Virus record (IMG/VR): IMGVR_UViG_3300043436_002205 | Source of the DNA: a virus | Lineage: Duplodnaviria > Heunggongvirae > Uroviricota > Caudoviricetes | Reading direction: 5' to 3' (one strand) | DNA: 64,000 bases | Shown: in pieces, positions 1-64,000 of the stretch | Numbering within the stretch: the stretch's first letter is position 1 | Layout of the letters: each line of letters opens with the position of its first letter | Notes under the pieces: model-generated | Told to the model about the DNA's origin: nothing | Database searches by the model: none | What the model saw: the letters and a program-made list of their open reading frames with translations, nothing else | Position numbers and translations under genes: made by a program

Positions 1-50
1 GACTATGACTTCGTTATGTGGCGCTTGAAAAATCTAATAGAGGAAAGCAA

Positions 51-542
51 ATGAGCAACATGTTGAAATGGGCGGAAGCCGAACTTAAACTGGCTGGATA
101 TGATATTAATGATCCAGAAGATGGACCAAACCGTTGGCTTGCAGAAGGAACGCTTGAGCTTCTCAAAGTGTTCTCAGAACAAGGACACAGCGGTATGTCG
201 GCACCGTATGCAGTAGCTTTGTTTGAGAAGCTCGCATCATGGAAACCTATTGCTCCTTTGACTGGCGAATCTGACGAGTGGACGGAAGTCAGCGCAGATA
301 TGTGGCAGAACAAACGTAACAGTTCTGTCTTTAAGGATGAAGATGGGCGACCATACTGGATGGATGGTCGAGTGTTTTGGGAATGGTATTCATCGCCAGA
401 TATTGACGAAGGTAAACCATATAAGAGCTACTATACGGGTCGTGAAAGCCGAGTGTTTATTGAGTTTCCGTGGACACAACCAGAAAAGCCTGAGTATGTT
501 TTTGTACCAACAGAACAGTTTCCAAACGAGGTAATCGAATGA
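51..542 (+). CDS. hypothetical phage protein (an alternative start at 18 is possible)
   Basis: Long ORF. An AGGAAAG RBS sits 5 nt before the ATG at 51. No family motif recognised. Confidence 0.5.
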   Translation: MSNMLKWAEAELKLAGYDINDPEDGPNRWLAEGTLELLKVFSEQGHSGMSAPYAVALFEKLASWKPIAPLTGESDEWTEVSADMWQNKRNSSVFKDEDGRPYWMDGRVFWEWYSSPDIDEGKPYKSYYTGRESRVFIEFPWTQPEKPEYVFVPTEQFPNEVIE

Positions 543-721
543 CTGAGTTAGTATGTGAAGGGTGTAAACAGCCACTCACCGATTGTGGTCCTATCGGTTG
601 GGAATGCTGCAATAAGGATTGTACATACGACCAAGATATCTATATCAGATGGCTGCGTAAAGACAAAGAACGTAAAGAACGAGCCGAACTTGCTCGACTA
701 AAAGAAAAATACGAGGGATAA
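539..721 (+). CDS. small Cys-rich (zinc-ribbon-like) protein
   Basis: ATGA start/stop overlap with the upstream gene. CxxC...CC..C pattern (CEGCKQ...WECCNKDC). Confidence 0.4.
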   Translation: MTELVCEGCKQPLTDCGPIGWECCNKDCTYDQDIYIRWLRKDKERKERAELARLKEKYEG

Positions 722-723
722 AG

Positions 724-1383
724 ATGCGTGTATACATAGGACCTTATCGCTACCGTTGGATTTCTAAAGTCCATGATCGTTGGATGGATAGAAAGTACGC
801 CGAGACATGGTGGGATATGGATGAAGACAAGTATACTTGGATGGACAAGTTTACTTACAAACTCGAGAGTGCCCTTCAAACTCTCTATAACAAAACTATC
901 AATAAGTATCTTGACAAAGCTCAACGCAAGGTTAAGATCCACGTTGACGGATACGATGTTTGGGGTGCGGATCATACGATCGCAATGCTTGTTCATCCTT
1001 TGCTGTTGAAGCTGAAAGAGAACAAGCACGGTGCACCTTATGTTGATGATGAGGATGTTCCTGAGCATCTTCGTAGCACTGCTGCACCACCAAAAAGGGA
1101 TGAATGGGACATTGATGATAACCACGAAGCACGTTGGGACTGGGTTCTCGACGAGATGATCTGGGCATTCGAGCAATGCGCAAAGGACGACACTGGTGAC
1201 GATCAATTCTACTCTGGTGAGGTTGATTGGAAGTTTGTAAAAGAAGACGACAAATACTCTAGAATGGAATATGGCCCGAACCATACGTTCAAGGTAGACG
1301 AAGAAGGTAAGAAAGCTCACTACGATCGCATCAAGAACGGCCACCGACTTTTTGGAAAGTATTATTTTTCACTTTGGGATTAA
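724..1383 (+). CDS. hypothetical protein (acidic, Trp-rich)
   Basis: 219-aa ORF with tight spacing to the upstream gene. Confidence 0.5.
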   Translation: MRVYIGPYRYRWISKVHDRWMDRKYAETWWDMDEDKYTWMDKFTYKLESALQTLYNKTINKYLDKAQRKVKIHVDGYDVWGADHTIAMLVHPLLLKLKENKHGAPYVDDEDVPEHLRSTAAPPKRDEWDIDDNHEARWDWVLDEMIWAFEQCAKDDTGDDQFYSGEVDWKFVKEDDKYSRMEYGPNHTFKVDEEGKKAHYDRIKNGHRLFGKYYFSLWD

Positions 1384-1404
1384 TTTTACAAAAATTTATT
1401 CCAA

Positions 1405-1436
1405 CTGTTATACGATTGTTACATCTTCAATATAAT
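1405..1436 (+). promoter_or_regulatory. Pho-box-like direct repeats (CTGTTAT-acga-TTGTTAC, 11-bp periodicity) followed by a TATAAT -10 box, upstream of pstS
   Basis: Two 7-bp direct repeats match the E. coli Pho-box half-site CTGTCAT with a 4-bp spacer. A perfect TATAAT lies at 1431-1436. A hairpin (ATATCCC..GGGATAT) and an AAGGAGA RBS follow in the leader. Confidence 0.45.
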
Positions 1437-1484
1437 ATAGTAATATCCCCAATGAATAGGGATATTTAAACAAAGGAGAATTAT

Positions 1485-2450
1485 ATGAAAGCTTTACTAT
1501 CAGCGGCGGCAATTATTGCTTTGGCGTCCACGACTGCGTTTGCAAGAGATAACGTTCAAGTAACAGGATCGTCTACAGTACTACCATATGCAACCATTGT
1601 CGCAGAGGCATTTGGTGAAAATTTTGATTTTCCGTCGCCAGTAGTTGAAGGTGGTGGTTCGGGTGCAGGCCGTAAGAAGCTCTGCGAAGGTGTTGGTGAA
1701 AACACTGTTGACATCGCAAATAGTTCTTCAAAGATGAAGGATGAAGAAAGAGCCAAGTGTGAAGAAGCAATTGGTGAAGTGACTGAGGTTCGTATTGGTT
1801 ATGACGGTATCGTGTTTGCATCGAACATCGATCAACTTAATATCGATAATCTAACAGTCGAACAACTCTATAGCGCTCTACACGAGTCGAGCACTGCAAA
1901 ACTCTGGAGTGAAGTCGACTCGACTCTTCCAGAAGTAGCAATCCTTGCATACATTCCAGGTACCAAACACGGCACTCGTGAAGTGTTCGATGTAAAGGTG
2001 ATGGAAGAAGGTTGTAAAGCAGCTCTCGGTGTTGAGAAACTCGATGACGATCAAAAGAAAGCTTGTGTGAAAGTAAGAACTGACGGTGCAGCAGTTGACA
2101 TCGATGGCGACTACACAGAAACACTTGCTCGTCTTGATGCTAATAAAACATCGCTAGGTGTGTTTGGTCTTAGCTTCTATCAGAACAACACTGATAAACT
2201 AGAAGTTGCCACGGTAAGTGGCGTGGCACCAAGCGTAGAAACCATCTCAAGCGGTGACTATCCAATCAGCCGTCCACTTTACTTCTACGTGAAGAACGCT
2301 CACCTCAGCGTCATTCCTGGTCTGAAGGAATACATCGAGTTCTTCGTGAGTGATGAGATGGCAGGTCCTGATGGCGCTCTTGCACAGTATGGATTGGTTC
2401 CAGATCCAGAACTTGCAGCTACTCAGGCTGAAGTTTCTGCTCTTAAATAA
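1485..2450 (+). CDS. pstS: phosphate ABC transporter substrate-binding protein PstS, with signal peptide
   Basis: N-terminal signal peptide (AFA|RD). PstS-family motifs TGSSTVLPYA and YPISRPLYFYV. Length of 321 aa fits. Confidence 0.85.
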   Translation: MKALLSAAAIIALASTTAFARDNVQVTGSSTVLPYATIVAEAFGENFDFPSPVVEGGGSGAGRKKLCEGVGENTVDIANSSSKMKDEERAKCEEAIGEVTEVRIGYDGIVFASNIDQLNIDNLTVEQLYSALHESSTAKLWSEVDSTLPEVAILAYIPGTKHGTREVFDVKVMEEGCKAALGVEKLDDDQKKACVKVRTDGAAVDIDGDYTETLARLDANKTSLGVFGLSFYQNNTDKLEVATVSGVAPSVETISSGDYPISRPLYFYVKNAHLSVIPGLKEYIEFFVSDEMAGPDGALAQYGLVPDPELAATQAEVSALK

Positions 2451-2452
2451 GA

Positions 2453-3223
2453 ATGAAATATAAAAGCATCTTCATAAGTGATGTGCATTTAGGAACCAGA
2501 GGGTGTCAAGCAGACGCCCTCTGTGTTTTCTTAAAAAACAACACAAGCGAAAACCTATTCCTAGTTGGTGATATGCTGGATGGTTGGCGCTTAAAGAAAC
2601 GTTGGTACTTTCCACAGAGTCATGCCAATGTGATACGCAGAATACTCACGGCAGCTAAGCGTGGCACTAGAGTAGAATACATATTAGGTAATCACGATGA
2701 AGCAGGCCGTAAGTTTTTAAACTTTGATATCAGCTTCGGTAATATTAAAGTAACTAACAGACAAGACTACATAGGTTTAGACGGCAAACGTTATCTGGTT
2801 ATTCATGGTGACTTCTTTGACGTATTGATGCATGATAAAAAATGGTTGATGCACATTGGAGATACTTTGTATGACGCTATGATATATGCCAATGTTCAGT
2901 TTAATCGAGTAAGAAGTTTGTTTGGTATGGACTATTGGAGTTTAAGTAAATATCTAAAACAGAATACTAAACACGCGTTAAACTTTATCAATCGTTACGA
3001 AGAACATCTAGCTGCCTATTGTAAGCAACATGGATATGACGGAATAATTTGTGGTCACATTCATCATGCTGAAATAAAAGAAATAAATGGTGTTATATAC
3101 ATGAACGATGGCGACTGGGTCGAGAGTGCCACCGCTCTGGTAGAACACTTTGATGGAAGATGGGAGATAGTGCATTATGCCGAAGATCTTAATAGTTACA
3201 GACAACTTACCGAATCAGATTAA
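2453..3223 (+). CDS. calcineurin-like metallophosphoesterase of the LpxH/PlcP family (candidate phospholipase C PlcP-like)
   Basis: Motifs FISDVHLG, GDMLDGW, GNHDE, IHGDFFD, CGHIHH and GDW align with the LpxH-type metallophosphoesterase signature. It lies immediately upstream of, and overlaps, a GT4 gene, as in the plcP-agt lipid-remodelling pair of alphaproteobacteria. Confidence 0.7.
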   Translation: MKYKSIFISDVHLGTRGCQADALCVFLKNNTSENLFLVGDMLDGWRLKKRWYFPQSHANVIRRILTAAKRGTRVEYILGNHDEAGRKFLNFDISFGNIKVTNRQDYIGLDGKRYLVIHGDFFDVLMHDKKWLMHIGDTLYDAMIYANVQFNRVRSLFGMDYWSLSKYLKQNTKHALNFINRYEEHLAAYCKQHGYDGIICGHIHHAEIKEINGVIYMNDGDWVESATALVEHFDGRWEIVHYAEDLNSYRQLTESD

Positions 3224-4184
3224 TGGTGTGGTTACGACCTACAAAAATATTGAGACGTATGCGATTCGCGACGGTTATACTGTTGATTATATTCATCCCG
3301 GGATGTACGGCCATATTGATTGCCCAAAGTACAATGAAGTTAAGCTTGCCTGGGCACCTCCTTGGGTTGTTGGGAAAGAGATCAAGAAGATTGATCCGGA
3401 TTATATACACATCGCCACAGAAGGTCCTATGGGTATGTCTGCTAGAAGGTATCTTGCAATACGTGGGATTAAGTACAATACTGCTTACCATACTAAGTTT
3501 CCTGAAGGTGTAAGGACGTTACTAGGAATTCCTGAAGGAATTACTTGGGCAGTTGTGCGCTGGTTCCATAAGAATAGCAATAAGGTACTCACTACGACAA
3601 AATCAATGGTCGATGAACTTCATGCGCATGGATTTAATAACAATGTTATTCATTGGACTCGAGGAGTTGATAGGGATATATTCAAACCGGCAGTGAAAGA
3701 ACCATGCTCGCACATTAACCTCGTTTGCGTGAGTCGAGTAAGCAAAGAAAAAAATCTGGAAGCTTTTCTTGAGATAAACTACCCCAATGCAGTTAAAACT
3801 ATCGTAGGCGATGGTCCTATGTTAGAAACATACAAGAAGCAATATCCTTACGTGAACTTTGTAGGTGCCAAACGTGGTGCTGAACTCGCGCATTATTATC
3901 AACAGGCTGATGTTTTTGTGTTTCCTAGTCGTTGGGATACATTTGGATTGGTGATGATTGAGGCAATGGCATGCGGTACTCCGGTCGCTGCTTATCCTGT
4001 GCAAGGACCATTAGACGTAATAGATCAAGATGTAACTGGTTATATGGATGAGGATATCACTATCGCTATTAAAAAATCTCTTGACCTCGATAGAGAATCA
4101 GTATACAAATTCAGCATGAAATGGGATTGGGGAAACGCTTGGAACATTTTTCGAGACAATCTTATAAACTGTAAAACTAACTAG
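3177..4184 (+). CDS. glycosyltransferase family 4 (Agt-like glycosyl-diacylglycerol synthase candidate)
   Basis: Typical GT4 N-terminus (KILIVTDNLPNQINGVVTTY) and C-terminal EAMACGTPVAA motif. It overlaps the upstream gene by 47 nt. Confidence 0.8.
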   Translation: MPKILIVTDNLPNQINGVVTTYKNIETYAIRDGYTVDYIHPGMYGHIDCPKYNEVKLAWAPPWVVGKEIKKIDPDYIHIATEGPMGMSARRYLAIRGIKYNTAYHTKFPEGVRTLLGIPEGITWAVVRWFHKNSNKVLTTTKSMVDELHAHGFNNNVIHWTRGVDRDIFKPAVKEPCSHINLVCVSRVSKEKNLEAFLEINYPNAVKTIVGDGPMLETYKKQYPYVNFVGAKRGAELAHYYQQADVFVFPSRWDTFGLVMIEAMACGTPVAAYPVQGPLDVIDQDVTGYMDEDITIAIKKSLDLDRESVYKFSMKWDWGNAWNIFRDNLINCKTN

Positions 4185-4194
4185 AGGATAAACC

Positions 4195-4953
4195 ATGATT
4201 GTACTATTAGGATACGGCTTCGTTGGTAAAGCTCACTATAAAGCGTTTAGCCCTCATCACGAAATGTCTATCGTAGATCCGGCCTTCAGCAATATTCGTA
4301 TCAAAGACATAGAAAACATTAGTGGTGCTATCGTCTGTGTTTCGACTCCATCATCTGAAGATGGAAGCTGTGATATGAGCATAATCTATAATGTAATTCA
4401 AGACATTCCAAAAGAAGCTCCAATTCTCATTAAGAGCACGATATCGATGGAGGGATGGGAAACTCTCGAAAGAAACTTTCCTGAACACTCCATCACATTT
4501 AGTCCAGAATTTCTTCGAGCTGCAAGCGCAGACGACGACCTTAAGAACCTCACTCATGCGTTCTTGGCTGGCGGTAACGTTCAATACTGGTTAGATTTTT
4601 ACACGACGGTGTATCCAGACATCAGCATAACTGTATGTAAGCCAAAGCACGCAATTGCCATCAAGTATTTTCGAAACTCGTTTCTTGCGGCAAAGTGTAG
4701 CTTCTTCAACGAGATCTACGATTTCTGTGAAACGCTCGGATTGGATTACGAGTCGGTTCGCTCTGGTGTCACGTTAGACTCTCGTATCGGTGAGAGCCAT
4801 ACTTTTGTAAATGAGAACGATAGAGGCTGGGGCGGAGCGTGTTTTCCAAAGGATACCGCGGCGATTCTGCAGACGGCAAAGAACTCAGGCGTCGAGCTAC
4901 AGACGCTAGAAGCTGCCGTAAAATATAATGAGTCTGTTCGAAAAAAAGTTTAA
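4195..4953 (+). CDS. truncated UDP-glucose/GDP-mannose 6-dehydrogenase family protein (Ugd-like, lacks the C-terminal UDP-binding domain)
   Basis: Rossmann N-terminus GYGFVGKA. Catalytic-Cys motif GWGGACFPKD. The ORF ends about 30 aa after that Cys, at 252 aa against roughly 390-440 aa for Ugd. Confidence 0.6.
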   Translation: MIVLLGYGFVGKAHYKAFSPHHEMSIVDPAFSNIRIKDIENISGAIVCVSTPSSEDGSCDMSIIYNVIQDIPKEAPILIKSTISMEGWETLERNFPEHSITFSPEFLRAASADDDLKNLTHAFLAGGNVQYWLDFYTTVYPDISITVCKPKHAIAIKYFRNSFLAAKCSFFNEIYDFCETLGLDYESVRSGVTLDSRIGESHTFVNENDRGWGGACFPKDTAAILQTAKNSGVELQTLEAAVKYNESVRKKV

Positions 4954-5016
4954 GAAAGCCATTGACATTTGCTTCTACATTGATTATATCTATATTGTAA
5001 GCAATGGAGAACAACT

Positions 5017-5295
5017 ATGGCTATCGCAATCGTGACCCCCGAAGAAGTTGAAGTCGACGTCTGCTACGGCAACTTTGACGGTTCCTATACCAAAACTATG
5101 TATGTAGTTGACTTCTTTAGAACTGAAGTAGGTATGTTGCACGGCGATCTCGACACATCGATGTATATCAAGACTGAACACGATGCAAAGATGATGGCCC
5201 GACTTTATGAACTCGGCATGACCGGCCGTGGCGAATACAACGAGATTACCTTTAACAAGATTTTTGAAGATGCAGAGGTTGGCGAAGATGCCTAA
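5017..5295 (+). CDS. hypothetical protein
   Basis: 92-aa ORF whose stop overlaps the start of the next gene. Confidence 0.4.
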   Translation: MAIAIVTPEEVEVDVCYGNFDGSYTKTMYVVDFFRTEVGMLHGDLDTSMYIKTEHDAKMMARLYELGMTGRGEYNEITFNKIFEDAEVGEDA

Positions 5296-5812
5296 GGTTG
5301 AAGTTCTCGTAGGTCTGCCTGGTTCAGGTAAGTCGACTCGATTGTCGTTTGTTGACGATCCGGAGTTTGGTGGAGACGTCTTTGTGTATAGCACTGATGC
5401 ATATATCGAAGCTCGAGCCAAAGAAGCTGGTAAGTCTTACGACGACGTGTTCGGTGATCACATCAACGAAGCAACTAAGCATATGAATAATGTGCTTGCA
5501 ATTGCTATCAGCGCAGGGATTGATGTGTACTGGGATCAGACTAATATGTCTTCGAAGAAGCGTAAGAGCATCTTGTCGAAGTTCCCTAAGAACTATCACA
5601 AGGAATGTTGGTGCGTTCGTGTTCCTCAGACTGCTGAAGAGTGGGCTGAACTCGATCGTCGCCTTGATTCTCGTCCTGGGAAGACTATCCCTCATCACAT
5701 CATTGAAGCTATGGCTGATTCCTATGTTGAACCTGAACTCGATGAAGGCTTCGATAAGATCACCATTGTCGACATCTTTTGCAATGTAATTATGGAGAAG
5801 AAAAATGCATGA
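5288..5812 (+). CDS. pnk: polynucleotide 5'-kinase (kinase domain of T4 Pnk, as a stand-alone gene)
   Basis: Walker A GLPGSGKST. The DQTN motif and RxxRxGKxIP match the T4 Pnk kinase domain (DTN; RNSKRGTKAVPIDVL). The start is chosen at the ATG that overlaps the upstream stop. Confidence 0.7.
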   Translation: MPKVEVLVGLPGSGKSTRLSFVDDPEFGGDVFVYSTDAYIEARAKEAGKSYDDVFGDHINEATKHMNNVLAIAISAGIDVYWDQTNMSSKKRKSILSKFPKNYHKECWCVRVPQTAEEWAELDRRLDSRPGKTIPHHIIEAMADSYVEPELDEGFDKITIVDIFCNVIMEKKNA

Positions 5813-5852
5813 TATTGCGTACTTAGTTATTAATTGGAAATTGGAGGAATAG

Positions 5853-6038
5853 ATGGCTTTTTATACTATGATTGGCTTCATTGTCGTTGCGGCTGTGATT
5901 GGTGTTGGTGCGTATTGGGTGGTGTCAAATATCACGTTTAAACGCCAGCCTGAACGCTTCACGTATACCAAAGATGAAGATGGTAATGAATACGTCCGTG
6001 ATAACACTGTAACAACGAAAGATAAACCTGATGTTTAA
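5853..6038 (+). CDS. small membrane protein (possible partner of the SPFH protein)
   Basis: Single TM helix at the N-terminus. It overlaps the start of the SPFH gene. Confidence 0.4.
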   Translation: MAFYTMIGFIVVAAVIGVGAYWVVSNITFKRQPERFTYTKDEDGNEYVRDNTVTTKDKPDV

Positions 6039-6987
6039 ACCTGATCGCTATGACTTTAACACTAAAGCTGAGTATGAAGCAGCACTAAATCAATATAATG
6101 AACGTAAAAGGAAAATGAAAATGAATGCTATCGTTGGTGGAACTATCGCTACTGTCGTCGGTCTTACTGCACTGACTGTAATTGGCGGATCGTGGTATAC
6201 TGTTGATGAAGGTTACCGTGGTGTAACTCTTCGTAACGGTGCCGTGGTTGGTACTGCAGAACCAGGTCTTGGATTTAAAATCCCTTTGATCGAAAAGGTG
6301 GTTGATATTTCTGTTCAATCACAGGCTCAGTTGTACGAGAACATCCTTGCTTACTCTCGTGATCAACAGACTGCGGGTCTAAACCTGTCTGTTAACTATC
6401 GCTTCCCTGCAGATCAAGTTGAGACGATCTATCGTGAATATGGTGGCGAAGCTGGCGTGATCTCTCGCTTGCTTGATCGTCAGGTTCTTGAAGAAGTCAA
6501 GAACGTCTTTGGTAAGTTCAACGCAGCAACCGCTATTCAGGAACGTGAACGTCTTGCTGCAGAAGTTCAGATGGCAATCCAGAAAGCTGTAATTGGTCCT
6601 ATCATCGTTGAGTCGGTTCAAATTGAGAACATCGACTTCTCTGATGCTTATGAACAATCGATTGAAGCTCGTATGCTTGCAGAAGTCGAAGTGCAAAAGG
6701 TTCGGCAGAACGCAGAACGTGAAAAGGTTCAGGCTGAGATCGTCGTGACTCAGGCACAGGCACAAGCCGACGCTCAACTAGCTCAAGCAGTTGCGGCCGC
6801 AGAAGCAACTCGTATTCAAGGTGAAGCAGAAGCAAGCGCGATTAAGGCGAAAGCAGAAGCTCTGAAGGATAACGCAGGTTTGATTGCTCTAGTTCAAGCT
6901 GAAAAGTGGAACGGTGCTCTTCCTACCACTATGATCCCAGACTCGACTGTTCCATTCATGGACGTTGTTGCTAAGCCAGCCCAGTAA
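6031..6987 (+). CDS. SPFH/band-7 (prohibitin/HflC-like) domain protein
   Basis: N-terminal TM segment, band-7 core (GYRGVTLRNGAVVG...KIPLIEKV) and a C-terminal Ala/Glu/Gln coiled-coil. Confidence 0.75.
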   Translation: MFKPDRYDFNTKAEYEAALNQYNERKRKMKMNAIVGGTIATVVGLTALTVIGGSWYTVDEGYRGVTLRNGAVVGTAEPGLGFKIPLIEKVVDISVQSQAQLYENILAYSRDQQTAGLNLSVNYRFPADQVETIYREYGGEAGVISRLLDRQVLEEVKNVFGKFNAATAIQERERLAAEVQMAIQKAVIGPIIVESVQIENIDFSDAYEQSIEARMLAEVEVQKVRQNAEREKVQAEIVVTQAQAQADAQLAQAVAAAEATRIQGEAEASAIKAKAEALKDNAGLIALVQAEKWNGALPTTMIPDSTVPFMDVVAKPAQ

Positions 6988-7004
6988 GATAAAAATATGA
7001 AGAA

Positions 7005-7030
7005 AAAGAGCGCTTCGGCGCTCTTTTTTG
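7005..7030 (+). terminator. rho-independent terminator
   Basis: AGAGCGC-ttcg-GCGCTCT stem followed by TTTTTT. Confidence 0.7.
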
Positions 7031-7090
7031 TTTACAATCTCATAAAACTAGTTTATACAGAACAAGTATGAACCAATTCGGAGAATCGTT

Positions 7091-8215
7091 ATGGAAGTTA
7101 AAACAAGCACTGAGAACCTGTATAAGGTAGATACAAAAGGTAAGACGCGAGTCTGGCGAGCAGAGACCGGCACTGATGGAACTCGATGGGGTCTACGGAC
7201 GATCTCAGGGCTTCAGGACGGAAAACAGATTACTTCTGAATGGACCTTCGTTGAACAAAAGAACGTCGGACGCTCAAACGAGACGTCTCTCGAAGCGCAA
7301 GCAAACGCTGAGATGGTATCTGAAATGCAGAAGAAAGAAGATACTGGCTATTTCTCTAACATCGATATGATCCATACCTTTGATAAGTTCAAGCCGATGT
7401 TGGCTGAGAAGTATGAAGAGGTTCCGGTTAACTGGTCAAAGGGATACATCTATAGTCAACCGAAGCTCGATGGCATTCGTTGCATCGCTCGTAAGGATGG
7501 TCTATGGACTCGCGCAGGAAAAGAAATCGTCGCTGTTCCTCACGTCTGGGAGTCGCTGCAGTCTTATTTTGAAAAGAATCCAAACTTAATTCTTGACGGC
7601 GAACTCTATAATCACGAGCTGAAGGATGACTTCAACACCATCACCTCGATGGTTCGTAAGACAAAACCGAAGCCCGAAGACATCATGAAATCGAAGGAAC
7701 TCGTGCAGTATCACGTCTATGACGTCTATGTGACTGATAGTCCGGATCTGCCGTTCCGTAAGCGTGAGCTGTTGCGCTACGAAGCTTCGAACGAATTCGT
7801 AAAGATGGTTCCGACCATGCAGGTCAACGATCCGCAGTCGATCGATACTCTGTATGAGGGTTATCTCGAACATGGATACGAAGGTCAGATGATCCGCATC
7901 GATGGTCGTTACGAGAACAAGCGTACGAAAAACTTGCTGAAGCGTAAAGAGTTCTTGACCGACGAGTTCGAAGTCAAGGAAATGATGTCTGGTATTGGAA
8001 ACTGGCAGGGATGCACTAAACATTTTGTTTTGAAACTGAATGATACTCGTGACTTCCAAGCTGGTGTTCGTGGTGACATGGACACTCTACGTGCTCTCTG
8101 GGATGCAGGCAAGAAACCCGATTGGGTTACTCTTCGCTACTTCACTCCGACTCCGGATGGCGTTCCTCGGTTTCCAGTCGTAATCGATTGGGGCTTTGGA
8201 AAAAGAGAAGATTAA
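7091..8215 (+). CDS. ATP-dependent DNA ligase
   Basis: Nucleotidyltransferase motif I KLDGIR and motif IV-like EGQMIR. Size and layout resemble T7-type ligases. Confidence 0.8.
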   Translation: MEVKTSTENLYKVDTKGKTRVWRAETGTDGTRWGLRTISGLQDGKQITSEWTFVEQKNVGRSNETSLEAQANAEMVSEMQKKEDTGYFSNIDMIHTFDKFKPMLAEKYEEVPVNWSKGYIYSQPKLDGIRCIARKDGLWTRAGKEIVAVPHVWESLQSYFEKNPNLILDGELYNHELKDDFNTITSMVRKTKPKPEDIMKSKELVQYHVYDVYVTDSPDLPFRKRELLRYEASNEFVKMVPTMQVNDPQSIDTLYEGYLEHGYEGQMIRIDGRYENKRTKNLLKRKEFLTDEFEVKEMMSGIGNWQGCTKHFVLKLNDTRDFQAGVRGDMDTLRALWDAGKKPDWVTLRYFTPTPDGVPRFPVVIDWGFGKRED

Positions 8216-8238
8216 ATGAAAAAGAGTGCACTTTCCTA

Positions 8239-8296
8239 TTTACATTCATTTAGAATCAGTATATTCTAATAATGTAAGGAACGAAAGGAACATCCG
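8239..8296 (+). promoter_or_regulatory. conserved early/middle promoter copy 1 (TTTACA-N6-TAGAAT-cagtat-ATTCTA, shared leader AATGTAAGGAACGAAAGGAA)
   Basis: One of six near-identical intergenic elements, each ending at an ATG. It contains a -35-like hexamer, a palindrome, and an RBS. Confidence 0.55.
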
Positions 8297-8482
8297 ATGT
8301 TTGTACTCACTCTTGCTGCTGACTACGAAGGTGAAACCCTTCTAGGCGTATACTCGTCTCGTGAACTCGCAGAAGCTGCTTCGCAACAGTATCTGGTTGA
8401 TGCTGAACGTGATCTGCCATCTTATGAGCAGTTCGTTGTTCGTGAAGTCGCAGTTGATGCACCTGCAGAATATCGCTTCTAA
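8297..8482 (+). CDS. hypothetical small protein
   Basis: ORF immediately downstream of promoter copy 1. Confidence 0.45.
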   Translation: MFVLTLAADYEGETLLGVYSSRELAEAASQQYLVDAERDLPSYEQFVVREVAVDAPAEYRF

Positions 8483-8492
8483 GGAGAATCAG

Positions 8493-8654
8493 ATGTACAA
8501 GGTCTACGCACACTACGAAGAGTTCGATCGTTACGGCGATCGACTCGAGTCTTACGACATGTTTAGAGCAGACACAAAAGAAGAGGTCGAAAAGATCGTT
8601 GAAGGTCTCGACAAAGAGTACTATGTTTTTATTGAAATCGCAAAGGTGATCTAA
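8493..8654 (+). CDS. hypothetical small protein
   Basis: AGGAGA RBS 5 nt upstream of the ATG. The listed ORF at 8361 has an unsupported N-extension. Confidence 0.4.
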   Translation: MYKVYAHYEEFDRYGDRLESYDMFRADTKEEVEKIVEGLDKEYYVFIEIAKVI

Positions 8655-8655
8655 G

Positions 8656-9021
8656 ATGACTTGGAACCTGTTTCTTGATGACGAACGTAACCTCGAGGAT
8701 GCCACTTGGGCACCTTGGCAGGTTCGCGAGAAGTATCGTAACGAAGAGTGGGTGATCTGCCGCAATTTTTATGAAGTTGTTATAGCTGTTAGGACGAGAG
8801 GAATGCCATCATATATTTCATTTGATCACGATCTTGGTCAAGATGAACCCACCGGTCACGATGTCGCTAAACGTATTATGTATTGGGATATGAATGATAA
8901 GCGCTACCCGCTTCCAGACAACTTTGACTTCTACGTCCACTCACAAAACCCTATCGGCAAAGCAAACATCGAAGGCTTGCTGAACAACTATCTGAGGATT
9001 ATAAATGCTAATCGTATTTGA
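8656..9021 (+). CDS. hypothetical protein
   Basis: 121-aa ORF, tightly spaced to its neighbours. Confidence 0.45.
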   Translation: MTWNLFLDDERNLEDATWAPWQVREKYRNEEWVICRNFYEVVIAVRTRGMPSYISFDHDLGQDEPTGHDVAKRIMYWDMNDKRYPLPDNFDFYVHSQNPIGKANIEGLLNNYLRIINANRI

Positions 9022-9451
9022 CTTGGACGGAACACTCGCTAACATCGAGCATCGTTTGGACTATGTTCGTAGCAAGCCTAAGAACTGGGCTGCATTTGAT
9101 GCTGGCATTCCGAATGATAAAGTGAACCGATTTGTTGCGGAAGCCTTTCACTCTCTAAGTGCTGCTAGGAACACCATTGTCCTAGCGAGCGGTCGCAACG
9201 AGCGCAGTCGTGAAGCCACAGTCGCATGGTTGACTAAGAACAACCTGCATACGTGGGACAAGCTCTACATGCGTCCCGCAGATGACTTCCGTGGTGATGA
9301 TATTGTAAAGCGTGAAATGCTGGATCAAATCATCTCTGACTTTGGTAAGAAGCCAGACATGGTGTTTGACGATCGTCCTCGCGTGGTTCGCATGTGGCGT
9401 GATGCTGGTATCTTTGTGTTTAACGTCTATCAAGGTGAGGAGGACTTCTAA
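9005..9451 (+). CDS. HAD-family polynucleotide 3'-phosphatase (phosphatase domain of T4 Pnk, as a stand-alone gene)
   Basis: HAD motif I FDLDGTL, SGR motif, and a C-terminal DDRPRVVRMWRDAG matching T4 Pnk DDRTQVVEMWRRIG. Confidence 0.7.
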   Translation: MLIVFDLDGTLANIEHRLDYVRSKPKNWAAFDAGIPNDKVNRFVAEAFHSLSAARNTIVLASGRNERSREATVAWLTKNNLHTWDKLYMRPADDFRGDDIVKREMLDQIISDFGKKPDMVFDDRPRVVRMWRDAGIFVFNVYQGEEDF

Positions 9452-9775
9452 TGGGTAAACATATCAAAACTCAACTGGACTACGATCTAATCGAAACTCT
9501 TGCACAGGAGTTGCATCGAGTGGATCCAGATAATGCTAAACTGAAACACTATCTGGCAATGGATAACTTTGAAGGTGGAGAGCTGCGTAAGGCAGTTACA
9601 AAGGTGAGCAAATGATTGACACAGCAGGCGCATATATTCTTATTCTAATCAGCTCTTATAACGGAGCTGCTATTACAACACTGGAATTCCCTAATTATGA
9701 TTCTTGCAAATCTGCTATTACACAGCTTGAGCCGGTGCGCGCCTTGGAAGGATATTGTATTGCAAAGGAAGTAAA

Positions 9776-10024
9776 ATGACTGACGAAGAACTGGTGAAGC
9801 GGCTGCGGAAGCGGCAAGAGTTTGAGTCTATTGACGGGTACAAGCGGATTGAGTGGAAAGATGAAGATGCTCTCGAAGCCGCCGACCGCATCGAAGAACT
9901 AGAGGACAATCTGGCGAAGGCCGTCGGGGGTCTTAATGCAATCTATGTTTGGGGAGAAGACACGTATGCAAGAGATATGGCCCGCACCACGCTGGGCGAG
10001 ATTGCGGGAAAGAAGACATGGTAA
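9776..10024 (+). CDS. hypothetical protein
   Basis: ORF in the 9755 frame. The ATG at 9776 (MTDEELVKR) is the preferred start. Confidence 0.35.
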   Translation: MTDEELVKRLRKRQEFESIDGYKRIEWKDEDALEAADRIEELEDNLAKAVGGLNAIYVWGEDTYARDMARTTLGEIAGKKTW

Positions 10025-10314
10025 GTAACGAAGAACTAAAATCTCCAATTAATGCCTTCCAACAGTTAATGGCAATTACAGCAGAAGAATCGGGCGAATT
10101 AACTCAAGTCTGCATGAAAATTATGCGTAAGTATGATAACATGGAAGATATGTCTAAAGACAAATATAGGTATCAACTAGTTGAAGAAGCAGGTGATGTG
10201 CTTTGTATGATTAAACTAATGGTAGAACACGGCGTCTTGACTAATGATGAATTAGATGATAGAGTAGATGTAAAGCGAAATAAACTTAAAACTTGGAGTA
10301 ATTTAATTAAATGA
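10018..10314 (+). CDS. mazG: MazG-like nucleoside triphosphate pyrophosphohydrolase
   Basis: MazG-domain signature (AITAEESGELTQ...EEAGDVLCMI). Start taken at the ATG overlapping the upstream stop (ATGGTAA). Confidence 0.75.
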   Translation: MVSNEELKSPINAFQQLMAITAEESGELTQVCMKIMRKYDNMEDMSKDKYRYQLVEEAGDVLCMIKLMVEHGVLTNDELDDRVDVKRNKLKTWSNLIK

Positions 10315-10622
10315 CCAAATATGTAATCGTAACTGCTATCTCGTCTTACCGTATGCGGTATTGTATTCCTGTAGATGAACTGCAGGAATTGAACGTTGAA
10401 GTTCCTGTCGAAGGACGTGAGATCGAATGGGCTGAAGACTGTGTTACCTGTGACGAGGTAGTAGAGTTTTCTCAGAAGCACGTTGGCGAGACTATCATCG
10501 ACTCGGAGATTCTCACCGAAGAACAGATGCTCGAGAAGTTCGACGCTGACAACGACTATCTTAAAGATTGGACTCGTGAGAAGAAGGTCGAATACGTTCG
10601 CAATTGGAAAAATATTTCCTAA
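10311..10622 (+). CDS. hypothetical acidic protein
   Basis: 103-aa ORF. Confidence 0.45.
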   Translation: MTKYVIVTAISSYRMRYCIPVDELQELNVEVPVEGREIEWAEDCVTCDEVVEFSQKHVGETIIDSEILTEEQMLEKFDADNDYLKDWTREKKVEYVRNWKNIS

Positions 10623-10648
10623 AAAATCGTGGTCAGTGCACTTTCCTA

Positions 10649-10707
10649 TTTACATTCGTTTAGAATCAGTGTATTCTAATAATGTAAGGAACGAAAGGAA
10701 ACTGACC
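10649..10707 (+). promoter_or_regulatory. conserved early/middle promoter copy 2
   Basis: TTTACA, then TAGAAT-cagtgt-ATTCTA, then the shared leader. Near-identical to copy 1, including the upstream GTGCACTTTCC. Confidence 0.55.
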
Positions 10708-10914
10708 ATGATGACCTTCAACGAACACAACGAAGCTACCAACTCCATCAAGCCGGTTATGATCCATAAGACTTTCAAAGGTTACATGGTCTTTACCCCC
10801 GAGGGTCGTCTGCTCGACAACTTCACCTCAGCCGGTCCTTTCGTGGACTTCGAAGCTGCTAAGCGTAACGCCGAAACGAATGTCGGTATGGCAATGAACT
10901 GGAGTGACTTCTAA
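10708..10914 (+). CDS. hypothetical small protein
   Basis: The ATG follows the shared leader. The listed ORF at 10483 would read through the promoter element. Confidence 0.45.
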   Translation: MMTFNEHNEATNSIKPVMIHKTFKGYMVFTPEGRLLDNFTSAGPFVDFEAAKRNAETNVGMAMNWSDF

Positions 10915-11225
10915 TGACCGCTGTAATGATCCCCGTCGTCTTTCTTATCGTACTCGTTGTGTACGGTGCAATCGAAGATCTTGTGCTAGGAAAAGCAGAA
11001 TGACTTGTTCTTCGTGTAACAGTGACTGCAACCAGGGTCGTGCCTGCCCAAGCCGAAGTAGTATTGAAAGAGTAGGCTTCCTTCGGATTAAGTGGTCCGG
11101 TTTTCATTGGTATCGTGCCGAAGATTTTGAAGAAGTCACTGATGGTTACAGCTATGCAGATGGTGCCATCGTGTTGGGTTTGTTTGTCTATCGGTATCGT
11201 GTATGGCGCAAAGCAAAGATTAAAA

Positions 11226-11417
11226 ATGACTGACGAAAAACAATACGAAGTGGCGAATGGTCTCTGGATTGGTTCTAAATTTGGAGACCTCCGCCGCGAA
11301 CGAGAGAAGCTTATGAAGAAACTCGTTCAAGATAATGACGCTTCGGTAAAGCCACGAATTCGTGAACTCACTCTTGAGATGACAGAGTATCTATCGAGTC
11401 GAAAAAGGAACACCTAA
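11226..11417 (+). CDS. hypothetical small protein
   Basis: Internal ATG (MTDEKQY...) of ORF 11115..11417. Its stop overlaps the rnlA start. Confidence 0.35.
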   Translation: MTDEKQYEVANGLWIGSKFGDLRREREKLMKKLVQDNDASVKPRIRELTLEMTEYLSSRKRNT

Positions 11418-12559
11418 TGCACTACGCCTTTCCTATCATACGCACCATCGAAGACGTCCTTCCTCACATCGAAGGTCGTCCTGAGTTCGTTGTGGCAGAA
11501 CGTGAAGGGTATACCATCGTCAACTATGTGGTGGCGATGGCTGACACCTTTGATATGACTGGCCCCGATGACCTTGGTGGCGCGATCCGCCGTGAATGCC
11601 GTGGTCTTATCTTTGATGCTGATGGTAACCTGATGAGCCGCCCGTTTCACAAGTTCTTCAACGTGAACGAACGTGAAGAGACTCAAGCACATCGGTTGGA
11701 TCTCAGTGTTTTGTTTGATCACGTGATCATGGAAAAGCTCGATGGTTCGATGATCCGTCCTATCTTGGTCGATGGTTACCTTCGTCTTGCTACCAAGATG
11801 GGCGTGACTGAAGTGGCTATGCAGGCTGAGACCTGGCTTGCTGCTCAGGACCCTTCGTTGAACGAATGGCTTCGTCAGTGTGTACACGACTCGGTGACTC
11901 CGATCTTTGAGTGGGTAAGCCCGTTCAACCAGATCGTGTTGGCATACGAAGAAGCAGACCTCGTGTATCTTGGTACTCGTGACAACGCAACCGGTGCGTA
12001 TGTAATGGATAAGTCTTGTCCGTTCTCCACTGTTCCTCGTTATGGTAGTGTAGAAGGCAACCTTGCTGACTACATTAGCCGTCAGCGCGGTGCAGAAGGT
12101 CGTGAGGGTGACATCATTCGTTTTGCTGATGGCCATATGGTTAAGGTCAAGAATGATTGGTATGTGCGTATCCACAAGACTGTGGATCGTATCGTGTTCG
12201 ACCGTAACATCGTTGCTCTTATCCTCAACGAGGAAATGGACGACGTGATGCCGATGCTACCTGTCATTCAGGCAAACCGTGTTCGTAACTTTGAGGTTCG
12301 TTTTGCAGAGCGGCTTCATGCTGTCGTAGAAATCTACGATCGCTACTGGAACACCGTGGTCGCAAGCGGTCTCGACCGCAAGCGTTACGCTTTGGAGTGG
12401 ATGCCGTCCATCAAGGACAACGACTCATTCGCTCCTAACTATGTGTTTGGGCGTTTCGCTGGCCGTGACGGTCGCGAGATGATCCTTGATCATATCGAAA
12501 AGCAATTGTCGTCTAACGTCAAGTGGGATGAATGCGCAACTTGGATGGGAATGAAGTAA
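11417..12559 (+). CDS. rnlA: RNA ligase 1 (T4 RnlA-like)
   Basis: KxDG motif EKLDGSM. Blocks ECRGLIFD, FHKFFNVNE, SPFNQIVLAYEE, EGDIIRFADGHMVKVKNDWYV parallel T4 Rnl1 ([50 protein letters not shown]). Confidence 0.75.
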   Translation: MHYAFPIIRTIEDVLPHIEGRPEFVVAEREGYTIVNYVVAMADTFDMTGPDDLGGAIRRECRGLIFDADGNLMSRPFHKFFNVNEREETQAHRLDLSVLFDHVIMEKLDGSMIRPILVDGYLRLATKMGVTEVAMQAETWLAAQDPSLNEWLRQCVHDSVTPIFEWVSPFNQIVLAYEEADLVYLGTRDNATGAYVMDKSCPFSTVPRYGSVEGNLADYISRQRGAEGREGDIIRFADGHMVKVKNDWYVRIHKTVDRIVFDRNIVALILNEEMDDVMPMLPVIQANRVRNFEVRFAERLHAVVEIYDRYWNTVVASGLDRKRYALEWMPSIKDNDSFAPNYVFGRFAGRDGREMILDHIEKQLSSNVKWDECATWMGMK

Positions 12560-12802
12560 ATGACTTATTGGGCTACACTATGGTACTCTGGTGCGGTCGT
12601 GATGCAGCTTGGCTATGAAGGTCAAACTGCCGACGAGTGTTTGTCACTCACGCGAACGATGACGTTAGACCTTGAGCAGAGTTATGCGGAACCGGAAAAT
12701 ATCGATCCGCAAACTTTGTTCATGTTTCCGACGAATGAATTCGCCGTGAGCTGCGAGATGGAAGAGCTCGGCATCGATGAAAAATACGCTAAAGAGAATT
12801 GA
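12560..12802 (+). CDS. hypothetical protein
   Basis: 80-aa ORF with an ATGA-type overlap to the upstream gene. Confidence 0.4.
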   Translation: MTYWATLWYSGAVVMQLGYEGQTADECLSLTRTMTLDLEQSYAEPENIDPQTLFMFPTNEFAVSCEMEELGIDEKYAKEN

Positions 12803-12805
12803 AAG

Positions 12806-13039
12806 ATGGTCGAATTTGTAGATGTAGCAATTAGCGACCTTGTTTCAGTTACAAAGTTCCTTCGCAGCATCAATCCATCCTTTAAGGATAAGCTCGTTGT
12901 AGGTATTGAAAAACCACAAAGCATGGACCGAAGCGTGGTGTTTCATCTGTCTTCAAAAGAAGACGTAGAAGAAGACATCATCTTTATGCTATGTGCCGAA
13001 TATATTCTTGAACATCCCTATTGGAAACAAAATAAATAG
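12806..13039 (+). CDS. hypothetical protein
   Basis: 77-aa ORF. Confidence 0.4.
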   Translation: MVEFVDVAISDLVSVTKFLRSINPSFKDKLVVGIEKPQSMDRSVVFHLSSKEDVEEDIIFMLCAEYILEHPYWKQNK

Positions 13040-13166
13040 TTCTTTAATAGGATGGGAGTGATTGCATGTCTTTGGTACAGGAACTAGAAGATCTCATAAG
13101 AAGAACTGGCTCTCATCACGACAGAGAGATCCTGACGAGAGTTTTAGAACAACTAAGTAAATCTGC

Positions 13167-13192
13167 AAAAAGCTCTTCGTGAAATTTCACGA
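13167..13192. other. perfect 13-bp inverted repeat hairpin (GCTCTTCGTGAAA/TTTCACGAAGAGC)
   Basis: Seen directly. An A-run precedes it on the plus strand, and a T-run follows it on the minus strand. Confidence 0.4.
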
Positions 13193-13699
13193 AGAGCGCA
13201 AGGTTGTAAGAAAGTAACTTTAGAATAAGAGGGCGATATGGCAACGAAGCAAGAATATGCAAAATGGTGTATGATGCTAATCGAGGGTGAGGATTTCATG
13301 GTGGATGATATCTTTGAAGCAATGCACGATGATGGTTTTATTGACGAAGCTCAAGAATGGGTATATGATGAAGACGAAGATAACTGAAGCAGAGATGCTG
13401 AATGATATTCTTTGGTTGCTTACTATCGTAAAGCAAGTATCCGACTATCGGATTGATAATGAAAAACTAAAAGAGATACGAGAAAAATATGAATGAATTT
13501 GTTGTTCTAGGCATTGTGTTATTGCTCGTAGCTACATTCATTCGTGGCGCGATCATCGTGTTTTCAAAAAATTTTTGGTTAGCGCTAGCGCTATTCTTTT
13601 TAATCCTTCCTCTCTTTGTACTATGGGCATTCGTCGAAGGATTTTTTAACTGGTCGGACTGATAAATAAGTTAGGTATTTCAATAGGATTGGAGCATAA

Positions 13700-13951
13700 A
13701 TGATTACAATATACGGTAAGGACAACTGCCACTGGTGCCAAGAAGCAAAAAAGATCGCCGAGCAATACGACTTAAAGTACGAATACAAGAATACCGGGTT
13801 TACAGATAACCGCGATGAAATGTTTGAACGTTATCCAGAAGTAAAGACGGTTCCGCAGATCTGGTGGGATGAGAGACACATCGGAGGATACTCGGAATTC
13901 GTAAAAGAGATCGAAGATACACTAGGAAATTACGGCCAGTCAGCTTTTTGA
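13700..13951 (+). CDS. nrdC: glutaredoxin (NrdC-like)
   Basis: CHWC active site. TVPQIW...IGGY glutaredoxin signature. About 83 aa. Confidence 0.8.
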   Translation: MITIYGKDNCHWCQEAKKIAEQYDLKYEYKNTGFTDNRDEMFERYPEVKTVPQIWWDERHIGGYSEFVKEIEDTLGNYGQSAF

Positions 13952-13952
13952 G

Positions 13953-13993
13953 TTGACATTCTGATAGAATCAGTATACTCTAGTAAATATCAT
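13953..13993 (+). promoter_or_regulatory. conserved early/middle promoter copy 3 (divergent: TTGACA-ttctga-TAGAAT-cagtat-ACTCTA)
   Basis: Same architecture as the other copies but with a degenerate palindrome and leader. Confidence 0.45.
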
Positions 13994-14248
13994 ATGGAGA
14001 TAGACATGGCTACCAAGACAGAAGCTTCTGACTATGAGATTCATCTTGTTACTCTTATGAGGGACTATCATCTAACTCTATCGGAAGCACTCAGCTTTGA
14101 CTTTGAAGCAGAATGCATCGATATATCAAACGTCTTTGATCCGTGCGAATTTCTTGAAGAAAAACTTGTTGACCTTGAAAAGGTCATGTACTACATGATG
14201 GTATGGACCGGCCAAGAGCTGGATATTGAACTGAAGAAGATCCAATAA
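13994..14248 (+). CDS. hypothetical acidic protein
   Basis: ORF downstream of promoter copy 3. Confidence 0.45.
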   Translation: MEIDMATKTEASDYEIHLVTLMRDYHLTLSEALSFDFEAECIDISNVFDPCEFLEEKLVDLEKVMYYMMVWTGQELDIELKKIQ

Positions 14249-14592
14249 TGACTATGCATTTGATTCGAGGGATGACTTCCCTCAACACTCGTAAGAGAAA
14301 GCCAAAGACCAAAACGAAGCGTATGATCGAAGCCGAAGCGGAACACGCTCGGTTTCTTGCTCGTGCTGGCTATAAAGGAAACTCAAAGGACTACCGTTAC
14401 GAGATTCCGGACTACAACACTGGCCCTCGAGTCACAAGCGATGTTGTTGCCGCCAACGGCGCAAAGAAAGCTAGCGTTAAGTACACAGGCAATGAGATCC
14501 TCGGCATTGCGACCACGCACAAGTCCAACATGGTTCCTATTCGTAAAGACAATAAACAGGCTGCGGTTGATGCAGCGAGTATGAGAAGATAG
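14248..14592 (+). CDS. hypothetical basic protein
   Basis: 114-aa ORF. Confidence 0.45.
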   Translation: MTMHLIRGMTSLNTRKRKPKTKTKRMIEAEAEHARFLARAGYKGNSKDYRYEIPDYNTGPRVTSDVVAANGAKKASVKYTGNEILGIATTHKSNMVPIRKDNKQAAVDAASMRR

Positions 14593-14595
14593 ATA

Positions 14596-15423
14596 TTGAA
14601 GAGATTACTGTACCAGTTTCACGTCGACTTTAAAGATAGAAGTAAGAATGTTTTCGGCGAAAGCTTTGATCGAGTTTCGGTTGGAGAATACTGGAAACAT
14701 AGCACAACTTTTGCAAAAGCATACTGTGAGAGATATGGTATCGACTATAAGTTTGAGTTCCTAAGTGAAGAGGAATATAAACCTTGGGCATTTGGCGTTG
14801 AGACCTTTGATAAGTATAGAGCAGTTCAACATCTAAAGGATTACGATCAGGTTCTATACGTAGACACCGACGTGATCATACACCAAAATGCCGATAACAT
14901 CTTTGAAGAATTTATGCATAGCGGACTCGTCGGTTACTTTGATAATGTCGCTGATAGATATATTCATAGGGATAGCAGCTCGCTCGGAAAGATAAATTCT
15001 GGTGTCATACTGTTTAATAACACAAATAGAAATTTAAAGAACGGACATGGAAAACTATATAACATGGATATATTTTCTGGTAACTATCCATGCAGAGGAA
15101 CTCCATCTGAAACTCATATACTTGAGAAATTTTCAAAGGGCAAATGGTGGGAGCATTGGGAAGAAAAGCATTCTGAAAACGTAATTTATCTAAAGAACAA
15201 AACAGCTTCAGATGAAAATTTCTTTCACTACATTGTGAACTTATATACTCTACTTCCATTCCATATCGGAAGAAAGTATAACTATCGCAGAAAATTTAGC
15301 GAAAAGCCATTCTTTAGAAGTGGATCGGAAATGATTGAGGTGTCTCCAAGCTTTATTCATTATGAAGGCGCATCTAAAAAACTAATTTATAAAGACTTCG
15401 AAGAAGGTTTATTTTTTAAATGA
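14596..15423 (+). CDS. GT8-like nucleotide-diphospho-sugar glycosyltransferase (GT-A fold)
   Basis: DxD motif in LYVDTDVIIHQ, and INSGVILFNN resembling the GT8 NSGVM motif. Confidence 0.5.
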   Translation: MKRLLYQFHVDFKDRSKNVFGESFDRVSVGEYWKHSTTFAKAYCERYGIDYKFEFLSEEEYKPWAFGVETFDKYRAVQHLKDYDQVLYVDTDVIIHQNADNIFEEFMHSGLVGYFDNVADRYIHRDSSSLGKINSGVILFNNTNRNLKNGHGKLYNMDIFSGNYPCRGTPSETHILEKFSKGKWWEHWEEKHSENVIYLKNKTASDENFFHYIVNLYTLLPFHIGRKYNYRRKFSEKPFFRSGSEMIEVSPSFIHYEGASKKLIYKDFEEGLFFK

Positions 15424-16355
15424 AAAGAGTTCTTGTAACTGGTGCAGCAGGATTTATTGGAGCTTCACTATCCGCTCGTCTTCGCGATTGCGGTTACGAG
15501 ATAATTGGTATTGACAACTATTGTGATTACTATCCAGCTACACTTAAGGTGGATAGAGTTAAGCATTTTCGCTTGCCTCCAGTACACCTAGTAGATATCA
15601 TTCATAAAGAAGCTCTATCTCGCTTTATTAAGAGTGCGAAGCCAGACATTGTTGTACACCTAGCAGCGATGGCGGGTGTAAGATATTCTATGAAGAACCC
15701 TGGTATCTACCATAAGGTAAACATAGACGGAACTCAAAACGTTATTGATGCGTGCAAAGAAAACGGCATAGAAAAAGTCGTCTATGCATCTACTTCTAGC
15801 GTCTGCGCTGGAATCGAACAACTTCCATGGAGAGAAGACGAACCGGTTCTTCATCAGATAAGTCCGTATGGATACACTAAGTTTGTTAATGAATGCCAGT
15901 TTAAGATGTCTGGCCTGAACGACATCGGTCTTCGTTTCTTCACAGTATATGGACCTTGGGGTAGACCCGACATGGCTCTCTATGACTTCACAAAGAACAT
16001 TCTCAATCGTGAAAAGATAAAGCTGTATAACTATGGAAACATGAAGCGCGATTTCACGTACATTGATGATATCGTGAAAGGTGTTCAGATAGTGATGGAA
16101 AACGACAGTATTCCTTCGAACGAGATCTTTAACATAGGTAACACTCAGCAAGTCACTCTTAAACGTTTCGTAGAAGCAATCGAAACGGCGACTGGAAAGA
16201 AAGCTGATATTGAGTATATCGAACACCAAGCAGGCGATTGTCTTGAGACTCAGTCTGACGTATCAAAACTTGTAAAGTATGGTTATCAACCTTCAGTCAA
16301 TATCGAAGAAGGTGTTGCTTCATTCGTTGATTGGTACACTTCATATCATAAGTAG
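15420..16355 (+). CDS. NAD-dependent nucleotide-sugar epimerase/dehydratase (UDP-glucuronate/UDP-glucose 4-epimerase family)
   Basis: Extended-SDR N-terminus VLVTGAAGFIGASL and catalytic YGYTK (YxxxK). About 311 aa. Confidence 0.8.
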   Translation: MKRVLVTGAAGFIGASLSARLRDCGYEIIGIDNYCDYYPATLKVDRVKHFRLPPVHLVDIIHKEALSRFIKSAKPDIVVHLAAMAGVRYSMKNPGIYHKVNIDGTQNVIDACKENGIEKVVYASTSSVCAGIEQLPWREDEPVLHQISPYGYTKFVNECQFKMSGLNDIGLRFFTVYGPWGRPDMALYDFTKNILNREKIKLYNYGNMKRDFTYIDDIVKGVQIVMENDSIPSNEIFNIGNTQQVTLKRFVEAIETATGKKADIEYIEHQAGDCLETQSDVSKLVKYGYQPSVNIEEGVASFVDWYTSYHK

Positions 16356-16391
16356 TCTAAGATAAATATCTCTACAAGATGGAGATATTTT

Positions 16392-16958
16392 ATGATAGTT
16401 GCTGGTATTGATTATAGTTTGACGAGCCCCGCTATATGCGTTCACGAGGGCGATGAATGGAACGTGAAAAACTGCCGTTTCTACTATGTCGTACATCGAG
16501 AGAAATCAGTCGTTGTCTCTGGGCAGTTCTATGGAGAGATGTATCAAGAGTATCTTTGCGACGCGCATCGATACGATAACCTCTCAAAGTGGTCACTCAA
16601 GACTCTCACATCAAACAACGTAACTAAGTGCTTCATTGAAGGATACGCCTTCAATGCTGTCGGCCGAGTCTTTCAGATAGCAGAGAACACCGGCCAACTA
16701 AAGTATCGTCTTTGGAAAGACAAGATTCCCTTTCAAGTGTTTGCGCCACCCGAGATCAAAAAGTTTGCTACCACGAAGGGAAACGCAAACAAAGAAAAGA
16801 TGTATGAAAGCTTTTTTGAAGAAACAATGGTTGACATTCGCGTAGAATTGGATATATTAAATAAGAATCAATGGAATCCGGTTTCGGACATTGTTGATTC
16901 CTACTATATCGCAAAGCTAGGCTTCATAAAGGAAAAAGAAAATGTGGATCAAGCGTAA
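16392..16958 (+). CDS. RuvC-like Holliday junction resolvase (RNase H fold), putative
   Basis: GIDYSLTSPAICV N-terminus resembles RuvC GIDPG. Internal E (IEGYAF). C-terminal DIVDSYYIA resembles RuvC DAADALAIA. Confidence 0.45.
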   Translation: MIVAGIDYSLTSPAICVHEGDEWNVKNCRFYYVVHREKSVVVSGQFYGEMYQEYLCDAHRYDNLSKWSLKTLTSNNVTKCFIEGYAFNAVGRVFQIAENTGQLKYRLWKDKIPFQVFAPPEIKKFATTKGNANKEKMYESFFEETMVDIRVELDILNKNQWNPVSDIVDSYYIAKLGFIKEKENVDQA

Positions 16959-17163
16959 GAGCATTCTGACTGGTGTTGAGCGTACTCGCAACATTCCGGT
17001 TAACCCTGACGACATGGCTGCTTGGGAAACTGGCCTAGGCAACATTCAGGAGCTGATGCCGTATCTTAACGATACCGACCGCGAGTTCATTCTTTCCGGT
17101 ATCACTGCCAAGGAGTGGGATGAAGCATTTGCAGAAGCATCGACGGAGGAGCATAGGTTTTGA
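16942..17163 (+). CDS. hypothetical protein
   Basis: 73-aa ORF overlapping its neighbours. Confidence 0.4.
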   Translation: MWIKRKSILTGVERTRNIPVNPDDMAAWETGLGNIQELMPYLNDTDREFILSGITAKEWDEAFAEASTEEHRF

Positions 17164-17795
17164 TCGTAATTTTTAATGGTCCTCCTGGATCTGGTAAAGA
17201 TGAATCTGCGGCGTATTTCGCTCGCCGCGGATTTACTCATTTAAGTTTTAAGGATGTTCTATTCGAAGAGACCATCTCTTTCTTTGGCGTTGACAAAGAA
17301 TGGTTCATGGATGGCTATAACGATAGATCCGTCAAAGAGAGAAAAGAAGAACTTCTCGAAGACATGTCGAGACGAGAAGCTATGATCTATGTATCAGAAG
17401 TGATCACGAAACCTGCCTTCGGTAAGGACGTATTTGGTGTCGCAGTGGCATCGAAGATCGAAGATGGCGTTGACTACGCGATCTCAGACGGCGGCTTCGA
17501 AGAGGAATTAGTTCCATTAATAAATAGAGTTAGAGCTGAAAATATACTATTGGTTCAGCTTACACGCAATGGGTGCGACTACTCTTCAGACTCACGCCGA
17601 TATTTCAATGGAAGATTAGAAAAAGAATACGTTATTCGCGAGACGACAGAGATCGATAGCGAACACGTGCTCTCTCACAAATTTCCAATCCGTACCTATC
17701 GTGTACATAACAATGGTTCTCTTGAGGAGTTCCATGATGTTCTCCAAGATATTTACGATAAGGAACGTGATGCAAAAACAGAAAACAAAACCTAG
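17160..17795 (+). CDS. deoxynucleoside monophosphate kinase (T4 gp1-like)
   Basis: P-loop NGPPGSGKD. C-terminal NNGSLEEFHD parallels T4 dNMP kinase NDGSLEELF. Confidence 0.6.
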   Translation: MIVIFNGPPGSGKDESAAYFARRGFTHLSFKDVLFEETISFFGVDKEWFMDGYNDRSVKERKEELLEDMSRREAMIYVSEVITKPAFGKDVFGVAVASKIEDGVDYAISDGGFEEELVPLINRVRAENILLVQLTRNGCDYSSDSRRYFNGRLEKEYVIRETTEIDSEHVLSHKFPIRTYRVHNNGSLEEFHDVLQDIYDKERDAKTENKT

Positions 17796-17991
17796 GGTTT
17801 TCTATGAAAATCCATACGACTTAGAGACATTATTCGAATCGTTATCAATTGCGTCAGAACATGATAAGGAACTTATATTCGTCGATAGACTCATCTCTCT
17901 ATTGAGATTAGACCCAGAAGTCGATCTAACAACTCTTAACTTCAAGATACTTAAAGATCTTAACCTCGTAACACTTGAAATGACCAACTAA
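17770..17991 (+). CDS. hypothetical protein
   Basis: Internal ATG of ORF 17701..17991, chosen to avoid a long overlap with the upstream gene. Confidence 0.35.
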   Translation: MQKQKTKPRVFYENPYDLETLFESLSIASEHDKELIFVDRLISLLRLDPEVDLTTLNFKILKDLNLVTLEMTN

Positions 17992-18005
17992 GGAGATACT
18001 ATATT

Positions 18006-18284
18006 ATGGCAAAGGGAAAGAGCTCGTCCGGTAAAAATTATGTTTCTAAGGGCGAAAACAAAAACGTTAACTCCAAGCTTTTGAATAGCATTCGCGCCGA
18101 AAGAACTGGCGCCGATGACATGCTCAATAAGCAGCGTGCATGGGTGAATGGATCGAACCCATGGCTGACCATCGAGAATCCAAACAAAGAACAGACGAAT
18201 AAGCGTTTCATTCGTGTTCGAATGAACGATCTGAACGGTGGACCCGCAAAAGAGCGCTCCAAAAAAATCTTTGCTATGACCTAA
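18006..18284 (+). CDS. hypothetical basic protein
   Basis: GGAGA RBS upstream. 92 aa. Confidence 0.4.
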   Translation: MAKGKSSSGKNYVSKGENKNVNSKLLNSIRAERTGADDMLNKQRAWVNGSNPWLTIENPNKEQTNKRFIRVRMNDLNGGPAKERSKKIFAMT

Positions 18285-18294
18285 GGAAACAGTT

Positions 18295-18555
18295 ATGAAT
18301 TATGATAAAGACGATATCATTAAAAAGCTAAACGAAACGATCTGCAAGGTCGTTTTCACAAAAGCAAACGGTGAGACTCGAGTGATGCACTGCACTCTAT
18401 CAAATGAGTTTCTGCCAGCTCAAGTAGATCTTGAAGAAGCAATTCAAAAGAAGATTCCAAACCACACTGTGCTTGCGGTCTGGGATGTTGAAGCAAACGG
18501 ATGGCGTTCTTTCCGTTGGGACTCTCTTAAAGAGTTCAGCACAGTAGACAAATAA
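18295..18555 (+). CDS. hypothetical protein
   Basis: 86-aa ORF. Confidence 0.4.
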   Translation: MNYDKDDIIKKLNETICKVVFTKANGETRVMHCTLSNEFLPAQVDLEEAIQKKIPNHTVLAVWDVEANGWRSFRWDSLKEFSTVDK

Positions 18556-19508
18556 TGAGCTGTATTTACAAGGGAAACATTGTAGATACAAACCTCTCTC
18601 GCAATGCTCGTGGAGGCACTGAGATGATGCGAGAGAGGCTGCTTAATAATGTTCCGCCGGAACTTCTACAGAATTTTGCAGTTCACTTCTCGAGGCCTCG
18701 TGAGATGCACAAAGATGTGAAAAACATTTTCTACTGCCATGATTTAGTTTTTGATCCAGAGAATGCTGTTCTTCGTGACGGCGGTTGGCAAAAGTTCGAT
18801 CACTTTGTTTTCGTTTCGTATTGGCAGCGTGATCAATACATGCTCATCTATCAGATTCCATACTCGAAGTGTAGCGTAATACACAATGCGATTGAGTTGG
18901 AGTATCACCCGCATCAAAAGAGAACCGATCAAATTCGTTTCATCTATCACACGACTCCGCATCGTGGATTGGAACTCGTCTATCCGATCTTTGATGCTCT
19001 CAGCAAACAATACGACAACATTCATCTGGATGTATACTCATCCTTTAAGATTTATGGTTGGGAACAACGTGATAAGCCATATGAAAACTTGTTCGAAAAA
19101 CTCAAAGCTCATCCACGAATTACATATCATGGATCAAAGAGTAACGAAGAAGTTCTCGAAGCTCTGAAGGAATCTCATATCTTCCTTTTCCCTTCAATAT
19201 GGCAGGAAACGTCTTGTATCGCGATGATAGAAGCGATACGTTCTGGTGTATTGGTGATCCATCCTAATTATGCAGCTCTGCCAGAAACGTCTTCTAACGC
19301 TACTCTAATGTATGAATATACTGAGGATAGAAACGAGCATGCGAACCGTTCTTTTTCTGCAGTAAAGAACATACTTGATGCCCAGCGTATCGACGAAAAC
19401 TTCATTAATAAGATAACGAATTCGGACGCATGTAACCTTCCACGGAATAGCATAAATACCTTTAAGAACTCTTGGATTAACTTGTTGAGGCGTTTAAGTA
19501 ATGGCTGA
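18555..19508 (+). CDS. GT-B fold glycosyltransferase (GT1/GT4-like), putative
   Basis: The C-terminal region (FLFPSIWQETSCIAMIEAIRSGVLVIHPN) resembles the GT-B E..G.P.V nucleotide-sugar-binding motif. Confidence 0.45.
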   Translation: MSCIYKGNIVDTNLSRNARGGTEMMRERLLNNVPPELLQNFAVHFSRPREMHKDVKNIFYCHDLVFDPENAVLRDGGWQKFDHFVFVSYWQRDQYMLIYQIPYSKCSVIHNAIELEYHPHQKRTDQIRFIYHTTPHRGLELVYPIFDALSKQYDNIHLDVYSSFKIYGWEQRDKPYENLFEKLKAHPRITYHGSKSNEEVLEALKESHIFLFPSIWQETSCIAMIEAIRSGVLVIHPNYAALPETSSNATLMYEYTEDRNEHANRSFSAVKNILDAQRIDENFINKITNSDACNLPRNSINTFKNSWINLLRRLSNG

Positions 19509-19842
19509 AATCATAAAATTCCCTCGAATGAAACTCGACTCACCACCACAATCACTCGAAGAGTTATCCGAAAAACTTACGGAATACAGAACGAGTTTTT
19601 CGAACGACGTCGCAGAAAGTCTTTGGAACCTTGTTCTTATCGAGATGGTAAGGTCTGGGTGCAGGTTCGAACAAGACACCGAAAGGTACTACCCGTCCAT
19701 CATTCTTCTTCTCGAATCAATTCGCTCGCTTCATTTAATGGCAAGCGACATATATCATCCTCTGCAAGACTTTGCAGATGAATTTATAGAAAATGAAGAA
19801 ATCGACAAAGAAATGATTGACATTGGTGAATTACTAGAGTAG
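19501..19842 (+). CDS. hypothetical acidic protein
   Basis: 113-aa ORF. Confidence 0.4.
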   Translation: MAEIIKFPRMKLDSPPQSLEELSEKLTEYRTSFSNDVAESLWNLVLIEMVRSGCRFEQDTERYYPSIILLLESIRSLHLMASDIYHPLQDFADEFIENEEIDKEMIDIGELLE

Positions 19843-19884
19843 TATAGACTCATAAGATCCAAATATAAGAGAAACACATACAAC

Positions 19885-20745
19885 ATGGCAATACTCATTG
19901 ACTTCAACCAAGTGATCCTAGCATCACTATTTGTCGGTATCGGCAATCACCACAACATTGACTTGGATGAAAATCTTCTTCGTCATATGTTTCTAAACTC
20001 AATCCGTTCAAACCGAAAAAAGTTTCATAAAGAGTTCGGTGAGATCGTTATCTGCGCCGACGGTAAGAACTCTTGGCGGCGAGAAACCTTTCCTTACTAC
20101 AAAGCAAACCGCAGAAAGTCTCGTGAAGAGTCTGAGCTCGATTGGAACGAACTGTTTCGAATGATCAATACCATTCGTTCTGAGCTTAAAGATCACTTCC
20201 CTTATAAGGTCATTCATATCGACCACTGTGAAGCAGACGACATCATCGGTGCTGTCGTCCATGAGCATGGAACAGAACTAAACATCGGCGCTGAGCAGTT
20301 CCTTATCCTTTCGGGTGATAAAGACTACATCCAATTGCATAAGTATGCAAACGTAAAGCAGTACGATCCGGTTCGCAAGAAATGGGTTCAGAATTCAGAT
20401 CCCGATAAATACCTCATGGAACATATCATTAAAGGCGACAGCGGTGACGGTGTACCGAACATTCTATCTCCAGACAACTGTCTTGCGATTGGTGAACGCC
20501 AAAAAATGATGACTGCGAATCGCCTGGCCAATTTTTTGAAAGGCCCTGATCACATGGATGAAAATACAGTTAGAAACTATCATCGTAATAAGATGATGAT
20601 TGATCTGACTGAGATTCCAGATGCTTATAAAAAGAAAATCCTTGAAGACTACAGCGTGGATAAAGAAGTTGGGAGATCTCAACTATTTGATTACTTTATG
20701 AAGAACAAACTTAAAAATTTAATCACTGATATACAGGACTTTTGA
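19885..20745 (+). CDS. rnh: RNase H / 5'-3' flap exonuclease (T4 rnh-like, FEN family)
   Basis: Conserved acidic clusters (CEADDIIG, SGDKDYIQL) and an N-terminus like T4 RNase H (IDFNQVILAS). Confidence 0.8.
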   Translation: MAILIDFNQVILASLFVGIGNHHNIDLDENLLRHMFLNSIRSNRKKFHKEFGEIVICADGKNSWRRETFPYYKANRRKSREESELDWNELFRMINTIRSELKDHFPYKVIHIDHCEADDIIGAVVHEHGTELNIGAEQFLILSGDKDYIQLHKYANVKQYDPVRKKWVQNSDPDKYLMEHIIKGDSGDGVPNILSPDNCLAIGERQKMMTANRLANFLKGPDHMDENTVRNYHRNKMMIDLTEIPDAYKKKILEDYSVDKEVGRSQLFDYFMKNKLKNLITDIQDF

Positions 20746-21192
20746 ATGTTACTCTCCCTATCGGAAATTGTAAATAAAGCGGCAGAACTAAAGACGAATC
20801 AAGAAAAGATCGAATGGCTTCGTAAGAATGATTCTGTTCCACTTCGAACAATACTTAAGAACACCTATGATAAGAGTGTGGAATTCCTTATTCCAAACAC
20901 TCCTCCGCCTTGGAAGAAGAACAGCTACATCGGCGTTGAAGGTATGCTTTTGAAAGAAGCAAGACGTCTTCGTATCTTTGTGAAGGGTGGCGGCTACGAT
21001 ACTCTTAATCAAGTCAAACGCGAAAACCTTTTCATCAGTCTTTTAGAAGATATTGATAATGGTGATGCAGAACTTTTGTGTAAGATGATTGCACAAAAAC
21101 CATTGACAGGTCTGCCTCGAAGTGTTATAGTACAATCGTTCCCAGGATTAATCGAAGGAGTAAAAGAGGAACAAGATGGCAAAGTCGTTTAA
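20746..21192 (+). CDS. hypothetical protein
   Basis: 148-aa ORF immediately after rnh. Confidence 0.45.
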   Translation: MLLSLSEIVNKAAELKTNQEKIEWLRKNDSVPLRTILKNTYDKSVEFLIPNTPPPWKKNSYIGVEGMLLKEARRLRIFVKGGGYDTLNQVKRENLFISLLEDIDNGDAELLCKMIAQKPLTGLPRSVIVQSFPGLIEGVKEEQDGKVV

Positions 21193-21331
21193 GAAATTCC
21201 GCGAGCAGTGGGATGATGATTGGAATGACGATTCTGATGACAAGGATCGTGAACTTCAGAAACGTCGCGATCAGCGTCGAAAAAAGACCGCTGAGAAATT
21301 TTCTCGATTTGATGAAAAGGCTGATGATTAA
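21176..21331 (+). CDS. small charged protein (51 aa), tentative
   Basis: GAAGGAG RBS upstream. Bridges a gap and overlaps its neighbours. Confidence 0.3.
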   Translation: MAKSFKKFREQWDDDWNDDSDDKDRELQKRRDQRRKKTAEKFSRFDEKADD

Positions 21332-21963
21332 TGTCTAAGGTGATACTATCTGACGTCGATGGTTGTATGGTTGTTTGGAAAAACGAATTCAACAATTTCA
21401 TGGAGAGACACGGTTTCGAAAACGTTGTCGAAAGAGATAATAATATTCATCCGTGGTTGTATCGCGACGACGTATATGAGATTGAAGATCTCTATGGTAT
21501 CAGTAAACAGCAAGCTGACTTTATGGTCGATATGTTTAACGAGAGTATCCACCTAGGCCATCTACCTCCTCTGAAAGATGCGATTAAGTACATTCGAAAG
21601 CTACACGAAGAGCACGGATATGTATTCCATTGCATCACTGCCTGTGGTACTCATCATCGCGTACATGATCTTCGCCTCAAGAATCTTAACGATCTCTTTG
21701 GTTCTAATGTGATTAAACGGCTTGTATGTACAGAGTCAAGTAGGGCAAAGAGACCAATCCTTGAAGAGTACAAAGACTCTAGACTCTACTGGGTAGAGGA
21801 TAAAGTATCGAATGCTATCATGGGGCACGAACTTGGCCTGCGATCAATTCTCATCAATCATTCATACAACCTAAATTACATTGAACATCCATTTGATGAA
21901 CCTCAGTACCTAAGAGTAAATAATTGGAAACAAATCTACGATATCGTCGTAGACTCAGAGTAG
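21331..21963 (+). CDS. HAD-like hydrolase, putative
   Basis: N-terminal LSDVDGCM resembles HAD motif I. Confidence 0.35.
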   Translation: MSKVILSDVDGCMVVWKNEFNNFMERHGFENVVERDNNIHPWLYRDDVYEIEDLYGISKQQADFMVDMFNESIHLGHLPPLKDAIKYIRKLHEEHGYVFHCITACGTHHRVHDLRLKNLNDLFGSNVIKRLVCTESSRAKRPILEEYKDSRLYWVEDKVSNAIMGHELGLRSILINHSYNLNYIEHPFDEPQYLRVNNWKQIYDIVVDSE

Positions 21964-22004
21964 TACAGGAATAAATACAATTAAGCAGATCTATATCATG
22001 ATGT

Positions 22005-22034
22005 GGCGATCTTGCGGGATCGCCCTTTGTTATT
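22005..22034 (+). terminator. rho-independent terminator
   Basis: GGCGATC-ttgcg-GGATCGCC stem followed by CTTTGTTATT. Confidence 0.6.
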
Positions 22035-22047
22035 AACAGGAGACTAA

Positions 22048-22281
22048 ATGCCGGTATATAGCTTTAGAGATACTGAAACTAAAGAAGAATACGAAGCTAC
22101 AATGCGATACTCTGAGCTTGATGAGTATCTAAAAAACAACTCCCACATAGTACAAATATTTACTCGATTCCCGGGGACAGTTGACTCGGTACGCATCGGC
22201 ATTCGCAAGCCCGATGATAATTTTCGTGATGTGTTGAAAAAAGCAAAGGTTCATAAACATAACACAATCAATGACTTTTAA
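22048..22281 (+). CDS. hypothetical protein
   Basis: AGGAGA RBS upstream. 77 aa. Confidence 0.4.
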   Translation: MPVYSFRDTETKEEYEATMRYSELDEYLKNNSHIVQIFTRFPGTVDSVRIGIRKPDDNFRDVLKKAKVHKHNTINDF

Positions 22282-22297
22282 GTCATAAGGAGGCCGC

Positions 22298-23047
22298 ATG
22301 GTAGTATCACGTCGTCTATCTCGAAAAGAAAAAAGAAGACATGAAAGAAATCTAGATAATATAGTGAACGTAGTTAATCAGAAGTTCACAATGAAAAAGA
22401 TACAACCAATTACTTCAACTCAAGAGATGCTATTCGACGATTATAAACAAGGATACAACATAGCGGCCATCGGAACAGCAGGAACAGGTAAAACAATGTG
22501 TGCTCTCTATCTCGCGTTGAACGACGTGATGGAGACAAAGAACTACGAAAAGGTCATAGTCATTCGATCTGCGGTTCAGACTCGCGATCAAGGATTTATG
22601 CCAGGTAGTCTTAAGGAAAAAATAGCATACTATGAGACGCCATATATAGATATAGTAAACGATTTGTTTGGAAGATCTGATGGCTATAGCATTATGAAAC
22701 AGCAAGGATGCATCGAATTCATGAGCTCTTCGTTTGTTCGTGGTCTTACTTTCGATAACTCAGTCATCGTAGTTGACGAATGCCAGAACATGACATACGA
22801 AGAAATAAGATCAATTATGACTCGTGTTGGCGAGTCTTCTAAGATTATTTTCTGTGGTGATACGAAGCAGGACGACCTTCGAAATTCTAAGAACCGATTG
22901 GATCGCTCTGGACTATCGAGCTTTATCAATGTGTTGAAAGAGATAAGAGAGTTTAAAACGATAGAATTCACAGTCGATGACATCGTAAGATCTGGTCTCG
23001 TGAAGTCGTTTATCCTCGCAGAAGAAAAAGTTTTAGACTACGCGTAA
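22298..23047 (+). CDS. phoH: PhoH-like ATPase
   Basis: Walker A GTAGTGKT. PhoH block VVDECQNMTYEEIRSIMTRVGESSKIIFCGDTKQDD. Confidence 0.85.
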   Translation: MVVSRRLSRKEKRRHERNLDNIVNVVNQKFTMKKIQPITSTQEMLFDDYKQGYNIAAIGTAGTGKTMCALYLALNDVMETKNYEKVIVIRSAVQTRDQGFMPGSLKEKIAYYETPYIDIVNDLFGRSDGYSIMKQQGCIEFMSSSFVRGLTFDNSVIVVDECQNMTYEEIRSIMTRVGESSKIIFCGDTKQDDLRNSKNRLDRSGLSSFINVLKEIREFKTIEFTVDDIVRSGLVKSFILAEEKVLDYA

Positions 23048-23062
23048 AGAGGAGAATTACGT

Positions 23063-23368
23063 ATGCCAGCGGTTGCCGTCTGTACTGTTGATACGATCAC
23101 CACCGGTCACGGTTGTGACGGCACCGCTCTCATACAAGGTTCTCTTCAGACAAAGGTTACGATAGGTGGAAAGAGAGTCGCTGTGCAAGGTGATGCAATT
23201 GCACCTCATACTATTAATGCGGGACCAGTTTGTGTCCCGCATTCTTCTGTTATCAATGCGGGTTCTTCAAAAGTAACGATAGCAGGAATACCGGTTGCGC
23301 GTGTAGGAGACTCGGCCGACGCTGGGTCTGTGGCAACTGGGTCAGGTAAAGTATCATGCGGAGGGTGA
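23063..23368 (+). CDS. PAAR-repeat protein (spike-tip-like)
   Basis: Repeats VTIGGKRVAVQGD and VTIAGIPVARVGD match the PAAR motif (PAARVGD). About 100 aa, as in T4 gp5.4. Confidence 0.55.
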   Translation: MPAVAVCTVDTITTGHGCDGTALIQGSLQTKVTIGGKRVAVQGDAIAPHTINAGPVCVPHSSVINAGSSKVTIAGIPVARVGDSADAGSVATGSGKVSCGG

Positions 23369-24040
23369 ATGTTTCAACACGTAGATCATGGGTTGGTGCT
23401 TCCTGTTATCACTAGGAAGACTACCGAAAGTGGAAGAAAGTATTATACGCCAGAAGGCAATGCGTATCCGTCAATCACGACGGTTTTGTCTGTTATGGAC
23501 AAAGATGGCCTAATCGAATGGCGTAAGAGAGTCGGCGAAGAAGAAGCGAACCGTATCTCTAAACAAGCCGCAGGGCGAGGTACCGCAGTACACAAGCTAG
23601 CCGAGGACTATCTCAATAACGAACCAGAATGGCAAAAAGATCATATGCCGGGGAACCTATTCTCGTTCAATCAGATCAAAAAGATACTTGATGAAAGAGT
23701 AAACAATGTATGGTTCCAAGAAACCTTTCTATACAGCGATAGCCTAAAGTGCGCAGGTCAGACTGACTGTATAGCCGAGTTCGACGGCGAACTCTCTATC
23801 ATAGATTTCAAAACATCAAGAAAAGAAAAGAAGAAGGAATGGATCCTTGGGTATTTCATTCAGGCTGCGTTCTATGCGGCTGCTTTCTACGAGATGACTG
23901 GCATACCTATCAAGCAAGCTGCCATAGTCATAATGGTTGACGACTCAGAGCCACAAGTCTTTAAAGTCAACACATACGATTACTTGCCAGAGTTCTTAAA
24001 GGTTCGAAAAAAGTACAAACTTCTTCATGAAAACGGTTGA
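23369..24040 (+). CDS. PD-(D/E)xK superfamily nuclease, putative
   Basis: Core D...E.D.K arrangement (QTDCIAEFDGELSIIDFKTS), and the YPSITTVL motif seen in phage exonuclease-like proteins. Confidence 0.5.
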   Translation: MFQHVDHGLVLPVITRKTTESGRKYYTPEGNAYPSITTVLSVMDKDGLIEWRKRVGEEEANRISKQAAGRGTAVHKLAEDYLNNEPEWQKDHMPGNLFSFNQIKKILDERVNNVWFQETFLYSDSLKCAGQTDCIAEFDGELSIIDFKTSRKEKKKEWILGYFIQAAFYAAAFYEMTGIPIKQAAIVIMVDDSEPQVFKVNTYDYLPEFLKVRKKYKLLHENG

Positions 24041-24092
24041 CATTCGTTCAGAATCAGTATAGACTGTTCTATATCAAACGAAAGGATACACC
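24037..24092 (+). promoter_or_regulatory. conserved early/middle promoter copy 4 (degenerate palindrome)
   Basis: TTGACATTCGTTCAGAATCAGTAT...AACGAAAGGATACACC then ATG. Confidence 0.45.
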
Positions 24093-24323
24093 ATGTACGT
24101 CGCCGAACTCGACATCTCCGCCGAAGCCTCGCAAGAATCCATTCATCAGTTCGCAACCGAACACGGCTGCACCGCTCTTCTTATCATGGAATACGGCCCT
24201 GCCGGCGGTAACCCTCTCTATCAGTTCTCGTCTAACAGTCAAGACTGCCTCGAGGAACTCGTCTCTCAAGTACTAGGTGACATCGACTATCAACATATCC
24301 TCGACGCAATCCGAGAAATCTAA
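24093..24323 (+). CDS. hypothetical acidic protein
   Basis: ORF downstream of promoter copy 4. Confidence 0.45.
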   Translation: MYVAELDISAEASQESIHQFATEHGCTALLIMEYGPAGGNPLYQFSSNSQDCLEELVSQVLGDIDYQHILDAIREI

Positions 24324-24330
24324 AAAGTAG

Positions 24331-24388
24331 TTGACATTCGTTTAGAATCAGTGTATTCTAATAATGTAAGGAACGAAAGGAACCTCCT
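24331..24388 (+). promoter_or_regulatory. conserved early/middle promoter copy 5 (canonical)
   Basis: TTGACATTCGTTTAGAATCAGTGTATTCTAATAATGTAAGGAACGAAAGGAACC then ATG. Confidence 0.55.
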
Positions 24389-24748
24389 ATGAAATTCTCC
24401 AAGTTTGACCGTACCAATCTGAATGCTCTTCGTGCCGAGATGGCCGTTCTTCTGAATAAGTACGGCGTTGACTCGAACCTTGAGTTTGAAGTCGGCAATA
24501 TGAAGTTCAGCGCGAACGAAGTTGAGATTAAAGTCAAAGCGAAGGTCAAAGGTGCAAAGACTCTCACCAATGTGATCCTTGAGTCTCGTGTAGCTGCTCT
24601 CGGCATCAAGCTGAAGAATAAAGCAGGTGACGAGCTCGTTGACTATAACACTCGCGCCCCGAAGATGCCGTTCGTCTATCGTAACGCTGCAGACGGTAAG
24701 CTCTATAAGTGCACCGAAATGATGACTAAGATCCGCTTCGCAGCTTAA
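24389..24748 (+). CDS. hypothetical protein
   Basis: ORF downstream of promoter copy 5. Confidence 0.45.
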   Translation: MKFSKFDRTNLNALRAEMAVLLNKYGVDSNLEFEVGNMKFSANEVEIKVKAKVKGAKTLTNVILESRVAALGIKLKNKAGDELVDYNTRAPKMPFVYRNAADGKLYKCTEMMTKIRFAA

Positions 24749-24762
24749 TCGAAAGAAACATC

Positions 24763-24963
24763 ATGAAATACGCAATCGTTCTCTTTGCTTTGACTATGTC
24801 GGCTTGCTCTTCGATGGACCCCGAGCTGAAAGCTCATCTTGAAGCCGAAGCTGACTTTGCTCGCCATCAGTATCATACTCAGCAAGCTCATGAAAAGGAT
24901 TACGATCCTGAATATGTAGACGACTGCTACTATCACGAAGAACTCGTCTGTGAATTCGAATGA
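24763..24963 (+). CDS. small lipoprotein
   Basis: Signal peptide with a lipobox (LTMSAC|SS). Confidence 0.5.
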   Translation: MKYAIVLFALTMSACSSMDPELKAHLEAEADFARHQYHTQQAHEKDYDPEYVDDCYYHEELVCEFE

Positions 24964-25163
24964 CGCTGTTTCAGTCTAAGTCAATCAATACGAATGGACA
25001 CCAGTTCATTGGATATGTCTGGAAGTTTCGTGGATGCCAAGTAGAGATGCATGCGAATGGCTTTTCTTGTAACTGCAAGAAGCGCCACTTTGCAAAGTGC
25101 AATCACGTAAAGAGCGTAGAACTTGGCATTCTAGGTGTAAATCAGATTAAGTATAAACTATAG
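24960..25163 (+). CDS. SWIM-type zinc-finger-like small protein
   Basis: CxCx(n)CxH pattern (FSCNCKKRHFAKCNH). Confidence 0.35.
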   Translation: MTLFQSKSINTNGHQFIGYVWKFRGCQVEMHANGFSCNCKKRHFAKCNHVKSVELGILGVNQIKYKL

Positions 25164-25376
25164 AGGAAATCCTATGTTCACGACTATTGTTGCATGGATC
25201 GCATTTGTTGTTGGATCTTTTTTATCTTCATTGCGCTATTGGACAGCATTTTTCAGTTTACAGTAAGTGACTTTCAGCGTAGAATGAAAATACGTAAGCA
25301 TTATTTCACTGGGCGGATGGGGTTCATTCTCATTGCCTGGTTCTTGTCAGGAATGCATCTTTTTGGATAAATCATC

Positions 25377-25934
25377 ATGAATCTTTTTATTTTGGATAAA
25401 GACCCAGTTGTCGCAGCGCAACTGCAGTGTGATAAGCACGTAGTCAAAATGATCGTGGAGTCGGCACAGATGTTGTCGACTGCGCATCGTATGCTTGATG
25501 GTGTTCTTAAACGTGCGCCATCGAAGTCGGGTAAGACGATGTCAAAGCATTGGACTCTTCCTGATGAGCGCGAACATATTCTATACAAAGCAGTTCACAT
25601 GGCGCACCCTTGTACCGTATGGACTACTCAGTCGAATAACAACTACACTTGGCACTGGGTTCACTTCGCTGCTCTCTGCGACGAGTACACCTATCGTTAT
25701 GGCAAGGTTCATTCGACTGACAAACTTCTTCGCGAAAAGCTGAAGGAACTACCACGAAACATTCCTATCGGATATCTAACTCAGCAGCCGCTCGCAATGA
25801 AAGCTAATCCTGAGTGCATGTTCCCTAACGATCCTGTTCGTTCTTATCGAGAGTTCTATCAGACGAAACAAGCAAGGTTCAAAATGGTGTGGACTAAACG
25901 TGATATCCCTGAGTGGTTTAAAGTAGCAGCTTAA
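25377..25934 (+). CDS. hypothetical protein
   Basis: 185-aa ORF. Confidence 0.45.
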   Translation: MNLFILDKDPVVAAQLQCDKHVVKMIVESAQMLSTAHRMLDGVLKRAPSKSGKTMSKHWTLPDEREHILYKAVHMAHPCTVWTTQSNNNYTWHWVHFAALCDEYTYRYGKVHSTDKLLREKLKELPRNIPIGYLTQQPLAMKANPECMFPNDPVRSYREFYQTKQARFKMVWTKRDIPEWFKVAA

Positions 25935-26233
25935 TGAGATACGCGATTGCAGAAGAAGATCTAGGTTTCTTTCTGGGCGCGTTCCAGAAGTATGGAATCT
26001 TTGCTAAGAATGATGTCATAGGTCTCTCAAAGGCAATCGCATTTGATACCGAGGATGAAGCGAATCTATACATCGACGATTTTCTCGGACGAGATCGTGG
26101 AGTCTGGAAAGTAATTCCGGTCGACACGAAAGACGAATACGTTAGTGTCGTATACCTAGTGAAGAATGGTTATGGAAAGTATACTCATAAGATGATTGAT
26201 TTCATTCCTATGACTTCTACAACTATGCACTAA
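25934..26233 (+). CDS. hypothetical protein
   Basis: 99-aa ORF with an ATGA overlap. Confidence 0.4.
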   Translation: MRYAIAEEDLGFFLGAFQKYGIFAKNDVIGLSKAIAFDTEDEANLYIDDFLGRDRGVWKVIPVDTKDEYVSVVYLVKNGYGKYTHKMIDFIPMTSTTMH

Positions 26234-26248
26234 TTTTTTCATTTAATG

Positions 26249-26314
26249 GTTGACATTCGTTTAGAATCAGTGTATTCTAATAATGTAAGGAACACAAACT
26301 GAAAGGTCTACAGA
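26249..26314 (+). promoter_or_regulatory. conserved early/middle promoter copy 6 (canonical palindrome, variant leader)
   Basis: TTGACATTCGTTTAGAATCAGTGTATTCTAATAATGTAAGGAACACAAACTGAAAGG...ATG. Confidence 0.55.
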
Positions 26315-27271
26315 ATGGCTCACATGATTGAAATGATCGACGGCGTTGCCCAGATGGCTTACCGCTCGTCGAAAGGCAAACCTTGGCATGGCCTTGGTAC
26401 TCCGGTTGGCGACGATATGACTCCTGCCGAAATGATGAAGGCCGCTGGCCTTGATTGGAATGTTCAGAAGGTTGACTCCTTCGTCGAATTCAACGGCAAG
26501 CGCATTCCGACCGGTCAGCAGTCGCTCATTCGCGAAACTGACGGTAAGATCCTGACTCAGGTCGGTCCTGGTTGGAATCCGGTTCAGAACGAAGAAGCCT
26601 TTAACTTCTTCACCGACTTTGTTTCCAAAGGCGACATGGTGATGGACACCGCTGGTTCGCTCCGCGACGGTCGTATCGTCTGGGCTCTTGCAGATGTTCG
26701 TGACGGTTTCACTCTGTTCGGTGGCGATGAAGTGAAGGGTTACTTGCTCTTCTCCAACCCGCACCAGTACGGTAAGTCGATCGACGTTCGTTTCGTACTT
26801 GAGCGCGTTGTCTGCAACAACACTCTGACTGTTGCTCTGGCTGAGAGCGGTCAGGCTGCTGTTCGTGTCAACCACCGTTCGGTCTTCGACGCTGAGCGCG
26901 TGAAAGAACTGCTCGGCATCTCGCACCGTAAGGTCGAAACCTTCAAATCGGCTGCTGAACTGCTTGGTTCGAAGCAGTACGGTCAGAAAGATCTGGAAAA
27001 GTACTTCGGTAAGATCTTCGGTGAGTCGACGAAGGAAGGTAAGCTTCTGTCGCCGACCGCTGAACGTGCCCTCGAAGTCGTCGAGACTCAGCCCGGCGCA
27101 GAGTTCAAGAAGGGTTCGTTCTGGCAGATGTTCAACGCAGTTACCTACCTGACTGACCATGAACTCGGCCGTTCGAACGACACTCGTCTTTCGTCGGCTT
27201 GGTTCGGTGCCAACGCAAAGCGCAAGGTTGACGCTCTAAACCTGGCAGTAGAAATGGCAGAGGCTGCGTGA
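26315..27271 (+). CDS. DUF932-like phage/plasmid protein (TIGR03299-like), putative
   Basis: N-terminal pattern (YRSSKGKPWHGLG...LDWNV) recalled from the DUF932 family. Uncertain. Confidence 0.4.
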   Translation: MAHMIEMIDGVAQMAYRSSKGKPWHGLGTPVGDDMTPAEMMKAAGLDWNVQKVDSFVEFNGKRIPTGQQSLIRETDGKILTQVGPGWNPVQNEEAFNFFTDFVSKGDMVMDTAGSLRDGRIVWALADVRDGFTLFGGDEVKGYLLFSNPHQYGKSIDVRFVLERVVCNNTLTVALAESGQAAVRVNHRSVFDAERVKELLGISHRKVETFKSAAELLGSKQYGQKDLEKYFGKIFGESTKEGKLLSPTAERALEVVETQPGAEFKKGSFWQMFNAVTYLTDHELGRSNDTRLSSAWFGANAKRKVDALNLAVEMAEAA

Positions 27272-27289
27272 GCAGCCTCTCTTTACTTT
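27260..27289 (+). terminator. rho-independent terminator
   Basis: GAGGCTGC-gtga-GCAGCCTC stem followed by a T-rich tail. Confidence 0.55.
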
Positions 27290-27301
27290 AGAAAGAGTAC
27301 T

Positions 27302-27721
27302 ATGAATAAGATCCTTAACGAACCGGTTCTATTTAACCGAGAACAGATCGCAAAGATCGAAGATCTGAAGCGAGCAAGATATGTATGCGCAACCGAAAGA
27401 GACGATAAGACTATCGAGATATTCTACTCAGAGGATGCGCATGTTGCTGGCGGACGATACTTTGGCCTATACTTTAGCAGTCTAGATAATCAACTCTATA
27501 TTACTAACGGCGGATTCGTTGAAGATCAAGAGATCTCTGCCGTGATCGCTGATGACGGCGAGATTGTATATAGTAGGTTTCGACACGACTATCGATCCTC
27601 ATCCGATGGTTCTGTTTTCATTGACGGCGGTCGATCCTATACAAGAGTTAGCTTGGTTGATGAATCTCGATATGCAACACTTATCGTAAAAGAGGGAGTT
27701 CTACAGGTAAAGAATGTCTGA
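27302..27721 (+). CDS. hypothetical protein
   Basis: 139-aa ORF. Confidence 0.45.
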   Translation: MNKILNEPVLFNREQIAKIEDLKRARYVCATERDDKTIEIFYSEDAHVAGGRYFGLYFSSLDNQLYITNGGFVEDQEISAVIADDGEIVYSRFRHDYRSSSDGSVFIDGGRSYTRVSLVDESRYATLIVKEGVLQVKNV

Positions 27722-27899
27722 CTTTAAGATCTCAGACTATGACTATATTGGAAGCTCGATTGGAAATGCGTTTTTCAGTGGAGTTTCCTTTGAACAACTT
27801 TGGGATTGTGTATCACTGTCCCAAACAAGAGAAGAATTGGATGCCGCAGTTACTGCAACCATTCGATTGAATGAATTAACAAAAGGAGAAGAGATATGA
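27714..27899 (+). CDS. hypothetical protein
   Basis: 61-aa ORF. Confidence 0.35.
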   Translation: MSDFKISDYDYIGSSIGNAFFSGVSFEQLWDCVSLSQTREELDAAVTATIRLNELTKGEEI

Positions 27900-28141
27900 A
27901 CGATGCATATAACGTAACCGCCGATGAACTTCGTCAGTTCATCGAACGCTACGAACAGCTTGAGTCAGAAAAGAAAGACGTCACAAATTCTCAAAAGGAA
28001 TTGATGGCAGAAGCTAAGGGTCGTGGATACGACACGAAAGTCATGAAGAAGATCATCGCCATTCGTAAACGTAAAGCAGATGCAATCGCCGAAGAAGAAG
28101 CAGTTCTTGAGATGTACAAAGCTGCATTGGGTATGATCTAA
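27896..28141 (+). CDS. GapR-like DNA-binding protein (DUF2312)
   Basis: ELRQFIERYEQLESEKKD...AEAKGRGYDTKVMKKIIAIRKRK...EEEAVLEMYKAALGM closely parallels the DUF2312/GapR consensus. Confidence 0.6.
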   Translation: MNDAYNVTADELRQFIERYEQLESEKKDVTNSQKELMAEAKGRGYDTKVMKKIIAIRKRKADAIAEEEAVLEMYKAALGMI

Positions 28142-28776
28142 TGAGTAAGGAAGAAAGTAAACGCCTTATTGAAAAGATATATCCTGACTTCGATAATCGT
28201 TTTGGCGAGTGGGGCTGGTGTTCTCTAAACAAAGCTGGGTGTATTATTGACTGTATTGATGATATCTTTACTCACGTGAAAGATCCGGTATGCGTAGAGA
28301 TTGGCGTCTATGGTGGAAAGAGTGTCATTCCTGCAGTTCTAGAACTTAAGAGAATGAACTCTGGCAAGTTCTATGCGATTGATCCATGGGATAACGTAGA
28401 GGCAACCAAGGGCTATGACGGCGACAACTACAAGTTTTGGACCAACGTCAACATGCCTTGGATCTATAATGTCTTTACTACAGTCTTGGAAGAAAACGAC
28501 TGTGGAAAGTACGTAGAGATCATTCGAAAGCCAAGCGACGATGCGCCTGTTATCTTCGATATTGATTTTCTTTATATTGATGGTCAGCATACAATCCAAG
28601 CAATTCGTGATGTAAATAAGTATGCGCGCCAAGTAAAACTTGGTGGTTACTGTATTGCGGACGATATTAACTGGGGAGATGTTTCTCTCGTTCCTGATGC
28701 TCTTAAAGAGATTGGGTTCGAAGAACAACGATGGATTGACGGCGCTATCATCTTTAAGCGGACGTCTATTAAATAA
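28141..28776 (+). CDS. class I SAM-dependent methyltransferase (Methyltransf_24/CmcI-like)
   Basis: Motif I VEIGVYGG, and FLYIDGQHT. Confidence 0.6.
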   Translation: MSKEESKRLIEKIYPDFDNRFGEWGWCSLNKAGCIIDCIDDIFTHVKDPVCVEIGVYGGKSVIPAVLELKRMNSGKFYAIDPWDNVEATKGYDGDNYKFWTNVNMPWIYNVFTTVLEENDCGKYVEIIRKPSDDAPVIFDIDFLYIDGQHTIQAIRDVNKYARQVKLGGYCIADDINWGDVSLVPDALKEIGFEEQRWIDGAIIFKRTSIK

Positions 28777-28777
28777 A

Positions 28778-28840
28778 AGGCGGATCCGAAGACCCGCCGA
28801 GTTATTAGAAGGGGCCGGTTGTTTCCGGCCTCTTTTATTA
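28778..28840. terminator. bidirectional terminator pair between the convergent plus- and minus-strand modules
   Basis: Two GC hairpins (GGCGG..CCGCC and GGCCGG-ttgttt-CCGGCC) with T-tracts on both strands. This is the strand-switch point. Confidence 0.6.
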
Positions 28841-30151
28841 TTAGAATAGGTTCGAAACGCGAACTCTACGGTAGTAGACGTTGCTGTTAGCGGTAAGAGC
28901 ACCTTCGCTACGGGTTGGGCCGAAAGCGAATGGGTTAGCAACCATACCGTAACGGGTTTTGAAGCCGATCTTTGGCTGGAAGCTGTTTTCACCAACTGCG
29001 CGGTACATCTGTAGTGGAACGTATGGGCAGTAGAAGAGACCTGCGTCGAATGCGGAGGATCCCTTATAGCCAACTACGAGGTAGTTTGCACCAGCGTATG
29101 GGTCGATGTAAACTCTGTAACGACCGTTTAGAACACCAGCGAAGGTGTTTCCGGTGTCGTCAACGTTTAGAGCGTTGCTGTTAAGAGCTGGGGTGTAATC
29201 GAGAACACCTGCCATCTGAAGAGCAGAAGCTACGTCAGAAGAACAGATAACGATGTTACCCTTGCCTCTACGAGTTGCTTTTGCAATCGCGTTGGCTTCG
29301 AGTTCGATCTGGAACATAAGACCCTTGAACTTCTCAACTGACCAACGGCCGTTTGAGTCAACGTCAAGATCGAAGATACCAGTTACAGCAGTGTTTGCAC
29401 CACCGGTTACGGCTGAGGTGTAAACAGTACGAACAACTTCACGGTTGATTTCTGCAAGGATTTCAGACTGTAGAATGTTTGCAAGTTCTGTTTCAGCGTC
29501 AAGACCGTGAACAGCGCGGAGATCCTGTGCAAGTTCACTGGTATATTCTGCTTTAAGAGCGCGGCTCTTTGCAGACACAGTAACTTTTTCGATAGCAAGA
29601 GCCATCTCTGCGAAGTTTGTTCCGTTTCCGTCGCCAAGCGCTTCAGCAGCAGCGGTTGTTAGACCAGTACCGGTTGGTGCTGTTGCAGCAGAACCAGTAA
29701 CGCCAGTCATAGAGCCAGTACCGGAGAAGTCAGTGTCAGCTTCGTTGTAGAATGCTTCAACTGCGGTGTTACCTGACATTGCGTTGTAGTTAGAACGCAT
29801 TGCGAAGATAAGACCAGTTGGGCCAGTCATTGGCTGAACACCAGCGATGTCGTATGCCATTAGGTTTGGCATAGCACGACGAACTAGGCTGATAAGGATT
29901 GGATCGTAACCAGCTTGTGGTGTGCTAGCACCAGCACCAAAACCGCCGGTTCCAGCGAAGTTGGTTGGTGTTTCCTGAAGAAGCGAAGTCATGTTGATTG
30001 ACGCGTCGCTGGTCTCAAGAAGTGCTTTCTCTGTGTTCTCTAGAAGAGTAGCAGTTACTGCTTTTCTGTGGTTGTCTGTGATTGGCGAGAAGGAAGAGTG
30101 CTCAAGAAGAGGACCCCACTTTTCGACTAAAGTTTTATTAGATTGACTCAT
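28841..30151 (-). CDS. major capsid protein (T4 gp23-like)
   Basis: N-terminus EKWGPLLE...ENTEKALLE parallels T4 gp23 NKWKPLLEGEG...ENQEK. It sits at the end of a T4-like head gene array. Confidence 0.8.
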   Translation of the reverse strand: MSQSNKTLVEKWGPLLEHSSFSPITDNHRKAVTATLLENTEKALLETSDASINMTSLLQETPTNFAGTGGFGAGASTPQAGYDPILISLVRRAMPNLMAYDIAGVQPMTGPTGLIFAMRSNYNAMSGNTAVEAFYNEADTDFSGTGSMTGVTGSAATAPTGTGLTTAAAEALGDGNGTNFAEMALAIEKVTVSAKSRALKAEYTSELAQDLRAVHGLDAETELANILQSEILAEINREVVRTVYTSAVTGGANTAVTGIFDLDVDSNGRWSVEKFKGLMFQIELEANAIAKATRRGKGNIVICSSDVASALQMAGVLDYTPALNSNALNVDDTGNTFAGVLNGRYRVYIDPYAGANYLVVGYKGSSAFDAGLFYCPYVPLQMYRAVGENSFQPKIGFKTRYGMVANPFAFGPTRSEGALTANSNVYYRRVRVSNLF

Positions 30152-30187
30152 TTTGTCTCTCCTTTGGCTGTTGTTATTGTCTGGTTG

Positions 30188-30195
30188 TATTTATA
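30188..30195 (-). promoter_or_regulatory. T4-type late promoter TATAAATA upstream of gp23
   Basis: Exact TATAAATA on the minus strand, about 37 nt upstream of the ATG. Confidence 0.5.
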
Positions 30196-30207
30196 ATTTT
30201 GTTGTTT

Positions 30208-31155
30208 TCACTTAATAGTTTTGTTATTTAGAGCTTCAACGATAGCATTAACGGTTGAGTAAGAAGATACTGGCTTTTTGGCGGTGTCTTCCTGAACAAC
30301 TTCTTCTGCTTCTTCGTTAATCACCTGAGCTTTTTTAGTCTTAAAGAATGACTCCTTAAGAGTTGCAAGATCTGACTTATAACCATCGATTTCATCTACA
30401 TCGAGCTTTTCTGAAAGAACCTTAAGTCTCTCTTTTTGAGAAACGGTAAGACCTTCTGAAACTTCTTCGAAAGCGATTTCAGCTTTTAGTGCAGCAACCT
30501 CTTTCTTAAGTTCGATGTTTTCGTTGATTATTTCGTTAGCTTGTTCTGTGATAGAAGCGTTATCTTCTTCTAGACTTGCTACAACATCGATTGTCTCATC
30601 ATCGATTTCAATGTTGTGCTCAGTGAATAGTTCTCTAAGTCCATCCATTAGGGACTCTGCCATTTCTACTTTGATACCAGCTTCAATAGCAACTTTATTC
30701 TCAGTCATCCACTCTTCGACTACGTAGTCAAGATATGAATCGAGGTTCTCTACAACTTCTGCCATCGCTTCATTGAGCGACTCATTAAGATCATTTTCGA
30801 ACTGCTCTTCAAGAGAAGCGGTAGCTTCTTCTAGACGAAGAGTAACAGCTTCGTTTACAGCTGCTTCAAATACAAGTGTTACCTTTGATCTGAACTCTTC
30901 TGAAAGATCCATTCCTTCGAACATGTTCTTAATCGATTCTTCGACAGAGATTACCTCTTCTTCGATTACTTCTTCGTCTGAAGCTTCTTCAGCTTCGGAC
31001 ATTGGTGGCTTTGCCACTGTTCCTGCCTTTGCGTCAACGACTTTGCTTACATCTGCCTTACGCTTCTTGATCTCTCCACCTACTGGTGTGACTGGACCAG
31101 GAACGGTAGATATTCCGTCGTCACTTACAAAATTTTGTTCGTCTAACCCTGACAT
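30208..31155 (-). CDS. prohead scaffold protein (gp22-like)
   Basis: Highly acidic, coiled-coil-rich. Located between gp21 and gp23. The start MSGLDEQ follows an AAAGGAGAG RBS; the listed ORF has an N-extension. Confidence 0.6.
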   Translation of the reverse strand: MSGLDEQNFVSDDGISTVPGPVTPVGGEIKKRKADVSKVVDAKAGTVAKPPMSEAEEASDEEVIEEEVISVEESIKNMFEGMDLSEEFRSKVTLVFEAAVNEAVTLRLEEATASLEEQFENDLNESLNEAMAEVVENLDSYLDYVVEEWMTENKVAIEAGIKVEMAESLMDGLRELFTEHNIEIDDETIDVVASLEEDNASITEQANEIINENIELKKEVAALKAEIAFEEVSEGLTVSQKERLKVLSEKLDVDEIDGYKSDLATLKESFFKTKKAQVINEEAEEVVQEDTAKKPVSSYSTVNAIVEALNNKTIK

Positions 31156-31193
31156 ATTTACTCTCCTTTTATTGGATTCGTGTTTCATATCCA

Positions 31194-31201
31194 TATTTAT
31201 A
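31194..31201 (-). promoter_or_regulatory. T4-type late promoter TATAAATA upstream of gp22
   Basis: Exact motif on the minus strand. Confidence 0.45.
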
Positions 31202-31205
31202 AAAC

Positions 31206-31880
31206 TTAGTTCTTCAGAGAACGAATGAAGTTTTCGAATAGACGCGCAGCATATGCTTCGTCTACCTTTCTTACAGTTCTCTTATACTCTTTTTTCACTT
31301 CTTGAACGGCCTGCTCAATCATCTGCTGAGCTCTCCAAGTTCCAGATACTATATCGTAATAGTAGTCCGTGTTTTCCATAATACCGTTCACAAAGCAGTT
31401 TGGACCCGATGGATCTGTGACGATATCGACAGTCGCAAGATGAAAGTCGTTTTGAACTTCCATGATGCCTTCTTTCGTTGCCTTTACAGATCCAAGGCCG
31501 CGAGTAGAAACACCAACCTTGACACCCTCGTCAATGAACGTCTTTACAATGTTACCCATTGGAGTACCTAGGATCTTTGCCTTACCAACGAAGTTTGAAC
31601 CGTCGCGCTTCATCTCAGTAATAAGGTGAGATACGCGATCACCGTTGATCTGAGGACCATCTGGGTGCCCAAGTTCTCCAAGAGCTCTTTTAGTCTTAAT
31701 GAACTGCTCGCCGTATCTCATCATTTCTTTTTCTAGAATCGTCGATGGATATATTCTTCCATTACGGTTCTTGATATCTCCTTGCATGAAGATACCTTCG
31801 ATGAAATACTGCTTTGGCTCGTGTTCGCTTGTTTCAGTTAGAACTCTAACTTCTTCAATTGTTTCCGTGATCAGTTTCAT
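31206..31880 (-). CDS. prohead core protease (gp21-like, peptidase U9)
   Basis: N-terminal region (ETIEEVRVLTE...FIEGIFMQGDIKNRNGRIYP) resembles T4 gp21. RBS AAAGGAGAAATCAT before the ATG at 31880. T4 synteny. Confidence 0.7.
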   Translation of the reverse strand: MKLITETIEEVRVLTETSEHEPKQYFIEGIFMQGDIKNRNGRIYPSTILEKEMMRYGEQFIKTKRALGELGHPDGPQINGDRVSHLITEMKRDGSNFVGKAKILGTPMGNIVKTFIDEGVKVGVSTRGLGSVKATKEGIMEVQNDFHLATVDIVTDPSGPNCFVNGIMENTDYYYDIVSGTWRAQQMIEQAVQEVKKEYKRTVRKVDEAYAARLFENFIRSLKN

Positions 31881-31900
31881 ATGATTTCTCCTTTGTTCTT

Positions 31901-31908
31901 TATTTATA
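31901..31908 (-). promoter_or_regulatory. T4-type late promoter TATAAATA upstream of gp21
   Basis: Exact motif, about 20 nt upstream of the ATG. Confidence 0.45.
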
Positions 31909-31911
31909 CTT

Positions 31912-32154
31912 TTAGTACTTATATGAAACTGGAGTGCAACGAAGAGTAGTGGTGCCAGCGATTGTTTCGGTTGGCAGCTTTTCCACAATTTCAACAGTTC
32001 CCTGATGCATCGTAAACGTAGTATTTGCGTGTGCTTCAGTTACAATAGTAACTACAGAATTTGCTGCGGCATAGATACGAACGAGTTTTGCATCGTATAC
32101 TGTGTTTGCAGTCGTGAATGAAATTTCTACATCAGTAGGTTTGATTATCATCAT
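31912..32154 (-). CDS. small prohead core protein (gp67 position)
   Basis: 80 aa, the same size and position as T4 gp67. No motif recognised. Confidence 0.4.
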   Translation of the reverse strand: MMIIKPTDVEISFTTANTVYDAKLVRIYAAANSVVTIVTEAHANTTFTMHQGTVEIVEKLPTETIAGTTTLRCTPVSYKY

Positions 32155-33284
32155 AGTGCTTCCCTCGCAAATCCTAGGATCTCATTAAAGCCAACTTTAT
32201 CTTTGAGTGCTACTTCTTCCATCTTTTTACGATTTGCAGAAGAAAGATCTTTAAGCATCTGGTTTAGAAGATCGGCGTCTTCTTTCTTAAGAATAACTGA
32301 ACCACCGTCCTTGAGCTTAACAATACCCTGGCTAAAAACTTCAGTTAGTTCTGCAGATTCACGGATCTTTTCTTCACCATCGTCGTCGCGTTCCACTTTA
32401 CGAATAGGAACATTTCGAGTATGAGACTTTCCGTCTGCACCTGTATAGGATACTGTTTTCTTTATTGCAGAACGAGTTACTTCACCGAGGTTTGTTTCTT
32501 CGCCATACATATCTTCGTAATCCATGGCTGACATCATACGTCTGTCACCTTCCATGTAAGCGTGTAGGCTCATCATTTCTTTATGTACGGCAGAAAGTTT
32601 ATTTTGGAACCACTCTTCTGGATCAAAATCCATACCCTCGAGATATCCCATGATTTCTTCAGCACCGTATGCGATGTAATATAGCTGATTCATCATCATT
32701 GGAATTTCTTCCATCGCGTCTTCGGCAACTAGGTCGGCTTGCTCATTCTTTGCGATTGACTTTGCAATCTTATGAGCCTTAGTGATTGTGCTTTTCTTTA
32801 GAGGTGGCTTATCTCCGGTTGCCTTCATAGCAGCAGCCATACCAATCGCGTATGGTTCTCTTACTCTTTCAGACATGGCCTTACCAATCGCTTTACGACG
32901 AGCGTGAAGGTACTTATCAGACTTGTCCGTGTCGCCGTCGTTATCAATGTCGTCATCTTCCTTGCCGACCGGGTCCATCTTCTTTGCTTCTTTCATTGTC
33001 TTAGAAGACTTGTTACTTTTTTTATACTTCTGGTGACTATCTTCTGAGTCGTATTCTCCGCCAGCTGCAGTTGGCGATTTAAAGCTATTTTCATAGACAG
33101 CTTCGTCCTCGCCCTTGTTATAATCCGCACGACGCTTAGGAGCCTTTCCGAGCTTTCCAGTGAAAGTATGATCTGTAGCTACAGGATGCTGAACCTTTGT
33201 TACGATATGCTTATCTTTGAAATCTTTTTCGTCGTCTGCTTTTGGCTGAGAGACCTCTGATATTATTTGACGTAGAGTCTTCAT
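32151..33284 (-). CDS. prohead core/internal protein (gp68 position), charged and Lys/Asp-rich
   Basis: Position between portal and gp67/gp21, with a highly charged low-complexity region. Assigned by synteny only. Confidence 0.4.
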   Translation of the reverse strand: MKTLRQIISEVSQPKADDEKDFKDKHIVTKVQHPVATDHTFTGKLGKAPKRRADYNKGEDEAVYENSFKSPTAAGGEYDSEDSHQKYKKSNKSSKTMKEAKKMDPVGKEDDDIDNDGDTDKSDKYLHARRKAIGKAMSERVREPYAIGMAAAMKATGDKPPLKKSTITKAHKIAKSIAKNEQADLVAEDAMEEIPMMMNQLYYIAYGAEEIMGYLEGMDFDPEEWFQNKLSAVHKEMMSLHAYMEGDRRMMSAMDYEDMYGEETNLGEVTRSAIKKTVSYTGADGKSHTRNVPIRKVERDDDGEEKIRESAELTEVFSQGIVKLKDGGSVILKKEDADLLNQMLKDLSSANRKKMEEVALKDKVGFNEILGFAREAL

Positions 33285-34948
33285 CTTTTAAGCCCTCTTT
33301 TGAATGGTTTTACTTTATTATTTATAACTTTTAATGATTCTTCGGCCTCTTGATCATTCTGAGGAGGCTGTTGCTGATTTTCTGGCGGCTGATCTGCTGG
33401 TGCTGGAGGTTGTTCATCATCAGGCATACCAACGTCGTACAAGCCTTCGTCAGTTTCTTTCTTGATCTGCTTTTTCATTTCACGTATGTCTTCATCTGAC
33501 ATGAATAGAACGTTTTTGATAACCCATTCTCTTGAGTAGTACTTACCGATCTGTTCCTCGATATCTCTAAGCATCGTTACTTTTTCACGAAGTATTTCCG
33601 TCTGCTTGAGTTCTTCGAAGTAGTTATCTTTCATGAAGTCATATCGTATCTTATTCTTTATGTCAGCCCATTCCTCAGGATCGAGAATACCTTTAAGAAT
33701 GAGTTGCTTTTCTAAGAAGAGATCAAATATACCAGAGAAACGTAGTCTTTGACGGCGAATGAACTTACTAAATTTGAGTTCGTCTCTTGATATCTCGGAC
33801 ACTCTGCCGAAGCTATACATAGTCTCTGGTTCTAAACGTGATATCGGAACTTTAAGGGACTTATAAAGCTTTCTTTGGAAGTACTGAAGGTTTTCGTCAC
33901 CGCTTAGAGCGGGCGCGGATCCACCAGCAAGAATGTCAACTTCTGTGGAACGCTCGCCGCCACGACGAGGGAACCAGAAGTCTTCAGTCATTGTCATAAA
34001 CTTACGACCGTCTGTAATGTCACCGCTGTCGGAGTCGTACTGTAGTTTGTTCTTATGGCGAGTCATCATATCGTGTAGATACTGCTCAGCCTTAGCCTTT
34101 GGTAACTGACCGACGTCGATATAGAAAATTCTTCTTTCCGGAGCACGGGTAATCGTATAGATAACAGTCGCATCTTCAAGCATACGCAGTTGGTTTAGAG
34201 GTTTAATACCAGGATGCAGGTGCGATAGTACAAGCGAATTCGTCTCATTCATGAGACCAGACGTTACACGAGCAACGGAATCTTTTGCGATGCGGTATCC
34301 CTGAACCGTCTGACCAGAGTTAACATTGCTCGTTGTTGACTTTGAACCAAAACCAGAATCGGAGTATAGATAGTACTCCTTCTTGATCTTCTTAAGAGGT
34401 ATACCGGAGTGCGGATCCTTTGACTTCTCGTCCATCTCTTTGACGAGACGAAGCTTACGTGGGTCAATGTAGCGTAGCTCTTTGATGCCAGCTTTCAGAT
34501 CTTCGTTATCAATAATGATATGATAATTCAATCTTCCATCTACATAGAACTTCTGAAAAATATCATAGCCGTAGTTGGAAAAGTCGAGAAGACGTAGCAC
34601 TTCTTCAAACTCTTCGACGATACGATCTTTTACTTTGTCTGGTAATTCTGTATCGTCAAGAATAATCTCTACAACATTCTCATGACTATCGACGTTAATT
34701 GCTTCGTTTACAATTTCGTCTACGGCCTGTGCAATCTCAGGCTGCATTACCATTCCACGATACTTGGTGATAAGCTCGCCTTCAGTCTTGGCGTCGCCTT
34801 CCATATTAATAGCGATACCATAGGATCCTCCTAGAGAGTTTCCTATGGTGATTGCGCCTTCGTCGTTGTTAGGTTCTACAAAAGAGACAGCTCTTTCTTC
34901 TTCGGCTCCGCCGATTTCTCTTTTGATTTCAAATCCAAATACACGCAT
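33281..34948 (-). CDS. portal protein (gp20-like)
   Basis: Block YRGMVMQPEIAQAVDEIVNEAI parallels T4 gp20. The 555-aa size and the position fit. Confidence 0.8.
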   Translation of the reverse strand: MRVFGFEIKREIGGAEEERAVSFVEPNNDEGAITIGNSLGGSYGIAINMEGDAKTEGELITKYRGMVMQPEIAQAVDEIVNEAINVDSHENVVEIILDDTELPDKVKDRIVEEFEEVLRLLDFSNYGYDIFQKFYVDGRLNYHIIIDNEDLKAGIKELRYIDPRKLRLVKEMDEKSKDPHSGIPLKKIKKEYYLYSDSGFGSKSTTSNVNSGQTVQGYRIAKDSVARVTSGLMNETNSLVLSHLHPGIKPLNQLRMLEDATVIYTITRAPERRIFYIDVGQLPKAKAEQYLHDMMTRHKNKLQYDSDSGDITDGRKFMTMTEDFWFPRRGGERSTEVDILAGGSAPALSGDENLQYFQRKLYKSLKVPISRLEPETMYSFGRVSEISRDELKFSKFIRRQRLRFSGIFDLFLEKQLILKGILDPEEWADIKNKIRYDFMKDNYFEELKQTEILREKVTMLRDIEEQIGKYYSREWVIKNVLFMSDEDIREMKKQIKKETDEGLYDVGMPDDEQPPAPADQPPENQQQPPQNDQEAEESLKVINNKVKPFKRGLKR

Positions 34949-35048
34949 TATTTCAATCTCCTTGCTTCGCCATTCTTTAGTATCTTATTGATAAAACAAT
35001 CAGCAGTGCCTAAAGAGGTCGCAGCGTCTTTCATAATATCTATCATGT

Positions 35049-35067
35049 GGCGGGATTTGATCCCGCC
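35049..35067. other. stable GC hairpin in the gp19-gp20 intergenic gap (GGCGGGA-tttga-TCCCGCC)
   Basis: Perfect 7-bp GC-rich stem inside an otherwise AT-rich 192-nt gap. Confidence 0.4.
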
Positions 35068-35140
35068 GTGAAATATATCGTTCTGTGATTTACCAAACGG
35101 TATTACAAAACAGTCCAATTAGCAATTCCTTTATCAACTA

Positions 35141-35674
35141 TTAAGTAGTGGAAATGCCAGTCGAGCCTTCAACTCTCCACATATCGTATTGGAATGTGAC
35201 ATCAAAGTTTTCAATTTGATCTGTGTTTTCCCAAGCAACCGGTATCGCACCGATACTGATAGGATAAATTCCTTCGAATACATACGTGCGAAGAGGTCTA
35301 CCATCTTTGCTGTACTGAGTTATGATTGCGTTCGACTTATAAGTCTGTGGTAGAGCTCTCGTATTTGAGTCGTGAGAGTTAATTGCGTTTGACCAAGCTT
35401 CCATCGCGTTACGAACAAGGAAGTCCTCGTCGTTGATGATTGTAGCTGTCCAGTCGGCAAACGTTCTATCTCCAGCATACTTTATGAAACGTCCAAAGTA
35501 TGGTATCTGATATGATCCTGTAGTTGACTCAGGAAGAGCAGCTGCTCTTACCATGAAAGGAACTTTAAAGTCGGCGATAGCATTGATTGGGTTTGTAATT
35601 TGGACTTGGAAGAGCGATGGTCTCGCTCCTCCTCCTACTAGTTGTGATTTGAATTCGTTTATATTGAAGGCCAT
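35141..35674 (-). CDS. tail tube protein (gp19-like)
   Basis: ARPSLFQVQI matches T4 gp19 ARPNLFQVEI. 177 aa. Confidence 0.8.
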   Translation of the reverse strand: MAFNINEFKSQLVGGGARPSLFQVQITNPINAIADFKVPFMVRAAALPESTTGSYQIPYFGRFIKYAGDRTFADWTATIINDEDFLVRNAMEAWSNAINSHDSNTRALPQTYKSNAIITQYSKDGRPLRTYVFEGIYPISIGAIPVAWENTDQIENFDVTFQYDMWRVEGSTGISTT

Positions 35675-35699
35675 GTTTATACTCCTTTTTCTTTATTTA

Positions 35700-37559
35700 T
35701 TAGAGTGGCTGACCAACGATTTCATCGAATTCTACACCGGTTCTAGTCGCAACGAATGTAAGCTCGATCACGTTGATTGAACGCGCTGGCTTAATGAAGA
35801 TGTTGCCTCTAAAGATGTTACGGTCGATTACGTCTGGTGTATTTACTGTAGCATCAGAGACGACTCTAAAGTCTATGATACCTCTTCTTCCTTGAATGTC
35901 ACGAAGGAACGGTTCGACCAAGTTCTTGAACTGTGTCTGAGTGAACTCGTCGTTGAAGTCAAAGAGGAACGAAGCAGCCACAGTGGCGATTGCTTTCTCA
36001 ACAGTGATGAAGAGTCTGCGAACATTGATGCGAGTGAACGCGCTTCCTGTCGCAGTTCCAAGAGCAGTCTTATCACCGAACAGAAGAACACCTTGCCCAA
36101 CCTGCGCGATGACTGGGTTAATGTCGCTGCCGTAAAGTTGATCTCGCTGTGCTTTGTTTGGATTGAATGCAAGCTTTACGACGTTCTTGATAACACCACG
36201 CTTGTATCCAGCCGGAGACTCCCATGACTCGATGCGAGCTGATAGACCTGCAATGTCACCGTTAAGTGGAACCCAACGATATGCATCGTTATACTTATCG
36301 TAACGATACTTGTATCCAGTGTCAATCACAAGATAGGATGACGATGTACAGCTATTTCTAAATGCAATCGCGTTGTTCATCTTATCGGTTGGATTTGCTG
36401 GTGTTACAACGTTAGCATACGTCGGAGACGCATACACAACGCAGTCTTTACGTGACTCTGCTATGTTCTGTGTTAGATAGTTAGCAAGGTTAGAACTTGA
36501 TGACTTGCCGGTTAGAAGCGCAGAGATGTCAACCTCGTTAGGATCCTTATAGAGATCGTATCCAAGAGCAACTTTTCCAAGAGAGATTGCAGCTTCACCG
36601 TCACCGTCAGAACCACCGCTTAGAGCTCCATAGATCGGGGATGTAAACGTTCCTGTGAGTGCAGCGGATGGCGTGTTATCGCCTAGCGCAGCGTCAGTCC
36701 CGATCGCTTTAATGTATGCGGAACGGTTTGCAATTACGTCAACATAGTAGTTTGTCGTTCCATCTGGAAGTTTTGCAGACGATGAAACTGATACGTTTTC
36801 GTATAGTTCAAGAACGCTTCCTACGATACCGCTGATTGTTCCTAGTTTATCAATAACAGAGATATGAACTAGAGTATTGTTAGATGGAGCAGCACCTACG
36901 CGGTCGCCGTATCCCCATCTTCTTTCTAGGCTAAGAAACGCCATATCCGTTTCCGTTAGAGTGTATCTGTTCTTAAAACTAACACTGTATGTAAACGGCG
37001 TAGTGTTTGCTTCGTTGTCCGTGAAAGCGGTGACGATTAAATCTTGATAACCAATCGTTGGATTGCCGATACGAACTATATCATCTACTTGAAGCGCAGT
37101 TGTGATCTCGTCTTCAAGAGATAGGTTTACCGTGTTAGAGTTAAAGTTAAAGATACCTGTCGCGTCTCCAACCGCAGCAAGTGTATCAGAAAACGAAGCG
37201 GAAGATACTACCGCAACCTGGAGAGAGTTACCGAGTGCACCTTCATACTTTGCTTCGAAGTATGTGCTGTTAGCAGATGCAGCAGAATCTGACGTTACTC
37301 GAGTTATATATAGAGCATTCGAGTATGACAGAAAGTCAGCTGCGGTAAAGAATGTCTCATGATTCTGCCATGTTGTGTTAGCAAACGGCTTTCCAAAACG
37401 TGAAGCAAGTTCATCTTCTGATGTGATTAGAATGCGTTCGTTGGTTGGTCCCCAGCGAAACACACCGGCAACAGCAGCAGGAGGTGTAGCTACGGCCGGT
37501 ATTACGGCAGTCGCGTCCACTTCTCTAACAATGACGGATGGGCTTACAGAAAAAACCAT
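35700..37559 (-). CDS. tail sheath protein (gp18-like)
   Basis: 619 aa at the position between gp19 and gp17. Consistent with T4 synteny. Confidence 0.75.
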   Translation of the reverse strand: MVFSVSPSVIVREVDATAVIPAVATPPAAVAGVFRWGPTNERILITSEDELASRFGKPFANTTWQNHETFFTAADFLSYSNALYITRVTSDSAASANSTYFEAKYEGALGNSLQVAVVSSASFSDTLAAVGDATGIFNFNSNTVNLSLEDEITTALQVDDIVRIGNPTIGYQDLIVTAFTDNEANTTPFTYSVSFKNRYTLTETDMAFLSLERRWGYGDRVGAAPSNNTLVHISVIDKLGTISGIVGSVLELYENVSVSSSAKLPDGTTNYYVDVIANRSAYIKAIGTDAALGDNTPSAALTGTFTSPIYGALSGGSDGDGEAAISLGKVALGYDLYKDPNEVDISALLTGKSSSSNLANYLTQNIAESRKDCVVYASPTYANVVTPANPTDKMNNAIAFRNSCTSSSYLVIDTGYKYRYDKYNDAYRWVPLNGDIAGLSARIESWESPAGYKRGVIKNVVKLAFNPNKAQRDQLYGSDINPVIAQVGQGVLLFGDKTALGTATGSAFTRINVRRLFITVEKAIATVAASFLFDFNDEFTQTQFKNLVEPFLRDIQGRRGIIDFRVVSDATVNTPDVIDRNIFRGNIFIKPARSINVIELTFVATRTGVEFDEIVGQPL

Positions 37560-37612
37560 ATTTTTCTCCTTTTTCGTAAGATTTATTTGATAAGTTTCAA
37601 TCTTTTCTTCTT

Positions 37613-37620
37613 TATTTATA
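37613..37620 (-). promoter_or_regulatory. T4-type late promoter TATAAATA upstream of gp18
   Basis: Exact motif, about 54 nt upstream of the sheath ATG. Confidence 0.45.
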
Positions 37621-37631
37621 ATAACGAGATT

Positions 37632-39245
37632 TTACATCATCCAGTTGTCTGATTTATCGGATGCCTGCTTCCAACCAGGTTTTAGGTCGTCGGCGCCTAT
37701 ATCAATAAACCCAAAGGGAAGAAGATCATCTTCGATCTGTTCTTCGGTCTTCTCTCTTAATCTGTGCAGCGTATTAATGTCAGTAATCTCTTTGAAATAC
37801 GCCTGGTTAGTCAACCAAGCAAATAATACGAGGTTCATAACTAAATCGTCGTGAGATCCCGGTTCTGCTTCGTATGAGTTCGCCTTTTTTGAAAAACGTG
37901 ATAGTTCTTGGATAGTTTGAAAATCATTAATGAGTAACTGGTTCTGTTCGATTAATAGCTTAAGCATAGAACACCCAACGGCCTTCACAGATTTTGTGGT
38001 TCTTATTCCTGTATCGGTTATTTTTCCGAAACCATTTGAAATACGCTTTCCTTCTCTTCCAGCGTTCTCAGTGTAAAGCATATTTTCATATCCAAAATCC
38101 ATGATAAGAGTATCAGACACTTGAGCTCCGATGTCGTTAATCTCAGTTAGAATCAAGGCTCCATTATATGCGGTACCTACTCTATATATTATCGAAGCGA
38201 AATCAATCGGCGATACAAAGTTATCTCTAAATGTACATACCTGTTTATATGGCATAGAAGTTATATCTATCACGCTAAAGGTAGAATAGTCTAGACCCTT
38301 TCCTCTCGATACGTCAACAGTCATCGCATACACATGATTACCGACTGGCTTTTCATATTGTGAAAGACCTTCGTTTGCGTATAGTGGTGTTGAGTATGAC
38401 AGCTCTTTGAGCTTTGAACCCGATATGAGAGTACCAGAAGATCCGAGGAACTGACAGCAGTATTCCTGATTGAACTTTTCCTCGTCGTGATCGAGCGACT
38501 CGATCGTTTCTTTTCTCCATTTCTCATCACGGCCAGGGACGTCATACCACATGACTTTAACGTATTCGTAACCGTTAGTGCCTTCTTCGGCTCCCTTACA
38601 TGTTTTCCAAAAGTGGTTCAATCCGTTTGGTGTAGAGGTCATTAGAAGCTTTGTAGACTCGCCTGATGAAATGGTTGGATATACCGATGCAAAGAATTCA
38701 TCGTATCCCTCGATGAAGGCTACCTCGTCTAGATAGAGGAACGACACCGTCTTACCACGAATAGCCGAAGAAGACGTTGTTCCGGCCAAAACGTTACATC
38801 CGTTCTCGAGAGCGATGTTTCCTTTGTTCCATTCTTCAATGCCCTGCTGTAGCCACTTAGGTAGAGCTTCATACGCAAGTTTAATACGAGCAAGAACTTC
38901 CCTCGCTGCGTCTCCCTTGTTCGCAAGGATGGCGACAGTCTTAAACTCGTTAAAGAGTATGTAGTGTAGAATCACTGCGACGGCCGTAGTCGTTTTACCA
39001 GACTGGCGAGCCGTAAGAACTGCAAGACGACGATTGTTTGTAATCTTTTCAACTATCTCTTTCTGATAGTCATACATGTCGAGAGGAATGAGACCGTGAT
39101 CAACGTGAACGATCTTAATATACTTCTTAGCGAAATATATTGGATCTTCAGAACACTTAACGTATTCCTTTATGAGTTCCGGCGTCCATTCGATTGGTTC
39201 ACCAGTTTTCTTTAAGTGTATATTACCAAGATATCCGTCACCCAT
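37632..39245 (-). CDS. terminase large subunit (gp17-like)
   Basis: Walker A LTARQSGKTT. Nuclease-domain acidic residues. N-terminal region similar to T4 gp17. Confidence 0.85.
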   Translation of the reverse strand: MGDGYLGNIHLKKTGEPIEWTPELIKEYVKCSEDPIYFAKKYIKIVHVDHGLIPLDMYDYQKEIVEKITNNRRLAVLTARQSGKTTTAVAVILHYILFNEFKTVAILANKGDAAREVLARIKLAYEALPKWLQQGIEEWNKGNIALENGCNVLAGTTSSSAIRGKTVSFLYLDEVAFIEGYDEFFASVYPTISSGESTKLLMTSTPNGLNHFWKTCKGAEEGTNGYEYVKVMWYDVPGRDEKWRKETIESLDHDEEKFNQEYCCQFLGSSGTLISGSKLKELSYSTPLYANEGLSQYEKPVGNHVYAMTVDVSRGKGLDYSTFSVIDITSMPYKQVCTFRDNFVSPIDFASIIYRVGTAYNGALILTEINDIGAQVSDTLIMDFGYENMLYTENAGREGKRISNGFGKITDTGIRTTKSVKAVGCSMLKLLIEQNQLLINDFQTIQELSRFSKKANSYEAEPGSHDDLVMNLVLFAWLTNQAYFKEITDINTLHRLREKTEEQIEDDLLPFGFIDIGADDLKPGWKQASDKSDNWMM

Positions 39246-39685
39246 TATTCACCCTTTAACATCTTAAGAAGATCTGCTGTCGAGAGTATGAGATTGTTAT
39301 TCGTTACGTTCGTCTGAGCAGCTTCCTTAGGACCATTCTTTTCTTCAATTGCGTACTTCTTCTTCGTAGAGATTTCAACGAAATCTTTGTTAGCATCGAG
39401 GAGAGTCTTCATAAGAGTTGACGCAACTTCAAACGCACGTGGAGACTCAGATTGTTTTGCAAGACTAATCATTTCCTTTAATGCGTCATCGCCTTGCTCT
39501 ATAATGTTCTTGATGTTTCCGCGAACCTGTTCGATATCTCGAATTGTTTCATCGTCTTCTACGACTGTTGCAACAGCAGTGATGACTTCCTTTTCTTCGT
39601 ATACAACCACAAGTTCTTCTGATTTTGCTTCTTCTAAAGGTCTAAGACCAAGAACCTCTGAAATTTTATCATTGTTCATTTTCAC
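39245..39685 (-). CDS. terminase small subunit (gp16 position)
   Basis: 146 aa, overlaps the gp17 start. Assigned by synteny. Confidence 0.5.
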   Translation of the reverse strand: MKMNNDKISEVLGLRPLEEAKSEELVVVYEEKEVITAVATVVEDDETIRDIEQVRGNIKNIIEQGDDALKEMISLAKQSESPRAFEVASTLMKTLLDANKDFVEISTKKKYAIEEKNGPKEAAQTNVTNNNLILSTADLLKMLKGE

Positions 39686-40497
39686 TCTTCTTCTGGGTTA
39701 CTTGTTATGACTCGTATGATTCCCCAATCATCGTCAAACTGGATTTCTTCGTATGGAATAGTTAGGTCAGGATCTGTCGTCGGCACGTTGTTTGCGGTTA
39801 GACCTGGATATACATTGACACCTTCAGAAGGATCCGAAGATGCGTCCATAGATGTCCAGATATCTGTGTCTATGAACTTAATGATCTTCTTTTCTCTTTC
39901 AGGACCAAAGTACCAGCCCTTCATAGTAAAGTTAAGAGTCCATAGGACGGATCTTCTTTCTTCAAAGCCTCCTTCGTATAGATCCTCGTTCGTAATTCCA
40001 TTCAAAATGATAGGAATATCAATAGGATCAAGGTCGTTAATCAACTTAACCGTAGCTGTCCACTCTGGTTTAAAGAATGGTATGATCTGCTCTACGATCT
40101 TTGTTGCATCTTCCGAATACTTAGTCATTATATAAAGAGAAAAGTCGAGGTTATATGGTGTCGCCGTCCACACATATGATTTTTGGCTATCTGTCTCACC
40201 TAGGTTCTTTTGAATCTTTTGCTTCGATGGTATCTTTCTCGCTCCATCGTATGTCATATTTGTGATTTCAAAAGACATACGAGGAAGAGAGATAGCAGTC
40301 TTACGAGTTAGATCTGGATCCTGCGTGATACGAGCAAGAAACTTTTGAAACGGGCCGTATGCAATTGGAACTACCATACGCTGCACTTCAGCACCATCTA
40401 AGCCGTCTCGAGTGATCGAGATCTTATTAAAGATAGTACCGAATAGCGCAACATACTTCCGCGTAGTCGCATTATAGAAGTGATTTACAAAGGCCAT
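39682..40497 (-). CDS. tail sheath stabiliser/completion protein (gp15-like)
   Basis: KIVEQIIPFFKP matches T4 gp15 QIVEQILPYFQP. 271 aa against T4's 272. Confidence 0.75.
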   Translation of the reverse strand: MAFVNHFYNATTRKYVALFGTIFNKISITRDGLDGAEVQRMVVPIAYGPFQKFLARITQDPDLTRKTAISLPRMSFEITNMTYDGARKIPSKQKIQKNLGETDSQKSYVWTATPYNLDFSLYIMTKYSEDATKIVEQIIPFFKPEWTATVKLINDLDPIDIPIILNGITNEDLYEGGFEERRSVLWTLNFTMKGWYFGPEREKKIIKFIDTDIWTSMDASSDPSEGVNVYPGLTANNVPTTDPDLTIPYEEIQFDDDWGIIRVITSNPEEE

Positions 40498-40506
40498 GTA
40501 TTTTCC

Positions 40507-42909
40507 TTACCAAGTGTCTAGTGACCAAGCAGTTCTTTTCCAGATATTAGTAGAACCATTATAGTTCGCAGTGCAATAATATATGTAAGAAGAACTAAAG
40601 GATATGTCGCCAGTCTTATCTCCTAATGCCCCAATACTACTTGATGGAACTGGCACTACCCTTCCGCCAGACCAGGCAGTATTCTGTAAGGTTTCGTCTG
40701 GAAAAATTATAGATCCATTCGCACCAAATGTCCAAACATTGTTATTTGCAGCGACTTGTAAATCAGGATTTAATCCGGACTCAACTCTAAAGTAACTGTT
40801 ATTTCCGCCTATTGTTAAATTCGACTCACTGTCATCTTCAATTCCGCCGGCACGGATACGAATATCATTCGGTCTTATTGCATCTACGATTATAAAATGG
40901 TCCTCAGAACCTGAGTCTACTGTCGGAAACAGCCCTATAGCATAGAAAGGTCCGGTGTTTGCAGCGACTGAAACCGTGTTTGCAGGAATAGCAGTGAATA
41001 GAATCGAAGAAAAGTCAGTTCTTATACTTCCAGACGTGTCATTGAACTCGTCACCTTTCATAAATATTGTATTTACATAGAGGTCGCTCCAATAGTTTGA
41101 CAGAGAACCGATGTCGTAAGTTAGATCTTCTGCCGGGATTATGTCTTCCAACTCAGTGAATGAAGCTGCTCCTGTTAAATACCCAGCTAGAGCATGATCA
41201 CCCCAAGAATAAGCTGTGTTCCAGTTAGACACATTTGTACTGGTTATAGAACCAGCCGCAGTTCTTGGGAAATCATACCCTGCATAGCTGTAAGAAACGG
41301 TGTACTCTCTATCTTCAACCCAGTTCCCTGTTACAGATAGGCCGCCAACTTCTACTTTATAACCGATTACTCCTTCAAGCTCTCCATGCGTCTTTTCTAT
41401 GTCGCCTTCGGATCCAAGTGTACCTGAGAAGTATACACTCGTTATGTCTGCATCTTTTGCAACCATAGAAAAGATAGAGTCTTTATATAGAGTTACATAG
41501 CTACTTGCCGATCCAAACGGTGTGGCTGCAGTTCCAGCAGATGGTACTCTGTTGCCATCATTATAATCTATGCCCGTTGATCGGTTCGTGTTTATAATAT
41601 TTCCGGAAGTATCGTACTGGCCAGATCCACCACCTGAAATTTCAGTAGCAGGCCATATATTCACGGCCGTTCCTGAAACTGTGTATGAGGTAATAACACC
41701 GTTTTCATCAGCACCCGAGATTAGAATACTTACATTATTGTTACTAGTTCCACCTAAGTTAGTTCCCAATATCGTTAGAGTGTCGCCGACTTCATAACCA
41801 GTCCCGCCATTAAGTAAGCTATTGTCTCTCCAAGACTCGCCTTCATATCTACCAAAAAGCAGACCGAATGCGGCGCCAGTTCCAGACCCGCCCGTAACTA
41901 TGCTCGAATTGGCAGTTATTTCGCTACCTTCGTAGAACCAAAAATCTGGATAAAGAACTGGAACTTTTGACTTAAGAGACTCAATATGTTGATAGAACCT
42001 AGTCTTTATAGTCGCAGTGCTATTCTGAGTATCTCCTGTGTATAGAACTAGATCAACGTACTCTTTAAAGAATTCCCACAGCTGTCCTCTTCCGATCGGA
42101 TCTTCAGAACCTCTAAAGATTGATATAACAGCAACCGTTGCGGAACCACTTATATTCGAAACTGCGAAATCGTCGTCCTCAGTTTGTGTAACACTTGTAT
42201 TTGGGTTTACGGCTTCTGATGTAATTACGATTTGATTTATACTTGGTATACCGGTGTTATATATTGTAGAGAACGACGCGCTAAACCCTCTATAGTTGTT
42301 TGTGTCGGTTGGTATATATGACACCGCCTTTGTAAAGAATACGTCATCGTTACCTTGGTGATCTGTAATGAACAGTTCAAAAGCTTGCTTATTAAATACC
42401 GCGCTTTCAAAAAGAGTAGAGAAAGAAGCGCCGTCCTCAGACTCTGTGCTAAAGTTTAGAACACGAGTGTCCTCAGTGTTACCTATATAGTTTTCGCTTA
42501 AGTCTTGTGGTATAAGCTCACCATTTTCAATTGCGGTCGCTGCCTTATCTTTAATAACATAGTTCTGTTTTATGATACTATATTTTCTTTCAATGATATT
42601 GGAAGTATCCGTCAAGTCTGACACGTCAGATACAATTAAATTATTCGCATCTGTAAGATCAGAAATGTCAGTTGGTATCGTTGGTTTGTTATCCAAGTCA
42701 TCATAGTCACCAGAAAAAGCGGTACTTACTAACTGATACAAGTTTAAGTTTGGCTTATTCGACAGATCGTTATAGTTTCCAGAAAAATCTGCAGCGTCAT
42801 CGTTATAGAGTTCAGTAAAGTTCTGGTTAATCTTCGTGAATGCCGTTCTTAACGGATCACCGGTTCTATCGTTCGCTGTTGTACCGATATTGATGGTTTG
42901 CTTTGCCAT
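40507..42909 (-). CDS. fibre-like structural protein (800 aa) with a conserved phage fibre N-terminus
   Basis: N-terminus MAKQTINIGTTANDRTGDPLRTAFTKINQNFTELY is a motif recalled from many phage tail-fibre proteins. The rest is Ser/Thr/Gly/Asn-rich. Inserted between gp14 and gp15 relative to T4. Confidence 0.5.
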   Translation of the reverse strand: MAKQTINIGTTANDRTGDPLRTAFTKINQNFTELYNDDAADFSGNYNDLSNKPNLNLYQLVSTAFSGDYDDLDNKPTIPTDISDLTDANNLIVSDVSDLTDTSNIIERKYSIIKQNYVIKDKAATAIENGELIPQDLSENYIGNTEDTRVLNFSTESEDGASFSTLFESAVFNKQAFELFITDHQGNDDVFFTKAVSYIPTDTNNYRGFSASFSTIYNTGIPSINQIVITSEAVNPNTSVTQTEDDDFAVSNISGSATVAVISIFRGSEDPIGRGQLWEFFKEYVDLVLYTGDTQNSTATIKTRFYQHIESLKSKVPVLYPDFWFYEGSEITANSSIVTGGSGTGAAFGLLFGRYEGESWRDNSLLNGGTGYEVGDTLTILGTNLGGTSNNNVSILISGADENGVITSYTVSGTAVNIWPATEISGGGSGQYDTSGNIINTNRSTGIDYNDGNRVPSAGTAATPFGSASSYVTLYKDSIFSMVAKDADITSVYFSGTLGSEGDIEKTHGELEGVIGYKVEVGGLSVTGNWVEDREYTVSYSYAGYDFPRTAAGSITSTNVSNWNTAYSWGDHALAGYLTGAASFTELEDIIPAEDLTYDIGSLSNYWSDLYVNTIFMKGDEFNDTSGSIRTDFSSILFTAIPANTVSVAANTGPFYAIGLFPTVDSGSEDHFIIVDAIRPNDIRIRAGGIEDDSESNLTIGGNNSYFRVESGLNPDLQVAANNNVWTFGANGSIIFPDETLQNTAWSGGRVVPVPSSSIGALGDKTGDISFSSSYIYYCTANYNGSTNIWKRTAWSLDTW

Positions 42910-42918
42910 GTCTTCCTC

Positions 42919-43665
42919 TTATACGGTGTCTGCTGTGATCTCAGTAGTGTCAGCAGTTATATTGTTACTGTCGGCGGTGATTGAATAATTCGTTGGTCTA
43001 GTAATAATCTCACTAAACGGATCTATCTCTGTAAAGTCGATGATATCTTCACCTTCTTCTTCAAAGAATATGTTCTTAGCTATCGGATCCTTGCTTAGAA
43101 GTTTATCAAGAGAATATACATGCGGATCTTCTGTATTTATGCTATCGAAGTAAGTGTCTATCTCTTGGATTCCGGTATTGAACATTTCGTTCGAGTATTC
43201 GAATAGTTCACACTTAAGATCAAAAACTTGCAGTGATCCACTCTGATAGAATACACTCTCGTGTTCAACAAACATTATCTTAAAGAACTTATCGTTCAAC
43301 GGCAGGTAGACTAGGTCGCCTTCTTTAGGACGTATTAATGTAGTGTTCAGTCTTGTCGCATATCTTTCAAACGTTCTCATAGCAACTGTGAAAGTAACTT
43401 GATCACGTATCTGAAGACCAAACTTACTAAGAAAGTCGCCTTCACCTTGGAACCCGTCAACACTCTTTACATAAACTTCCATCGAGTAAGCAGCATTAAA
43501 GATAGACAGATCGTCTTCGTTAAGTATGTGATCCGTTGCTTCTAACTTTCTAGTTAAGTAGTAAGTATCAACGCCATAGATCTGAATTGCTTCAATGACC
43601 AAGTCGTCAATGAGTTGTTGCTCATTGAAGTATCCATAGTTTTGAAAAAAGACGTTAGTCGCCAT
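42919..43665 (-). CDS. neck protein (gp14 position)
   Basis: Assigned by synteny, downstream of gp13. 248 aa. Confidence 0.45.
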   Translation of the reverse strand: MATNVFFQNYGYFNEQQLIDDLVIEAIQIYGVDTYYLTRKLEATDHILNEDDLSIFNAAYSMEVYVKSVDGFQGEGDFLSKFGLQIRDQVTFTVAMRTFERYATRLNTTLIRPKEGDLVYLPLNDKFFKIMFVEHESVFYQSGSLQVFDLKCELFEYSNEMFNTGIQEIDTYFDSINTEDPHVYSLDKLLSKDPIAKNIFFEEEGEDIIDFTEIDPFSEIITRPTNYSITADSNNITADTTEITADTV

Positions 43666-43668
43666 TTA

Positions 43669-44412
43669 TCATCCAACGAAATTGTAAACGAGTGGTTGAA
43701 GTGAAGTCTTCGCGTTTTCTTCCATCTCTTTGCGGTCTGCCTTTGCTTCCGATAGGATCTGTTCACCGTTGAACTGAACACCACCGATAAGCTGCATGTT
43801 TGTGAACTTTGTTAGGTTTACACCCCACTGCTCACGTATTAGGATAGACGCATAGTTCTGAAGAAAGCGATCGCTCCATACATCGGAATATGTGTTGCCA
43901 TCAATAATGTCGTATCCTTCTATAATGATAAACGACCCAGGATTTAAGATGTTCTTATTTACATCGAGATACAAACGATTTATGTGGCGGTTATATCTTA
44001 TAAGAGGTTTACCCACGAGAATTTCCTGAAGAAATTGTAGGTGCGATAGAGCCATGTAGTAATGCTGAATGTTATAACCGGTTATGTCTTCGAGATTATT
44101 CAAAACGAACTGATACTGAACGTTGAAGAAGCCAGTTCCGGTCGAGATCGATGAACTAAGATCAAAGATACGAGTAATGCCAAGCATGCTCTCAGGTACT
44201 TCTACATATCCCTGATCTATCTCTTCTTGAGTTAGCGCGTGTTTAAGATATATCATCTGGCTACCATCGTAGTGATAGTCTCTCCAGAATGCTATTGCCT
44301 CGTCAATACGATCTTCTATCTGTTCGTCAGAAACGTTGATCTGAATGACTGGTGCACCGATCTTTCTAAGAACATAATCTTTGAATTCGCTTCTTGTTGA
44401 AGGACGTGCCAT
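43669..44412 (-). CDS. neck protein (gp13-like)
   Basis: FKDYVLRKIGAPVIQINVSDEQIEDRIDEAIAFWRDYHYDG parallels T4 gp13 [41 protein letters not shown]. Confidence 0.75.
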   Translation of the reverse strand: MARPSTRSEFKDYVLRKIGAPVIQINVSDEQIEDRIDEAIAFWRDYHYDGSQMIYLKHALTQEEIDQGYVEVPESMLGITRIFDLSSSISTGTGFFNVQYQFVLNNLEDITGYNIQHYYMALSHLQFLQEILVGKPLIRYNRHINRLYLDVNKNILNPGSFIIIEGYDIIDGNTYSDVWSDRFLQNYASILIREQWGVNLTKFTNMQLIGGVQFNGEQILSEAKADRKEMEENAKTSLQPLVYNFVG

Positions 44413-44421
44413 GTTTGATCA

Positions 44422-44478
44422 CCTTACTTTTTGATCTATTTATAAAAAGTAAGGCGATCTATTCGACAGCCTTACTTT
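44422..44478 (-). promoter_or_regulatory. late promoter TATAAATA (44437-44444) embedded in mutually exclusive hairpins
   Basis: Arm2 AAAAAGTAAGGC can pair with arm1 CCTTACTTTTT or with arm3 GCCTTACTTT. The two loops share AATAGATC. It lies between the giant gene's stop and the gp13 start. Confidence 0.45.
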
Positions 44479-44506
44479 ATCAAAATGCAATAGATCCACT
44501 TTGTAA

Positions 44507-47500
44507 TTAAGCTTGAGATTCAGACCAACCTATTCTACCAGCAACCACGAATGGATTTGCTGCGGTAACATTACTAGGATCTTCTAAAAGCTTAACAACA
44601 AGAGTTAGAACATCTGGGCCATCTGGGAATGTTCCGTCTCCACCGAGGATAGAGTTTCCAAGTGTCGCGATTTCATCGAGAGAAACTATGATATTGTTTT
44701 GTGAACGAGCGGTTGTGCCCGATGTACCCTGCGCTCTGAACGTATACACCGTAGTTCCTTCGGTGATTCTATCCGACGAATCGTGATAGATAAGTTGACT
44801 CAAGCTCGGGTTCGCAACTCTCTTCCAGTCATAGTTATTCAACTTGCCGTTCAATTTCAGAAGAACCTCGCAGCTGTGAGTCGTCAGAATACCAACGCTA
44901 TCTAAGATCAGTTGCATACGATTTATGATCTCTCTTTCTCCAAGATTTCCTGGCGTTCCGTTGTCAACGCTAGGAGCTAGACGAATGCTAATAAGAGGTT
45001 GTTCGTACACAACGGAAGTAGTTGCAGCAGAAAGAGTTACAGTGTAGTTGTTCGCTGCTGCAGTTGCTGTTGGAGGACCGTTCAATAGAATAAGGTTTCT
45101 TGTAGCAGTAGAAGCGACGTTTCCTGGAAATTGTATTCTTGAAGAAACGCTTGGAAGGTACGCTTGGAATGGAGTAGTTCTAGTGTCCAGTGGGTTTGCG
45201 GTTAGTCTTCCAGTAATTCCGTTACCAGTTATAGACACGCCAGCAGGAATCGCGTTTAATGCTGTGCTTGGAGTCACAACTTCAATAGCATAGTTTGCTG
45301 TTCTAAATTGGCCTTGTGATAGAACATAGTATAATGAAGTATTTGCAATTGCACCGTTAGCTACGATACTCGCGGTTCCTGAAATACTTAGTGTATTCGA
45401 GCTTGCAGCAAACACGTATGCACGGTCGTTGTCATATCTTCCATCCATGATCACAGAAGTACCCCAGTGAGCTAGCGCCGGAACATATGTTGGAGCTCCA
45501 ACGTTCTCAATCTCATATCTTCCTGGTATATTACCAGATCTCATATAAGCTTCGTTTTGTTTATTATTGTGTATAAATTCATGAACGTATACGACTTTAC
45601 CTTTTTGATCTTTAAAACCAAATCTCACTTTACCGGCACCATACCAGCTGTAATCCATATAGGCCATCTGTATCTTATTAGTATTAAGATAGAAACCAGT
45701 CGAGCCGGTTCCATCGCAGGTGTCAATATTCCACTGAGACTGTGGTATTTTAGTGTCAATCGTTTTTGTAATGATTACATTCGTAGCATCCGTTCCTCTA
45801 TAACTAGGAAGTATGTAAAGAAGAGTGTTACTTGCTATCTCTGATATGACATAAGTTTGGCCTTTGATGACTATTCGACCGCCTGCGTTTAATTGAGAAA
45901 GAAACTTCGTGTTTGTTCCAACAACGTTACCCTGCTTAAACTGAACAGATACAGTACCGCTTATCTGAAGGGTACTGCTTCTTCGACAGCAATATAGTTC
46001 CGAACCGTCATATTCAAAATATAGTCCGTTTTGATCATCAAAGAGGCCGCATTTTAGAAGACTGTTAGACCACGTGTTGACATAGTACTCAGGAATACCA
46101 AGCGCAAAAGTATCGGCAGGTTGGCCGCCGATGTTGACTCTAAACGAATATGGGTCTATGATGCTATCCACCGTAAAGGACCCATTCCAATAATTTTGTC
46201 CGGCAGTAACTGTAGCTCCACTTACTGTTATACTCAAATCTTCTGTCACTCTACTTGGAAAACGAGTCGTTATTATTGCCGTGTTTCCAGTGTCATACAC
46301 CATCGAGTCAATAGTAGTGGTTGGACTAAAGTTAACAGCAAAGCTAACTTGAATACCCTTACCAGACTGATAACGGAAATATTTACGTGTCTGGCGTATC
46401 ATAGTACTGTCTGGATTTGTGCTCGGAATAAGTTCAACTCCGCCATCGTATGGTCTATGAAGAGCGAAGCCATCTGCACGAAGCAAGAGAGATGTACCAA
46501 CAGCATACTCAGAGCTCGTAAGAGTGGTGTTTGCGACACTCTCTCGTGCAATAATTTCAGTTGTACTGTTTATGCTTTCTATAGTTGCGTTGTACGTCGC
46601 ACCAATACCTATAATTTCATTTAGTATAACACTAGTTCCGCTTGATGTTATATCGATTTTATTTGTGTTTGCGGTCGCTGTGGCTGGAGTTGGGTGTAGT
46701 TGAAGAGTTGTGCTACTTAAGACATTTACGTAATAAATCCCATCTTCTGTTATTCCACCCGGCGTCGAATCAGATGACACAAATACTGCATCTTCTGTAA
46801 TATATCCATGTGAAGCAGAGGTTGTAATAACGTCTGTAGTTGTGTTTATACTGCTTACTGTTACGTTCGCTCCTATAGTTTGGCTTTCATAAACAAAGAA
46901 CTCGTTTCCTCGAGTAAACAATGAAGGAAAGTTTGTGTCCGTTCCAGTGATTGTAGTCTCGCCAGCAGTAATAGTTACTGTTCCAGGTCCTAGCACTTCA
47001 CCGGATACTGTAGAAGTTGTTATGGTGTGATCTGTACCGGTACCTTTCGAAGTTAAAGTAATTGACACACCATCAATCGCATTTTGCTCAGAAGACGCCA
47101 GTCTAAACCAGTTTTTACTCACTCTTATCACATAATAAGTAGTAGAATCTGTAAGACCGCCTATTGCAGTTCCAGTTGTGTTATATTCTACGGCAGTGCC
47201 GGTTCTGAGTCCGTGTGTTAACGAATAGAAAGCACTCTTACTTAAATCTAAAAACAGATTAGGATTTATACTAATAATTCTCAAAGGCACGCTAACGTTA
47301 GCTGTAGACACCGTAAACGTGTTAGAAGTTATATTATCCACTAACGTATACACCCCATCTGCTGCACCGGGCGTCGTAGCCGAGAAGGTATGTGTGGCTG
47401 TACCGGAGGCCGCTATATCCACCAAGTCTGCTGCGCGCAAAGATCCTGATCCACTAAGAGGGCCGCCTATATCAACACGATCTGTATTTGCATTTGCGCC

Positions 47501-49663
47501 GGCTTTTGTCCAGTGAAGAGTAAGCGTTGTTGTAGTCCCAATTCTTGCCCAATACCATGCGCCGCTTCTAAGGCCAGATATCGGCGTTGAGCTTAAGTAT
47601 TGTACGGCGTCGCCGTTTGTAAAACCGTGAGCAACAGCCGTAGTGATCACGTCAGTCGAAACGTTAACAGCAGAGGATTGTGTAAATGTTCGCTCAACGG
47701 TCTTAAATCCAGCAGTAGTGGTCGCAAGTTTAAAATTGTTCTGTGATTTTTGAAAAACATAGTAAAAGTCACCACTAGTAAGACCACTGATATTAGAATT
47801 TCCATTATTGTTGTACAATACTGAAGAACCGTCTATAAGTGTATTACTAGGAGCAAATATACTATCATTGTTTAAAATAGAATAATTTCCAGATATGCGA
47901 TACTGGCCAGCTGCGCTTCCAAACGAAGTAAGGTTAATTTGTGCGCCGTTTGAAACTGACGTAAATCTAACTCTGTTGACATTAACTTTTTCAATTCTGT
48001 AAGCCGTAGAAGATGTAATACCGCCGATGGCAGTGCCAGATTGAACAGTATATGTTGCTATGTCTCCGGTTTCAAAACCGTGATTTGAAAACCATATCGT
48101 ATCAAAATCTGGAAGAAGTGACGCAGCAATCATCACAGCACCATTCGTGGTCGTTGTCATATTTAGAGTTGCGCCCGTAGGTGTAGTTCTAATCGTCATT
48201 GTTGTTGCACCACTGACAACCGAAACATAATATGGAGTGTAAGAAGATAGAAGGTCGGTTGATACGGAAACGTTGCCTGCTCCACCTGGGCCAAAGAATA
48301 AAAGTGGAACGTTATTATCAGAGTTAGTAAGATTGTGCGGTTCAACGAACGTAACAATTTCTGTTGCAGTGGCCACGCCACTAACTCTTGTGCCTCTTAT
48401 GAAAGCGCTTCTCATAACTCCACCGTCAGTTCCTGCTCCTGACAAGTTTACTCTTGTTGTGCTTCCGCTTGTAGTGGTAAGATATATAGTTGTAGGATTT
48501 ACCACTCTTACGTAGTACCAGTTAAAGGTAGTAAGACCGCCGATTACGGTATTTCCTTCACCAGCTACATACACGTATGGAAAGTTATCCGACAATCCAT
48601 GAGCAGTTGGAAACGTAATCGTCTCAACTCCAGCTCCAGCATCAATTGTGACTGCCGAATTTCTAAAGTATAGTACAGGTGAACCTTTTGATGAGTCTCC
48701 ACTGTAGTTATATGGCTGAACTGCACCAAGAGCAAACGAACCTGTTTCTCCAGTTGCAGTATTGTTTGTGCTTGTTACCGTGCTAGTAACAAAATTATTT
48801 GCTTCTACTAGAGACGCATCAATGTCTAAGTCTACAACACCTTTACTGTTTGTTAAAAAGAAGCTGGTTCCAGGTGTAAAATTTGTCGGGTATGCCGTCG
48901 TAACAGTTAGGGCAGTATTTCCAGATCCGCTCGTTGTGATTGCGGAAATTCCAGAAATATCAAATTCGGTTCCTTGATAAAGTGATCCAGCAAAGATCTG
49001 AGTGAATGTATCAAGTATACTTCCTGTAAAGTTTTGTATTGACTTTGATTTGTATTGGAACGAAGTTGTACTTATAATATTAGTTACAACAAATCCGCCA
49101 TCGCAAGAAATACTTCTAGAACCAGAAACGATCACTGGGCTTCCGCTAATAAAGTTGTGAACTTCTCCAAGTTCAACAGTGACAAGATCGCTTCCATTAA
49201 TTGTAGACATAGAAGTAATACTAAAAGAAGTGTCACCAGTTCTTGAATAGAAAGTAGGAATATTCTTAACGAGTTCAAGAGTCTCCCATTTAGTTGACTG
49301 AAGACCGTATTCGAAGTCAGTATCGATTAGGTTTTCTGGTTGACTTATTCTTAATTTTGAAACAGGATCAACAAACGTTTCACTAGGCTCAAATGATTGA
49401 TTGTCTTTTTCAACGAAGATCTGAAGCTTATCAGATGCACTCATAGCACTGCAGTCGTATGTTAAGACGAGAGTTGTGGTTTCTGCAGTCGTGTTAATGG
49501 TGTAGTTACTTATTCCCTTTGCTGAATCAGCGAACGAAAAAATGATTTGATTATCCGTAACATTCGTGATAAGCAGGAATCTCTCTAAACGATATATTCC
49601 ATCAATGACAATTGTATCCGTTGATGGTGTAAACGTATAAGATGGGATAAGTACTTTAGCCAT
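44507..49663 (-). CDS. giant virion structural protein (1718 aa; Ser/Thr/Gly/Asn-rich; probable baseplate or fibre component)
   Basis: Uninterrupted 5.2-kb ORF in the late operon upstream of gp13, at the position of wac/gp12 in T4. Beta-rich, low-complexity composition. Confidence 0.55.
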   Translation of the reverse strand: MAKVLIPSYTFTPSTDTIVIDGIYRLERFLLITNVTDNQIIFSFADSAKGISNYTINTTAETTTLVLTYDCSAMSASDKLQIFVEKDNQSFEPSETFVDPVSKLRISQPENLIDTDFEYGLQSTKWETLELVKNIPTFYSRTGDTSFSITSMSTINGSDLVTVELGEVHNFISGSPVIVSGSRSISCDGGFVVTNIISTTSFQYKSKSIQNFTGSILDTFTQIFAGSLYQGTEFDISGISAITTSGSGNTALTVTTAYPTNFTPGTSFFLTNSKGVVDLDIDASLVEANNFVTSTVTSTNNTATGETGSFALGAVQPYNYSGDSSKGSPVLYFRNSAVTIDAGAGVETITFPTAHGLSDNFPYVYVAGEGNTVIGGLTTFNWYYVRVVNPTTIYLTTTSGSTTRVNLSGAGTDGGVMRSAFIRGTRVSGVATATEIVTFVEPHNLTNSDNNVPLLFFGPGGAGNVSVSTDLLSSYTPYYVSVVSGATTMTIRTTPTGATLNMTTTTNGAVMIAASLLPDFDTIWFSNHGFETGDIATYTVQSGTAIGGITSSTAYRIEKVNVNRVRFTSVSNGAQINLTSFGSAAGQYRISGNYSILNNDSIFAPSNTLIDGSSVLYNNNGNSNISGLTSGDFYYVFQKSQNNFKLATTTAGFKTVERTFTQSSAVNVSTDVITTAVAHGFTNGDAVQYLSSTPISGLRSGAWYWARIGTTTTLTLHWTKAGANANTDRVDIGGPLSGSGSLRAADLVDIAASGTATHTFSATTPGAADGVYTLVDNITSNTFTVSTANVSVPLRIISINPNLFLDLSKSAFYSLTHGLRTGTAVEYNTTGTAIGGLTDSTTYYVIRVSKNWFRLASSEQNAIDGVSITLTSKGTGTDHTITTSTVSGEVLGPGTVTITAGETTITGTDTNFPSLFTRGNEFFVYESQTIGANVTVSSINTTTDVITTSASHGYITEDAVFVSSDSTPGGITEDGIYYVNVLSSTTLQLHPTPATATANTNKIDITSSGTSVILNEIIGIGATYNATIESINSTTEIIARESVANTTLTSSEYAVGTSLLLRADGFALHRPYDGGVELIPSTNPDSTMIRQTRKYFRYQSGKGIQVSFAVNFSPTTTIDSMVYDTGNTAIITTRFPSRVTEDLSITVSGATVTAGQNYWNGSFTVDSIIDPYSFRVNIGGQPADTFALGIPEYYVNTWSNSLLKCGLFDDQNGLYFEYDGSELYCCRRSSTLQISGTVSVQFKQGNVVGTNTKFLSQLNAGGRIVIKGQTYVISEIASNTLLYILPSYRGTDATNVIITKTIDTKIPQSQWNIDTCDGTGSTGFYLNTNKIQMAYMDYSWYGAGKVRFGFKDQKGKVVYVHEFIHNNKQNEAYMRSGNIPGRYEIENVGAPTYVPALAHWGTSVIMDGRYDNDRAYVFAASSNTLSISGTASIVANGAIANTSLYYVLSQGQFRTANYAIEVVTPSTALNAIPAGVSITGNGITGRLTANPLDTRTTPFQAYLPSVSSRIQFPGNVASTATRNLILLNGPPTATAAANNYTVTLSAATTSVVYEQPLISIRLAPSVDNGTPGNLGEREIINRMQLILDSVGILTTHSCEVLLKLNGKLNNYDWKRVANPSLSQLIYHDSSDRITEGTTVYTFRAQGTSGTTARSQNNIIVSLDEIATLGNSILGGDGTFPDGPDVLTLVVKLLEDPSNVTAANPFVVAGRIGWSESQA

Positions 49664-49700
49664 TTATTGCTTCCTAGCTTAATGATAAGATTGTTTCTTC

Positions 49701-49708
49701 TATTTATA
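49701..49708 (-). promoter_or_regulatory. T4-type late promoter TATAAATA in a small hairpin loop upstream of the giant gene
   Basis: Exact motif flanked by TCTTCT/AGAAGA. Confidence 0.4.
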
Positions 49709-49795
49709 AAAGAAGACGAACCGCATTTTTCTATTGACATATGTGAAATTACTGATATAATTAGATTTAATATCTATCAGGCCGGTAGTATATAC

Positions 49796-50542
49796 TCACT
49801 CGATGCGTTCGATATCTTCTTCATAGCAGTTCTCTCCATACTGGATCTCAACAATCTTGAGTTCTTCAGACGAGTCGTTAATGAGTTGATGCCAGTCGGT
49901 TACGACAATGGTGACGAAGTCACCTTTCTTCAAAGGTTTTCTTATTCCATTGTGTAGGATTGCACCTGTACCATTCGTCACGTACCAAAGTTCGCTTCGA
50001 TACTTATGTCTCTGAAGACTCAGTGACTTACCTGGTTCGACGACGAGCTCCTTTACCTTCGTAGAAGGACCGTCTGAGTGAAGAACACGATAGTATCCCC
50101 ACTTTCTTTCAGTCTTTGGAGTCTTCCACTCAGTGAGGATCTTGCTACTCGAATTCATCTTATGAGTTCCACCGACGCCAAATACAAATGATAGTCTTTC
50201 ATCCTTAATACTCATTTCCGGAATATTAATATTCGTTCTATCCCCGCCATTTGCAAAGATGATTTCATCATTAGGAAACTTTCCTAGGCACAACTTAATT
50301 GCTTCTGATGCCCCGCCATCACTATCGTCAAAGATCATGACACTATCGACCATATGAAGGCTCTCAACGATTGCAACTCTTTCTGATAGACTCATGAATG
50401 GCTGGCCCTTTTTACGAGTTAACCATTCGTCACTATTGACTCCAACTATTAGAATATCGCCGAGCTCTTTTGCTTCGTTAAAATATGCGATGTGACCGCT
50501 GTGAATTGGATCAAAACCGCCGGTTACAAGTACTATCTTCAT
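49796..50542 (-). CDS. bifunctional sugar-phosphate nucleotidyltransferase (HldE domain-II-like) with a C-terminal cupin (mannose-6-phosphate isomerase type-II-like)
   Basis: N-terminus VLVTGGFDPIHSGHIAYFNEAKELGDILIVGVNSDEW matches heptose-1-phosphate adenylyltransferase (NGCFDILHAGH...GDRLIVAVNSD). The C-terminus (ELWYVTNGTG...VEIQYGENCYEEDIERIE) matches the cupin of mannose-1-P guanylyltransferase/isomerases. Confidence 0.65.
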   Translation of the reverse strand: MKIVLVTGGFDPIHSGHIAYFNEAKELGDILIVGVNSDEWLTRKKGQPFMSLSERVAIVESLHMVDSVMIFDDSDGGASEAIKLCLGKFPNDEIIFANGGDRTNINIPEMSIKDERLSFVFGVGGTHKMNSSSKILTEWKTPKTERKWGYYRVLHSDGPSTKVKELVVEPGKSLSLQRHKYRSELWYVTNGTGAILHNGIRKPLKKGDFVTIVVTDWHQLINDSSEELKIVEIQYGENCYEEDIERIE

Positions 50543-50545
50543 TTC

Positions 50546-52117
50546 TTACTCCGCATCAAAAAAGAACATTTGCCATAGACGTGAATTTTCTAAAGCATAT
50601 CCAAAGTATTCAGACGCTGCGTGTATCAACCCAGCATCAAATATAACTAGTCTATTATAAACGTTTCCAACCACATCAACTGGCTCGTATGGAGTTCTAT
50701 CCAGAGTAGTATGACCAGAGAATGTGCTCATAATTTCTGGATGCGAGTTATGACGTATACGTGTTGCTTTATGTGCAAACATAGATGTACCTGTCTGATA
50801 TGGCGCGTCTGGTGTTAGAAACAACATTCCTGCATACTTCTGTTCGTCGCAGTGATACACGAGAGGTTCGCCTGCGTAGCAGTACTGGAATCTACCGTTC
50901 ATTCCATACTGTTCCCACTTAGTAACCTTCATTCCCATGATCTTTTCGAACTCGTCTTTTAATCCGTTAAAGAGGTACTGTTTGTGAGTTCTTCTTCCAA
51001 TGTATCCTCTTCCTATGCCACCCTCGTCAAATTCTCTAGTCATAGCATACTTCCTTACTTCATCCGGATTTTGATAAAAGTCATCTACGACCCACAGTCT
51101 CTTCTTATAAGGATTTATAATCGAAGAGGGGTTTAATACTGATTTTTCGAATACATCCAAGTCTTTGTAATCAAAGTTTGGTAAGAAAAAGTTTTTAAGA
51201 TGCTCTCTTTCAAGTATCATTTTTGGCAACTCGCTTATTGGATACTTTTTCAAAACATGATCATTATTTCCAGAAGGTGGAACAGAACCTTCAGTAAGAG
51301 GAGTTTTGTTGAGAAAATCAATAAACGAGTCATCGCTAAATTTGATAGAACTGTTATCTTCTTTACGCATCCATTCAAACGAATCGTTGTAATGGGCAAA
51401 GACTTTTGCTTTTAAAACTCTATTTTCAACTCCGCCCATCCATGACAAGTGCCATCCAAGATCTTTAACGGGTTGTCCATTTTCTGTTATATAATGAACA
51501 GGAAATGGGTTACCGATATTTGATCTTATATTCGAAGGATTTATTTTTTTTAGTTGACTCTTCGTAGCAAGAAACATTCCGCCAGACCAATCTACTGGAT
51601 ACCCATTACTATAACAAACACGAAGGTCTGCTCTTCCTTCTAAGTATATCAACGGAACTTTAATAATAATATTTTGATTTTGCTTGCATACGTTAGAAAG
51701 ATATTGAATAACTTCAGGCTTTATAATTTCGTCAGCGTCACTATGTATGAACACGGTATCATCATCAAACTTATCTAGCGCAATTAAAAGAGCATCTTTC
51801 TGTAGGCGCTCTCTTACCTTTGCTCTCTTTGATTCAATTTCGTTACGACTATCGTTTTTCATATCCGCGGTGTCGATAGGAAGAATCACTAGATCTTCGT
51901 CTTCTGGAATATCGTGCTCTATATATACGATCTTATCTTCTGGTAAATTTAGTTTTTTTGCAATCTCACTAAATTTTCTCTCGACGTTCTGTCCGCTATG
52001 TGTTTTATTCGACTCTGCAATCACAAAATAGTCTACATAATCTTTAAGAAGATTTACTCTCAGCTCTAGTGTTTGCTCGCCATACGGAGCAAAAAATGGA
52101 AAAAAATCTACTATCAT
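50546..52117 (-). CDS. GT17-like glycosyltransferase (GnT-III family N-domain) with a C-terminal domain carrying an HxD...H motif (possible Fe/2OG oxygenase-like)
   Basis: N-terminus IVDFFPFFAPYGEQTLELRVNLLKDYVDYFVIAESNKTHSG matches bacterial GT17 (IYDCFTFFNELDLLELRLN...VDYFVIVES..TF.G). DADE acidic motif. C-terminal YHCDEQ...FAH. Confidence 0.5.
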   Translation of the reverse strand: MIVDFFPFFAPYGEQTLELRVNLLKDYVDYFVIAESNKTHSGQNVERKFSEIAKKLNLPEDKIVYIEHDIPEDEDLVILPIDTADMKNDSRNEIESKRAKVRERLQKDALLIALDKFDDDTVFIHSDADEIIKPEVIQYLSNVCKQNQNIIIKVPLIYLEGRADLRVCYSNGYPVDWSGGMFLATKSQLKKINPSNIRSNIGNPFPVHYITENGQPVKDLGWHLSWMGGVENRVLKAKVFAHYNDSFEWMRKEDNSSIKFSDDSFIDFLNKTPLTEGSVPPSGNNDHVLKKYPISELPKMILEREHLKNFFLPNFDYKDLDVFEKSVLNPSSIINPYKKRLWVVDDFYQNPDEVRKYAMTREFDEGGIGRGYIGRRTHKQYLFNGLKDEFEKIMGMKVTKWEQYGMNGRFQYCYAGEPLVYHCDEQKYAGMLFLTPDAPYQTGTSMFAHKATRIRHNSHPEIMSTFSGHTTLDRTPYEPVDVVGNVYNRLVIFDAGLIHAASEYFGYALENSRLWQMFFFDAE

Positions 52118-52118
52118 A

Positions 52119-53135
52119 TTATAACCTTTCTAAAACAGTTAAACCGTTGTTGTTTGTTAAGAATTTTTTGAATCTCCAGTGAGGGTTAACCATGAGAAAC
52201 TCTATTATAGCTGGAAGAAGACCTTGAGAAGTACTGTATGCTTGGCCTCCCTCGTTCTTTAGACCAAAAGTATTTGTATCGTGGAACACCATGTATTTTC
52301 TAGACTTATTTCCATGAAGTGAAAGCTCTTGTTTTAACTGCTCGTATGTATGCCAAGTATCAATGAAGAGCAGGTCTGTTTCTTCGATATCAATCTTAAG
52401 AACGTCTGCTTCGATGAATGTAGCATCCTTTCCAGCTTTCTTTGCCTCGTTGATTAGATCTACTACTTTTTGATCTGTTACGATGTCATATGAAATTAGT
52501 CTCGCATCAACTCTTAAGAATGCTCGTGTACTTATTCCGGTTCTTACACCCATCTCTATTATATGATTACAATCTTTAGCTAGTTCATATAGAACTGGAA
52601 GGTGTTCGTGAATGTCACTAGGAGACGAAGCCGCGATCGCGAACTCTTTCTCTATCATGTGTTTGAAATTTTTTTGCGGCTGGTCTTCCGAATGTCTAAT
52701 AGTACCAACCGAAGGAATATACTTTTTCATTATGTCGTTCAAATTTACCATATCATATATCTCACTCTTAGTGTTCTTTTCTTTTGCTTTAAGAAAGAAC
52801 GGATGTATGTTCATAAAATCATCTTCTTTTCCAATATATTTATATATTAGCAGTAACATATAAAACGCATCTATTCTTGACGAGTCAACGTTCAATGCAT
52901 TCTTTAAAATTTTCTCTGCCATCGCAAAACTATCGCCATGTTCTATCAATGACTTTGCAGCTGACACTAGAGAATTATAGATAAGTTCTACGTCATCTGT
53001 CCTATCTGCCGCTCTTAGAAAGTATCCACAGGCAGAAGAATACTGCTGAAGGATTTCATACTCTTTTCCAAGATCGTAGTTGTACTGAGCGTTTCCTGGA
53101 TCACTTATATAAGTGTTAATCTTTTCTTTAAGCAT
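52119..53135 (-). CDS. SAM-dependent methyltransferase (Methyltransf_24-like) with an N-terminal TPR-like module shared with the next gene
   Basis: C-terminal IIEMGVRTGIST, LLFIDTWHTYE, YMVFHDT. N-terminal ISDPGNAQYNYDLGKEYEILQQYSSACGYFLRAADRTDD is homologous to NPSDPEVSFTLGSYYEDLGQYSSAGSYYLRTAERTEN in the 53137..54753 protein. Confidence 0.55.
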   Translation of the reverse strand: MLKEKINTYISDPGNAQYNYDLGKEYEILQQYSSACGYFLRAADRTDDVELIYNSLVSAAKSLIEHGDSFAMAEKILKNALNVDSSRIDAFYMLLLIYKYIGKEDDFMNIHPFFLKAKEKNTKSEIYDMVNLNDIMKKYIPSVGTIRHSEDQPQKNFKHMIEKEFAIAASSPSDIHEHLPVLYELAKDCNHIIEMGVRTGISTRAFLRVDARLISYDIVTDQKVVDLINEAKKAGKDATFIEADVLKIDIEETDLLFIDTWHTYEQLKQELSLHGNKSRKYMVFHDTNTFGLKNEGGQAYSTSQGLLPAIIEFLMVNPHWRFKKFLTNNNGLTVLERL

Positions 53136-53136
53136 G

Positions 53137-54753
53137 TTACCCTCTCAAAATAAAATCATCAAACACGTCTCTAGGTATTCTTAGTATGTAAGAAGCATTA
53201 TCTTCATAGCCATAGGATATAAGTACGTCATTCTTATGGTAAGCAATACCAGATACAAACTCAATAGTACCACCCATCATAGTAAAGTCACGAGTAGAGC
53301 ATACGATGTTCCAGTTTCTATCCCAGACTACGATTCGCTGAAAGTATCTTCTTCCGCTATCCTTGCCGCTATATAAGCACTCGTGAGTAACACCTATGTA
53401 GTAATCGTCATTCCAAGGAAGAATATGAGAACCGCCTCTTAAGTCTCGAGGAAACCGATAAGTCTTAGACTCTTCCAAGTGAACGGTCTCGGTCTTTAGA
53501 GTTTTAGTATCAAATGAAACTATCTGAGTTGGGTTAGACCACTTCACCCATTGGAACGGTTTATCTAGAACAGGCATCCAGTTCTTTTCACAATAGGTAT
53601 CGTCGTTTCCTGGCGCAGGAATTGAAAAACGTTCTACTTCGACTACGCCATTCTCGGTTATCTCGATCTGTGAAAGATCCATACGACCCTTACCTTCTAG
53701 TATGTGGTCCCTTCTTACTCCACATAGATACTTCTTTCCATCCCACTCTACAAACCTAGCATCTTCCAATCCAATGTAGAACCAGTTAGGATTCTCATTG
53801 AGTCTCATGTCAACGCGATCTGCAGTTATAACATTAAGTCGATCGTCTAATCTGCACACGACGTTTTCGGATCTGATATTAATGTCGTTGTCGGAATATA
53901 GATATTTGAGAGGACCGTCTTTTTCTGGAAACTTATTACTGTAGTAGAGTGTGTAGTTTGTTTCTCTTAAGTTTACAAAGACTCTCTCTTTATCATCAAC
54001 AAACACGGAAGCATTTGTAGTCGCAACTCCTTTAGAAACAGAATGAGGAACTACGATAGAATGCACGGATCCTCCCTTTTCCAAAACATATTTGGAAAGA
54101 CTAGAACTATATACATCCTTTAAATCTGAAGAGTTGTGATAGTAGTTAGCTCTTTCGTTTTCTTTTTTGATCTGCATAAGATTCTTTAACGCATCTCTTT
54201 TTATGTGGTTCGGAACGTCCTTGATCTTTGTTAACGATAGTAATATCTCTCTTGCTTCTTCAATGAAACCGCTGTTAAAACCAGCATGCGCTTTTTGCAA
54301 AAGAAGTGAATACTTTCCTTCAAAAATAGTTTTAAATCTCAAGGGTTTTAAATTATCTATGTCTTTAATAGATAATGCGGTGCACACTAGAGAGTACGCG
54401 GTGAACCACTTCTCATCGTTCGTTTCGTTATTTTCTATGAACTTACTTAGAATTAAATATGCTTCGGGTCTATCAGGCATATGCGATATCGCAAAGTTTA
54501 GCATACCCTTTGTTGAATATCTACGTCTTCCTAGTGAAGCAGTACATGCTGCAAACCTTATTAGGCTCTCATATGACAGAAGACGGTTCTCTGTTCTTTC
54601 TGCTGTTCTTAAGTAATAAGAACCAGCCGAAGAATACTGCCCCAGATCCTCATAGTAAGATCCTAGAGTAAAACTTACTTCTGGATCACTAGGGTTAAGA
54701 GCAAACATCGTGATCAATTGTTTCATTTCTTCAAGCATATTAACCCTTTGCAT
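53137..54753 (-). CDS. unknown enzyme-like protein (paralogue A: TPR-like N-module plus conserved beta-rich core)
   Basis: Core shares CEKNWMPVLD and RIVVWDRNWNIV...FTMMGG with the downstream paralogue. The extra N-terminal about 190 aa is shared with the methyltransferase. Confidence 0.45.
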   Translation of the reverse strand: MQRVNMLEEMKQLITMFALNPSDPEVSFTLGSYYEDLGQYSSAGSYYLRTAERTENRLLSYESLIRFAACTASLGRRRYSTKGMLNFAISHMPDRPEAYLILSKFIENNETNDEKWFTAYSLVCTALSIKDIDNLKPLRFKTIFEGKYSLLLQKAHAGFNSGFIEEAREILLSLTKIKDVPNHIKRDALKNLMQIKKENERANYYHNSSDLKDVYSSSLSKYVLEKGGSVHSIVVPHSVSKGVATTNASVFVDDKERVFVNLRETNYTLYYSNKFPEKDGPLKYLYSDNDINIRSENVVCRLDDRLNVITADRVDMRLNENPNWFYIGLEDARFVEWDGKKYLCGVRRDHILEGKGRMDLSQIEITENGVVEVERFSIPAPGNDDTYCEKNWMPVLDKPFQWVKWSNPTQIVSFDTKTLKTETVHLEESKTYRFPRDLRGGSHILPWNDDYYIGVTHECLYSGKDSGRRYFQRIVVWDRNWNIVCSTRDFTMMGGTIEFVSGIAYHKNDVLISYGYEDNASYILRIPRDVFDDFILRG

Positions 54754-55804
54754 AATTTAAAAACTTTTCTACGGTTGCATATGGAGTTTCTAATACGTAT
54801 GCAACGTTGTCTTGAAAACCAAACGTGATGAGGATCTTTCCTTTATGGTGACACATTCCGCACGTAAACTCAGTATGTCCTCCCATAATGGTAAAGTCAT
54901 CAGAGAAACCTACTATGTCCCAGTTCCTATCCCATACTATAAAGCGATGCCGATATACTCCGTCCTTTACTCGCTTCTCTCCTTTAAACAGATCCACCTC
55001 GTGAGTAAGAGCAATATAGTGATCACCGAACGGAATGACTTGCGATCCTCCACGAGGTTCTGTAAGACCCTTAGGATTTCCATTAAACAGACGCTTCTCG
55101 CTAAGAAAGGCTGTTTCTGCTTTAGATTTTTCTATATCTACAAGAACTACTTCTGTTGGGTTGCACCACTTTATGTACGTATAGTTTTGATCTAGAACTG
55201 GCATCCAATTCTTTTCGCAATAAGACTTGTCTTCACCAGGTGCACCGATACGAGTTCTTGACACTTCTATGACTTCGTTTTCCAGAACTTCTATCTCTGA
55301 CAGTTCCATACGACCCTGTCCGTTTGTAGTCGTATCTCTACGAACTCCAGTCATATAGAGCTTTCCGCCCCATTCCACGAGTCTTGCGTCTTCAAGTCCT
55401 ACGAAGTCCCAGATTGGTTCTTTGTCCAATCTTGAAGTATCTACGTGATTGAATCTAGTAATGTTATAGTTATCATCAAGTTCGCAGTAGTAGTTTTCAG
55501 TGCGAAGCTTCATATCGTCTTCGGGGTGAAGATATGTTAGAGGCCCCCAAGGATGGACGAATTTCTTTTTCTCTGAATGATAGAATAGATAGTTGGTGCA
55601 TCTTACATTAACAATCAATTTATCATTATGAACCAAGATGGATGGGTTCATGAGACCAGTTCCACCGGTGAGTTCGACTGGAACGATAAGCGGATGAATG
55701 CTGCCGCCGTCCGTTAATGCTTGTTGTGCTAGAGTGATAGAAGTTTCATATCTGTATGTTTGCTCTACTTGATATGAATCTTTTATGTGTTCAAAAAATG
55801 ACAT
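54740..55804 (-). CDS. unknown enzyme-like protein (paralogue B of the 53137..54753 core)
   Basis: CEKNWMPVLD and RFIVWDRNWDIV...FTIMGG conserved with paralogue A. First gene of the apparent operon. Confidence 0.45.
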   Translation of the reverse strand: MSFFEHIKDSYQVEQTYRYETSITLAQQALTDGGSIHPLIVPVELTGGTGLMNPSILVHNDKLIVNVRCTNYLFYHSEKKKFVHPWGPLTYLHPEDDMKLRTENYYCELDDNYNITRFNHVDTSRLDKEPIWDFVGLEDARLVEWGGKLYMTGVRRDTTTNGQGRMELSEIEVLENEVIEVSRTRIGAPGEDKSYCEKNWMPVLDQNYTYIKWCNPTEVVLVDIEKSKAETAFLSEKRLFNGNPKGLTEPRGGSQVIPFGDHYIALTHEVDLFKGEKRVKDGVYRHRFIVWDRNWDIVGFSDDFTIMGGHTEFTCGMCHHKGKILITFGFQDNVAYVLETPYATVEKFLNYAKG

Positions 55805-55876
55805 AGTGTAATAAGTCTCCGCATAATATAGTTATCTCAACTACATTTATTTATCTGCCACGATAGCGTTGATTAT

Positions 55877-56146
55877 TTAACCCAATGCGATTGCGTATGC
55901 AACTGCGTCTGCCGTCGTTACAGGTGTATCCCAAAAGACACTGTTTGCAGAAGAGTGTAATACTTGTCCAAAAGATCCAGGTGAATTTGTGCTGTCATAT
56001 ATGGCTCCAGTTATTCTAACATTGCCTTCCACGTGCAGTTTTTGAGATGGGATTAACGTCCCAATGCCTATATTTCCTGCGCCATCAGCGGTTATTCCGC
56101 CAATACTAACATTAACTCCTACTAACGTCCTTAACGATACTGGCAT
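55877..56146 (-). CDS. small fibre-associated protein (Gly-rich beta-repeat)
   Basis: Start overlaps the stop of the collagen-like fibre gene (TAATG). Sequence GNIGIGTLIPSQKLHVEGNVRITG is fibre-like. Confidence 0.35.
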   Translation of the reverse strand: MPVSLRTLVGVNVSIGGITADGAGNIGIGTLIPSQKLHVEGNVRITGAIYDSTNSPGSFGQVLHSSANSVFWDTPVTTADAVAYAIALG

Positions 56147-59100
56147 TAGTTATCTCTCTTTATGTTTTCGATATCGGCTTTTAGTCTCTTAACTGCTTCT
56201 ATTAAGATCGCAATAAGTGGAGTATATGCAACCGTCTTCCAACCGTTTCCGTTTGTTTTCACGAGTTCTGGCATTATCTTTTCAAGTTCCTGCGCAATCA
56301 CACCGTAACTCTTAGTTTTGTTATCTTTCCAATCGAAACTATATGTATTTATTCTTTCTAGAATATCAAAGCTGTTATCAATAGACATAAAGTTTTCTTT
56401 AAACGTTTCGTCTGAAAGCGAGTTGAAGTTAGTCGCCGAGAGATCACCGGTCGAAGGATTGAAATACAGTTTAGTTGTAGAAACTTCTGCCGTTTGATTC
56501 GATCCAGCCGCTGCTACGAATACTGGGTAATGAGTCGCATTAGTGGTGGTATCGTCAGACGCGTTAATCGTAGTAGACGGTCCTGATGTACCTTGGATAC
56601 CTTGAACACCCTGTGAACCTGTTCCGCCAATACCTTGAGAGCCAACCCCTTGAATACCTTGAATGCCTTGAGTACCCTGAGTACCCTGAGTACCCTGAAG
56701 ACCTTGTGTACCCCGAGTACCCTGAAGACCCTGTGTCCCTTGAGTTCCCTGAAGACCTTGAGTACCCTGAGTACCCTGAAGACCTTGTGTACCCTGAGTA
56801 CCCTGAAGACCCTGCGTTCCTTGAGTTCCTTGAGTTCCCTGAAGACCTTGAGATCCAGTCGTACCTTGGGTTCCTTGAGTACCTTGAATACCTTGAATAC
56901 CTTGGAAACCTTGAGTTCCAGTTGTACCTTGTGTTCCCTGAGTTCCTTGAATACCTTGGAAACCTTGTCTACCTTGTAGGCCTTGAGATCCAGTCGTACC
57001 TTGGGTTCCTTGAGTACCTTGAATACCTTGAATACCTTGGAGACCTTGGGATCCAGTTGTACCCTGAGTTCCTTGGGTACCTTGAATACCTTGGAAACCT
57101 TGTCTACCTTGTAGGCCTTGAGTACCCTGCGTGCCCTGAGTCCCTTGTGTACCTTGTGTTCCCTGAGTTCCTTGAATACCTTGGAAACCTTGAGTTCCAG
57201 TTGTACCTTGAATACCTTGAATACCCTGCGGGCCATATGCATACAATGCAGCTGTAAAATATGTGCCGTTTGCACTGCTATTAATGTTCTGAGAAGTTGT
57301 ATTTCCAGTAAATGCAGTAACTTCGACATAATCTGTTGTACCGTTAAAATATGCAATAGTGGAAAATGTCATTGCATAACCAGAACCAGTCATGATTTGA
57401 TCTTGACTAATTGCTAGCTGCGTAGTTCCATTTTTTCTAAGTTGGATATTGTTTTGATTATTAGTTACTGCGCCAGCATCCCACCAAACCTGAGCAGTAA
57501 TATTGTAATAACCGGCAACAGTTGGTTGGAACCTATTTGAAGCGAACCAATTCTGTGGATCAAAATCATCTGAAAATGTAACAACTGTATCGGCGCCGTT
57601 GGTGACAGTTTGTGCTATGTCTTTAACTGCACGAACTACATAACTACCGGGTGTAAGCAAACCGCCATCAAATCCTTGTACACCCTGTCTACCCTGTAGA
57701 CCTTGAGTTCCCTGAGGACCCTGTAGACCTTGAGTTCCCTGAGTACCCTGTAGACCTTGAGTACCTTGAGTTCCCTGCGTTCCTTGTGTTCCTTGAAGAC
57801 CTTGAGTACCTTGAGTTCCCTGAAGACCTTGAGTGCCTTGAGTTCCCTGCGTTCCTTGTGTTCCTTGAAGACCTTGAGTGCCTTGAGTTCCCTGAAGACC
57901 TTGAGTGCCTTGAGTTCCCTGAAGACCTTGAGTACCTTGTCTACCTTGGAGTCCTTGAGGACCCTGTACACCTTGAGTGCCTTGAGTTCCCTGAAGACCT
58001 TGAGTACCTTGTCTACCTTGGAGTCCTTGAGGACCCTGTACACCTTGAATACCTTGAACACCAATTGCAGTAAATATTTCCCAAGTAGAGCCATCATAAG
58101 CAAATTCTACAGAGAAACCTTTCACATCCATTGCAACGTCGTCTGAAACTCCTTCGATTGTGCTTCCGTTTCTTCCAACCGTAAGGTTGGTGGCCGCCCA
58201 GTCGGCTGGATCTGCAATAATTACAAAATCGCCTGTAGAAGGAGCAGCCGGAAGATTAATTGTGAATGTTCCCCCAGAAGTGTCTGCTAGAATTCTGTCT
58301 CCGGAAACTGCGGTGTATGTAGTTGTTTTTACTAACCAATTATTAAAACCACCATCCAGACCTTGTAATCCTTGAACACCAGTTCCTTGAAGACCCTGTG
58401 TCCCTTGAGTGCCCTGAGTTCCTTGAAGACCCTGTGTCCCTTGAGTGCCCTGAGTTCCTTGAAGACCTTGGGTTCCTTGAGTACCCTGAGTACCCTGAAG
58501 ACCTTGGGTTCCTTGTGTTCCTTGAGTACCCTGAGTACCCTGAAGACCTTGGGTTCCTTGTGTTCCTTGAGTTCCTTGAGTACCCTGAAGCCCTTGGGTT
58601 CCCTGAGTTCCTTGCGTACCTTGAGTTCCCTGAGTTCCTTGCGTACCTTGTGTGCCCTGAAGACCTTGAGTGCCCTGAGTTCCTTGTATACCTTGAGTTC
58701 CTTGAGTTCCTTGAGTACCCTGAAGACCCTGTGTTCCCTGAGTTCCCTGAGTTCCTTGAGTACCTTGAGTTCCTTGAGTACCTTGAGTTCCTTGAGTACC
58801 CTGAAGACCCTGCTCGCCTTGAAGACCTTGAGTGCCTTGTGTACCCTGAGTACCCTGAGTACCTTGAGTACCCTGAAGACCCTGAGTACCTTGAGTACCT
58901 TGAGTACCTTGAGTACCCTGAAGACCCTGTGTTCCCTGAGTTCCCTGAGTACCCTGAAGACCCTGTGTTCCCTGAAGACCCTGTGTTCCCTGAGTACCTT
59001 GAGTACCCTGAGTACCTTGAGTACCCTGAAGACCCTGTGTTCCCTGAAGACCCTGTGTTCCCTGAGTACCTTGAGTACCCTGAGTACCTTGAGTACCCTG

Positions 59101-62100
59101 AAGACCCTGAGTACCCTGAAGACCCTGAGTACCCTGCGGGCCTTGTAGGTTTGTTGGAGATCCAACCCATTCACCGCTCGAATTAATTACTGGCCCAACA
59201 CTTTGGATAGTGACTCCGCTTACTACGATGTTAGCGGTGTTGTCTATAGAGAATTCTACACCATTAAGTTCTAATCCAGCCCCTGCTTTATAAATCTGAG
59301 AAGAACTTATCTGAGAGAAGTTTATACCCGTGCTTCCAAAAACGATAGTGCCTTCAGTCGTCATCACGTAAAGTTGACCAGCCCCAGTGTCACCTTCAAG
59401 AACATAGAATGCGTCACCTTTTCCTAGGTTACCAGGACTGCTTGGACTATAAGAATCCGCATCCGTTGAACGAATAAGAACCCAAGCAGTGTTCGCAGAT
59501 CCAGTGTCTGAAACTGTATATACGCCGTTATGTGCAGTATTTGCTTGTTGATATAATAAGACACGATCATCAATATCTAAAGTAATGCCATCTATGATAA
59601 GAGTTGCTTGTGTTCCGACATTCGTAAGAGTTGCACCTACACCAGAAGTACCATTATCATATGCAGCATTAAGATTTATCGGTGATTCAACTCTGACTGG
59701 ATCGTGATAGTGTATAGCTGCAGATACAAGAGTATCTACATACTGTTTTGTGACAGCTTGTAGATTTCCCGTTGGATCTTGAGCGAGAGTTAAGAAACCG
59801 CTAGTCATTGCGGTACTAACGTCCGATCTTAGGAATTGTAGACTGTCTAATCCATCGAGAGTAGCAGCATCACCTGCGGTAGAACCTTGAATACCTTGCA
59901 AGCCTTGATCACCTTGAAGCCCTTGCATGCCCTGTGGGCCTTGTGTTCCTTGGATACCTTGCTCGCCCTGAACACCCTGAAGTCCTTGTGAACCCTGGGT
60001 TCCCTGCGTACCTTGTGTTCCTTGAAGACCTTGCTCACCTTGTACCCCTTGAGTTCCCTGTGTTCCTTGAGTTCCTTGCGTACCTTGGATACCTTGCTCG
60101 CCCTGAACACCCTGAAGTCCTTGTGAACCCTGGGTTCCCTGCGTACCTTGTGTTCCTTGTGTTCCTTGTAGACCTTGTGTCCCCTGTGTACCTTGTGTTC
60201 CTTGAAGACCCTGGGTCCCTTGTGTTCCTTGAAGACCCTGAGTTCCTTGTAGAACAAACAGTTCCCATTCAGCAGTATTAACCGCAGGGTCCTGGTAAAC
60301 CGATGTGATGACTTGCTTTGATACATAAGTGTTACCATCAACTGGGCTTACAGCAACAGTATCTTTTACATAGCTAGCTTCTGTCCATAATCCAATGTAA
60401 TTTAATACGAGCTCTATGCCTTGGAGTCCCTGTAGACCCTGTGTTCCTTGCTCACCCTGAAGACCTTGAGTACCTTGGGTTCCTTGTTCACCTTGAAGAC
60501 CCTGAGTACCTTGGGTTCCTTGTTCACCTTGAAGACCTTGCGTTCCTTGAGTACCCTGTGTCCCTTGAGTTCCTTGAGTTCCCTGAAGACCCTGCTCGCC
60601 TTGAAGACCTTGAGTGCCTTGGGTTCCTTGAGTTCCCTGAAGACCTTGGGTTCCTTGTGTACCCTGTGTCCCTTGAGTTCCTTGAGTTCCTTGAGTTCCC
60701 TGAAGACCCTGCTCGCCTTGAAGACCTTGAGTGCCTTGTGTACCCTGTGTCCCTTGAGTTCCTTGAGTTCCCTGAAGACCCTGCTCGCCTTGAAGACCTT
60801 GAGTGCCTTGGGTTCCTTGAAGACCTTGAGTGCCTTGGGTTCCTTGAGTACCTTGGGTTCCCTGAAGACCCTGCTCGCCTTGAAGACCTTGAGTGCCTTG
60901 GGTTCCTTGAAGACCTTGAGTGCCTTGGGTTCCTTGAGTACCTTGGGTTCCTTGTTCACCTTGAAGACCTTGCGTTCCTTGAGTACCCTGAAGACCTTGC
61001 GTTCCTTGCGTACCCTGAAGACCTTGCGTTCCTTGCGTACCCTGAAGACCCTGTGTCCCTTGAGTTCCCTGAATACCTTGAGTTCCTTGTGTACCCGTAC
61101 CCTGCGTCCCTTGAAGACCCTGCATGCCCTGGGCGCCTTCATCCCCATCTACTGCTGCAGTACCTTGTGTACCCTGAGAACCCTGAAGACCTTGTAAGCC
61201 CTGTGGGCTCTGTGTACCTTGAGTTCCCTGCTCTCCTTGTAGACCCTGAAGACCTTGAGTACCTTGTGTTCCTTGAGTACCCTGAAGACCTTGTTCGCCT
61301 TGGAGACCTTGGGTTCCCTGAGTTCCCTGAGTTCCTTGTGTACCCTGCGTCCCTTGAGTTCCTTGCTCGCCTTGAAGACCTTGGGTGCCTTGGGTTCCCT
61401 GAGTTCCTTGCGTCCCTTGAGTTCCTTGGGTGCCTTGGGTGCCTTGCGTCCCTTGAGTTCCTTGCTCGCCTTGAAGACCTTGGGTGCCTTGCGTCCCTTG
61501 CGTCCCTTGAGTTCCCTGAAGACCTTGCGTTCCCTGCGTCCCTTGTTCGCCTTGAAGACCTTGCGTTCCCTGAGTTCCCTGAGTTCCTTGCGTTCCTTGA
61601 GTACCTTGGGTTCCCTGAAGACCCTGTGTCCCTTGAGTTCCCTGAATACCTTGAGTTCCTTGCGTACCCTGAACACCCTGAAGACCAGTGTCACCGATGT
61701 CACCTGTACGAGCAAACGTGATGATAACATCTTCATTATTATTGAATGAAGAAACAGAACCGGATACATAAGATCCGTCCACTGTGAAGTAACCAGTTTC
61801 TTCTGTTATTGAAGATATCGTGAATAACACGAAACGAGAAGAATTAGTGCGGTTTGATACTCTAAAGTGACCCTTAATAGTAGATGTAGAGTCGTCTATC
61901 GTTCTTAAGAAACTTTGTATGTCTGTACTGTTATCATCCGCGTCATCGATGTACATACTAAGAGCGGTAGTGATATCGGTGTTGCTAAATTTAAGTTTTC
62001 CAACTCCAGGATCGGTTGCATCTACAGAATTGCTAAAGGTGTAATCAAATGAAGCGCCGCCAAAGTTTCCGTCAATACCCTGAGTACCCTGTGAACCCTG

Positions 62101-62424
62101 AGTACCTTGAGAACCCTGTGCACCTTGAATACCTTGAAAACCTAGAGAACCCTGCAGACCTTGAGTTCCTTGAGAACCCTGTGTTCCTTGAAAACCCTGT
62201 AGACCTTGACGCCCTTGGAGACCTTGTGTACCTTGGATCCCTTGAACTACGCTAGTATCAAGCCAAAAACGATTACCCTCTTCGTCTGAAGCAAGCACAT
62301 AGTTATTTCCGGCTGGAACTCCAAGATCTGGTTCCGCATCAGAAAGTTTCAGATACCTGTATCTATCTGGAGACGCTTGAGTCGATGGCGTCTTTTTTAC
62401 TTTACCTGATAAAAATTCTGTCAT
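56146..62424 (-). CDS. giant collagen-like (Gly-X-Y) tail fibre protein with a C-terminal intramolecular-chaperone (peptidase S74) auto-processing domain
   Basis: 2092-aa ORF. At least six long G-T/L/E-Q-G triplet blocks are separated by globular segments. The C-terminus ...YSFDWKDNKTKSYGVIAQELEKIMPELV... matches the S74 chaperone domain of phage fibres/endosialidases. Confidence 0.8.
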   Translation of the reverse strand: MTEFLSGKVKKTPSTQASPDRYRYLKLSDAEPDLGVPAGNNYVLASDEEGNRFWLDTSVVQGIQGTQGLQGRQGLQGFQGTQGSQGTQGLQGSLGFQGIQGAQGSQGTQGSQGTQGIDGNFGGASFDYTFSNSVDATDPGVGKLKFSNTDITTALSMYIDDADDNSTDIQSFLRTIDDSTSTIKGHFRVSNRTNSSRFVLFTISSITEETGYFTVDGSYVSGSVSSFNNNEDVIITFARTGDIGDTGLQGVQGTQGTQGIQGTQGTQGLQGTQGTQGTQGTQGTQGTQGLQGEQGTQGTQGLQGTQGTQGTQGTQGLQGEQGTQGTQGTQGTQGTQGTQGTQGTQGTQGLQGEQGTQGTQGTQGTQGTQGTQGLQGEQGLQGTQGTQGTQGLQGLQGEQGTQGTQSPQGLQGLQGSQGTQGTAAVDGDEGAQGMQGLQGTQGTGTQGTQGIQGTQGTQGLQGTQGTQGLQGTQGTQGLQGTQGTQGLQGEQGTQGTQGTQGTQGLQGTQGTQGLQGEQGLQGTQGTQGTQGTQGLQGTQGTQGLQGEQGLQGTQGTQGTQGTQGTQGLQGEQGLQGTQGTQGTQGTQGTQGTQGLQGTQGTQGTQGLQGEQGLQGTQGTQGTQGTQGTQGLQGEQGTQGTQGLQGEQGTQGTQGLQGEQGTQGLQGLQGIELVLNYIGLWTEASYVKDTVAVSPVDGNTYVSKQVITSVYQDPAVNTAEWELFVLQGTQGLQGTQGTQGLQGTQGTQGTQGLQGTQGTQGTQGTQGSQGLQGVQGEQGIQGTQGTQGTQGTQGVQGEQGLQGTQGTQGTQGSQGLQGVQGEQGIQGTQGPQGMQGLQGDQGLQGIQGSTAGDAATLDGLDSLQFLRSDVSTAMTSGFLTLAQDPTGNLQAVTKQYVDTLVSAAIHYHDPVRVESPINLNAAYDNGTSGVGATLTNVGTQATLIIDGITLDIDDRVLLYQQANTAHNGVYTVSDTGSANTAWVLIRSTDADSYSPSSPGNLGKGDAFYVLEGDTGAGQLYVMTTEGTIVFGSTGINFSQISSSQIYKAGAGLELNGVEFSIDNTANIVVSGVTIQSVGPVINSSGEWVGSPTNLQGPQGTQGLQGTQGLQGTQGTQGTQGTQGTQGLQGTQGLQGTQGTQGTQGTQGTQGLQGTQGLQGTQGTQGTQGLQGTQGTQGTQGTQGLQGTQGTQGTQGTQGTQGLQGEQGLQGTQGTQGTQGTQGTQGTQGTQGTQGLQGTQGTQGTQGIQGTQGTQGLQGTQGTQGTQGTQGTQGTQGTQGLQGTQGTQGTQGTQGLQGTQGTQGTQGTQGLQGTQGTQGTQGLQGTQGTQGTQGLQGTQGTQGTQGLQGTGVQGLQGLDGGFNNWLVKTTTYTAVSGDRILADTSGGTFTINLPAAPSTGDFVIIADPADWAATNLTVGRNGSTIEGVSDDVAMDVKGFSVEFAYDGSTWEIFTAIGVQGIQGVQGPQGLQGRQGTQGLQGTQGTQGVQGPQGLQGRQGTQGLQGTQGTQGLQGTQGTQGLQGTQGTQGTQGTQGLQGTQGTQGLQGTQGTQGTQGTQGLQGTQGTQGLQGPQGTQGLQGRQGVQGFDGGLLTPGSYVVRAVKDIAQTVTNGADTVVTFSDDFDPQNWFASNRFQPTVAGYYNITAQVWWDAGAVTNNQNNIQLRKNGTTQLAISQDQIMTGSGYAMTFSTIAYFNGTTDYVEVTAFTGNTTSQNINSSANGTYFTAALYAYGPQGIQGIQGTTGTQGFQGIQGTQGTQGTQGTQGTQGTQGLQGRQGFQGIQGTQGTQGTTGSQGLQGIQGIQGTQGTQGTTGSQGLQGRQGFQGIQGTQGTQGTTGTQGFQGIQGIQGTQGTQGTTGSQGLQGTQGTQGTQGLQGTQGTQGLQGTQGTQGLQGTQGTQGLQGTRGTQGLQGTQGTQGTQGIQGIQGVGSQGIGGTGSQGVQGIQGTSGPSTTINASDDTTTNATHYPVFVAAAGSNQTAEVSTTKLYFNPSTGDLSATNFNSLSDETFKENFMSIDNSFDILERINTYSFDWKDNKTKSYGVIAQELEKIMPELVKTNGNGWKTVAYTPLIAILIEAVKRLKADIENIKRDN
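56581..62250. repeat. intragenic 9-bp-periodic nucleotide repeats encoding the Gly-X-Y blocks
   Basis: Highly repetitive ctgagtaccctgaagacc-type units. Blocks lie at roughly 56581-57240, 57661-58060, 58350-59150, 59880-60250, 60420-61700 and 62070-62250. They generate long spurious ORFs in other frames. Confidence 0.8.
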
Positions 62425-62429
62425 CTATC

Positions 62430-62897
62430 TTACACCACACCACTGTGTTCGCTCGACAGTCTTTCTTCGGCTGCCGACCAAACATCAAATATTCCATTTA
62501 TTTCGCTTCTAACTTGTAACGTATCTCCAGTTGCATTGTTAGCAACTCTTTTAAACAAACTTCTACCTTGAATAGGAATAAAAGCAGTATCACCAGCAGG
62601 AACCTCAAGTTTTCCAAGCTCTATCGTATCATTATCTTCGGTTACAAGGATGATTTCTATCCATCTATCGTTCGATGTGTCTTTATTTTTTGCAGCTAGC
62701 GGCGTAAGAAAAAAGATCTCTCCTGGTCTTATAGCACGAGCCTCGTCCGTAGGATCCCTTTCGGCAAACTTAATAGATGCGTCTGGAACAGAAAAGTCTG
62801 GAGCTTCTGCAATTACTTCAAACGTGTTTGACACACTTTCTTTTGCTATTCTTAATGGCTTACCCGTTGACGGTGTTCTGCATGTAATACGTGCCAT
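62430..62897 (-). CDS. hypothetical virion/assembly protein
   Basis: 155-aa ORF in the late operon, 5 nt upstream of the fibre gene. Confidence 0.45.
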   Translation of the reverse strand: MARITCRTPSTGKPLRIAKESVSNTFEVIAEAPDFSVPDASIKFAERDPTDEARAIRPGEIFFLTPLAAKNKDTSNDRWIEIILVTEDNDTIELGKLEVPAGDTAFIPIQGRSLFKRVANNATGDTLQVRSEINGIFDVWSAAEERLSSEHSGVV

Positions 62898-62899
62898 GA

Positions 62900-63949
62900 T
62901 TAAAAACTCCTTGCGATTGCAGCTCTAGTAGCAATTCTATTAACTGATTGTTCAAACGGAGGACCAGTAAGTTCTCCAGTATCGGCATCGATCTTCATAC
63001 CGCCAATGAAGAGCGCCGAACCCTGATCATCCTGGCCAGATGCAATAACCACTCCGTTGTTTAATTCGAGTATACTTTCTTCGATCGTCGAAAAATTTCT
63101 TGCTGGTGGTATTTTAGTAAGAGCGACTCCGGCCATAAGAGCGGTCCAAGTATGACTGATGGCAGTGATCGTAGACGGTTCCGTAACTGTTTCTGTATTT
63201 TGAATTGTATTCAATAATGCAGTGATTAGATTTGTAACTATCGTGTCAGACGCAGAGTTGACATTAGGAAGCGCAATAATAGTGTCTCTTATAAATTGAA
63301 ACATATATATAAGAGCGGCTTCTCTCGAAGGATCGTAGACTTTTTCCGATATAGTGTTAAATAAGCCCTTAGCAAAATCTAGCATCGGCTTTTCGTTCGC
63401 CGTTTGTAAAACCCATATTATGGACTGTATTAGAGTCGTAGCTTCTCTTCTAAAATATATTTCATCTTGAGAGTTCCAACCGGTTGTGTAATCTTCTGCA
63501 ACAAGATCGTCCCATGCGTCTTCTACGATAGAAGCCTTTATGGAGTTTACTGCAGTCGACGCCGTTGTTTGAACGGAAAGAGAACCCTCGGCTACTTCTG
63601 TTGGAACCACAATCTGCCTAGATCCATCTGCGACCATAGTAAAGTCGCCAAATTGCGTTGAACACGAAGACAGAATGATTTGACCGCCGTCAAGAGCAAG
63701 AAAGTGTTTATGAGACCACATACTAATCGCATTTACGGCGTTAATAAGACCACCGTTCTTTGCGACGTATCCAATACCATTGTGCGAAACAGGAGTTGCA
63801 CCCCACGCCATGATGTTTGGATATATGCTATATTTAGAACAGACGGCGCCGTCTGCGAGTATAACTCCAGCGCCACGACCAATAAGAGGGTTCTGATTCT
63901 CTCTATCGAGAGGAGGCGCAACCGTGTCCCAGAACGGAGTAGTTCTCAC
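62900..63949 (-). CDS. hypothetical structural protein
   Basis: 349-aa ORF in the late operon. No motif recognised. Confidence 0.45.
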   Translation of the reverse strand: MRTTPFWDTVAPPLDRENQNPLIGRGAGVILADGAVCSKYSIYPNIMAWGATPVSHNGIGYVAKNGGLINAVNAISMWSHKHFLALDGGQIILSSCSTQFGDFTMVADGSRQIVVPTEVAEGSLSVQTTASTAVNSIKASIVEDAWDDLVAEDYTTGWNSQDEIYFRREATTLIQSIIWVLQTANEKPMLDFAKGLFNTISEKVYDPSREAALIYMFQFIRDTIIALPNVNSASDTIVTNLITALLNTIQNTETVTEPSTITAISHTWTALMAGVALTKIPPARNFSTIEESILELNNGVVIASGQDDQGSALFIGGMKIDADTGELTGPPFEQSVNRIATRAAIARSF

Positions 63950-64000
63950 AACAACCTTATGAATATAAGGAGCTCTTCTTATTACCGCGTCTTGTCTAAA

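Follow-up and report, generated by a model that had tools for sequence, protein, structure and literature searches.

Predicted early promoter cassettes of a T4-like phage carry a near-invariant spacer box that may be read by the host factor GcrA

The stretch of DNA analysed here (64,000 nt, hereafter the window) belongs to a ~205-kb T4-like phage genome that encodes a gp23 homologue (66% identity) and gives Pfam matches to portal, sheath and terminase proteins. Early and late genes are opposed, and eight gp55-type TATAAATA late motifs lie in the structural module, all on the minus strand and thus opposite to the repeated elements described below. A search of the window with the core TTGACATTCNNNNAGAATCAGTNTA (up to 3 mismatches) returned seven matches, all on the plus strand as originally predicted, where 0.01 would be expected by chance, establishing that the repeat is real. 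Six clear copies, of the form TTGACATTC-N4-AGAATCAGT-N-TAnnnT, begin at 8239, 10649, 13953, 24037, 24331 and 26250, the last 1 nt beyond the 26249 first proposed and the other five exactly as proposed; the seventh, at 4081, is weak (Table 1). An eighth, decayed copy at 16831 is probably not a class I promoter.

Table 1. Coordinates of the promoter cassettes and related elements in the window.
Element	Span	Strand	-35	Spacer box	-10	Downstream and other features
Cassette 1	8238-8299	+	TTTACA 8239-8244	TAGAATCAGT 8251-8260; GAATC 8253-8257	TATTCT 8262-8267	predicted start ~8274; SD AAAGGAA; ATG 8297, 61-aa DUF7336-like gene
Cassette 2	10648-10710	+	TTTACA 10649-10654	10661-10670	TATTCT 10672-10677	ATG 10708, 68-aa ORF
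Cassette 3	13952-14008	+	TTGACA 13953-13958	13965-13974	TATACT 13976-13981	different leader; GGAGA, then probable start ATG 14006
Cassette 4	24036-24095	+	TTGACA 24037-24042	cAGAATCAGT 24049-24058	TAGACT 24060-24065	palindrome absent; ATG 24093, 76-aa ORF
Cassette 5	24330-24391	+	TTGACA 24331-24336	24343-24352	TATTCT 24354-24359	full shared leader; ATG 24389, 119-aa ORF
Cassette 6	26249-26317	+	TTGACA 26250-26255	26262-26271	TATTCT 26273-26278	~16 nt of leader shared; ATG 26315, 318-aa DUF932 protein
Weak or uncertain member	4081-4109	+	TTGACC	gAGAATCAGT 4093-4102	poor, TACAAA	
Decayed relative	16831-16859	+	TTGACATTC present	TAGAATTGGA (GAATC to GAATT)		inside an ORF

All six copies occupy gaps of ~40-90 nt between plus-strand ORFs, and each leads, as had been predicted, into a ribosome-binding site (purine-rich) and then an ATG, small genes beginning 20-30 nt downstream. 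Every copy combines TTGACA or TTTACA with a 17-bp spacer and a -10 of TATTCT, TATACT or TAGACT, i.e. the layout of a sigma70-type promoter. In cassette 4 the TGA stop of the preceding gene falls inside the -35 element, and the weak member at 4081 lies within the 3' end of a glycosyltransferase gene, 86 nt from the next ATG (4195). The original prediction of near-identical elements of ~60 bp with a common leader holds for four copies: relative to that at 8225-8290 the other three are 97, 79 and 73% identical (the first figure being that of cassette 2 across 66 nt, 14 nt upstream included), and the full 23-nt leader is exact in three (at 8268, 10678 and 24360), its first ~16 nt being common to the 26250 copy. 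It does not hold for the copies at 13953 and 24037, which have only the 29-bp promoter core in common and carry leaders of their own.

Alignment of the copies and a search of related phages, both suggested at the outset, produced a shared motif whose exact form is present in 82 IMG/VR viral metagenome stretches. The motif is absent from cultured phages, and 185,579 bacterial and archaeal genomes contained only one match, a chance occurrence in a coding region. Spacer mismatches among TT[GT]AC[AC]-N17-TAnnnT sites are bimodal (0-3 or ~9), and a family logo built from 107 unique copies shows A/T-rich sequence from -44 to -40 and a G at -36. A Shine-Dalgarno (SD) sequence and start codon follow 49-70 nt past the -35 in 82 of 105 copies, the median downstream ORF being 81 aa, and index 35, counted from the first T of the -35, is occupied by a conserved purine (A in 70 and G in 30 of 107) with T on either side. 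Orthologous promoters retain the core whilst flanks and leader diverge, and the motif is conserved even in contigs with no other DNA alignable to the window; the cassette 6 promoter, for example, is kept upstream of orthologous genes in four relatives (L033, L044, L048 and L071). Relatives also contain a second promoter class, with an inverted box at ~-4, and a small subfamily with AGAA(G/T)TGGT and no GANTC.

Judged from sequence, we regard with high confidence the six elements as sigma70-type early promoters joined to a short leader and ribosome-binding site; transcription itself and its early timing we infer. The host RNA polymerase, carrying its primary sigma factor, would read GTTGACA (-35), the 17-bp spacer and TAnnnT (-10), starting most likely at the purine at index 35, and each promoter is fused to an unstructured leader of ~20-25 nt, followed by an SD sequence and the ATG that opens a small early gene. 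On this reading the repeats are the signals by which a large T4-like phage turns on its first genes. The proposal of a dedicated, co-regulated class of early genes with promoter-leader modules is upheld by the -35/17/-10 layout, by confinement to the early strand and by recurrence of the motif in the 82 related stretches with diverged flanks.

Early promoters of T4-type phages have an A-rich region at -40 to -44, a G at -36 and GT 5' of -12 (PMC1524935). The cassettes resemble those of T4, RB49, RB69, 44RR, Aeh1 and KVP40 in each of these features and in the sigma70 layout, as well as in being numerous, scattered and co-oriented before small early or novel ORFs on the strand opposite to the late genes, in a genome with gp23 and TATAAATA late promoters. 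They differ in that a near-invariant box of 9-10 bp fills the spacer, TATAAT occurs in none of the 107 unique members, position -8 is C or T, TGn is absent and leader length is almost fixed. A second precedent is provided by PeSL cassettes (Arbiol 2010; Comeau 2014), with which the elements share an intergenic sigma70-like promoter, A/T-rich upstream DNA, an SD sequence and start codon, a setting among ORFans and a location at the borders of insertions, deletions, replacements and order swaps between closely related phages. Homology blocks between relatives begin exactly at the G before TTGACA, and cassettes are swapped in order, inserted or deleted: cassettes A and B are exchanged in L013, L006, L060 and L010, L025 contains an inserted novel ORF and lacks cassette B, and the ligase and the genes at 14.6-16.4 kb are absent from L003 and L015. 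Since the cassettes are alike, they also serve as recombination joints, through which promoter-plus-gene modules are swapped between related phages. Unlike PeSL, they lack a stem-loop or terminator: folding of the 60 nt upstream gives -9.3 kcal/mol (shuffles -7.8, coding control -12.3), no improvement over the controls, and a scan of the first 20 kb of the window showed no terminator-like site next to a copy.

The feature that sets the family apart is the invariant asymmetric box (T)AGAATCA(GT) at about -22 to -14, which is a real extra signal in the promoter and whose core, GAATC, is a GANTC (CcrM) site. Among 218 unique -35/-10 sites GANTC begins at index 14 in 92 and at index 15 in 12, never lies across the -10, and occurs 43 times at +2 to +30, where ~22 would be expected. 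All 92 heptamers at index 14 are AGAATCA, CGAATCA, AGAATCG or CGAATCG, so that the bottom strand reads TGATTCT, TGATTCG, CGATTCT or CGATTCG in every case and fits YGAKTCK, the extended motif of GcrA, for which TGATTCG is best (PMC4647560); all seven bases of the latter are contacted by the GcrA DNA-binding domain (PMC5887438). Substitutions in the box flanks replace A with C (12 times) or G (5 times) and with no other base, and they arise in different gene contexts. Counted from the -10, GAATC spans -21 to -17, with its centre at about -19/-20; on the predicted start site this coincides with the -20 ± 1 location of GcrA boxes (the others being -30 ± 2 and +5 to +30). Because the core is GANTC, the bottom strand fits YGAKTCK and the centre lies at about -19/-20, we read the box, with moderate confidence on this pattern of sequence and spacing, as a GcrA box, a match that is post hoc, several other factor motifs having been weighed first. 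Both the N of GANTC and the GT that follows the box are conserved beyond the needs of GcrA specificity.

Among the GcrA/CcrM-dependent sigma70 promoters of Caulobacter, the box of PcsM is Gm6AATC at -22 to -18 and is bound by a GcrA monomer (PMC9976885), and the phage cassettes have this pentamer on the equivalent strand and, to within 1 bp, at the equivalent position between -35 and -10, as an asymmetric, apparently monomer-type site with an extended fit to YGAKTCK. The distribution of GANTC in Caulobacter, 'narrowly centred around -20' and with further sites at +2 to +30 (PMC4647560), is likewise matched by the peak at -20, the gap across the -10 and the broad downstream shoulder seen here. 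Unlike the Caulobacter set, the sites belong to a phage family rather than to host cell-cycle genes, they carry extra conserved flanking bases, the class whose box lies at ~-4 is without parallel in Caulobacter, and methylation, GcrA dependence and host are putative. That ~-4 position is one not reported for GcrA.

Several affinities point to an alphaproteobacterial host. The ORF at 27896, originally put forward as a candidate regulator, is confirmed as a GapR homologue, and its 149 phage homologues come almost exclusively from phages that infect Alphaproteobacteria; GapR, a nucleoid protein, lacks sequence specificity and is therefore unlikely to read the element. The best matches of the phage DNA ligase are in roseobacter, Rhodobacter and Caulobacter phages, and gp23 (the capsid protein) and the DUF932 protein most closely resemble those of the Sinorhizobium phiM12 group. 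Neither the 84 kb of this genome read nor 680 kb of related loci yielded a homologue of GcrA or CcrM, the sole methyltransferase in the window being a Methyltransf_24 protein and not of the CcrM class. Phages of the phiCbK type encode GcrA homologues, a precedent for engagement of the GcrA circuit by Alphaproteobacteria phages (PMC3556154); unlike these, which carry the factor, the present phage would carry the sites. GcrA-like proteins are encoded on 179 viral contigs, and the best 80 of these include no contig of the promoter family and contain no class I promoter in 452 kb.

Taken together, our preferred reading, to which we assign a probability of roughly 0.55, is that these are early promoter cassettes whose spacer box is read by GcrA, the host being an alphaproteobacterium. 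On incoming phage DNA a monomer of GcrA, a cofactor bound to sigma70, would recognise the N6-methylated box and enhance both the binding of RNA polymerase and the formation of the open complex. If true, this would constitute a new route by which a phage connects with its host, via a factor that reads DNA methylation. A formal parallel exists in T4 middle promoters (MotA/AsiA sigma appropriation), in which a monomeric sigma70-attached factor reads an asymmetric box of 9 bp that precedes a TAnnnT -10, as is proposed here. The MotA box itself, (a/t)(a/t)(a/t)TGCTT(t/c)A, is centred at -30 in place of a -35 (PMC2988021), and a MotA-dependent middle promoter was rejected for the cassettes, which have a consensus TTGACA at -35, a box centred at -19 and no TGCTT.

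It is possible, if on balance doubtful, that the same early cassettes are read at the box not by GcrA but by RNA polymerase itself ('uber-promoter' contacts) or by a clade-specific phage factor, whether an activator or an early shut-off factor. The box varies less than the degeneracy of GcrA would allow, the motif is confined to one clade, and GANTC is enriched neither in the window overall nor in its intergenic DNA. The box is not carried by T4-like phages of known alphaproteobacterial hosts: phiM12 has, in its first 50 kb, its own conserved promoter-leader instead, and promoters of Cr30 read TTTACTTT...TATAGT. The subfamily without GANTC also counts against GcrA. 'Additional regions of consensus' are a feature of T4 early promoters, early shut-off in T4 has no explanation (PMC2988021), and the T4-type GT-rich stretch 5' of -12 (PMC1524935) could explain why the box ends in GT. 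However, nine near-invariant bases exceed what polymerase contacts would demand, the placement at -20 is left unexplained, as is the restriction of flank changes to the exact Y/K alternatives of YGAKTCK, and, as regards a phage factor, a scan of ~60 window ORFs revealed no sequence-specific DNA-binding protein. RNA polymerase contacts with the spacer are known as weak preferences only.

Alternatively, the box might have no reader at all, the promoters functioning as plain sigma70 sites and owing their likeness to recombination or gene conversion of mobile regulatory cassettes. The rearrangements exactly at promoter borders, the 97% identity of two copies across non-functional upstream bases and the PeSL precedent (PMC2839356, PMC4122927) are in keeping with this. 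Nevertheless, we consider it improbable, since homogenisation would preserve every position equally, whereas positions 9-11, 22 and 25-27 vary within and between genomes and the box does so in ~6% of cells, and since conservation extends to contigs otherwise not alignable to the window.

The least probable reading, which we regard as very improbable, is that of the original prediction, in which TAGAAT-N6-ATTCTA is an operator for a dimeric phage or host regulator, here taken as a repressor that occludes the -10; the left arm, with CAGT, is invariant and the right arm variable, and conservation of two half-sites is therefore lacking. Perfect 6+6 palindromes do overlap the -10 in four copies (at 8251, 10661, 24343 and 26262), that at 13965 having one mismatch and the 24037 copy no right arm. 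Positions -8 (C, 48%) and -6 (A, 49%) lean symmetric, and PeSL stem-loops may sit between or over -35 and -10 boxes (PMC2839356). Against this, a perfect right arm is seen in just 19 of 107 unique family members, some having the shared leader and others not, arm complementarity is spread evenly from 1 to 6 of 6, and selection for symmetry is not indicated; the bare pattern (up to 2 mismatches) gives 9 matches in the window where 5.4 are expected, which is not significant, and the hairpin is worth just -1.4 to -2.8 kcal/mol. The palindrome is instead read as a by-product, its left arm being part of the asymmetric box and its right arm, ATTCTA, corresponding to one form of the -10 hexamer with a single base added (TATTCT-A). 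Orthologous promoters alternate freely between TATTCT, TATACT and TATATT, and because the ortholog of the 13953 cassette in L015 and L032 has TATTCT, and with it a perfect palindrome, there is no indication that degenerate copies are 'escaping regulation'. The conserved element is, on these alignments, asymmetric, as would be expected for a monomer site.

Each of the six cassettes (promoter, leader, ribosome-binding site and ATG, named by the first base of the -35) contains TTGACA or TTTACA, then 17 bp, then TATTCT, TATACT or TAGACT, and is by sequence a primary-sigma promoter with optimal spacing. A search of the window with TTGACATTCNNNNAGAATCAGTNTA at three mismatches or fewer gave seven matches, all on the plus strand, against 0.01 expected, confirming the repeat itself. 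The near-identity over about 60 bp put forward in the original prediction holds for four copies, which are similar across 66 nt (97, 79 and 73% identity with the copy at 8225 as reference), and fails for the remaining two, which have the promoter core alone in common; the 23-nt leader is matched exactly in three copies only. All six lie in short gaps between plus-strand ORFs and are followed by a purine-rich ribosome-binding site and then an ATG. Promoter and coding sequence are packed extremely tightly at two of them, the stop codon of the upstream gene lying within the -35 hexamer at the 24037 copy (24038-24040) and directly abutting the -35 at the 13953 copy (13949-13951). A perfect 8-bp palindrome, AGTGCACT, which includes GTGCAC, is restricted to the two TTTACA-type cassettes, 7 nt upstream of the -35.

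Features of the window and their coordinates
Feature	Position	Strand	Remark
Family sites by TTGACATTCNNNNAGAATCAGTNTA match	8239, 10649, 13953, 24037, 24331, 26250; 4081	+	4081 weak
Decayed relative of the repeat	16831
Perfect TAGAAT-N6-ATTCTA	8251, 10661, 24343, 26262
Imperfect palindrome	13965		one mismatch
Imperfect palindrome	24037 copy		right arm absent
AGTGCACT palindrome	8225-8232, 10635-10642
Tad3 match	18-542	+	E = 7e-39
RNA-repair style set	5228-5812, 7091-9451, 11417-12559	+
Promoter upstream of exonuclease gene	19817-19845	+	TTGACATTGGTGAATTACTAGAG-TAGTAT
PAAR-motif protein	23063-23368	+
CxC-x9-CxH protein	24960-25163	+
GapR-like and Methyltransf_24 genes	27896-28776	+
gp23 homologue	28841-30151	-	66% identical to Sinorhizobium phages phiM12 and phiN3; ~64% to Stenotrophomonas DLP6 and Melnitz
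TATAAATA late motifs	30188, 31194, 31901, 33319, 37613, 44437, 49701, 52837	-
Collagen-like ORF	56146-62424	-	2092 aa

The exact motif is found in 82 stretches of IMG/VR viral contigs and, among 185,579 bacterial and archaeal genomes, once, inside a coding region, which we read as chance; on these counts the motif is peculiar to this phage clade, and an origin as a host promoter or host operator was rejected. Among TT[GT]AC[AC]-N17-TAnnnT sites in the IMG/VR loci, 71 unique ones differ from TTCNNNNAGAATCAGTN at 0-3 of 12 spacer positions, the other spacers looking random (mode ~9 mismatches). A logo built on 107 unique copies runs from A/T-rich positions at -44 to -40 and a G at -36, through TTGACATTC, gtTT and AGAATCAGT, to a -10 of TA-t-a-(C/T)-T and, downstream, an A/T-rich discriminator, a purine between Ts at index 35 (counted from the first T of the -35) and a purine-rich SD; the index 35 purine is the likely start site. 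The hallmarks of T4-type early promoters, namely G at -36, A-rich -40 to -44 and GT just 5' of -12 (PMC1524935; PMC2988021), are present alike in this logo. A co-oriented ORF with an SD begins 49-70 nt (mode 54-60) past the -35 in 82 of 105 unique copies, the downstream ORFs having a median length of 81 aa, and no RNA structure was detected in the leader (z = +0.3). Compared with cultured phages, the 54-nt consensus cassette gave only non-significant matches, to strong sigmaA promoters of Twort- and Bastille-like phages.

Aligned orthologous promoters upstream of a DUF932 gene present a classic footprint, with GGTTGACATTC..TAGAATCAGTgTA invariant and the upstream DNA, inner -10 positions and leader varying, with indels. 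Together with the sigma70 spacing and the 82 IMG/VR stretches, this footprint supports the proposal of a promoter regulon, and we put at roughly 90% the probability that the elements are early promoters of the phage. As plain early promoters they are ordinary elements, and they provide a ~30-bp marker by which the early regulon and the borders of modules can be recognised in a clade of 205-kb T4-like phages that is widespread and uncultivated.

At 100% identity the window matches part of a 205,027-bp metagenomic contig (ENA ERZ27272069:k141_409682), of which 84 kb were read, i.e. the window and 10 kb past each end. On its gp23 homologue, structural genes and late motifs the phage is T4-like: portal, sheath, tail tube, terminase and prohead protease genes are present, and the T4 late motif TATAAATA occurs in eight copies, all on the minus strand, against 2.85 expected, several being just upstream of structural-gene starts (e.g. 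37 nt before gp23). Small ORFans and genes of early type make up the plus-strand half (1-28.8 kb), among the latter Tad3, an RNA-repair set (DNA ligase, cREC, PNKP-phosphatase and Rnl1-like), glutaredoxin, PhoH, an exonuclease, sugar-nucleotide enzymes and GapR. No cultured phage could be aligned at the DNA level by megablast, and the only blastn match among cultured phages was a 96-nt stretch of the ligase in Phaeobacter phage MD18. Among cultured phages the GapR-like protein (Pfam 1e-30) has 149 homologues, nearly all of them from phages that infect Rhodobacter, Rhizobium, Ruegeria, Agrobacterium, Caulobacter, Brevundimonas and similar hosts; the DNA ligase finds its best matches in roseobacter, Rhodobacter and Caulobacter phages, the Sinorhizobium phiM12 group is the closest for both the DUF932 protein and gp23, and Caulobacter phage Cr30 has, in its first 50 kb, a set of early genes much like this one. 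On these similarities the host is likely to be an alphaproteobacterium.

Early promoters and PeSL-like cassettes are already known, and what is new here is the invariant -20 box, (T)AGAATCA(GT), whose core GAATC occupies -21 to -17 when positions are counted from the -10. Relatives contain a further promoter class (class II), GGTTGACATT-N14/15-TA(t/g)A(c/t)T-GATTCTATAAGG, with the box inverted and on the opposite side of the -10, at about -4; class II promoters were not found in the window. What both classes share is GANTC, which in Alphaproteobacteria is the site methylated by CcrM. Of 218 unique -35/-10 sites, 92 have a GANTC beginning at index 14, 12 at index 15 and 11 at index 29, and none has one beginning between index 18 and 28; at +2 to +30 GANTC was counted 43 times against ~22 expected. 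All 92 heptamers at -20 fit YGAKTCK, reading on the bottom strand TGATTCT (78), TGATTCG (10), CGATTCT (3) and CGATTCG (1). Fifteen flank variants from different gene contexts (one from locus L167) carry no substitutions other than A to C at one flank (12 cases) and A to G at the opposite flank (5 cases), exactly the alternatives that YGAKTCK permits. In a diverged copy located 9 kb to the left of the window C-GAATC-G is retained, other box positions having changed. Class II promoters (GGTTGACATT-N14/15-TAnAyT-GATTCTATAAGGTAA) occur in the relatives L057, L049, L001, L028, L059, L048, L015 and L082, and often carry a second GAATC in the SD region. The conserved sigma70-like promoter upstream of the exonuclease gene, with orthologs in L007 and L006, is without the -20 box, has GACTC just past the -10 and may belong to another temporal class.

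GcrA associates with domain 2 of sigma70 and activates promoters in which methylated GANTC forms part of TGATTCG, more broadly YGAKTCK; its sites are either "narrowly centred around -20" or distributed across +2 to +30, and hardly any overlap the -10 (PMC4647560). It binds as a monomer, the PcsM box being Gm6AATC at -22 to -18 (PMC9976885), and its DNA-binding domain contacts all seven bases (PMC5887438). The best explanation is one of early promoter-leader cassettes with an asymmetric -20 box that may well be a GcrA/CcrM site; for the box itself, the match to GcrA was noticed post hoc, and we rate this assignment slightly short of an even chance. No GcrA or CcrM homologue was found by tblastn in the 84 kb of genome or in the family loci; the same GcrA query matched 179 viral contigs, which encode GcrA-like proteins, and among the best 80 of these 179 there are no promoter-family contigs. 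The methyltransferase of the window belongs to a class other than CcrM, GANTC is not enriched in the window, either overall or in intergenic DNA, and the first 50 kb of phiM12 and of Cr30 have no -20 GANTC, possessing conserved promoter-leader families of their own instead. The -4 box position of class II is without a Caulobacter counterpart, and a few promoters have AGAA(G/T)TGGT in place of the box. Literature searches with the motif strings returned only unrelated primers, and no papers describing the motif or GcrA boxes in phage promoters were found. The phiCbK-type phages encode a GcrA homologue (PMC3556154), i.e. the factor is carried by the phage, the opposite of the link proposed here.

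Were the box a GcrA site, the predicted host class would be Alphaproteobacteria, the phage would be exploiting a methylation-reading sigma cofactor and not a factor of its own, and methylation loss on replicated DNA would be a plausible early shut-off; the resulting account of how early genes are turned on and off would be open to direct testing. Packaged DNA would carry m6A at the GAATC of every early promoter, host sigma70-bound GcrA would read this mark and fire the early genes at once, and new, under-methylated replicated phage DNA would lose GcrA stimulation, providing a built-in early shut-off, a process listed as unexplained for T4 in Hinton's review (PMC2988021). That the early promoters of the clade are epigenetically gated in this full sense (methylated GAATC, GcrA firing, and shut-off upon replication) we consider doubtful; if true, this would be the first virulent phage to wire a whole temporal gene class to the CcrM/GcrA cell-cycle system by cis sites alone.

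If the box is not a GcrA site, a sigma70 promoter whose spacer contains nine invariant bases would still demand another reader. Of the candidates whose consensus sequences were compared by eye, IHF has a core, WATCAR, that matches AATCAG, but its required TTR four bases on is not conserved, and LexA, CRP, Fur, NtcA, PhoB and CtrA do not fit. The original prediction had taken TAGAAT-N6-ATTCTA for the probable operator of a dimeric regulator. The right arm, ATTCTA, is recognisable as the -10 variant TATTCT plus A, the -10 hexamers of the family being TATATT (23), TATTCT (21), TATACT (18), TAGATT (11) and others, and never TATAAT. The palindrome is perfect in only 19 of 107 unique copies, complementarity being spread from 1 to 6 of 6, and the right arm switches among orthologs, the DUF932 promoter having TATTCT, TATACT or TATATT depending on the phage; L015 and L032 have a perfect palindrome at the ortholog of the supposedly degenerate 13953 copy. 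Because the right arm varies while the left arm and CAGT are near-invariant in the logo, a symmetric operator for a dimer is unsupported, and the conserved signal reads as asymmetric. TAGAAT as a second -10 was rejected for want of a conserved -35 at 17 bp upstream, and alternative sigma, T7-type and N4-type phage polymerase promoters because the TTGACA-17-TAnnnT fit is exact; a lambda Q-type loading site with pause element was set aside since the downstream -10-like AATAAT is upstream of the predicted start.

The cassettes also mark borders at which genes have been exchanged. The window has the order gene 23369-24040, P24037 with gene A, P24331 with gene B; in the related contigs L013, L006, L060 and L010 (76-81% identity) promoter-B precedes promoter-A, and the homology blocks start exactly with the G that precedes TTGACA (window 24330 and 24036). 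In L025 a foreign ORF is flanked by two promoters and B is absent, L003 and L015 are without the ligase and the genes at 14.6-16.4 kb and show a different order for several blocks, and in many contigs the cassette itself is the sole DNA alignable with the window. The PeSL regulatory cassettes of T4-type phages show the same shuffling behaviour (PMC2839356; PMC4122927), and the present elements are alike in acting as recombination joints, but the defining stem-loop is missing, which separates them from PeSLs on one point of membership. Folding upstream of the copies was no better than in controls, within the first 20 kb of the window, the part scanned, none of the copies has a terminator-like site next to it, and the palindrome hairpin amounts to only -1.4 kcal/mol.

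Among the neighbouring genes, the Tad3 Pfam match (type I Thoeris inhibitor) places an anti-defence gene in the early region. Cassettes 8239 and 10649 bracket part of the RNA-repair style set, which consists of a kinase-like P-loop protein, an ATP-dependent DNA ligase, a cREC_REC cyclic-phosphate receiver, a PNKP-type phosphatase and an Rnl1-like RNA ligase. The GapR-like nucleoid protein gene is directly followed by the Methyltransf_24 gene, and the pair abuts the convergent gp23 gene. The protein earlier called a zinc finger has a CxC-x9-CxH pattern (FSCNCKKRHFAKCNH) and no match in Pfam or PHROG, and looks like a SWIM-type zinc finger. The PAAR-motif protein is encoded amid early-strand genes, adjoining a PD-(D/E)XK nuclease and PhoH. 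The collagen-like ORF consists mostly of Gly-X-Y repeats (GTQ/GLQ) in a 9-bp-period array of >270 registers, with globular inserts between repeats, and is probably a tail fibre because its C-terminal end resembles an intramolecular-chaperone domain; its length varies among near-identical contigs (fragmented in L169 and L171, 1903 aa in L170). Repeated cassettes of their own are found in phiM12 (L084, 1-50 kb; TTGACA-N17-TAATTT-CAAATCATAGAGAGAA) and Cr30 (L165, 1-50 kb; TTTACTTT...TATAGTTCATTATAAGG), and (A)TAAGG near the predicted start is common to both and to the family of the window.

Follow-up and report, generated by a model that had tools for sequence, protein, structure and literature searches.

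The question raised by positions 49796 to 55804 of the 64,000-nt window (the whole stretch of viral DNA analyzed here) was whether the glycan-modification genes lying there act on the proteins of the virion or on the surface of the host. This region enclosed exactly five ORFs, all on the minus strand and encoding 248, 523, 338, 538, and 354 aa (P1 to P5), rather than the six genes counted in the initial annotation; the closest additional ORF (89 aa at 55877..56146) fell outside the region and resembled a fiber piece. The intergenic junctions of the cassette were -14, 1, 1, and 3 nt, and the arrangement was therefore operon-like. The source virus was a T4-like cyanophage with the cassette located inside the tail-fiber gene region. 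The two flanking minus-strand genes were as initially described, and both encoded candidate substrates: (i) the upstream neighbor, a 2092-aa collagen-like fiber (56146..62424) with 405 G-X-Y triplets (X was Thr in 229, and Y was Gln in 381) and an overall composition of 1.3% Lys and 1.5% Pro; and (ii) the downstream neighbor, a 1718-aa virion structural protein (44507..49663) with 24.6% Ser+Thr. The answer that we tentatively prefer, at somewhat less than an even chance, is that the five genes, all for soluble cytoplasmic enzymes, form a mobile cassette specific to phages, which would be expressed with the late genes and would decorate virion fiber proteins with a manno-type glycan.

P1 (49796..50542, minus strand) was composed of an HxGH-class sugar/polyol-phosphate nucleotidyltransferase (residues 1-125) and a type-II phosphomannose-isomerase (PMI) cupin (143-248). 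In the profile search, its N-terminus matched CTP_transf_like at 3.2e-15 and its cupin matched MannoseP_isomer PF01050 at 7.3e-20 (71.7 bits), in agreement with the earlier assignment to an HldE-domain-II-like nucleotidyltransferase joined to a cupin of the mannose-6-P-isomerase type. The match to rfaE domain II (2.5e-22) lay below the equivalog cut-off; P1 reached neither the HldE domain II equivalog TIGR02199 (79.3 bits versus a cut-off of 181.5) nor the type II PMI-GMP model TIGR01479 (65 versus 373), and it passed the superfamily model TIGR00125 only (62.3 versus 27.7). P1 resembled the bifunctional PMI-GMP enzymes (ManC/AlgA/XanB) in having a C-terminal PMI cupin PF01050 behind a nucleotidyltransferase, but those enzymes have NTP_transferase PF00483, while P1 had the unrelated HxGH cytidylyl/adenylyl-transferase class (HldE domain II/TagD). 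The nucleotidyltransferase-cupin fusion of P1 was found in no phage record of the searched collection, and P1 represented a new nucleotidyltransferase-PMI fusion; relatives joined P1-type domains to GT17 in one protein (P0211).

P2 (50546..52117, minus strand) contained a GT17-like GT-A glycosyltransferase (1-330) and a DUF6445 2OG-Fe(II) oxygenase (340-523), the latter being the extra C-terminal HxD...H domain that had been noticed initially together with GT17. The N-terminus matched GT17 (PF04724) above threshold (1.5e-9; 37.8 bits versus a cut-off of 26), covering only profile positions 87-198 of 348, and it displayed a GT-A fold and a DxD motif (D127xD129, invariant among homologues); the C-terminus matched DUF6445 (PF20043; 1.1e-7; 32.5 bits versus a cut-off of 24) and displayed a DSBH fold, an HxD...H iron triad (H422xD424...H499), and a basic 2OG-binding residue (R513), triad and R513 being likewise invariant. 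The P2 family profile gave nothing useful against PDB sequences, and placement was by structure prediction only (AF2 pLDDT 87.8): the best Foldseek match of P2 was collagen lysyl hydroxylase LH3 (6fxr; E 2.4e-9; ~10% identity; co-linear over ~600 columns), the N-terminus matched GT-A enzymes and viral 'family 17' proteins, the C-terminal domain resembled OGFOD1, PHD2, and 3dkq (E ~3e-6), and BFVD matches from phages as well as giant viruses bore the label 'procollagen-lysine 5-dioxygenase'. Like LH3 (PLOD3) and Mimivirus L230, P2 combined an N-terminal GT-A and a C-terminal 2OG-Fe(II) DSBH oxygenase in a single polypeptide; the P2 gene adjoined a collagen-like protein gene, and the Mimivirus enzyme modifies its own collagen (PMC5802723, PMC6082870). 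Unlike the LH3-type GT, however, the GT half of P2 was of the GT17 family, its oxygenase was closest to prolyl hydroxylases OGFOD1 and PHD2, and the G-T-Q triplets of the neighboring fiber contain no X-Lys-Gly or X-Pro-Gly sites. The likeness is one of analogy, not membership, and P2 as a classical collagen Lys/Pro hydroxylase of this fiber was ruled out as stated; the G-T-Q repeats with almost no Pro or Lys, leaving classical hydroxylase substrates absent, also count against virion modification as such.

P5 (54740..55804, minus strand) and residues 216-535 of P4 (53137..54753, minus strand) were indeed paralogues (45% identity; E 2e-100) with CEKNWMPVLD and VWDRNW..GG common to both, and the earlier guess of a five-bladed beta-propeller was borne out: structure prediction gave both this fold, of the GH130/GT108 type (beta-mannoside phosphorylase/mannosyltransferase fold), with GH130 structures nearest at 13-16% identity, which makes P5 a putative beta-mannosyl phosphorylase or transferase. 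D139 (in GLEDAR), R155, R156, R165, K198, and H268 were invariant in 24 sequences and are candidates for the catalytic Asp proton donor and the basic residues that bind phosphate. P5 remained below threshold for Pfam GH130 PF04041 (16.4 bits versus a cut-off of 26; E 0.0044; 50 residues only), and P5 sequence, P5 family profile, and P5 fragment gave no useful match against PDB. GH130 and GT108 enzymes are able to act as beta-mannosyltransferases (PMC12814180), and the GH130-like gene was labeled 'MGP' in phage S-SCSM2R (PMC12801897). The cassette propellers constituted a phage-only GH130/GT108 branch, probably working synthetically, and they differed from GH130/GT108 enzymes in this phage restriction, in their pairing with a TPR protein, and in that one paralogue (P4) bears a TPR domain itself. 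The closest folds to these propellers were phosphorylases, and GH130 phosphorylase plus PMI is a known bacterial mannan catabolic route (as cited in PMC12801897), which would fit catabolic auxiliary metabolism: beta-mannosides would be phosphorolyzed to Man-1-P and channeled through the PMI cupin into glycolysis, fueling replication. This is very improbable, since it leaves unexplained the nucleotidyltransferase, GT17, methyltransferase, oxygenase, TPR adaptors, and their fusions, as well as the fiber-region siting, and no transporter or glycosidase was present. Nor is a beta-mannan store known in picocyanobacteria.

The remaining part of P4 (~1-205) was a TPR-like adaptor domain 30% identical (E 5e-12) to the N-terminus (~1-140) of P3 (52119..53135, minus strand), which carried a class-I SAM methyltransferase-like domain at ~185-330. 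P3 had been called a Methyltransf_24 enzyme; its class-I methyltransferase-like character held, but the family match did not (E 3e-4; 22.1 bits versus a cut-off of 26.3), and with a weak RsmA match and a Gly-rich EMGVRTG motif, P3 was probably a class-I methyltransferase of uncertain family. Equating its methyltransferase domain with the Methyltransf_24 domain that is joined to homologues of P2 was rejected, the two having no similarity. A TPR gene adjoined its GH130-like partner at 86 of 87 loci. A large homologue search with the TPR adaptor alone yielded no matches; a local census of adaptor fusions in relatives gave clear methyltransferases (FkbM and others), radical-SAM/SPASM, GT2, GT25, DUF6445, GH130-like, and GT17 as partners, such that the common TPR adaptor seems to bring in a wide range of modifying enzymes. 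These many partners, the GT-A plus DSBH order of P2, and its prolyl-hydroxylase-like oxygenase look like features typical of protein-directed enzymes. A broader reading, which is possible though rather doubtful, is that aquatic T4-like phages possess an autonomous combinatorial post-translational toolkit for collagen-like or giant tail fibers, all of its enzymes being targeted by the common TPR adaptor and its chemistry comprising GH130/GT108-type beta-mannosylation, GT17-type transfer, 2OG-dependent hydroxylation, methylation, and, in relatives, radical-SAM reactions. If true, bacterial viruses would have their own equivalent of the fibril and collagen glycosylation of giant viruses, and both host-range variation and recognition evasion in the ocean's most abundant myoviruses would gain a chemical layer.

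For the preferred decoration of virion fibers, the following flow can be proposed by homology: the P1 cupin would convert fructose-6-P to mannose-6-P; host phosphomannomutase and then the nucleotidyltransferase half of P1 would yield an NDP-manno-sugar; P2 would hydroxylate a residue of the target, or the glycan, through its C-terminal 2OG oxygenase and transfer a sugar with inversion through its GT17-like half; P5 and P4 would attach beta-mannosyl units, with Man-1-P or NDP-Man as donor; and P3 would methylate the product, while the TPR-like N-termini of P3 and P4 may tether the enzymes to one another or to a protein substrate that they share. The targets would be the adjacent collagen-like or Ser/Thr-rich giant proteins, modified post-translationally. 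Collagens and fibrils of giant viruses receive glycans and hydroxyl groups from the viruses' own enzymes (PMC5802723, PMC9614988), and mycobacteriophages are reported to glycosylate their own virions (Freeman 2023, as cited in PMC12801897). In these systems, the virus supplies the glycosyltransferases and methyltransferases itself; their genes lie with structural ones, and their targets are proteins of the capsid, tail, or fibrils (PMC12801897, PMC9614988). The present cassette differs from these systems in enzyme families, host (cyanobacteria), and virion type, and neither its TPR-adaptor architecture nor its GH130-like enzymes are known from them. The homologue in S-SCSM2R was absent from the 23-protein virion proteome, which is neutral to weakly negative for virion decoration, as enzymes need not be packaged. 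Cyanophages and their myovirus relatives from marine and fresh waters, which keep major primary producers in check, owe their host range to tail fibers; if fibers are decorated by the phage's own enzymes, host-range prediction from fiber sequence alone would miss a determinant, and many 'LPS/cell-wall AMG' annotations of aquatic phages would need re-reading.

The alternative of host-envelope remodeling is a serious rival, although we consider it somewhat unlikely. In this view, a glycoconjugate on the host surface (LPS O-chain, EPS, glycosylated pilus, or S-layer) would be changed by the enzymes in the course of infection, with the effect that superinfection is blocked, that progeny no longer re-adsorb to cells undergoing lysis, or that grazers recognize the cells differently. 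Glycosyltransferase/rfaE genes in the fiber hypervariable region have been read in this way in the literature (PMC7029224, PMC12801897). In particular, glycosyltransferases plus rfaE in this region of aquatic T4-like phages were read as modifying the host O-chain, and Zaragoza-Solas 2020 described in pelagimyophages and cyanomyophages the same phenomenon of sugar genes nested among tail-fiber genes, stressing GT8 and not defining the present cassette of GH130-like, TPR adaptor, GT17-DSBH, and nucleotidyltransferase-PMI (PMC7029224). The initial view that this was not a described system thus applied to the cassette as defined here, but not to fiber-region sugar genes (PMC7029224) or to the 'MGP' annotation (PMC12801897). 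DUF6445 also adjoined GT11 and GT25 genes ('LPS' clusters) in other cyanophage contexts (S-SSM7 and Sf-FS3) and therefore may act on sugars, not protein, which favors envelope remodeling and counts against virion decoration. Further LPS-type sugar genes were located elsewhere in the window (two GT4, an NDP-sugar epimerase, and a UDP-Glc/GDP-Man dehydrogenase-like gene, besides another Methyltransf_24); these favor envelope remodeling as well, and with them the earlier notion of a self-contained pathway was abandoned.

Against action on the envelope, P1 to P5 contained no transmembrane segments (maximum 19-residue hydropathy ≤1.14 in all five), Gtr-, Oac-, Wzx-, and Wzy-like components were absent among the Pfam and PHROG matches of the cassette, the adaptor was fused in relatives to radical-SAM/SPASM enzymes, and the oxygenase of P2 was prolyl-hydroxylase-like, both of the latter pointing to protein substrates. 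A PADLOC scan matched no defense families in the cassette. Soluble glycosyltransferases can act also on membrane lipid-linked glycans, which counts against the virion as target. Marine Synechococcus LPS is not known to contain heptose, and the HldE-II-like enzyme would therefore have no obvious LPS role.

The late timing supposed initially was supported by a T4-type late-promoter-like motif, GATAAATA (55848..55855, minus strand), ~44 nt upstream of the P5 start codon, but it was not universal. The late promoter of the 1718-aa structural protein gene, TATAAATA (49701..49708, minus strand), marked the 3' end of the cassette; the window contained eight perfect TATAAATA sites, all on the minus strand within 30-53 kb and most just upstream of late-gene starts. 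Of 63 relatives, 20 had ATAAATA ahead of the GH130-like gene, versus 2.9% of background windows (~11-fold enrichment). The other 43 lacked the late motif, and several relatives had strong sigma70-like (early-type) promoters upstream of this gene; both count against virion decoration, and the sigma70-like promoters also favor envelope remodeling.

In relatives, GT17, nucleotidyltransferase, and cupin were joined in one 854-aa protein, and further Rosetta-stone fusions linked GT17-DUF6445 to methyltransferases and TPR to GT17-DUF6445; moreover, 17 gp13-anchored loci harbored either all module domains (10) or none (7). Because of these fusions and this all-or-none presence upstream of gp13, the cassette genes constituted one functional unit, as initially supposed, and the cassette was gained or lost as a unit and accessory among close relatives. 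At least 596 viral contigs carried it, and it recurs in hundreds of uncultured aquatic phages. The 185,579 species genomes yielded only 13 MAG contigs with it; the surroundings were of the phage cassette type or collagen-like in all 13, neck or tail genes were present as well in two, and a search of cellular genome contigs for flagellin, S-layer, and O-antigen island contexts returned only these 13 phage-looking contigs. Cellular genomes thus essentially lacked the GH130-like plus TPR subfamily, a difference from typical LPS genes of host origin that again speaks against envelope remodeling.

At the cassette boundary, a perfect sigma70 promoter (TTGACA-16-TATAAT; expected 0.01 per window) followed by a short palindrome (49734..49761, plus strand) lay antisense to the cassette as a PeSL-like element; its position was kept in diverged relatives with covarying palindromes, also in those without the cassette, and PeSLs mediate module shuffling (PMC2839356, PMC4122927). 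This element and the accessory nature of the cassette would fit a TPR-targeted toolkit that modifies a non-virion phage or host protein, a small molecule, or a peptide, the fiber siting reflecting insertion into a PeSL-bounded hyperplastic region; we judge this improbable in view of how the cassette was sited elsewhere. The deposited phage records with the cassette were two (one a metagenome assembly), and both sitings count against virion decoration: in DSL-LC02 it was antisense to the fiber genes, and in cultured S-SCSM2R, which carries the core pair, it lay beside nrdAB and ligase among early or middle genes, the latter favoring envelope remodeling. A gp13-anchored control of the collagen association (5/10 loci with the cassette versus 2/7 without) involved too few loci to inform. 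Across 41 loci, the siting among fiber genes claimed initially was kept in relatives: the upstream neighbor was co-oriented with the cassette in 39, and the 10 kb upstream contained an ORF of at least 700 aa in 30 and a collagen-like ORF in 26. In a separate count, gp13 and gp14 were directly downstream in ~16 loci. This consistent co-orientation and nesting among fiber and neck genes argues against envelope remodeling, and the cassette lay beside fiber genes even when away from gp13, which therefore indicated linkage to fibers, not one insertion site.

The window came from a divergent T4-like cyanomyovirus, with a capsid gene ~74% identical at the DNA level to those of Synechococcus phages and with pstS and phoH encoded. 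The late module (~28.8–64 kb, minus strand) harbored gp23, gp22, gp21, portal, tail tube, sheath, terminase, and gp15, then an 800-aa baseplate/fibre protein, gp14, gp13, and a 1718-aa virion protein, and finally the five-gene cassette, an 89-aa fibre-like ORF, and a 2092-aa collagen-like fibre. This fibre contained 405 G-X-Y triplets (X being Thr in 229 and Y being Gln in 381), with Pro and Lys nearly missing. The 89-aa ORF (55877–56146, minus strand) overlapped the 2092-aa fibre gene by one base, starting at the last base of its stop codon; it gave weak PHROG tail-fibre matches and had homologous stretches within or beside the collagen-like fibre genes of the related IMG/VR loci L001, L045, and L068. 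Possible identities of this ORF are a fibre tip, a chaperone, or a piece split off the fibre gene. Accessory genes on the plus strand encoded the PstS phosphate-binding protein (1485–2450), an SPFH/Band-7 protein (6031–6987), a T4 Rnl1-type RNA ligase (11417–12559), and a DUF932 protein (26315–27271).

The cassette (49796–55804, minus strand), credited with six genes in the initial annotation, contained five ORFs, namely P5 (354 aa), P4 (538 aa), P3 (338 aa), P2 (523 aa), and P1 (248 aa), with spacings of −14, 1, 1, and 3 nt. Profile searches bore out two of the proposed domain architectures: (i) an HldE-domain-II-like nucleotidyltransferase plus a cupin in P1, whose N-terminal part was an HxGH-class nucleotidyltransferase (CTP_transf_like, 3.2e-15) matching rfaE domain II at 2.5e-22, yet under the equivalog cut-off, and whose mannose-6-phosphate-isomerase (PMI) cupin scored 7.3e-20; and (ii) a GT17 glycosyltransferase (1.5e-9) with an extra HxD...H domain in P2, the latter being DUF6445 (1.1e-7). 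The Methyltransf_24 call for P3 was matched, but below threshold. The two proposed paralogues were indeed related, P5 sharing 45% identity (E 2e-100) with the C-terminal 320 residues of P4. All five proteins lacked transmembrane segments, and components of the Gtr, Wzx, or Wzy type were absent.

The AF2 model of P5 was a five-bladed propeller (pLDDT 81, pTM 0.86), the very fold suggested beforehand for the paralogues. It matched Leishmania protein 2b4w, which we take to be a GT108-type enzyme, with a score of 17.8, and GH43 with scores of ≤18.2; by sequence, the P5 family fell outside the Pfam GH130 threshold, and a PDB search with its family profile found no chain. GH130/GT108 members can work as beta-mannosyltransferases with Man-1-P or GDP-Man (PMC12814180). 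The best Foldseek match of the P2 model (pLDDT 87.8) was human collagen lysyl hydroxylase LH3 (E 2.4e-9), with a co-linear alignment over both GT-A and DSBH halves; the C-terminal domain by itself resembled the protein prolyl hydroxylases OGFOD1 and PHD2. Among viral models, P2 matched two-domain giant-virus proteins as well as "procollagen-lysine 5-dioxygenase" entries of uncultured Caudovirales and Megavirus. The DxD motif and the HxD...H triad plus Arg were invariant in 27 P2 homologues. In RefSeq, DUF6445 homologues are named "minor coat protein", as in Syn9 (gp52 in the GenBank record).

The N-terminal ~140 aa of P3 and P4 formed a shared TPR-like domain (30% identity, E 5e-12), and a gene with this adaptor adjoined the GH130-like gene (the P5/P4-type paralogue) in 86 of 87 loci. 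In relatives, the adaptor was fused to GT17–DUF6445 (protein P0135), DUF6445 alone, FkbM and other methyltransferases, radical-SAM/SPASM domains, GT2, GT25, and a GH130-like domain; from its domain partners, it behaves like a common docking or targeting module for varying modifying enzymes. Single proteins of 717–950 aa combining adaptor, FkbM methyltransferase, and radical-SAM/SPASM were seen in L001 (12962–15115) and L045 (5710–8562); the substrates of SPASM enzymes are usually peptides or proteins. P2 homologues were likewise found fused to methyltransferases and to the adaptor, and 851–854-aa fusions in relatives joined a P2 homologue to a P1-type nucleotidyltransferase–cupin.

DUF6445 lay near the GH130-like gene in 50 of 87 loci. 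Of 17 distinct gp13-anchored loci, each with ≥6 kb of sequence upstream, 10 carried the GH130-like gene plus the other module domains and seven carried none of these. Close relatives (P5 88% identical) kept the order P5–P4–P3–P2–P1 but had gp13 directly after the cassette and a 1718-aa-like gene upstream instead; the cassette was thus conserved while fibre genes shuffled round it. Of the 41 distinct loci whose upstream sequence reached 3 kb or more, 39 had a co-oriented upstream neighbour; in the 10 kb upstream, 30 had an ORF of ≥700 aa and 26 a collagen-like one. In about 31 of 72 distinct contigs (loci L013–L087), the contig end lay ≤2.5 kb from the GH130-like gene on its upstream side, which suggests that assemblies break systematically in repetitive collagen-like fibre genes, so that fibre linkage is probably under-counted.

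The P5 family comprised 5584 clusters at 90% identity and occurred in at least 596 IMG/VR contigs. A pattern scan of 185,579 prokaryotic species (one genome per species) gave only 13 positive contigs, all from MAGs; all 13 showed collagen-like runs or a cassette of the phage type, and gp13–gp18-type genes were also present in two of them. Only two of 50,697 deposited phage records had the cassette: the cultured phage S-SCSM2R (PQ898602), with genes annotated as "MGP" and "CcmH/NrfG", and the metagenome-assembled DSL-LC02, with "beta-mannosyltransferase" and FkbM methyltransferases. The P1 fusion was absent from all deposited phages searched.

The predicted chemistry of the cassette was coherent around manno-sugars, because it combined a PMI cupin, a manno-heptose/polyol-phosphate-type nucleotidyltransferase, two GH130/GT108-fold enzymes, a GT17-type transferase (the eukaryotic namesake of GT17 acts on a beta-mannose), and a methyltransferase. 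A catabolic role, with mannoside phosphorolysis plus PMI, would fit just two of these domains and is highly improbable. The pathway had been considered self-contained, a view contradicted by a dispersed plus-strand set of sugar genes outside the late module (3177–4184, 4195–4953, 15420–16355, 18555–19508, and 28141–28776): two GT4 genes; a short UDP-Glc/GDP-Man dehydrogenase-like ORF (252 aa), perhaps split or truncated; an NDP-sugar epimerase/dehydratase; and, beside gp23 on the other strand, a clear Methyltransf_24 (2.4e-12). Decoration of virion fibres is, tentatively, the best explanation for the cassette, and we infer it, in the direction of the initial annotation, because of the TPR adaptors, the LH3/L230 architecture (a glycosyltransferase and a prolyl-hydroxylase-like oxygenase in one chain), the radical-SAM/SPASM partners in relatives, the restriction to phages, and the persistent nesting among fibre genes. 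Virion glycosylation by phage- or virus-encoded enzymes is already known as a kind of system from mycobacteriophages and giant viruses; what looks new is the combination of enzymes, the architecture built on a shared adaptor, and how widely the cassette occurs in aquatic T4-like phages.

Eight perfect TATAAATA sites were found in the window, all on the minus strand within 30–53 kb and most just 5′ of late-gene starts, that of the 1718-aa gene included. One lay inside the P3 coding sequence (52837–52844, minus strand), ~720 nt upstream of P2, and could either act as an internal late promoter or have arisen by chance. GATAAATA was located ~44 nt upstream of P5, and NATAAATA may serve as a putative late-promoter site for the cassette. 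In 20 of 63 distinct loci, ATAAATA was present in the 120 nt preceding the GH130-like gene, versus 2.9% of background windows; the remaining loci often had sigma70-like promoters, a few near-perfect. The late timing proposed earlier is thus likely for this phage, judging from such motifs, but not universal, because of these sigma70-like promoters, the antisense orientation of the DSL-LC02 cassette to fibres, and the position of the S-SCSM2R cassette beside nrdAB and ligase. The main rival to fibre decoration, remodelling of host-surface glycans, is the published reading (PMC7029224, PMC12801897); it draws on the same promoters, on the non-structural location in S-SCSM2R as the sole cultured phage with the cassette, and on the co-location of DUF6445 with GT11 and GT25 "LPS" clusters in other contexts, and we consider it less probable than fibre decoration. 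The S-SCSM2R virion proteome included the 2OG-Fe(II) oxygenase ORF269 (annotated as prolyl 3,4-dihydroxylase Ofd1), while the GH130-like ORF194 was not among its proteins (PMC12801897).

The 3′ end of the cassette was bounded by an element composed of a perfect plus-strand sigma70 promoter TTGACA-16-TATAAT (49734–49761) reading antisense into the cassette and a short palindrome after it (49762–49776); a terminator-like hairpin lay at 49910–49924 (plus strand). This promoter was the only perfect one in 64 kb (expected 0.01). The position of the element was kept in diverged relatives, sometimes in tandem, with conserved hexamers and covarying spacer and palindrome, and relatives lacking the cassette also had the element upstream of gp13. 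By its layout, it looks like a PeSL (promoter-early stem-loop), a type of element described as driving the exchange of modules among T4-type phages (PMC2839356, PMC4122927), and it would fit gain and loss of the cassette. An early antisense RNA of ~160 nt may be transcribed from this promoter over the late cassette.

Follow-up and report, generated by a model that had tools for sequence, protein, structure and literature searches.

Gene neighborhood

The window, a stretch of 64,000 nucleotides, comes from the roughly 218-kb genome of an uncultured T4-like myovirus and displays the T4 core structural gene order. Its minus strand carries a fibre gene (positions 56146 to 62424) that starts with ATG, ends with a stop codon at 56146 to 56148, and encodes 2092 amino acids, in agreement with the open reading frame (ORF) claimed in an earlier sequence-only reading. 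Late-promoter motifs (TATAAATA) were located on the same strand. The identical 2092-aa protein was found on nine further contigs from other assemblies. Sixteen ORFs of 114 to 426 aa overlap the gene in other frames, and in one public record gene callers annotated such overlapping false ORFs instead of the fibre gene, as had been anticipated from the repeats.

Both neighbors are encoded on the minus strand. Immediately upstream, with its end 5 nt from the fibre ATG, lies a 155-aa gene (62430 to 62897). Its synteny with the fibre gene is conserved, and searches of Pfam, PHROG, and NCBIfam with this gene gave no match. On the other side, the ATG of an 89-aa ORF (55877 to 56146) overlaps the fibre stop codon (TAATG). 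This ORF directly follows the fibre gene in the loci read, and its exact protein was present in 121 index blocks of a public collection. Its weak matches to PHROG tail proteins (E = 3e-5) suggest that the product may be a fibre-associated protein.

Domain architecture

A Pfam search of the protein returned the two families that had been predicted, Collagen (PF01391; E = 3.9e-177, 18 matched stretches) and, in the full-length protein, Peptidase_S74 (PF13884; E = 9.6e-15, aa 2004 to 2056), both exceeding the Pfam thresholds. Gly-X-Y triplets number 405 and make up 58% of the protein; GTQ accounts for 219 (54%) and GLQ for 82 (20%), followed by GIQ (21) and GEQ (17). At least six tracts alternating with globular domains had been claimed, and six collagen blocks with five globular modules between them were indeed observed. 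The non-collagen segments that separate the blocks are 55 to 245 aa each.

All of the following segments lie on the minus strand. The N-terminal anchor (aa 1 to 61; 62242 to 62424) is kept at every orthologous locus, with 33 to 74% identity across 45 IMG/VR loci. It matches positions 1 to 60 of phrog_8745, "tail fiber protein" (E = 1.3e-7), and is 40 to 43% identical to tail-fibre genes of S-CAM9 and P-SSM2. Collagen tract 1 (aa 62 to 124; 62053 to 62241), with 21 triplets of the same total length in all alleles seen, leads to D1 (aa 125 to 240; 61705 to 62052), a beta-sandwich. Tract 2 (aa 241 to 671; 60412 to 61704) comprises 55, 5, 6, and 75 triplets separated by three breaks of 2 to 3 residues, and its length varies in the distal part, aa 447 to 671. 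The small module D2 (aa 672 to 726; 60247 to 60411) is 91% identical in the L006 lineage and had no match in Pfam or PHROG searches. It is followed by tract 3 (aa 727 to 849; 59878 to 60246), with 41 triplets, a variable length, and a period of 135 nt at 88% matches according to Tandem Repeats Finder (TRF).

D3 (aa 850 to 1094; 59143 to 59877) is a widespread phage-fibre module, present in 114 of 120 database matches, mostly together with S74. It matches the tail fibre of Legionella phage LME-1 (PDB 9efk; E = 1.9e-14), which forms six trimers in that structure, and is 51% identical to the tail fibre of Roseobacter phage CRP-603. Tract 4 (aa 1095 to 1349; 58378 to 59142; 85 triplets), with a lag-9 identity of 0.73, shows the highest repetitiveness and length variability of all the tracts. 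D4 (aa 1350 to 1454; 58063 to 58377) is a beta-sandwich of a type known from the N-terminal regions of tailspikes and from the proximal subunits of long tail fibres, matching the 7rfv/7rej tailspike (E = 1.4e-4), the 9x3r long-tail-fibre proximal subunit (E = 0.055), phrog_972, "tail fiber protein proximal subunit" (E = 2.8e-8), and, weakly, Pfam Phage_depo_C. Tract 5 (aa 1455 to 1589; 57658 to 58062) has 45 triplets and a TRF period of 72 nt at 89% matches.

D5 (aa 1590 to 1730; 57235 to 57657) is a C1q/TNF-type jelly-roll head flanked by two collagen tracts. Its family profile matches C1q (5hkj; E = 4.8e-9) as well as C1QL and the collagen X NC1 domain, and Pfam C1q is matched by 9 of the 49 family members, whereas D5 itself stayed below reach of that Pfam model at E ≤ 0.01. 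The AF2 model (pLDDT of 93.7) resembles C1QL1-3 in Foldseek with a TM score of about 0.8. Further fold matches are the phi812 spike knob, BclA, and the A-1(L) short-fibre CBD. Taken together, the family profile, the Pfam hits within the family, the model, and the fold matches identify D5 as a C1q fold. Among the IMG/VR loci compared, it was seen only in this phage's own lineage.

Tract 6 (aa 1731 to 1950; 56575 to 57234), with 66 and 6 triplets and one break, has the same length in every allele seen. Alignment to PHROG tail-fibre profiles starts near aa 1960 and continues toward the C-terminus. That position falls within a distal segment (aa 1951 to 2003; 56416 to 56574), the predicted tip of the mature fibre once the chaperone has been released. 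The C-terminal S74 chaperone domain (aa 2004 to 2092; 56149 to 56415) has Ser2004 as the nucleophile and Lys2009 as the base. Searched alone, this segment matched the Pfam family with an E value of 2.9e-17, and it also matched 6f45, 8jov, and 8hqz. The Ser-x4-Lys dyad reads S2004-D-E-T-F-K2009 and aligns to SDRRIK of 6f45, a solved long-tail-fibre chaperone domain; S2004, D2005, and K2009 are invariant in all 48 distinct related C-termini. The dyad context on which the chaperone assignment depends is present. A chaperone of roughly 110 aa had been proposed; the S74 domain was confirmed, but its proper extent is about 89 aa.

Probable affiliation with the virion

The gene order, the shared anchor, and the module matches fit the reading that the protein is a virion fibre. 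A non-virion role, in which a moron with borrowed fibre domains would supply a collagen-like adhesin or a protein exported to the host surface, has a precedent in bacterial-surface collagen-like proteins with C1q-like heads such as BclA. We consider it highly improbable. The gene is embedded in the late structural module, where its reading frame overlaps or abuts those of its neighbors; its N-terminal domain is conserved across phage fibre genes, and an S74 domain is what phage fibres typically carry. The N-terminal sequence itself does not suggest a signal peptide.

Less clear-cut is the point of attachment. In some phages, including PSS2 and Phrappuccino, relatives of D3 carry the annotation "head decoration" or "capsid decoration", and D3 also matches phrog_2647, "head decoration", which counts against a tail fibre. 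The protein might instead be a neck whisker or a capsid-attached fibril through which the phage would adhere reversibly and over long distances to surfaces or cell envelopes, a role like that of T4 fibritin or head fibres. On the T4 map, wac is kept upstream of gp13/gp14, and the fibre gene occupies a similar site. Moreover, the six collagen blocks, with 1227 residues in total, would measure about 350 nm if fully helical, far exceeding the length of a T4-type tail. However, PHROG matches of the anchor, D4, and the S74 region are overwhelmingly to tail-fibre and baseplate families, D3 matches the structurally placed LME-1 tail fibre, and the P-SSM2 homologues of the anchor adjoin the baseplate hub inside a tail-fibre cluster. 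We therefore regard a whisker or capsid fibril as unlikely. Judging from annotation and synteny, on which the term "tail" rests, attachment of the fibre to the baseplate or tail is the most probable arrangement.

Repeat structure and length variation

The sequence-only reading had described a near-perfect 9-bp periodicity over about 5 kb. This description is an overstatement. Six separate blocks of repeat-coding DNA add up to 3681 nt, or 59% of the gene; within them, the identity at lag 9 is 63 to 73%, compared with about 31% at lags 8 and 10. The 9-bp arrays had 64 to 73% matches in TRF, and 96 distinct 9-mers occur in the repeats. The coding DNA is thus repetitive to a moderate degree only. 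Higher-order TRF periods of 45, 72, and 135 nt were detected, and the longest exact direct repeat in the gene is 95 nt.

The claim of hypervariable fibre length fared better. Five near-identical contigs carry in-frame deletions of 36 to 279 nt, all multiples of 9, yielding complete shorter alleles of 2077 and 1903 aa as well as partial ones. In tract 2, deletions of 279 nt (contig L002) and 90 nt (L004) lie between direct repeats of 54 and 95 nt. L002 also lacks 135 nt of tract 3, between 77-nt repeats. Tract 4 has lost 45 nt in L001 and 72, 45, and 36 nt in L002, and tract 5 has lost 72 nt in L056, between 79-nt repeats. Seven of eight deletions fall exactly at the longest direct repeats, and deletion sizes match the higher-order periods. 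The length alleles differ by at most one SNP, with globular modules 100% identical; L002 and L004 each have one private SNP besides their deletions. Near-complete genome contigs break within the fibre gene, in the variable tracts, and the ends of the 217-kb contigs fall in tract 4. Contig L054 starts in tract 2, and L004 ends in tract 3. The same pattern of variation was found in three other lineages, and orthologous fibres at the same locus span 223 to 2092 aa and contain between 0 and 405 triplets. Length variability is supported by the in-gene deletions, the contig breaks, and this orthologue range.

The closest variants were assembled from short reads, and some of their apparent length difference may reflect collapse of repeats. 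Carried further, the same collagen/S74 virion fibre would have a length that is fixed per strain, with all short alleles being assembly collapses and only the differences between diverged lineages being real. In the window's own lineage, every variant has lost sequence compared with the 2092-aa allele, nearly every junction lies in an exact repeat of 51 to 95 nt, and the flanks are identical or almost so; assembler collapse would be expected to leave the same signature. Contigs break in the tracts, and the out-of-frame variants in the relatives L013 and L019 indicate that errors or defective copies occur. Nevertheless, the repeats are no longer than 95 nt, shorter than the last assembly k-mer to which the contig prefix "k141_" points, and the 2092-aa allele was assembled identically nine times. 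Collapse also fits poorly with the private SNPs in L002 and L004 and with insertions relative to the majority allele in other lineages (+36 nt in L007 and L015, +243 nt in L027), while breaks confined to the fibre gene fit alleles that co-exist in one sample. On balance, a fixed length appears somewhat unlikely.

Comparison with known systems

The closest counterpart is gp222 of Synechococcus phage S-CAM9 (YP_009322462.1, "tail fiber protein", 1830 aa), also a T4-like phage. It has, in the same order, the anchor (40% identity), a D3-like module (34%), a collagen tract, and S74 (37%, with SDRRLK). Its single tract has 59 triplets, compared with 405 in six blocks here, and no D1, D4, or D5 (C1q) module was detected in it. 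Since this cultured cyanophage shares the basic layout, the protein type is already known, and the present example is unusually long. Related genes occur in S-PRM1, P-SSM2 (orf23), and P-SSM5; orf23 shares the anchor, but an S74 domain was undetectable in it. In the literature, we found no population-level length series described for these four phages' fibre genes. Gly-X-Y ORFs of P-SSM2 were proposed as tail-fibre candidates by Sullivan et al. 2005 (PMC1079782).

The same Pfam pair occurs in an Stx2 phage tail-fibre gene implicated in host specificity (PMC4122784) and in collagen-like prophage proteins of pathogenic E. coli (PMC3368898). Those fibres are short, have few triplets, and belong to lambdoid or podovirus-type phages; outside the two domains, no relation to the present fibre was detectable. 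C1q, S74, and collagen modules are also catalogued in tail fibres of extracellular contractile injection systems (PMC12923769). The BclA exosporium filament of Bacillus anthracis likewise combines an N-terminal anchor, a collagen-like region, and a C1q/TNF-like trimeric head, the latter being a fold match of D5. According to PMC10470788 and its references 13 to 15, the triplet number of BclA is strain specific and sets filament length, and its collagen-like region and C-terminal domain are glycosylated. By analogy, glycosylation of the present fibre can be hypothesized. BclA is, however, a bacterial spore protein with one tract and a C-terminal head, whereas here the head is internal and S74 forms the end. 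S74 chaperones are covered by Schulz 2010, listed as reference 75 in PMC4621102.

S74 domains of the K1F endosialidase, the GA-1 neck appendage, the T5 L-shaped fibre pb1, and the S16-type long tail fibre are likewise C-terminal and helical with a Ser-x4-Lys dyad. Such chaperones nucleate the trimer and then cleave themselves off. The studied cases fold triple beta-helices or beta-structured shafts, whereas here S74 is positioned 53 residues past a collagen tract, with cleavage predicted. D5 matches the gC1q family (C1q, C1QL, and collagen X NC1) by profile and fold and directly follows a collagen tract, like C1q, but it is not the chain end because another 72 triplets come after it. In T4, the virion bears trimeric fibres, as proposed here, in the form of the long tail fibre (gp34-37), the short fibre gp12, and fibritin; D4 is similar to one domain in the proximal subunit of the long tail fibre. 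Fibritin depends on a C-terminal trimerisation nucleus. The T4 fibres lack collagen, have no overall homology to the present fibre, and require separate chaperones. With the T4 long fibre measuring about 145 nm, the present fibre would be more than twice as long.

Proposed assembly and evolution of the fibre

The observation made from the letters of the DNA was partly confirmed, and its interpretation as a collagen fibre with an S74 intramolecular chaperone is supported. We consider it likely that the gene encodes a homotrimeric, segmented collagen-like virion fibre of a T4-like myovirus that is nucleated by S74, self-cleaved, and changing in length by repeat slippage or recombination. The conserved 61-residue N-terminus would tie the fibre to the particle. 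The S74 domain would align three chains in register and nucleate folding, upon which the six Gly-X-Y tracts would zip to triple helices. Because the tracts, mainly GTQ/GLQ, are poor in proline, triple-helix stability is an assumption of this model. The trimeric globular modules, including the C1q-type head, may keep the chains in register, serve as hinges, or provide additional binding sites. In C1q-type heads, the N- and C-termini are usually on the same face, so an internal D5 implies a kink or a side-knob, which counts against a simple segmented fibre. Self-removal of S74 at Ser2004 through the Ser2004/Lys2009 dyad would leave a mature fibre about 2004 residues long. A link to host range, as suggested in the sequence-only reading, is hypothetical.

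The tracts may have grown from duplicated blocks of 4 to 15 triplets, leaving exact direct repeats of 50 to 95 nt. Slippage or unequal recombination between these repeats would add or remove whole triplets in frame. The globular modules are constant inside a lineage and shuffled between lineages. We propose that, as a result of such in-frame changes, fibre length evolves much faster than the rest of the genome.

A collagen-like fibre gene with an S74 chaperone end

The fibre gene occupies window positions 56146..62424 on the minus strand, exactly where the sequence-only reading had placed it, and encodes 2092 aa from an ATG start. That reading described a collagen-like tail fibre ending in a Peptidase_S74 (S74) intramolecular chaperone domain, and both Pfam profiles scored far above threshold. 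The fibre is a real feature, and this first interpretation was largely right. Collagen (PF01391) was matched in 18 stretches (E=3.9e-177; 574.7 bits against a gathering threshold of 27.2). Direct counting gave 405 Gly-X-Y triplets, which make up 58% of the protein (1215 aa), with a longest unbroken run of 85. They include 219 GTQ, 82 GLQ, 21 GIQ, and 17 GEQ triplets; the tracts are proline-poor, with GPQ occurring six times.

The triplets form six collagen blocks. Given the collagen rise of 0.286 nm per residue, these would, if helical, measure approximately 18 nm (block 1, aa 62-124), 123 nm (block 2, aa 241-671, with three breaks of 2-3 residues), 35 nm (block 3, aa 727-849), 73 nm (block 4, aa 1095-1349), 39 nm (block 5, aa 1455-1589), and 63 nm (block 6, aa 1731-1950, with one break). 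Together they would reach about 350 nm, more than twice the length of the T4 long fibre. In the monomer AF2 model, tract 1 had a pLDDT of 40-64. The non-collagen segments are N (aa 1-61), D1 (aa 125-240), D2 (aa 672-726), D3 (aa 850-1094), D4 (aa 1350-1454), D5 (aa 1590-1730), and the C-terminal segment (aa 1951-2092).

PF13884, the S74 profile, matched at the extreme C-terminus (aa 2004-2056 of 2092; E=9.6e-15; 55.1 bits against a cutoff of 22), and the C-terminal segment searched alone gave E=2.9e-17. Absence of the Ser-Lys dyad would have counted against this identity. The dyad was found: S2004-D-E-T-F-K2009 aligns with SDRRIK of 6f45, a solved long-tail-fibre chaperone domain (E=3.6e-5), and Ser2004, Asp2005, and Lys2009 are invariant in all 48 distinct homologous C-termini. 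Members of the S74 family reportedly trimerise, nucleate folding, and then undergo autocleavage. By analogy with this family mechanism, the domain would bring three chains together and nucleate their folding, the collagen tracts would zip up, and the chaperone would then cut at Ser2004 once the trimer has folded. Conservation and synteny suggest that the N-anchor would bind the particle. The globular modules between the tracts may hold the chains in register, provide hinges, or offer binding sites. Candidates for the receptor-binding part are the 53-residue postcleavage tip, the C1q head described below, and D3.

Globular modules and an internal C1q-type head

D3 matches the Legionella phage LME-1 tail fibre (PDB 9efk; 18 copies, that is, six trimers; E=1.9e-14) and, in relatives from the databases, is the module most often paired with S74. 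Some of its relatives are annotated as head decoration. The matches to D4 are beta-sandwich domains, found in tailspikes and in the proximal subunit of long tail fibres. D1 is a confident beta-sandwich in the predicted model, for which structure comparison returned no convincing relative, and N and D2 received no family assignment except phrog_8745 for N.

For D5, the profile of its 49-member family matched C1q (5hkj, E=4.8e-9), C1QL (1e-4), and the NC1 domain of collagen X (9e-4). The Pfam C1q model matched 9 of the 49 members; the window's own D5 fell below the mark, with no match at E<=0.01. The AF2 model of D5 (pLDDT 93.7) contains the ten strands of a jelly roll, and Foldseek aligned it with C1QL1-3 at a probability of 1.00 and TM scores of 0.74-0.84. 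Further Foldseek matches were the phi812 spike knob, the binding domain of the cyanophage A-1(L) short fibre, and BclA. Judged by profile and predicted fold, D5 is a C1q/TNF-type head. Whereas C1q, collagen X, and BclA carry the head at the C-terminal end of the collagen stalk, the head of this fibre (aa 1590-1730) is internal and is followed by 72 further triplets and the S74 domain.

N, D3, D4, and the C-terminus each have matches among the tail-fibre families of PHROG. Overall homology to T4 gp34, gp35, gp36, or gp37 was not found; the matches are partial and come from D3 and D4. Against the proximal-subunit family phrog_972, D4 and D3 gave E values of 2.8e-8 and 2e-3, respectively (9x3r, E=0.055). 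The S74 region matches "distal subunit" families solely via the chaperone domain.

Genomic context

The window carries the T4 core gene order on the fibre strand: gp13-like and gp14-like connectors, a gp9/10-like protein, gp15, TerS, TerL, tail sheath, portal, prohead protease, scaffold, and major capsid protein. By gene content and order, this is a T4-like myovirus. Its closest GenBank phages are the Sinorhizobium phages phiM12 and phiN3, with a TerL identity of just 59%, and megablast of window positions 44000-64000 gave no DNA-level match to a GenBank phage. The genome is put at approximately 218 kb, since contigs of 217-218 kb hold the same genes. No tRNAs were detected in the window.

Eight exact copies of TATAAATA, the T4 late-promoter consensus, lie between positions 30188 and 52844. 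All are on the minus strand, like the fibre, and most are found a short way ahead of genes for structural proteins (capsid, scaffold, sheath, gp13-like, and the 1718-aa protein). Shuffled sequences contained 2.85 copies on average and reached eight in 1 of 100 shuffles. On the near-identical contig L002, the motif precedes the 112-aa, 102-aa, 539-aa, and 155-aa genes and the fibre itself. A place in the structural, late module and homology to fibre proteins support the assignment of the product as a tail fibre; its attachment to the baseplate or tail and its receptor binding are predicted.

The fibre gene starts 5 nt past a conserved 155-aa gene (62430-62897, minus strand), which is itself preceded by a 539-aa gene clipped by the window edge (62900-64000, minus strand). 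At the IMG/VR loci examined, homologues of these two genes likewise precede the fibre gene. The 155-aa protein had no family match and the 539-aa protein a weak tail-fibre PHROG match alone; both may be baseplate-to-fibre adaptors. On the other side, the ATG of an 89-aa ORF (55877-56146, minus strand) overlaps the fibre stop codon (TAATG). This ORF carries a "GNIGIGTLIPSQKLHVEGN" motif and has weak tail-protein PHROG matches. In the public collection, 121 index blocks list exactly this protein; at the loci read, its gene follows that of the fibre directly. The protein may associate with the fibre or assist in assembly. A search for terminator-like sites returned none between the fibre and the genes that follow it; the number of such sites in the window did not exceed that in shuffled controls.

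A 1718-aa virion structural protein (44507-49663, minus strand), encoded between the sugar genes and gp13, had no Pfam match and matched phrog_5838 (E=2e-180) and a baseplate-wedge family (E=1e-21). The L006 lineage, separate but related, has a segment 44% identical to it downstream of the fibre. An 800-aa protein whose N-terminus is T4 gp9/10-like (40507-42909, minus strand) is encoded between the gp14-like and gp15-like genes, a position that differs from that of gp9 and gp10 on the T4 map, and could form the baseplate socket for a fibre.

Related fibres and their differing module sets

Orthologous loci were found via the 155-aa upstream gene, 45 in IMG/VR and 39 in metagenome contigs. The window's own lineage was absent from the metagenome-contig scan, where the best match was 77%. 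At every locus where it could be read, the next gene opens with a homologue of the N-anchor (33-74% identity). The remainder differs widely: lengths run from 223 to 2092 aa and triplet counts from 0 to 405, S74 is present in some fibres and absent from others, and the module sets differ. D5 is confined to the window's lineage among the loci compared. In a large protein database, the modules appeared in further arrangements, namely, D3+C, D1+D4+C, and N+D3+D4. A collagen-free concatenated query against a set of 5.8 billion proteins returned module-sharing proteins only and retrieved no close fibre alleles; an exact-sequence cluster look-up of the 2092-aa fibre likewise gave no match.

The N-anchor is common to this fibre and annotated cyanophage tail fibres. 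S-CAM9 gp222 (1830 aa, annotated as a tail fibre) has the same order of anchor, D3-like module, a single tract of 59 triplets, and S74, and P-SSM2 orf23 combines the anchor with 60 triplets in a tail-fibre cluster adjoining the baseplate hub. The Gly-X-Y ORFs of P-SSM2 were put forward as tail fibres in 2005 (PMC1079782), collagen-like fibre candidates were noted in PhiM9 (PMC4621102), a fibre with Collagen and Peptidase_S74 domains was described in Stx2 phages (PMC4122784), and C1q, S74, and collagen modules were catalogued in eCIS fibres (PMC12923769). Because of these precedents, the architecture is of a known kind: collagen-like phage fibres with S74 ends are not new, and this one is an unusually long, multitract member.

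Repeat structure and its effect on gene calling

The sequence-only reading had also proposed near-perfect 9-bp periodicity over about 5 kb. The repeats are real, and their extent and regularity were overstated: they cover 3681 nt in six separate blocks, with 63-73% identity at a lag of 9 nt compared to approximately 31% at lags of 8 and 10. TRF reported the 9-bp arrays at 64-73% matches. The repeats comprise 96 distinct 9-mers, and the longest exact direct repeat in the gene is 95 nt. Higher-order periods were clearer, with 45 nt at 77%, 72 nt at 89%, and 135 nt at 85-88% matches, from which it follows that the tracts grew via duplication of blocks of 5-15 triplets.

The repeats had been expected to create false ORFs, and in practice they do. 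Sixteen other ORFs of 114-426 aa overlap the fibre gene in other frames. In the L001/L053 record (10469-17048), gene callers missed the 2077-aa fibre ORF and called spurious ORFs on both strands instead, including one of 426 aa opposite to the fibre. Many database matches to N and D1 (P0172-P0229) are fragmentary gene calls: they measure 100-300 aa, and their contigs reach up to 330 kb. Protein databases therefore probably contain too few such fibres or contain them in pieces.

Tract-length variation

Comparison of the locus across related genomes had been proposed as a check for length polymorphism, and tract lengths differ both within and between lineages in short-read contigs. The exact 2092-aa protein was encoded on nine contigs of other assemblies, of which five exceed 200 kb; these identical contigs and the 95-nt maximum repeat length argue against gross misassembly of the window allele. 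Five variant contigs were found in the window's lineage and similar series in three other lineages, all from short-read assemblies. Compared to the window allele, L001 (2077 aa) differs by a single 45-nt deletion and nothing else, and L002 (1903 aa) by deletions of 279, 135, 72, 45, and 36 nt and one single nucleotide polymorphism (SNP). Two partial fibres carry a 90-nt deletion with one SNP (L004) and a 72-nt deletion (L056). If helical, the fibre of the 1903-aa allele would be approximately 54 nm shorter than that of the 2092-aa allele. The globular modules are 100% identical among these alleles, and tracts 2b (the distal part of block 2, aa 447-671), 3, 4, and 5 alone vary.

Every deletion is a multiple of 9 nt. 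In-frame length is no evidence of selection, because the repeat period of the DNA is itself 9 nt and either assembly collapse or in-register recombination would yield such multiples. Seven of the eight deletions fall exactly at the longest direct repeats (51-95 nt, spaced by the deleted length). An assembler working at low k would also delete at exact repeats, and the shorter alleles could thus be products of short-read collapse; out-of-frame variants in the relatives L013 and L019 fit that explanation as well. However, no exact repeat is as long as the assemblers' final k-mers, private SNPs accompany some of the variants, others exceed the majority allele by an insertion, and the contig breaks seen in these near-complete genomes are limited to the fibre gene. 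For these reasons, we consider real length polymorphism likelier than artefact. The breaks occur in contigs of 204-218 kb from several samples (L003, L004, and L054-L056), which begin or end inside the variable tracts; this fits alleles that coexist within a sample.

In the L006 lineage, fibres of 1727 aa (seven contigs), 1739 aa (two), and 1700 aa (one) were found with zero SNPs across a 3-kb flank. A second lineage has fibres of 663, 660, and 632 aa, and the last tract in a third contains 21, 30, or 48 triplets. The length differences between diverged lineages are certainly real.

Sugar genes adjoining the fibre

Five co-oriented genes follow the fibre and the 89-aa ORF on the minus strand and appear to be cotranscribed with the fibre. 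They encode two weakly GH130-like paralogues (54740-55804 and 53137-54753), a methyltransferase-like protein (52119-53135), a GT17-like protein with DUF6445 (50546-52117), and a nucleotidyltransferase with a mannose-6-P-isomerase-type cupin (49796-50542). The GH130 label is weak for the paralogues, as the Pfam match (E=0.0044) fell short of the cutoff and PDB and NCBIfam gave no support. By analogy with BclA, the cluster might glycosylate the Thr-rich fibre. Association of the cluster with collagen was considered and rejected: it follows the fibre in the closer lineages only and is absent from distant ones, collagen-bearing and collagen-free, and so tracks phylogeny rather than collagen content.

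Upstream, past the window edge, L001 and L002 (3679-6591) encode a GT25 glycosyltransferase, a radical-SAM/SPASM protein, and a 2OG-Fe(II) oxygenase (prolyl-hydroxylase-like, PF13640). GT25 and P4H-like enzymes modify animal collagen; Pro and Lys are almost absent from the fibre tracts. In S-CAM9, the fibre gene is followed by one small gene and then two 2OG-Fe(II) oxygenases.

Implications

Two points are of moderate interest, namely, the internal C1q-type head and the variation of tract length within and between lineages, as seen in short-read contigs. We give little credence to a fuller picture in which the fibre would be an adjustable-length "fishing line" that measures approximately 300-380 nm and exceeds the remainder of the virion in length. 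Its tracts would be contingency loci with coexisting alleles, its Thr-rich helices would be glycosylated in a BclA-like manner by the downstream sugar genes, and its internal C1q head would serve as a hinge or second receptor-binding node. If it were true, coexisting length alleles in one population would explain why genome-length assemblies break only at the fibre gene. In practical terms, genes of this type break genome assemblies and defeat gene callers.

The locus offers a clean natural series in which identical globular modules are combined with differing tract lengths, in near-identical genomes and in related lineages spanning 0-405 triplets. If reads confirm the alleles, the effect of fibre length on adsorption and host range could be tested directly and apart from that of tip sequence, and the series would help to show how collagen of the proline-poor GTQ/GLQ type folds when nucleated by S74.
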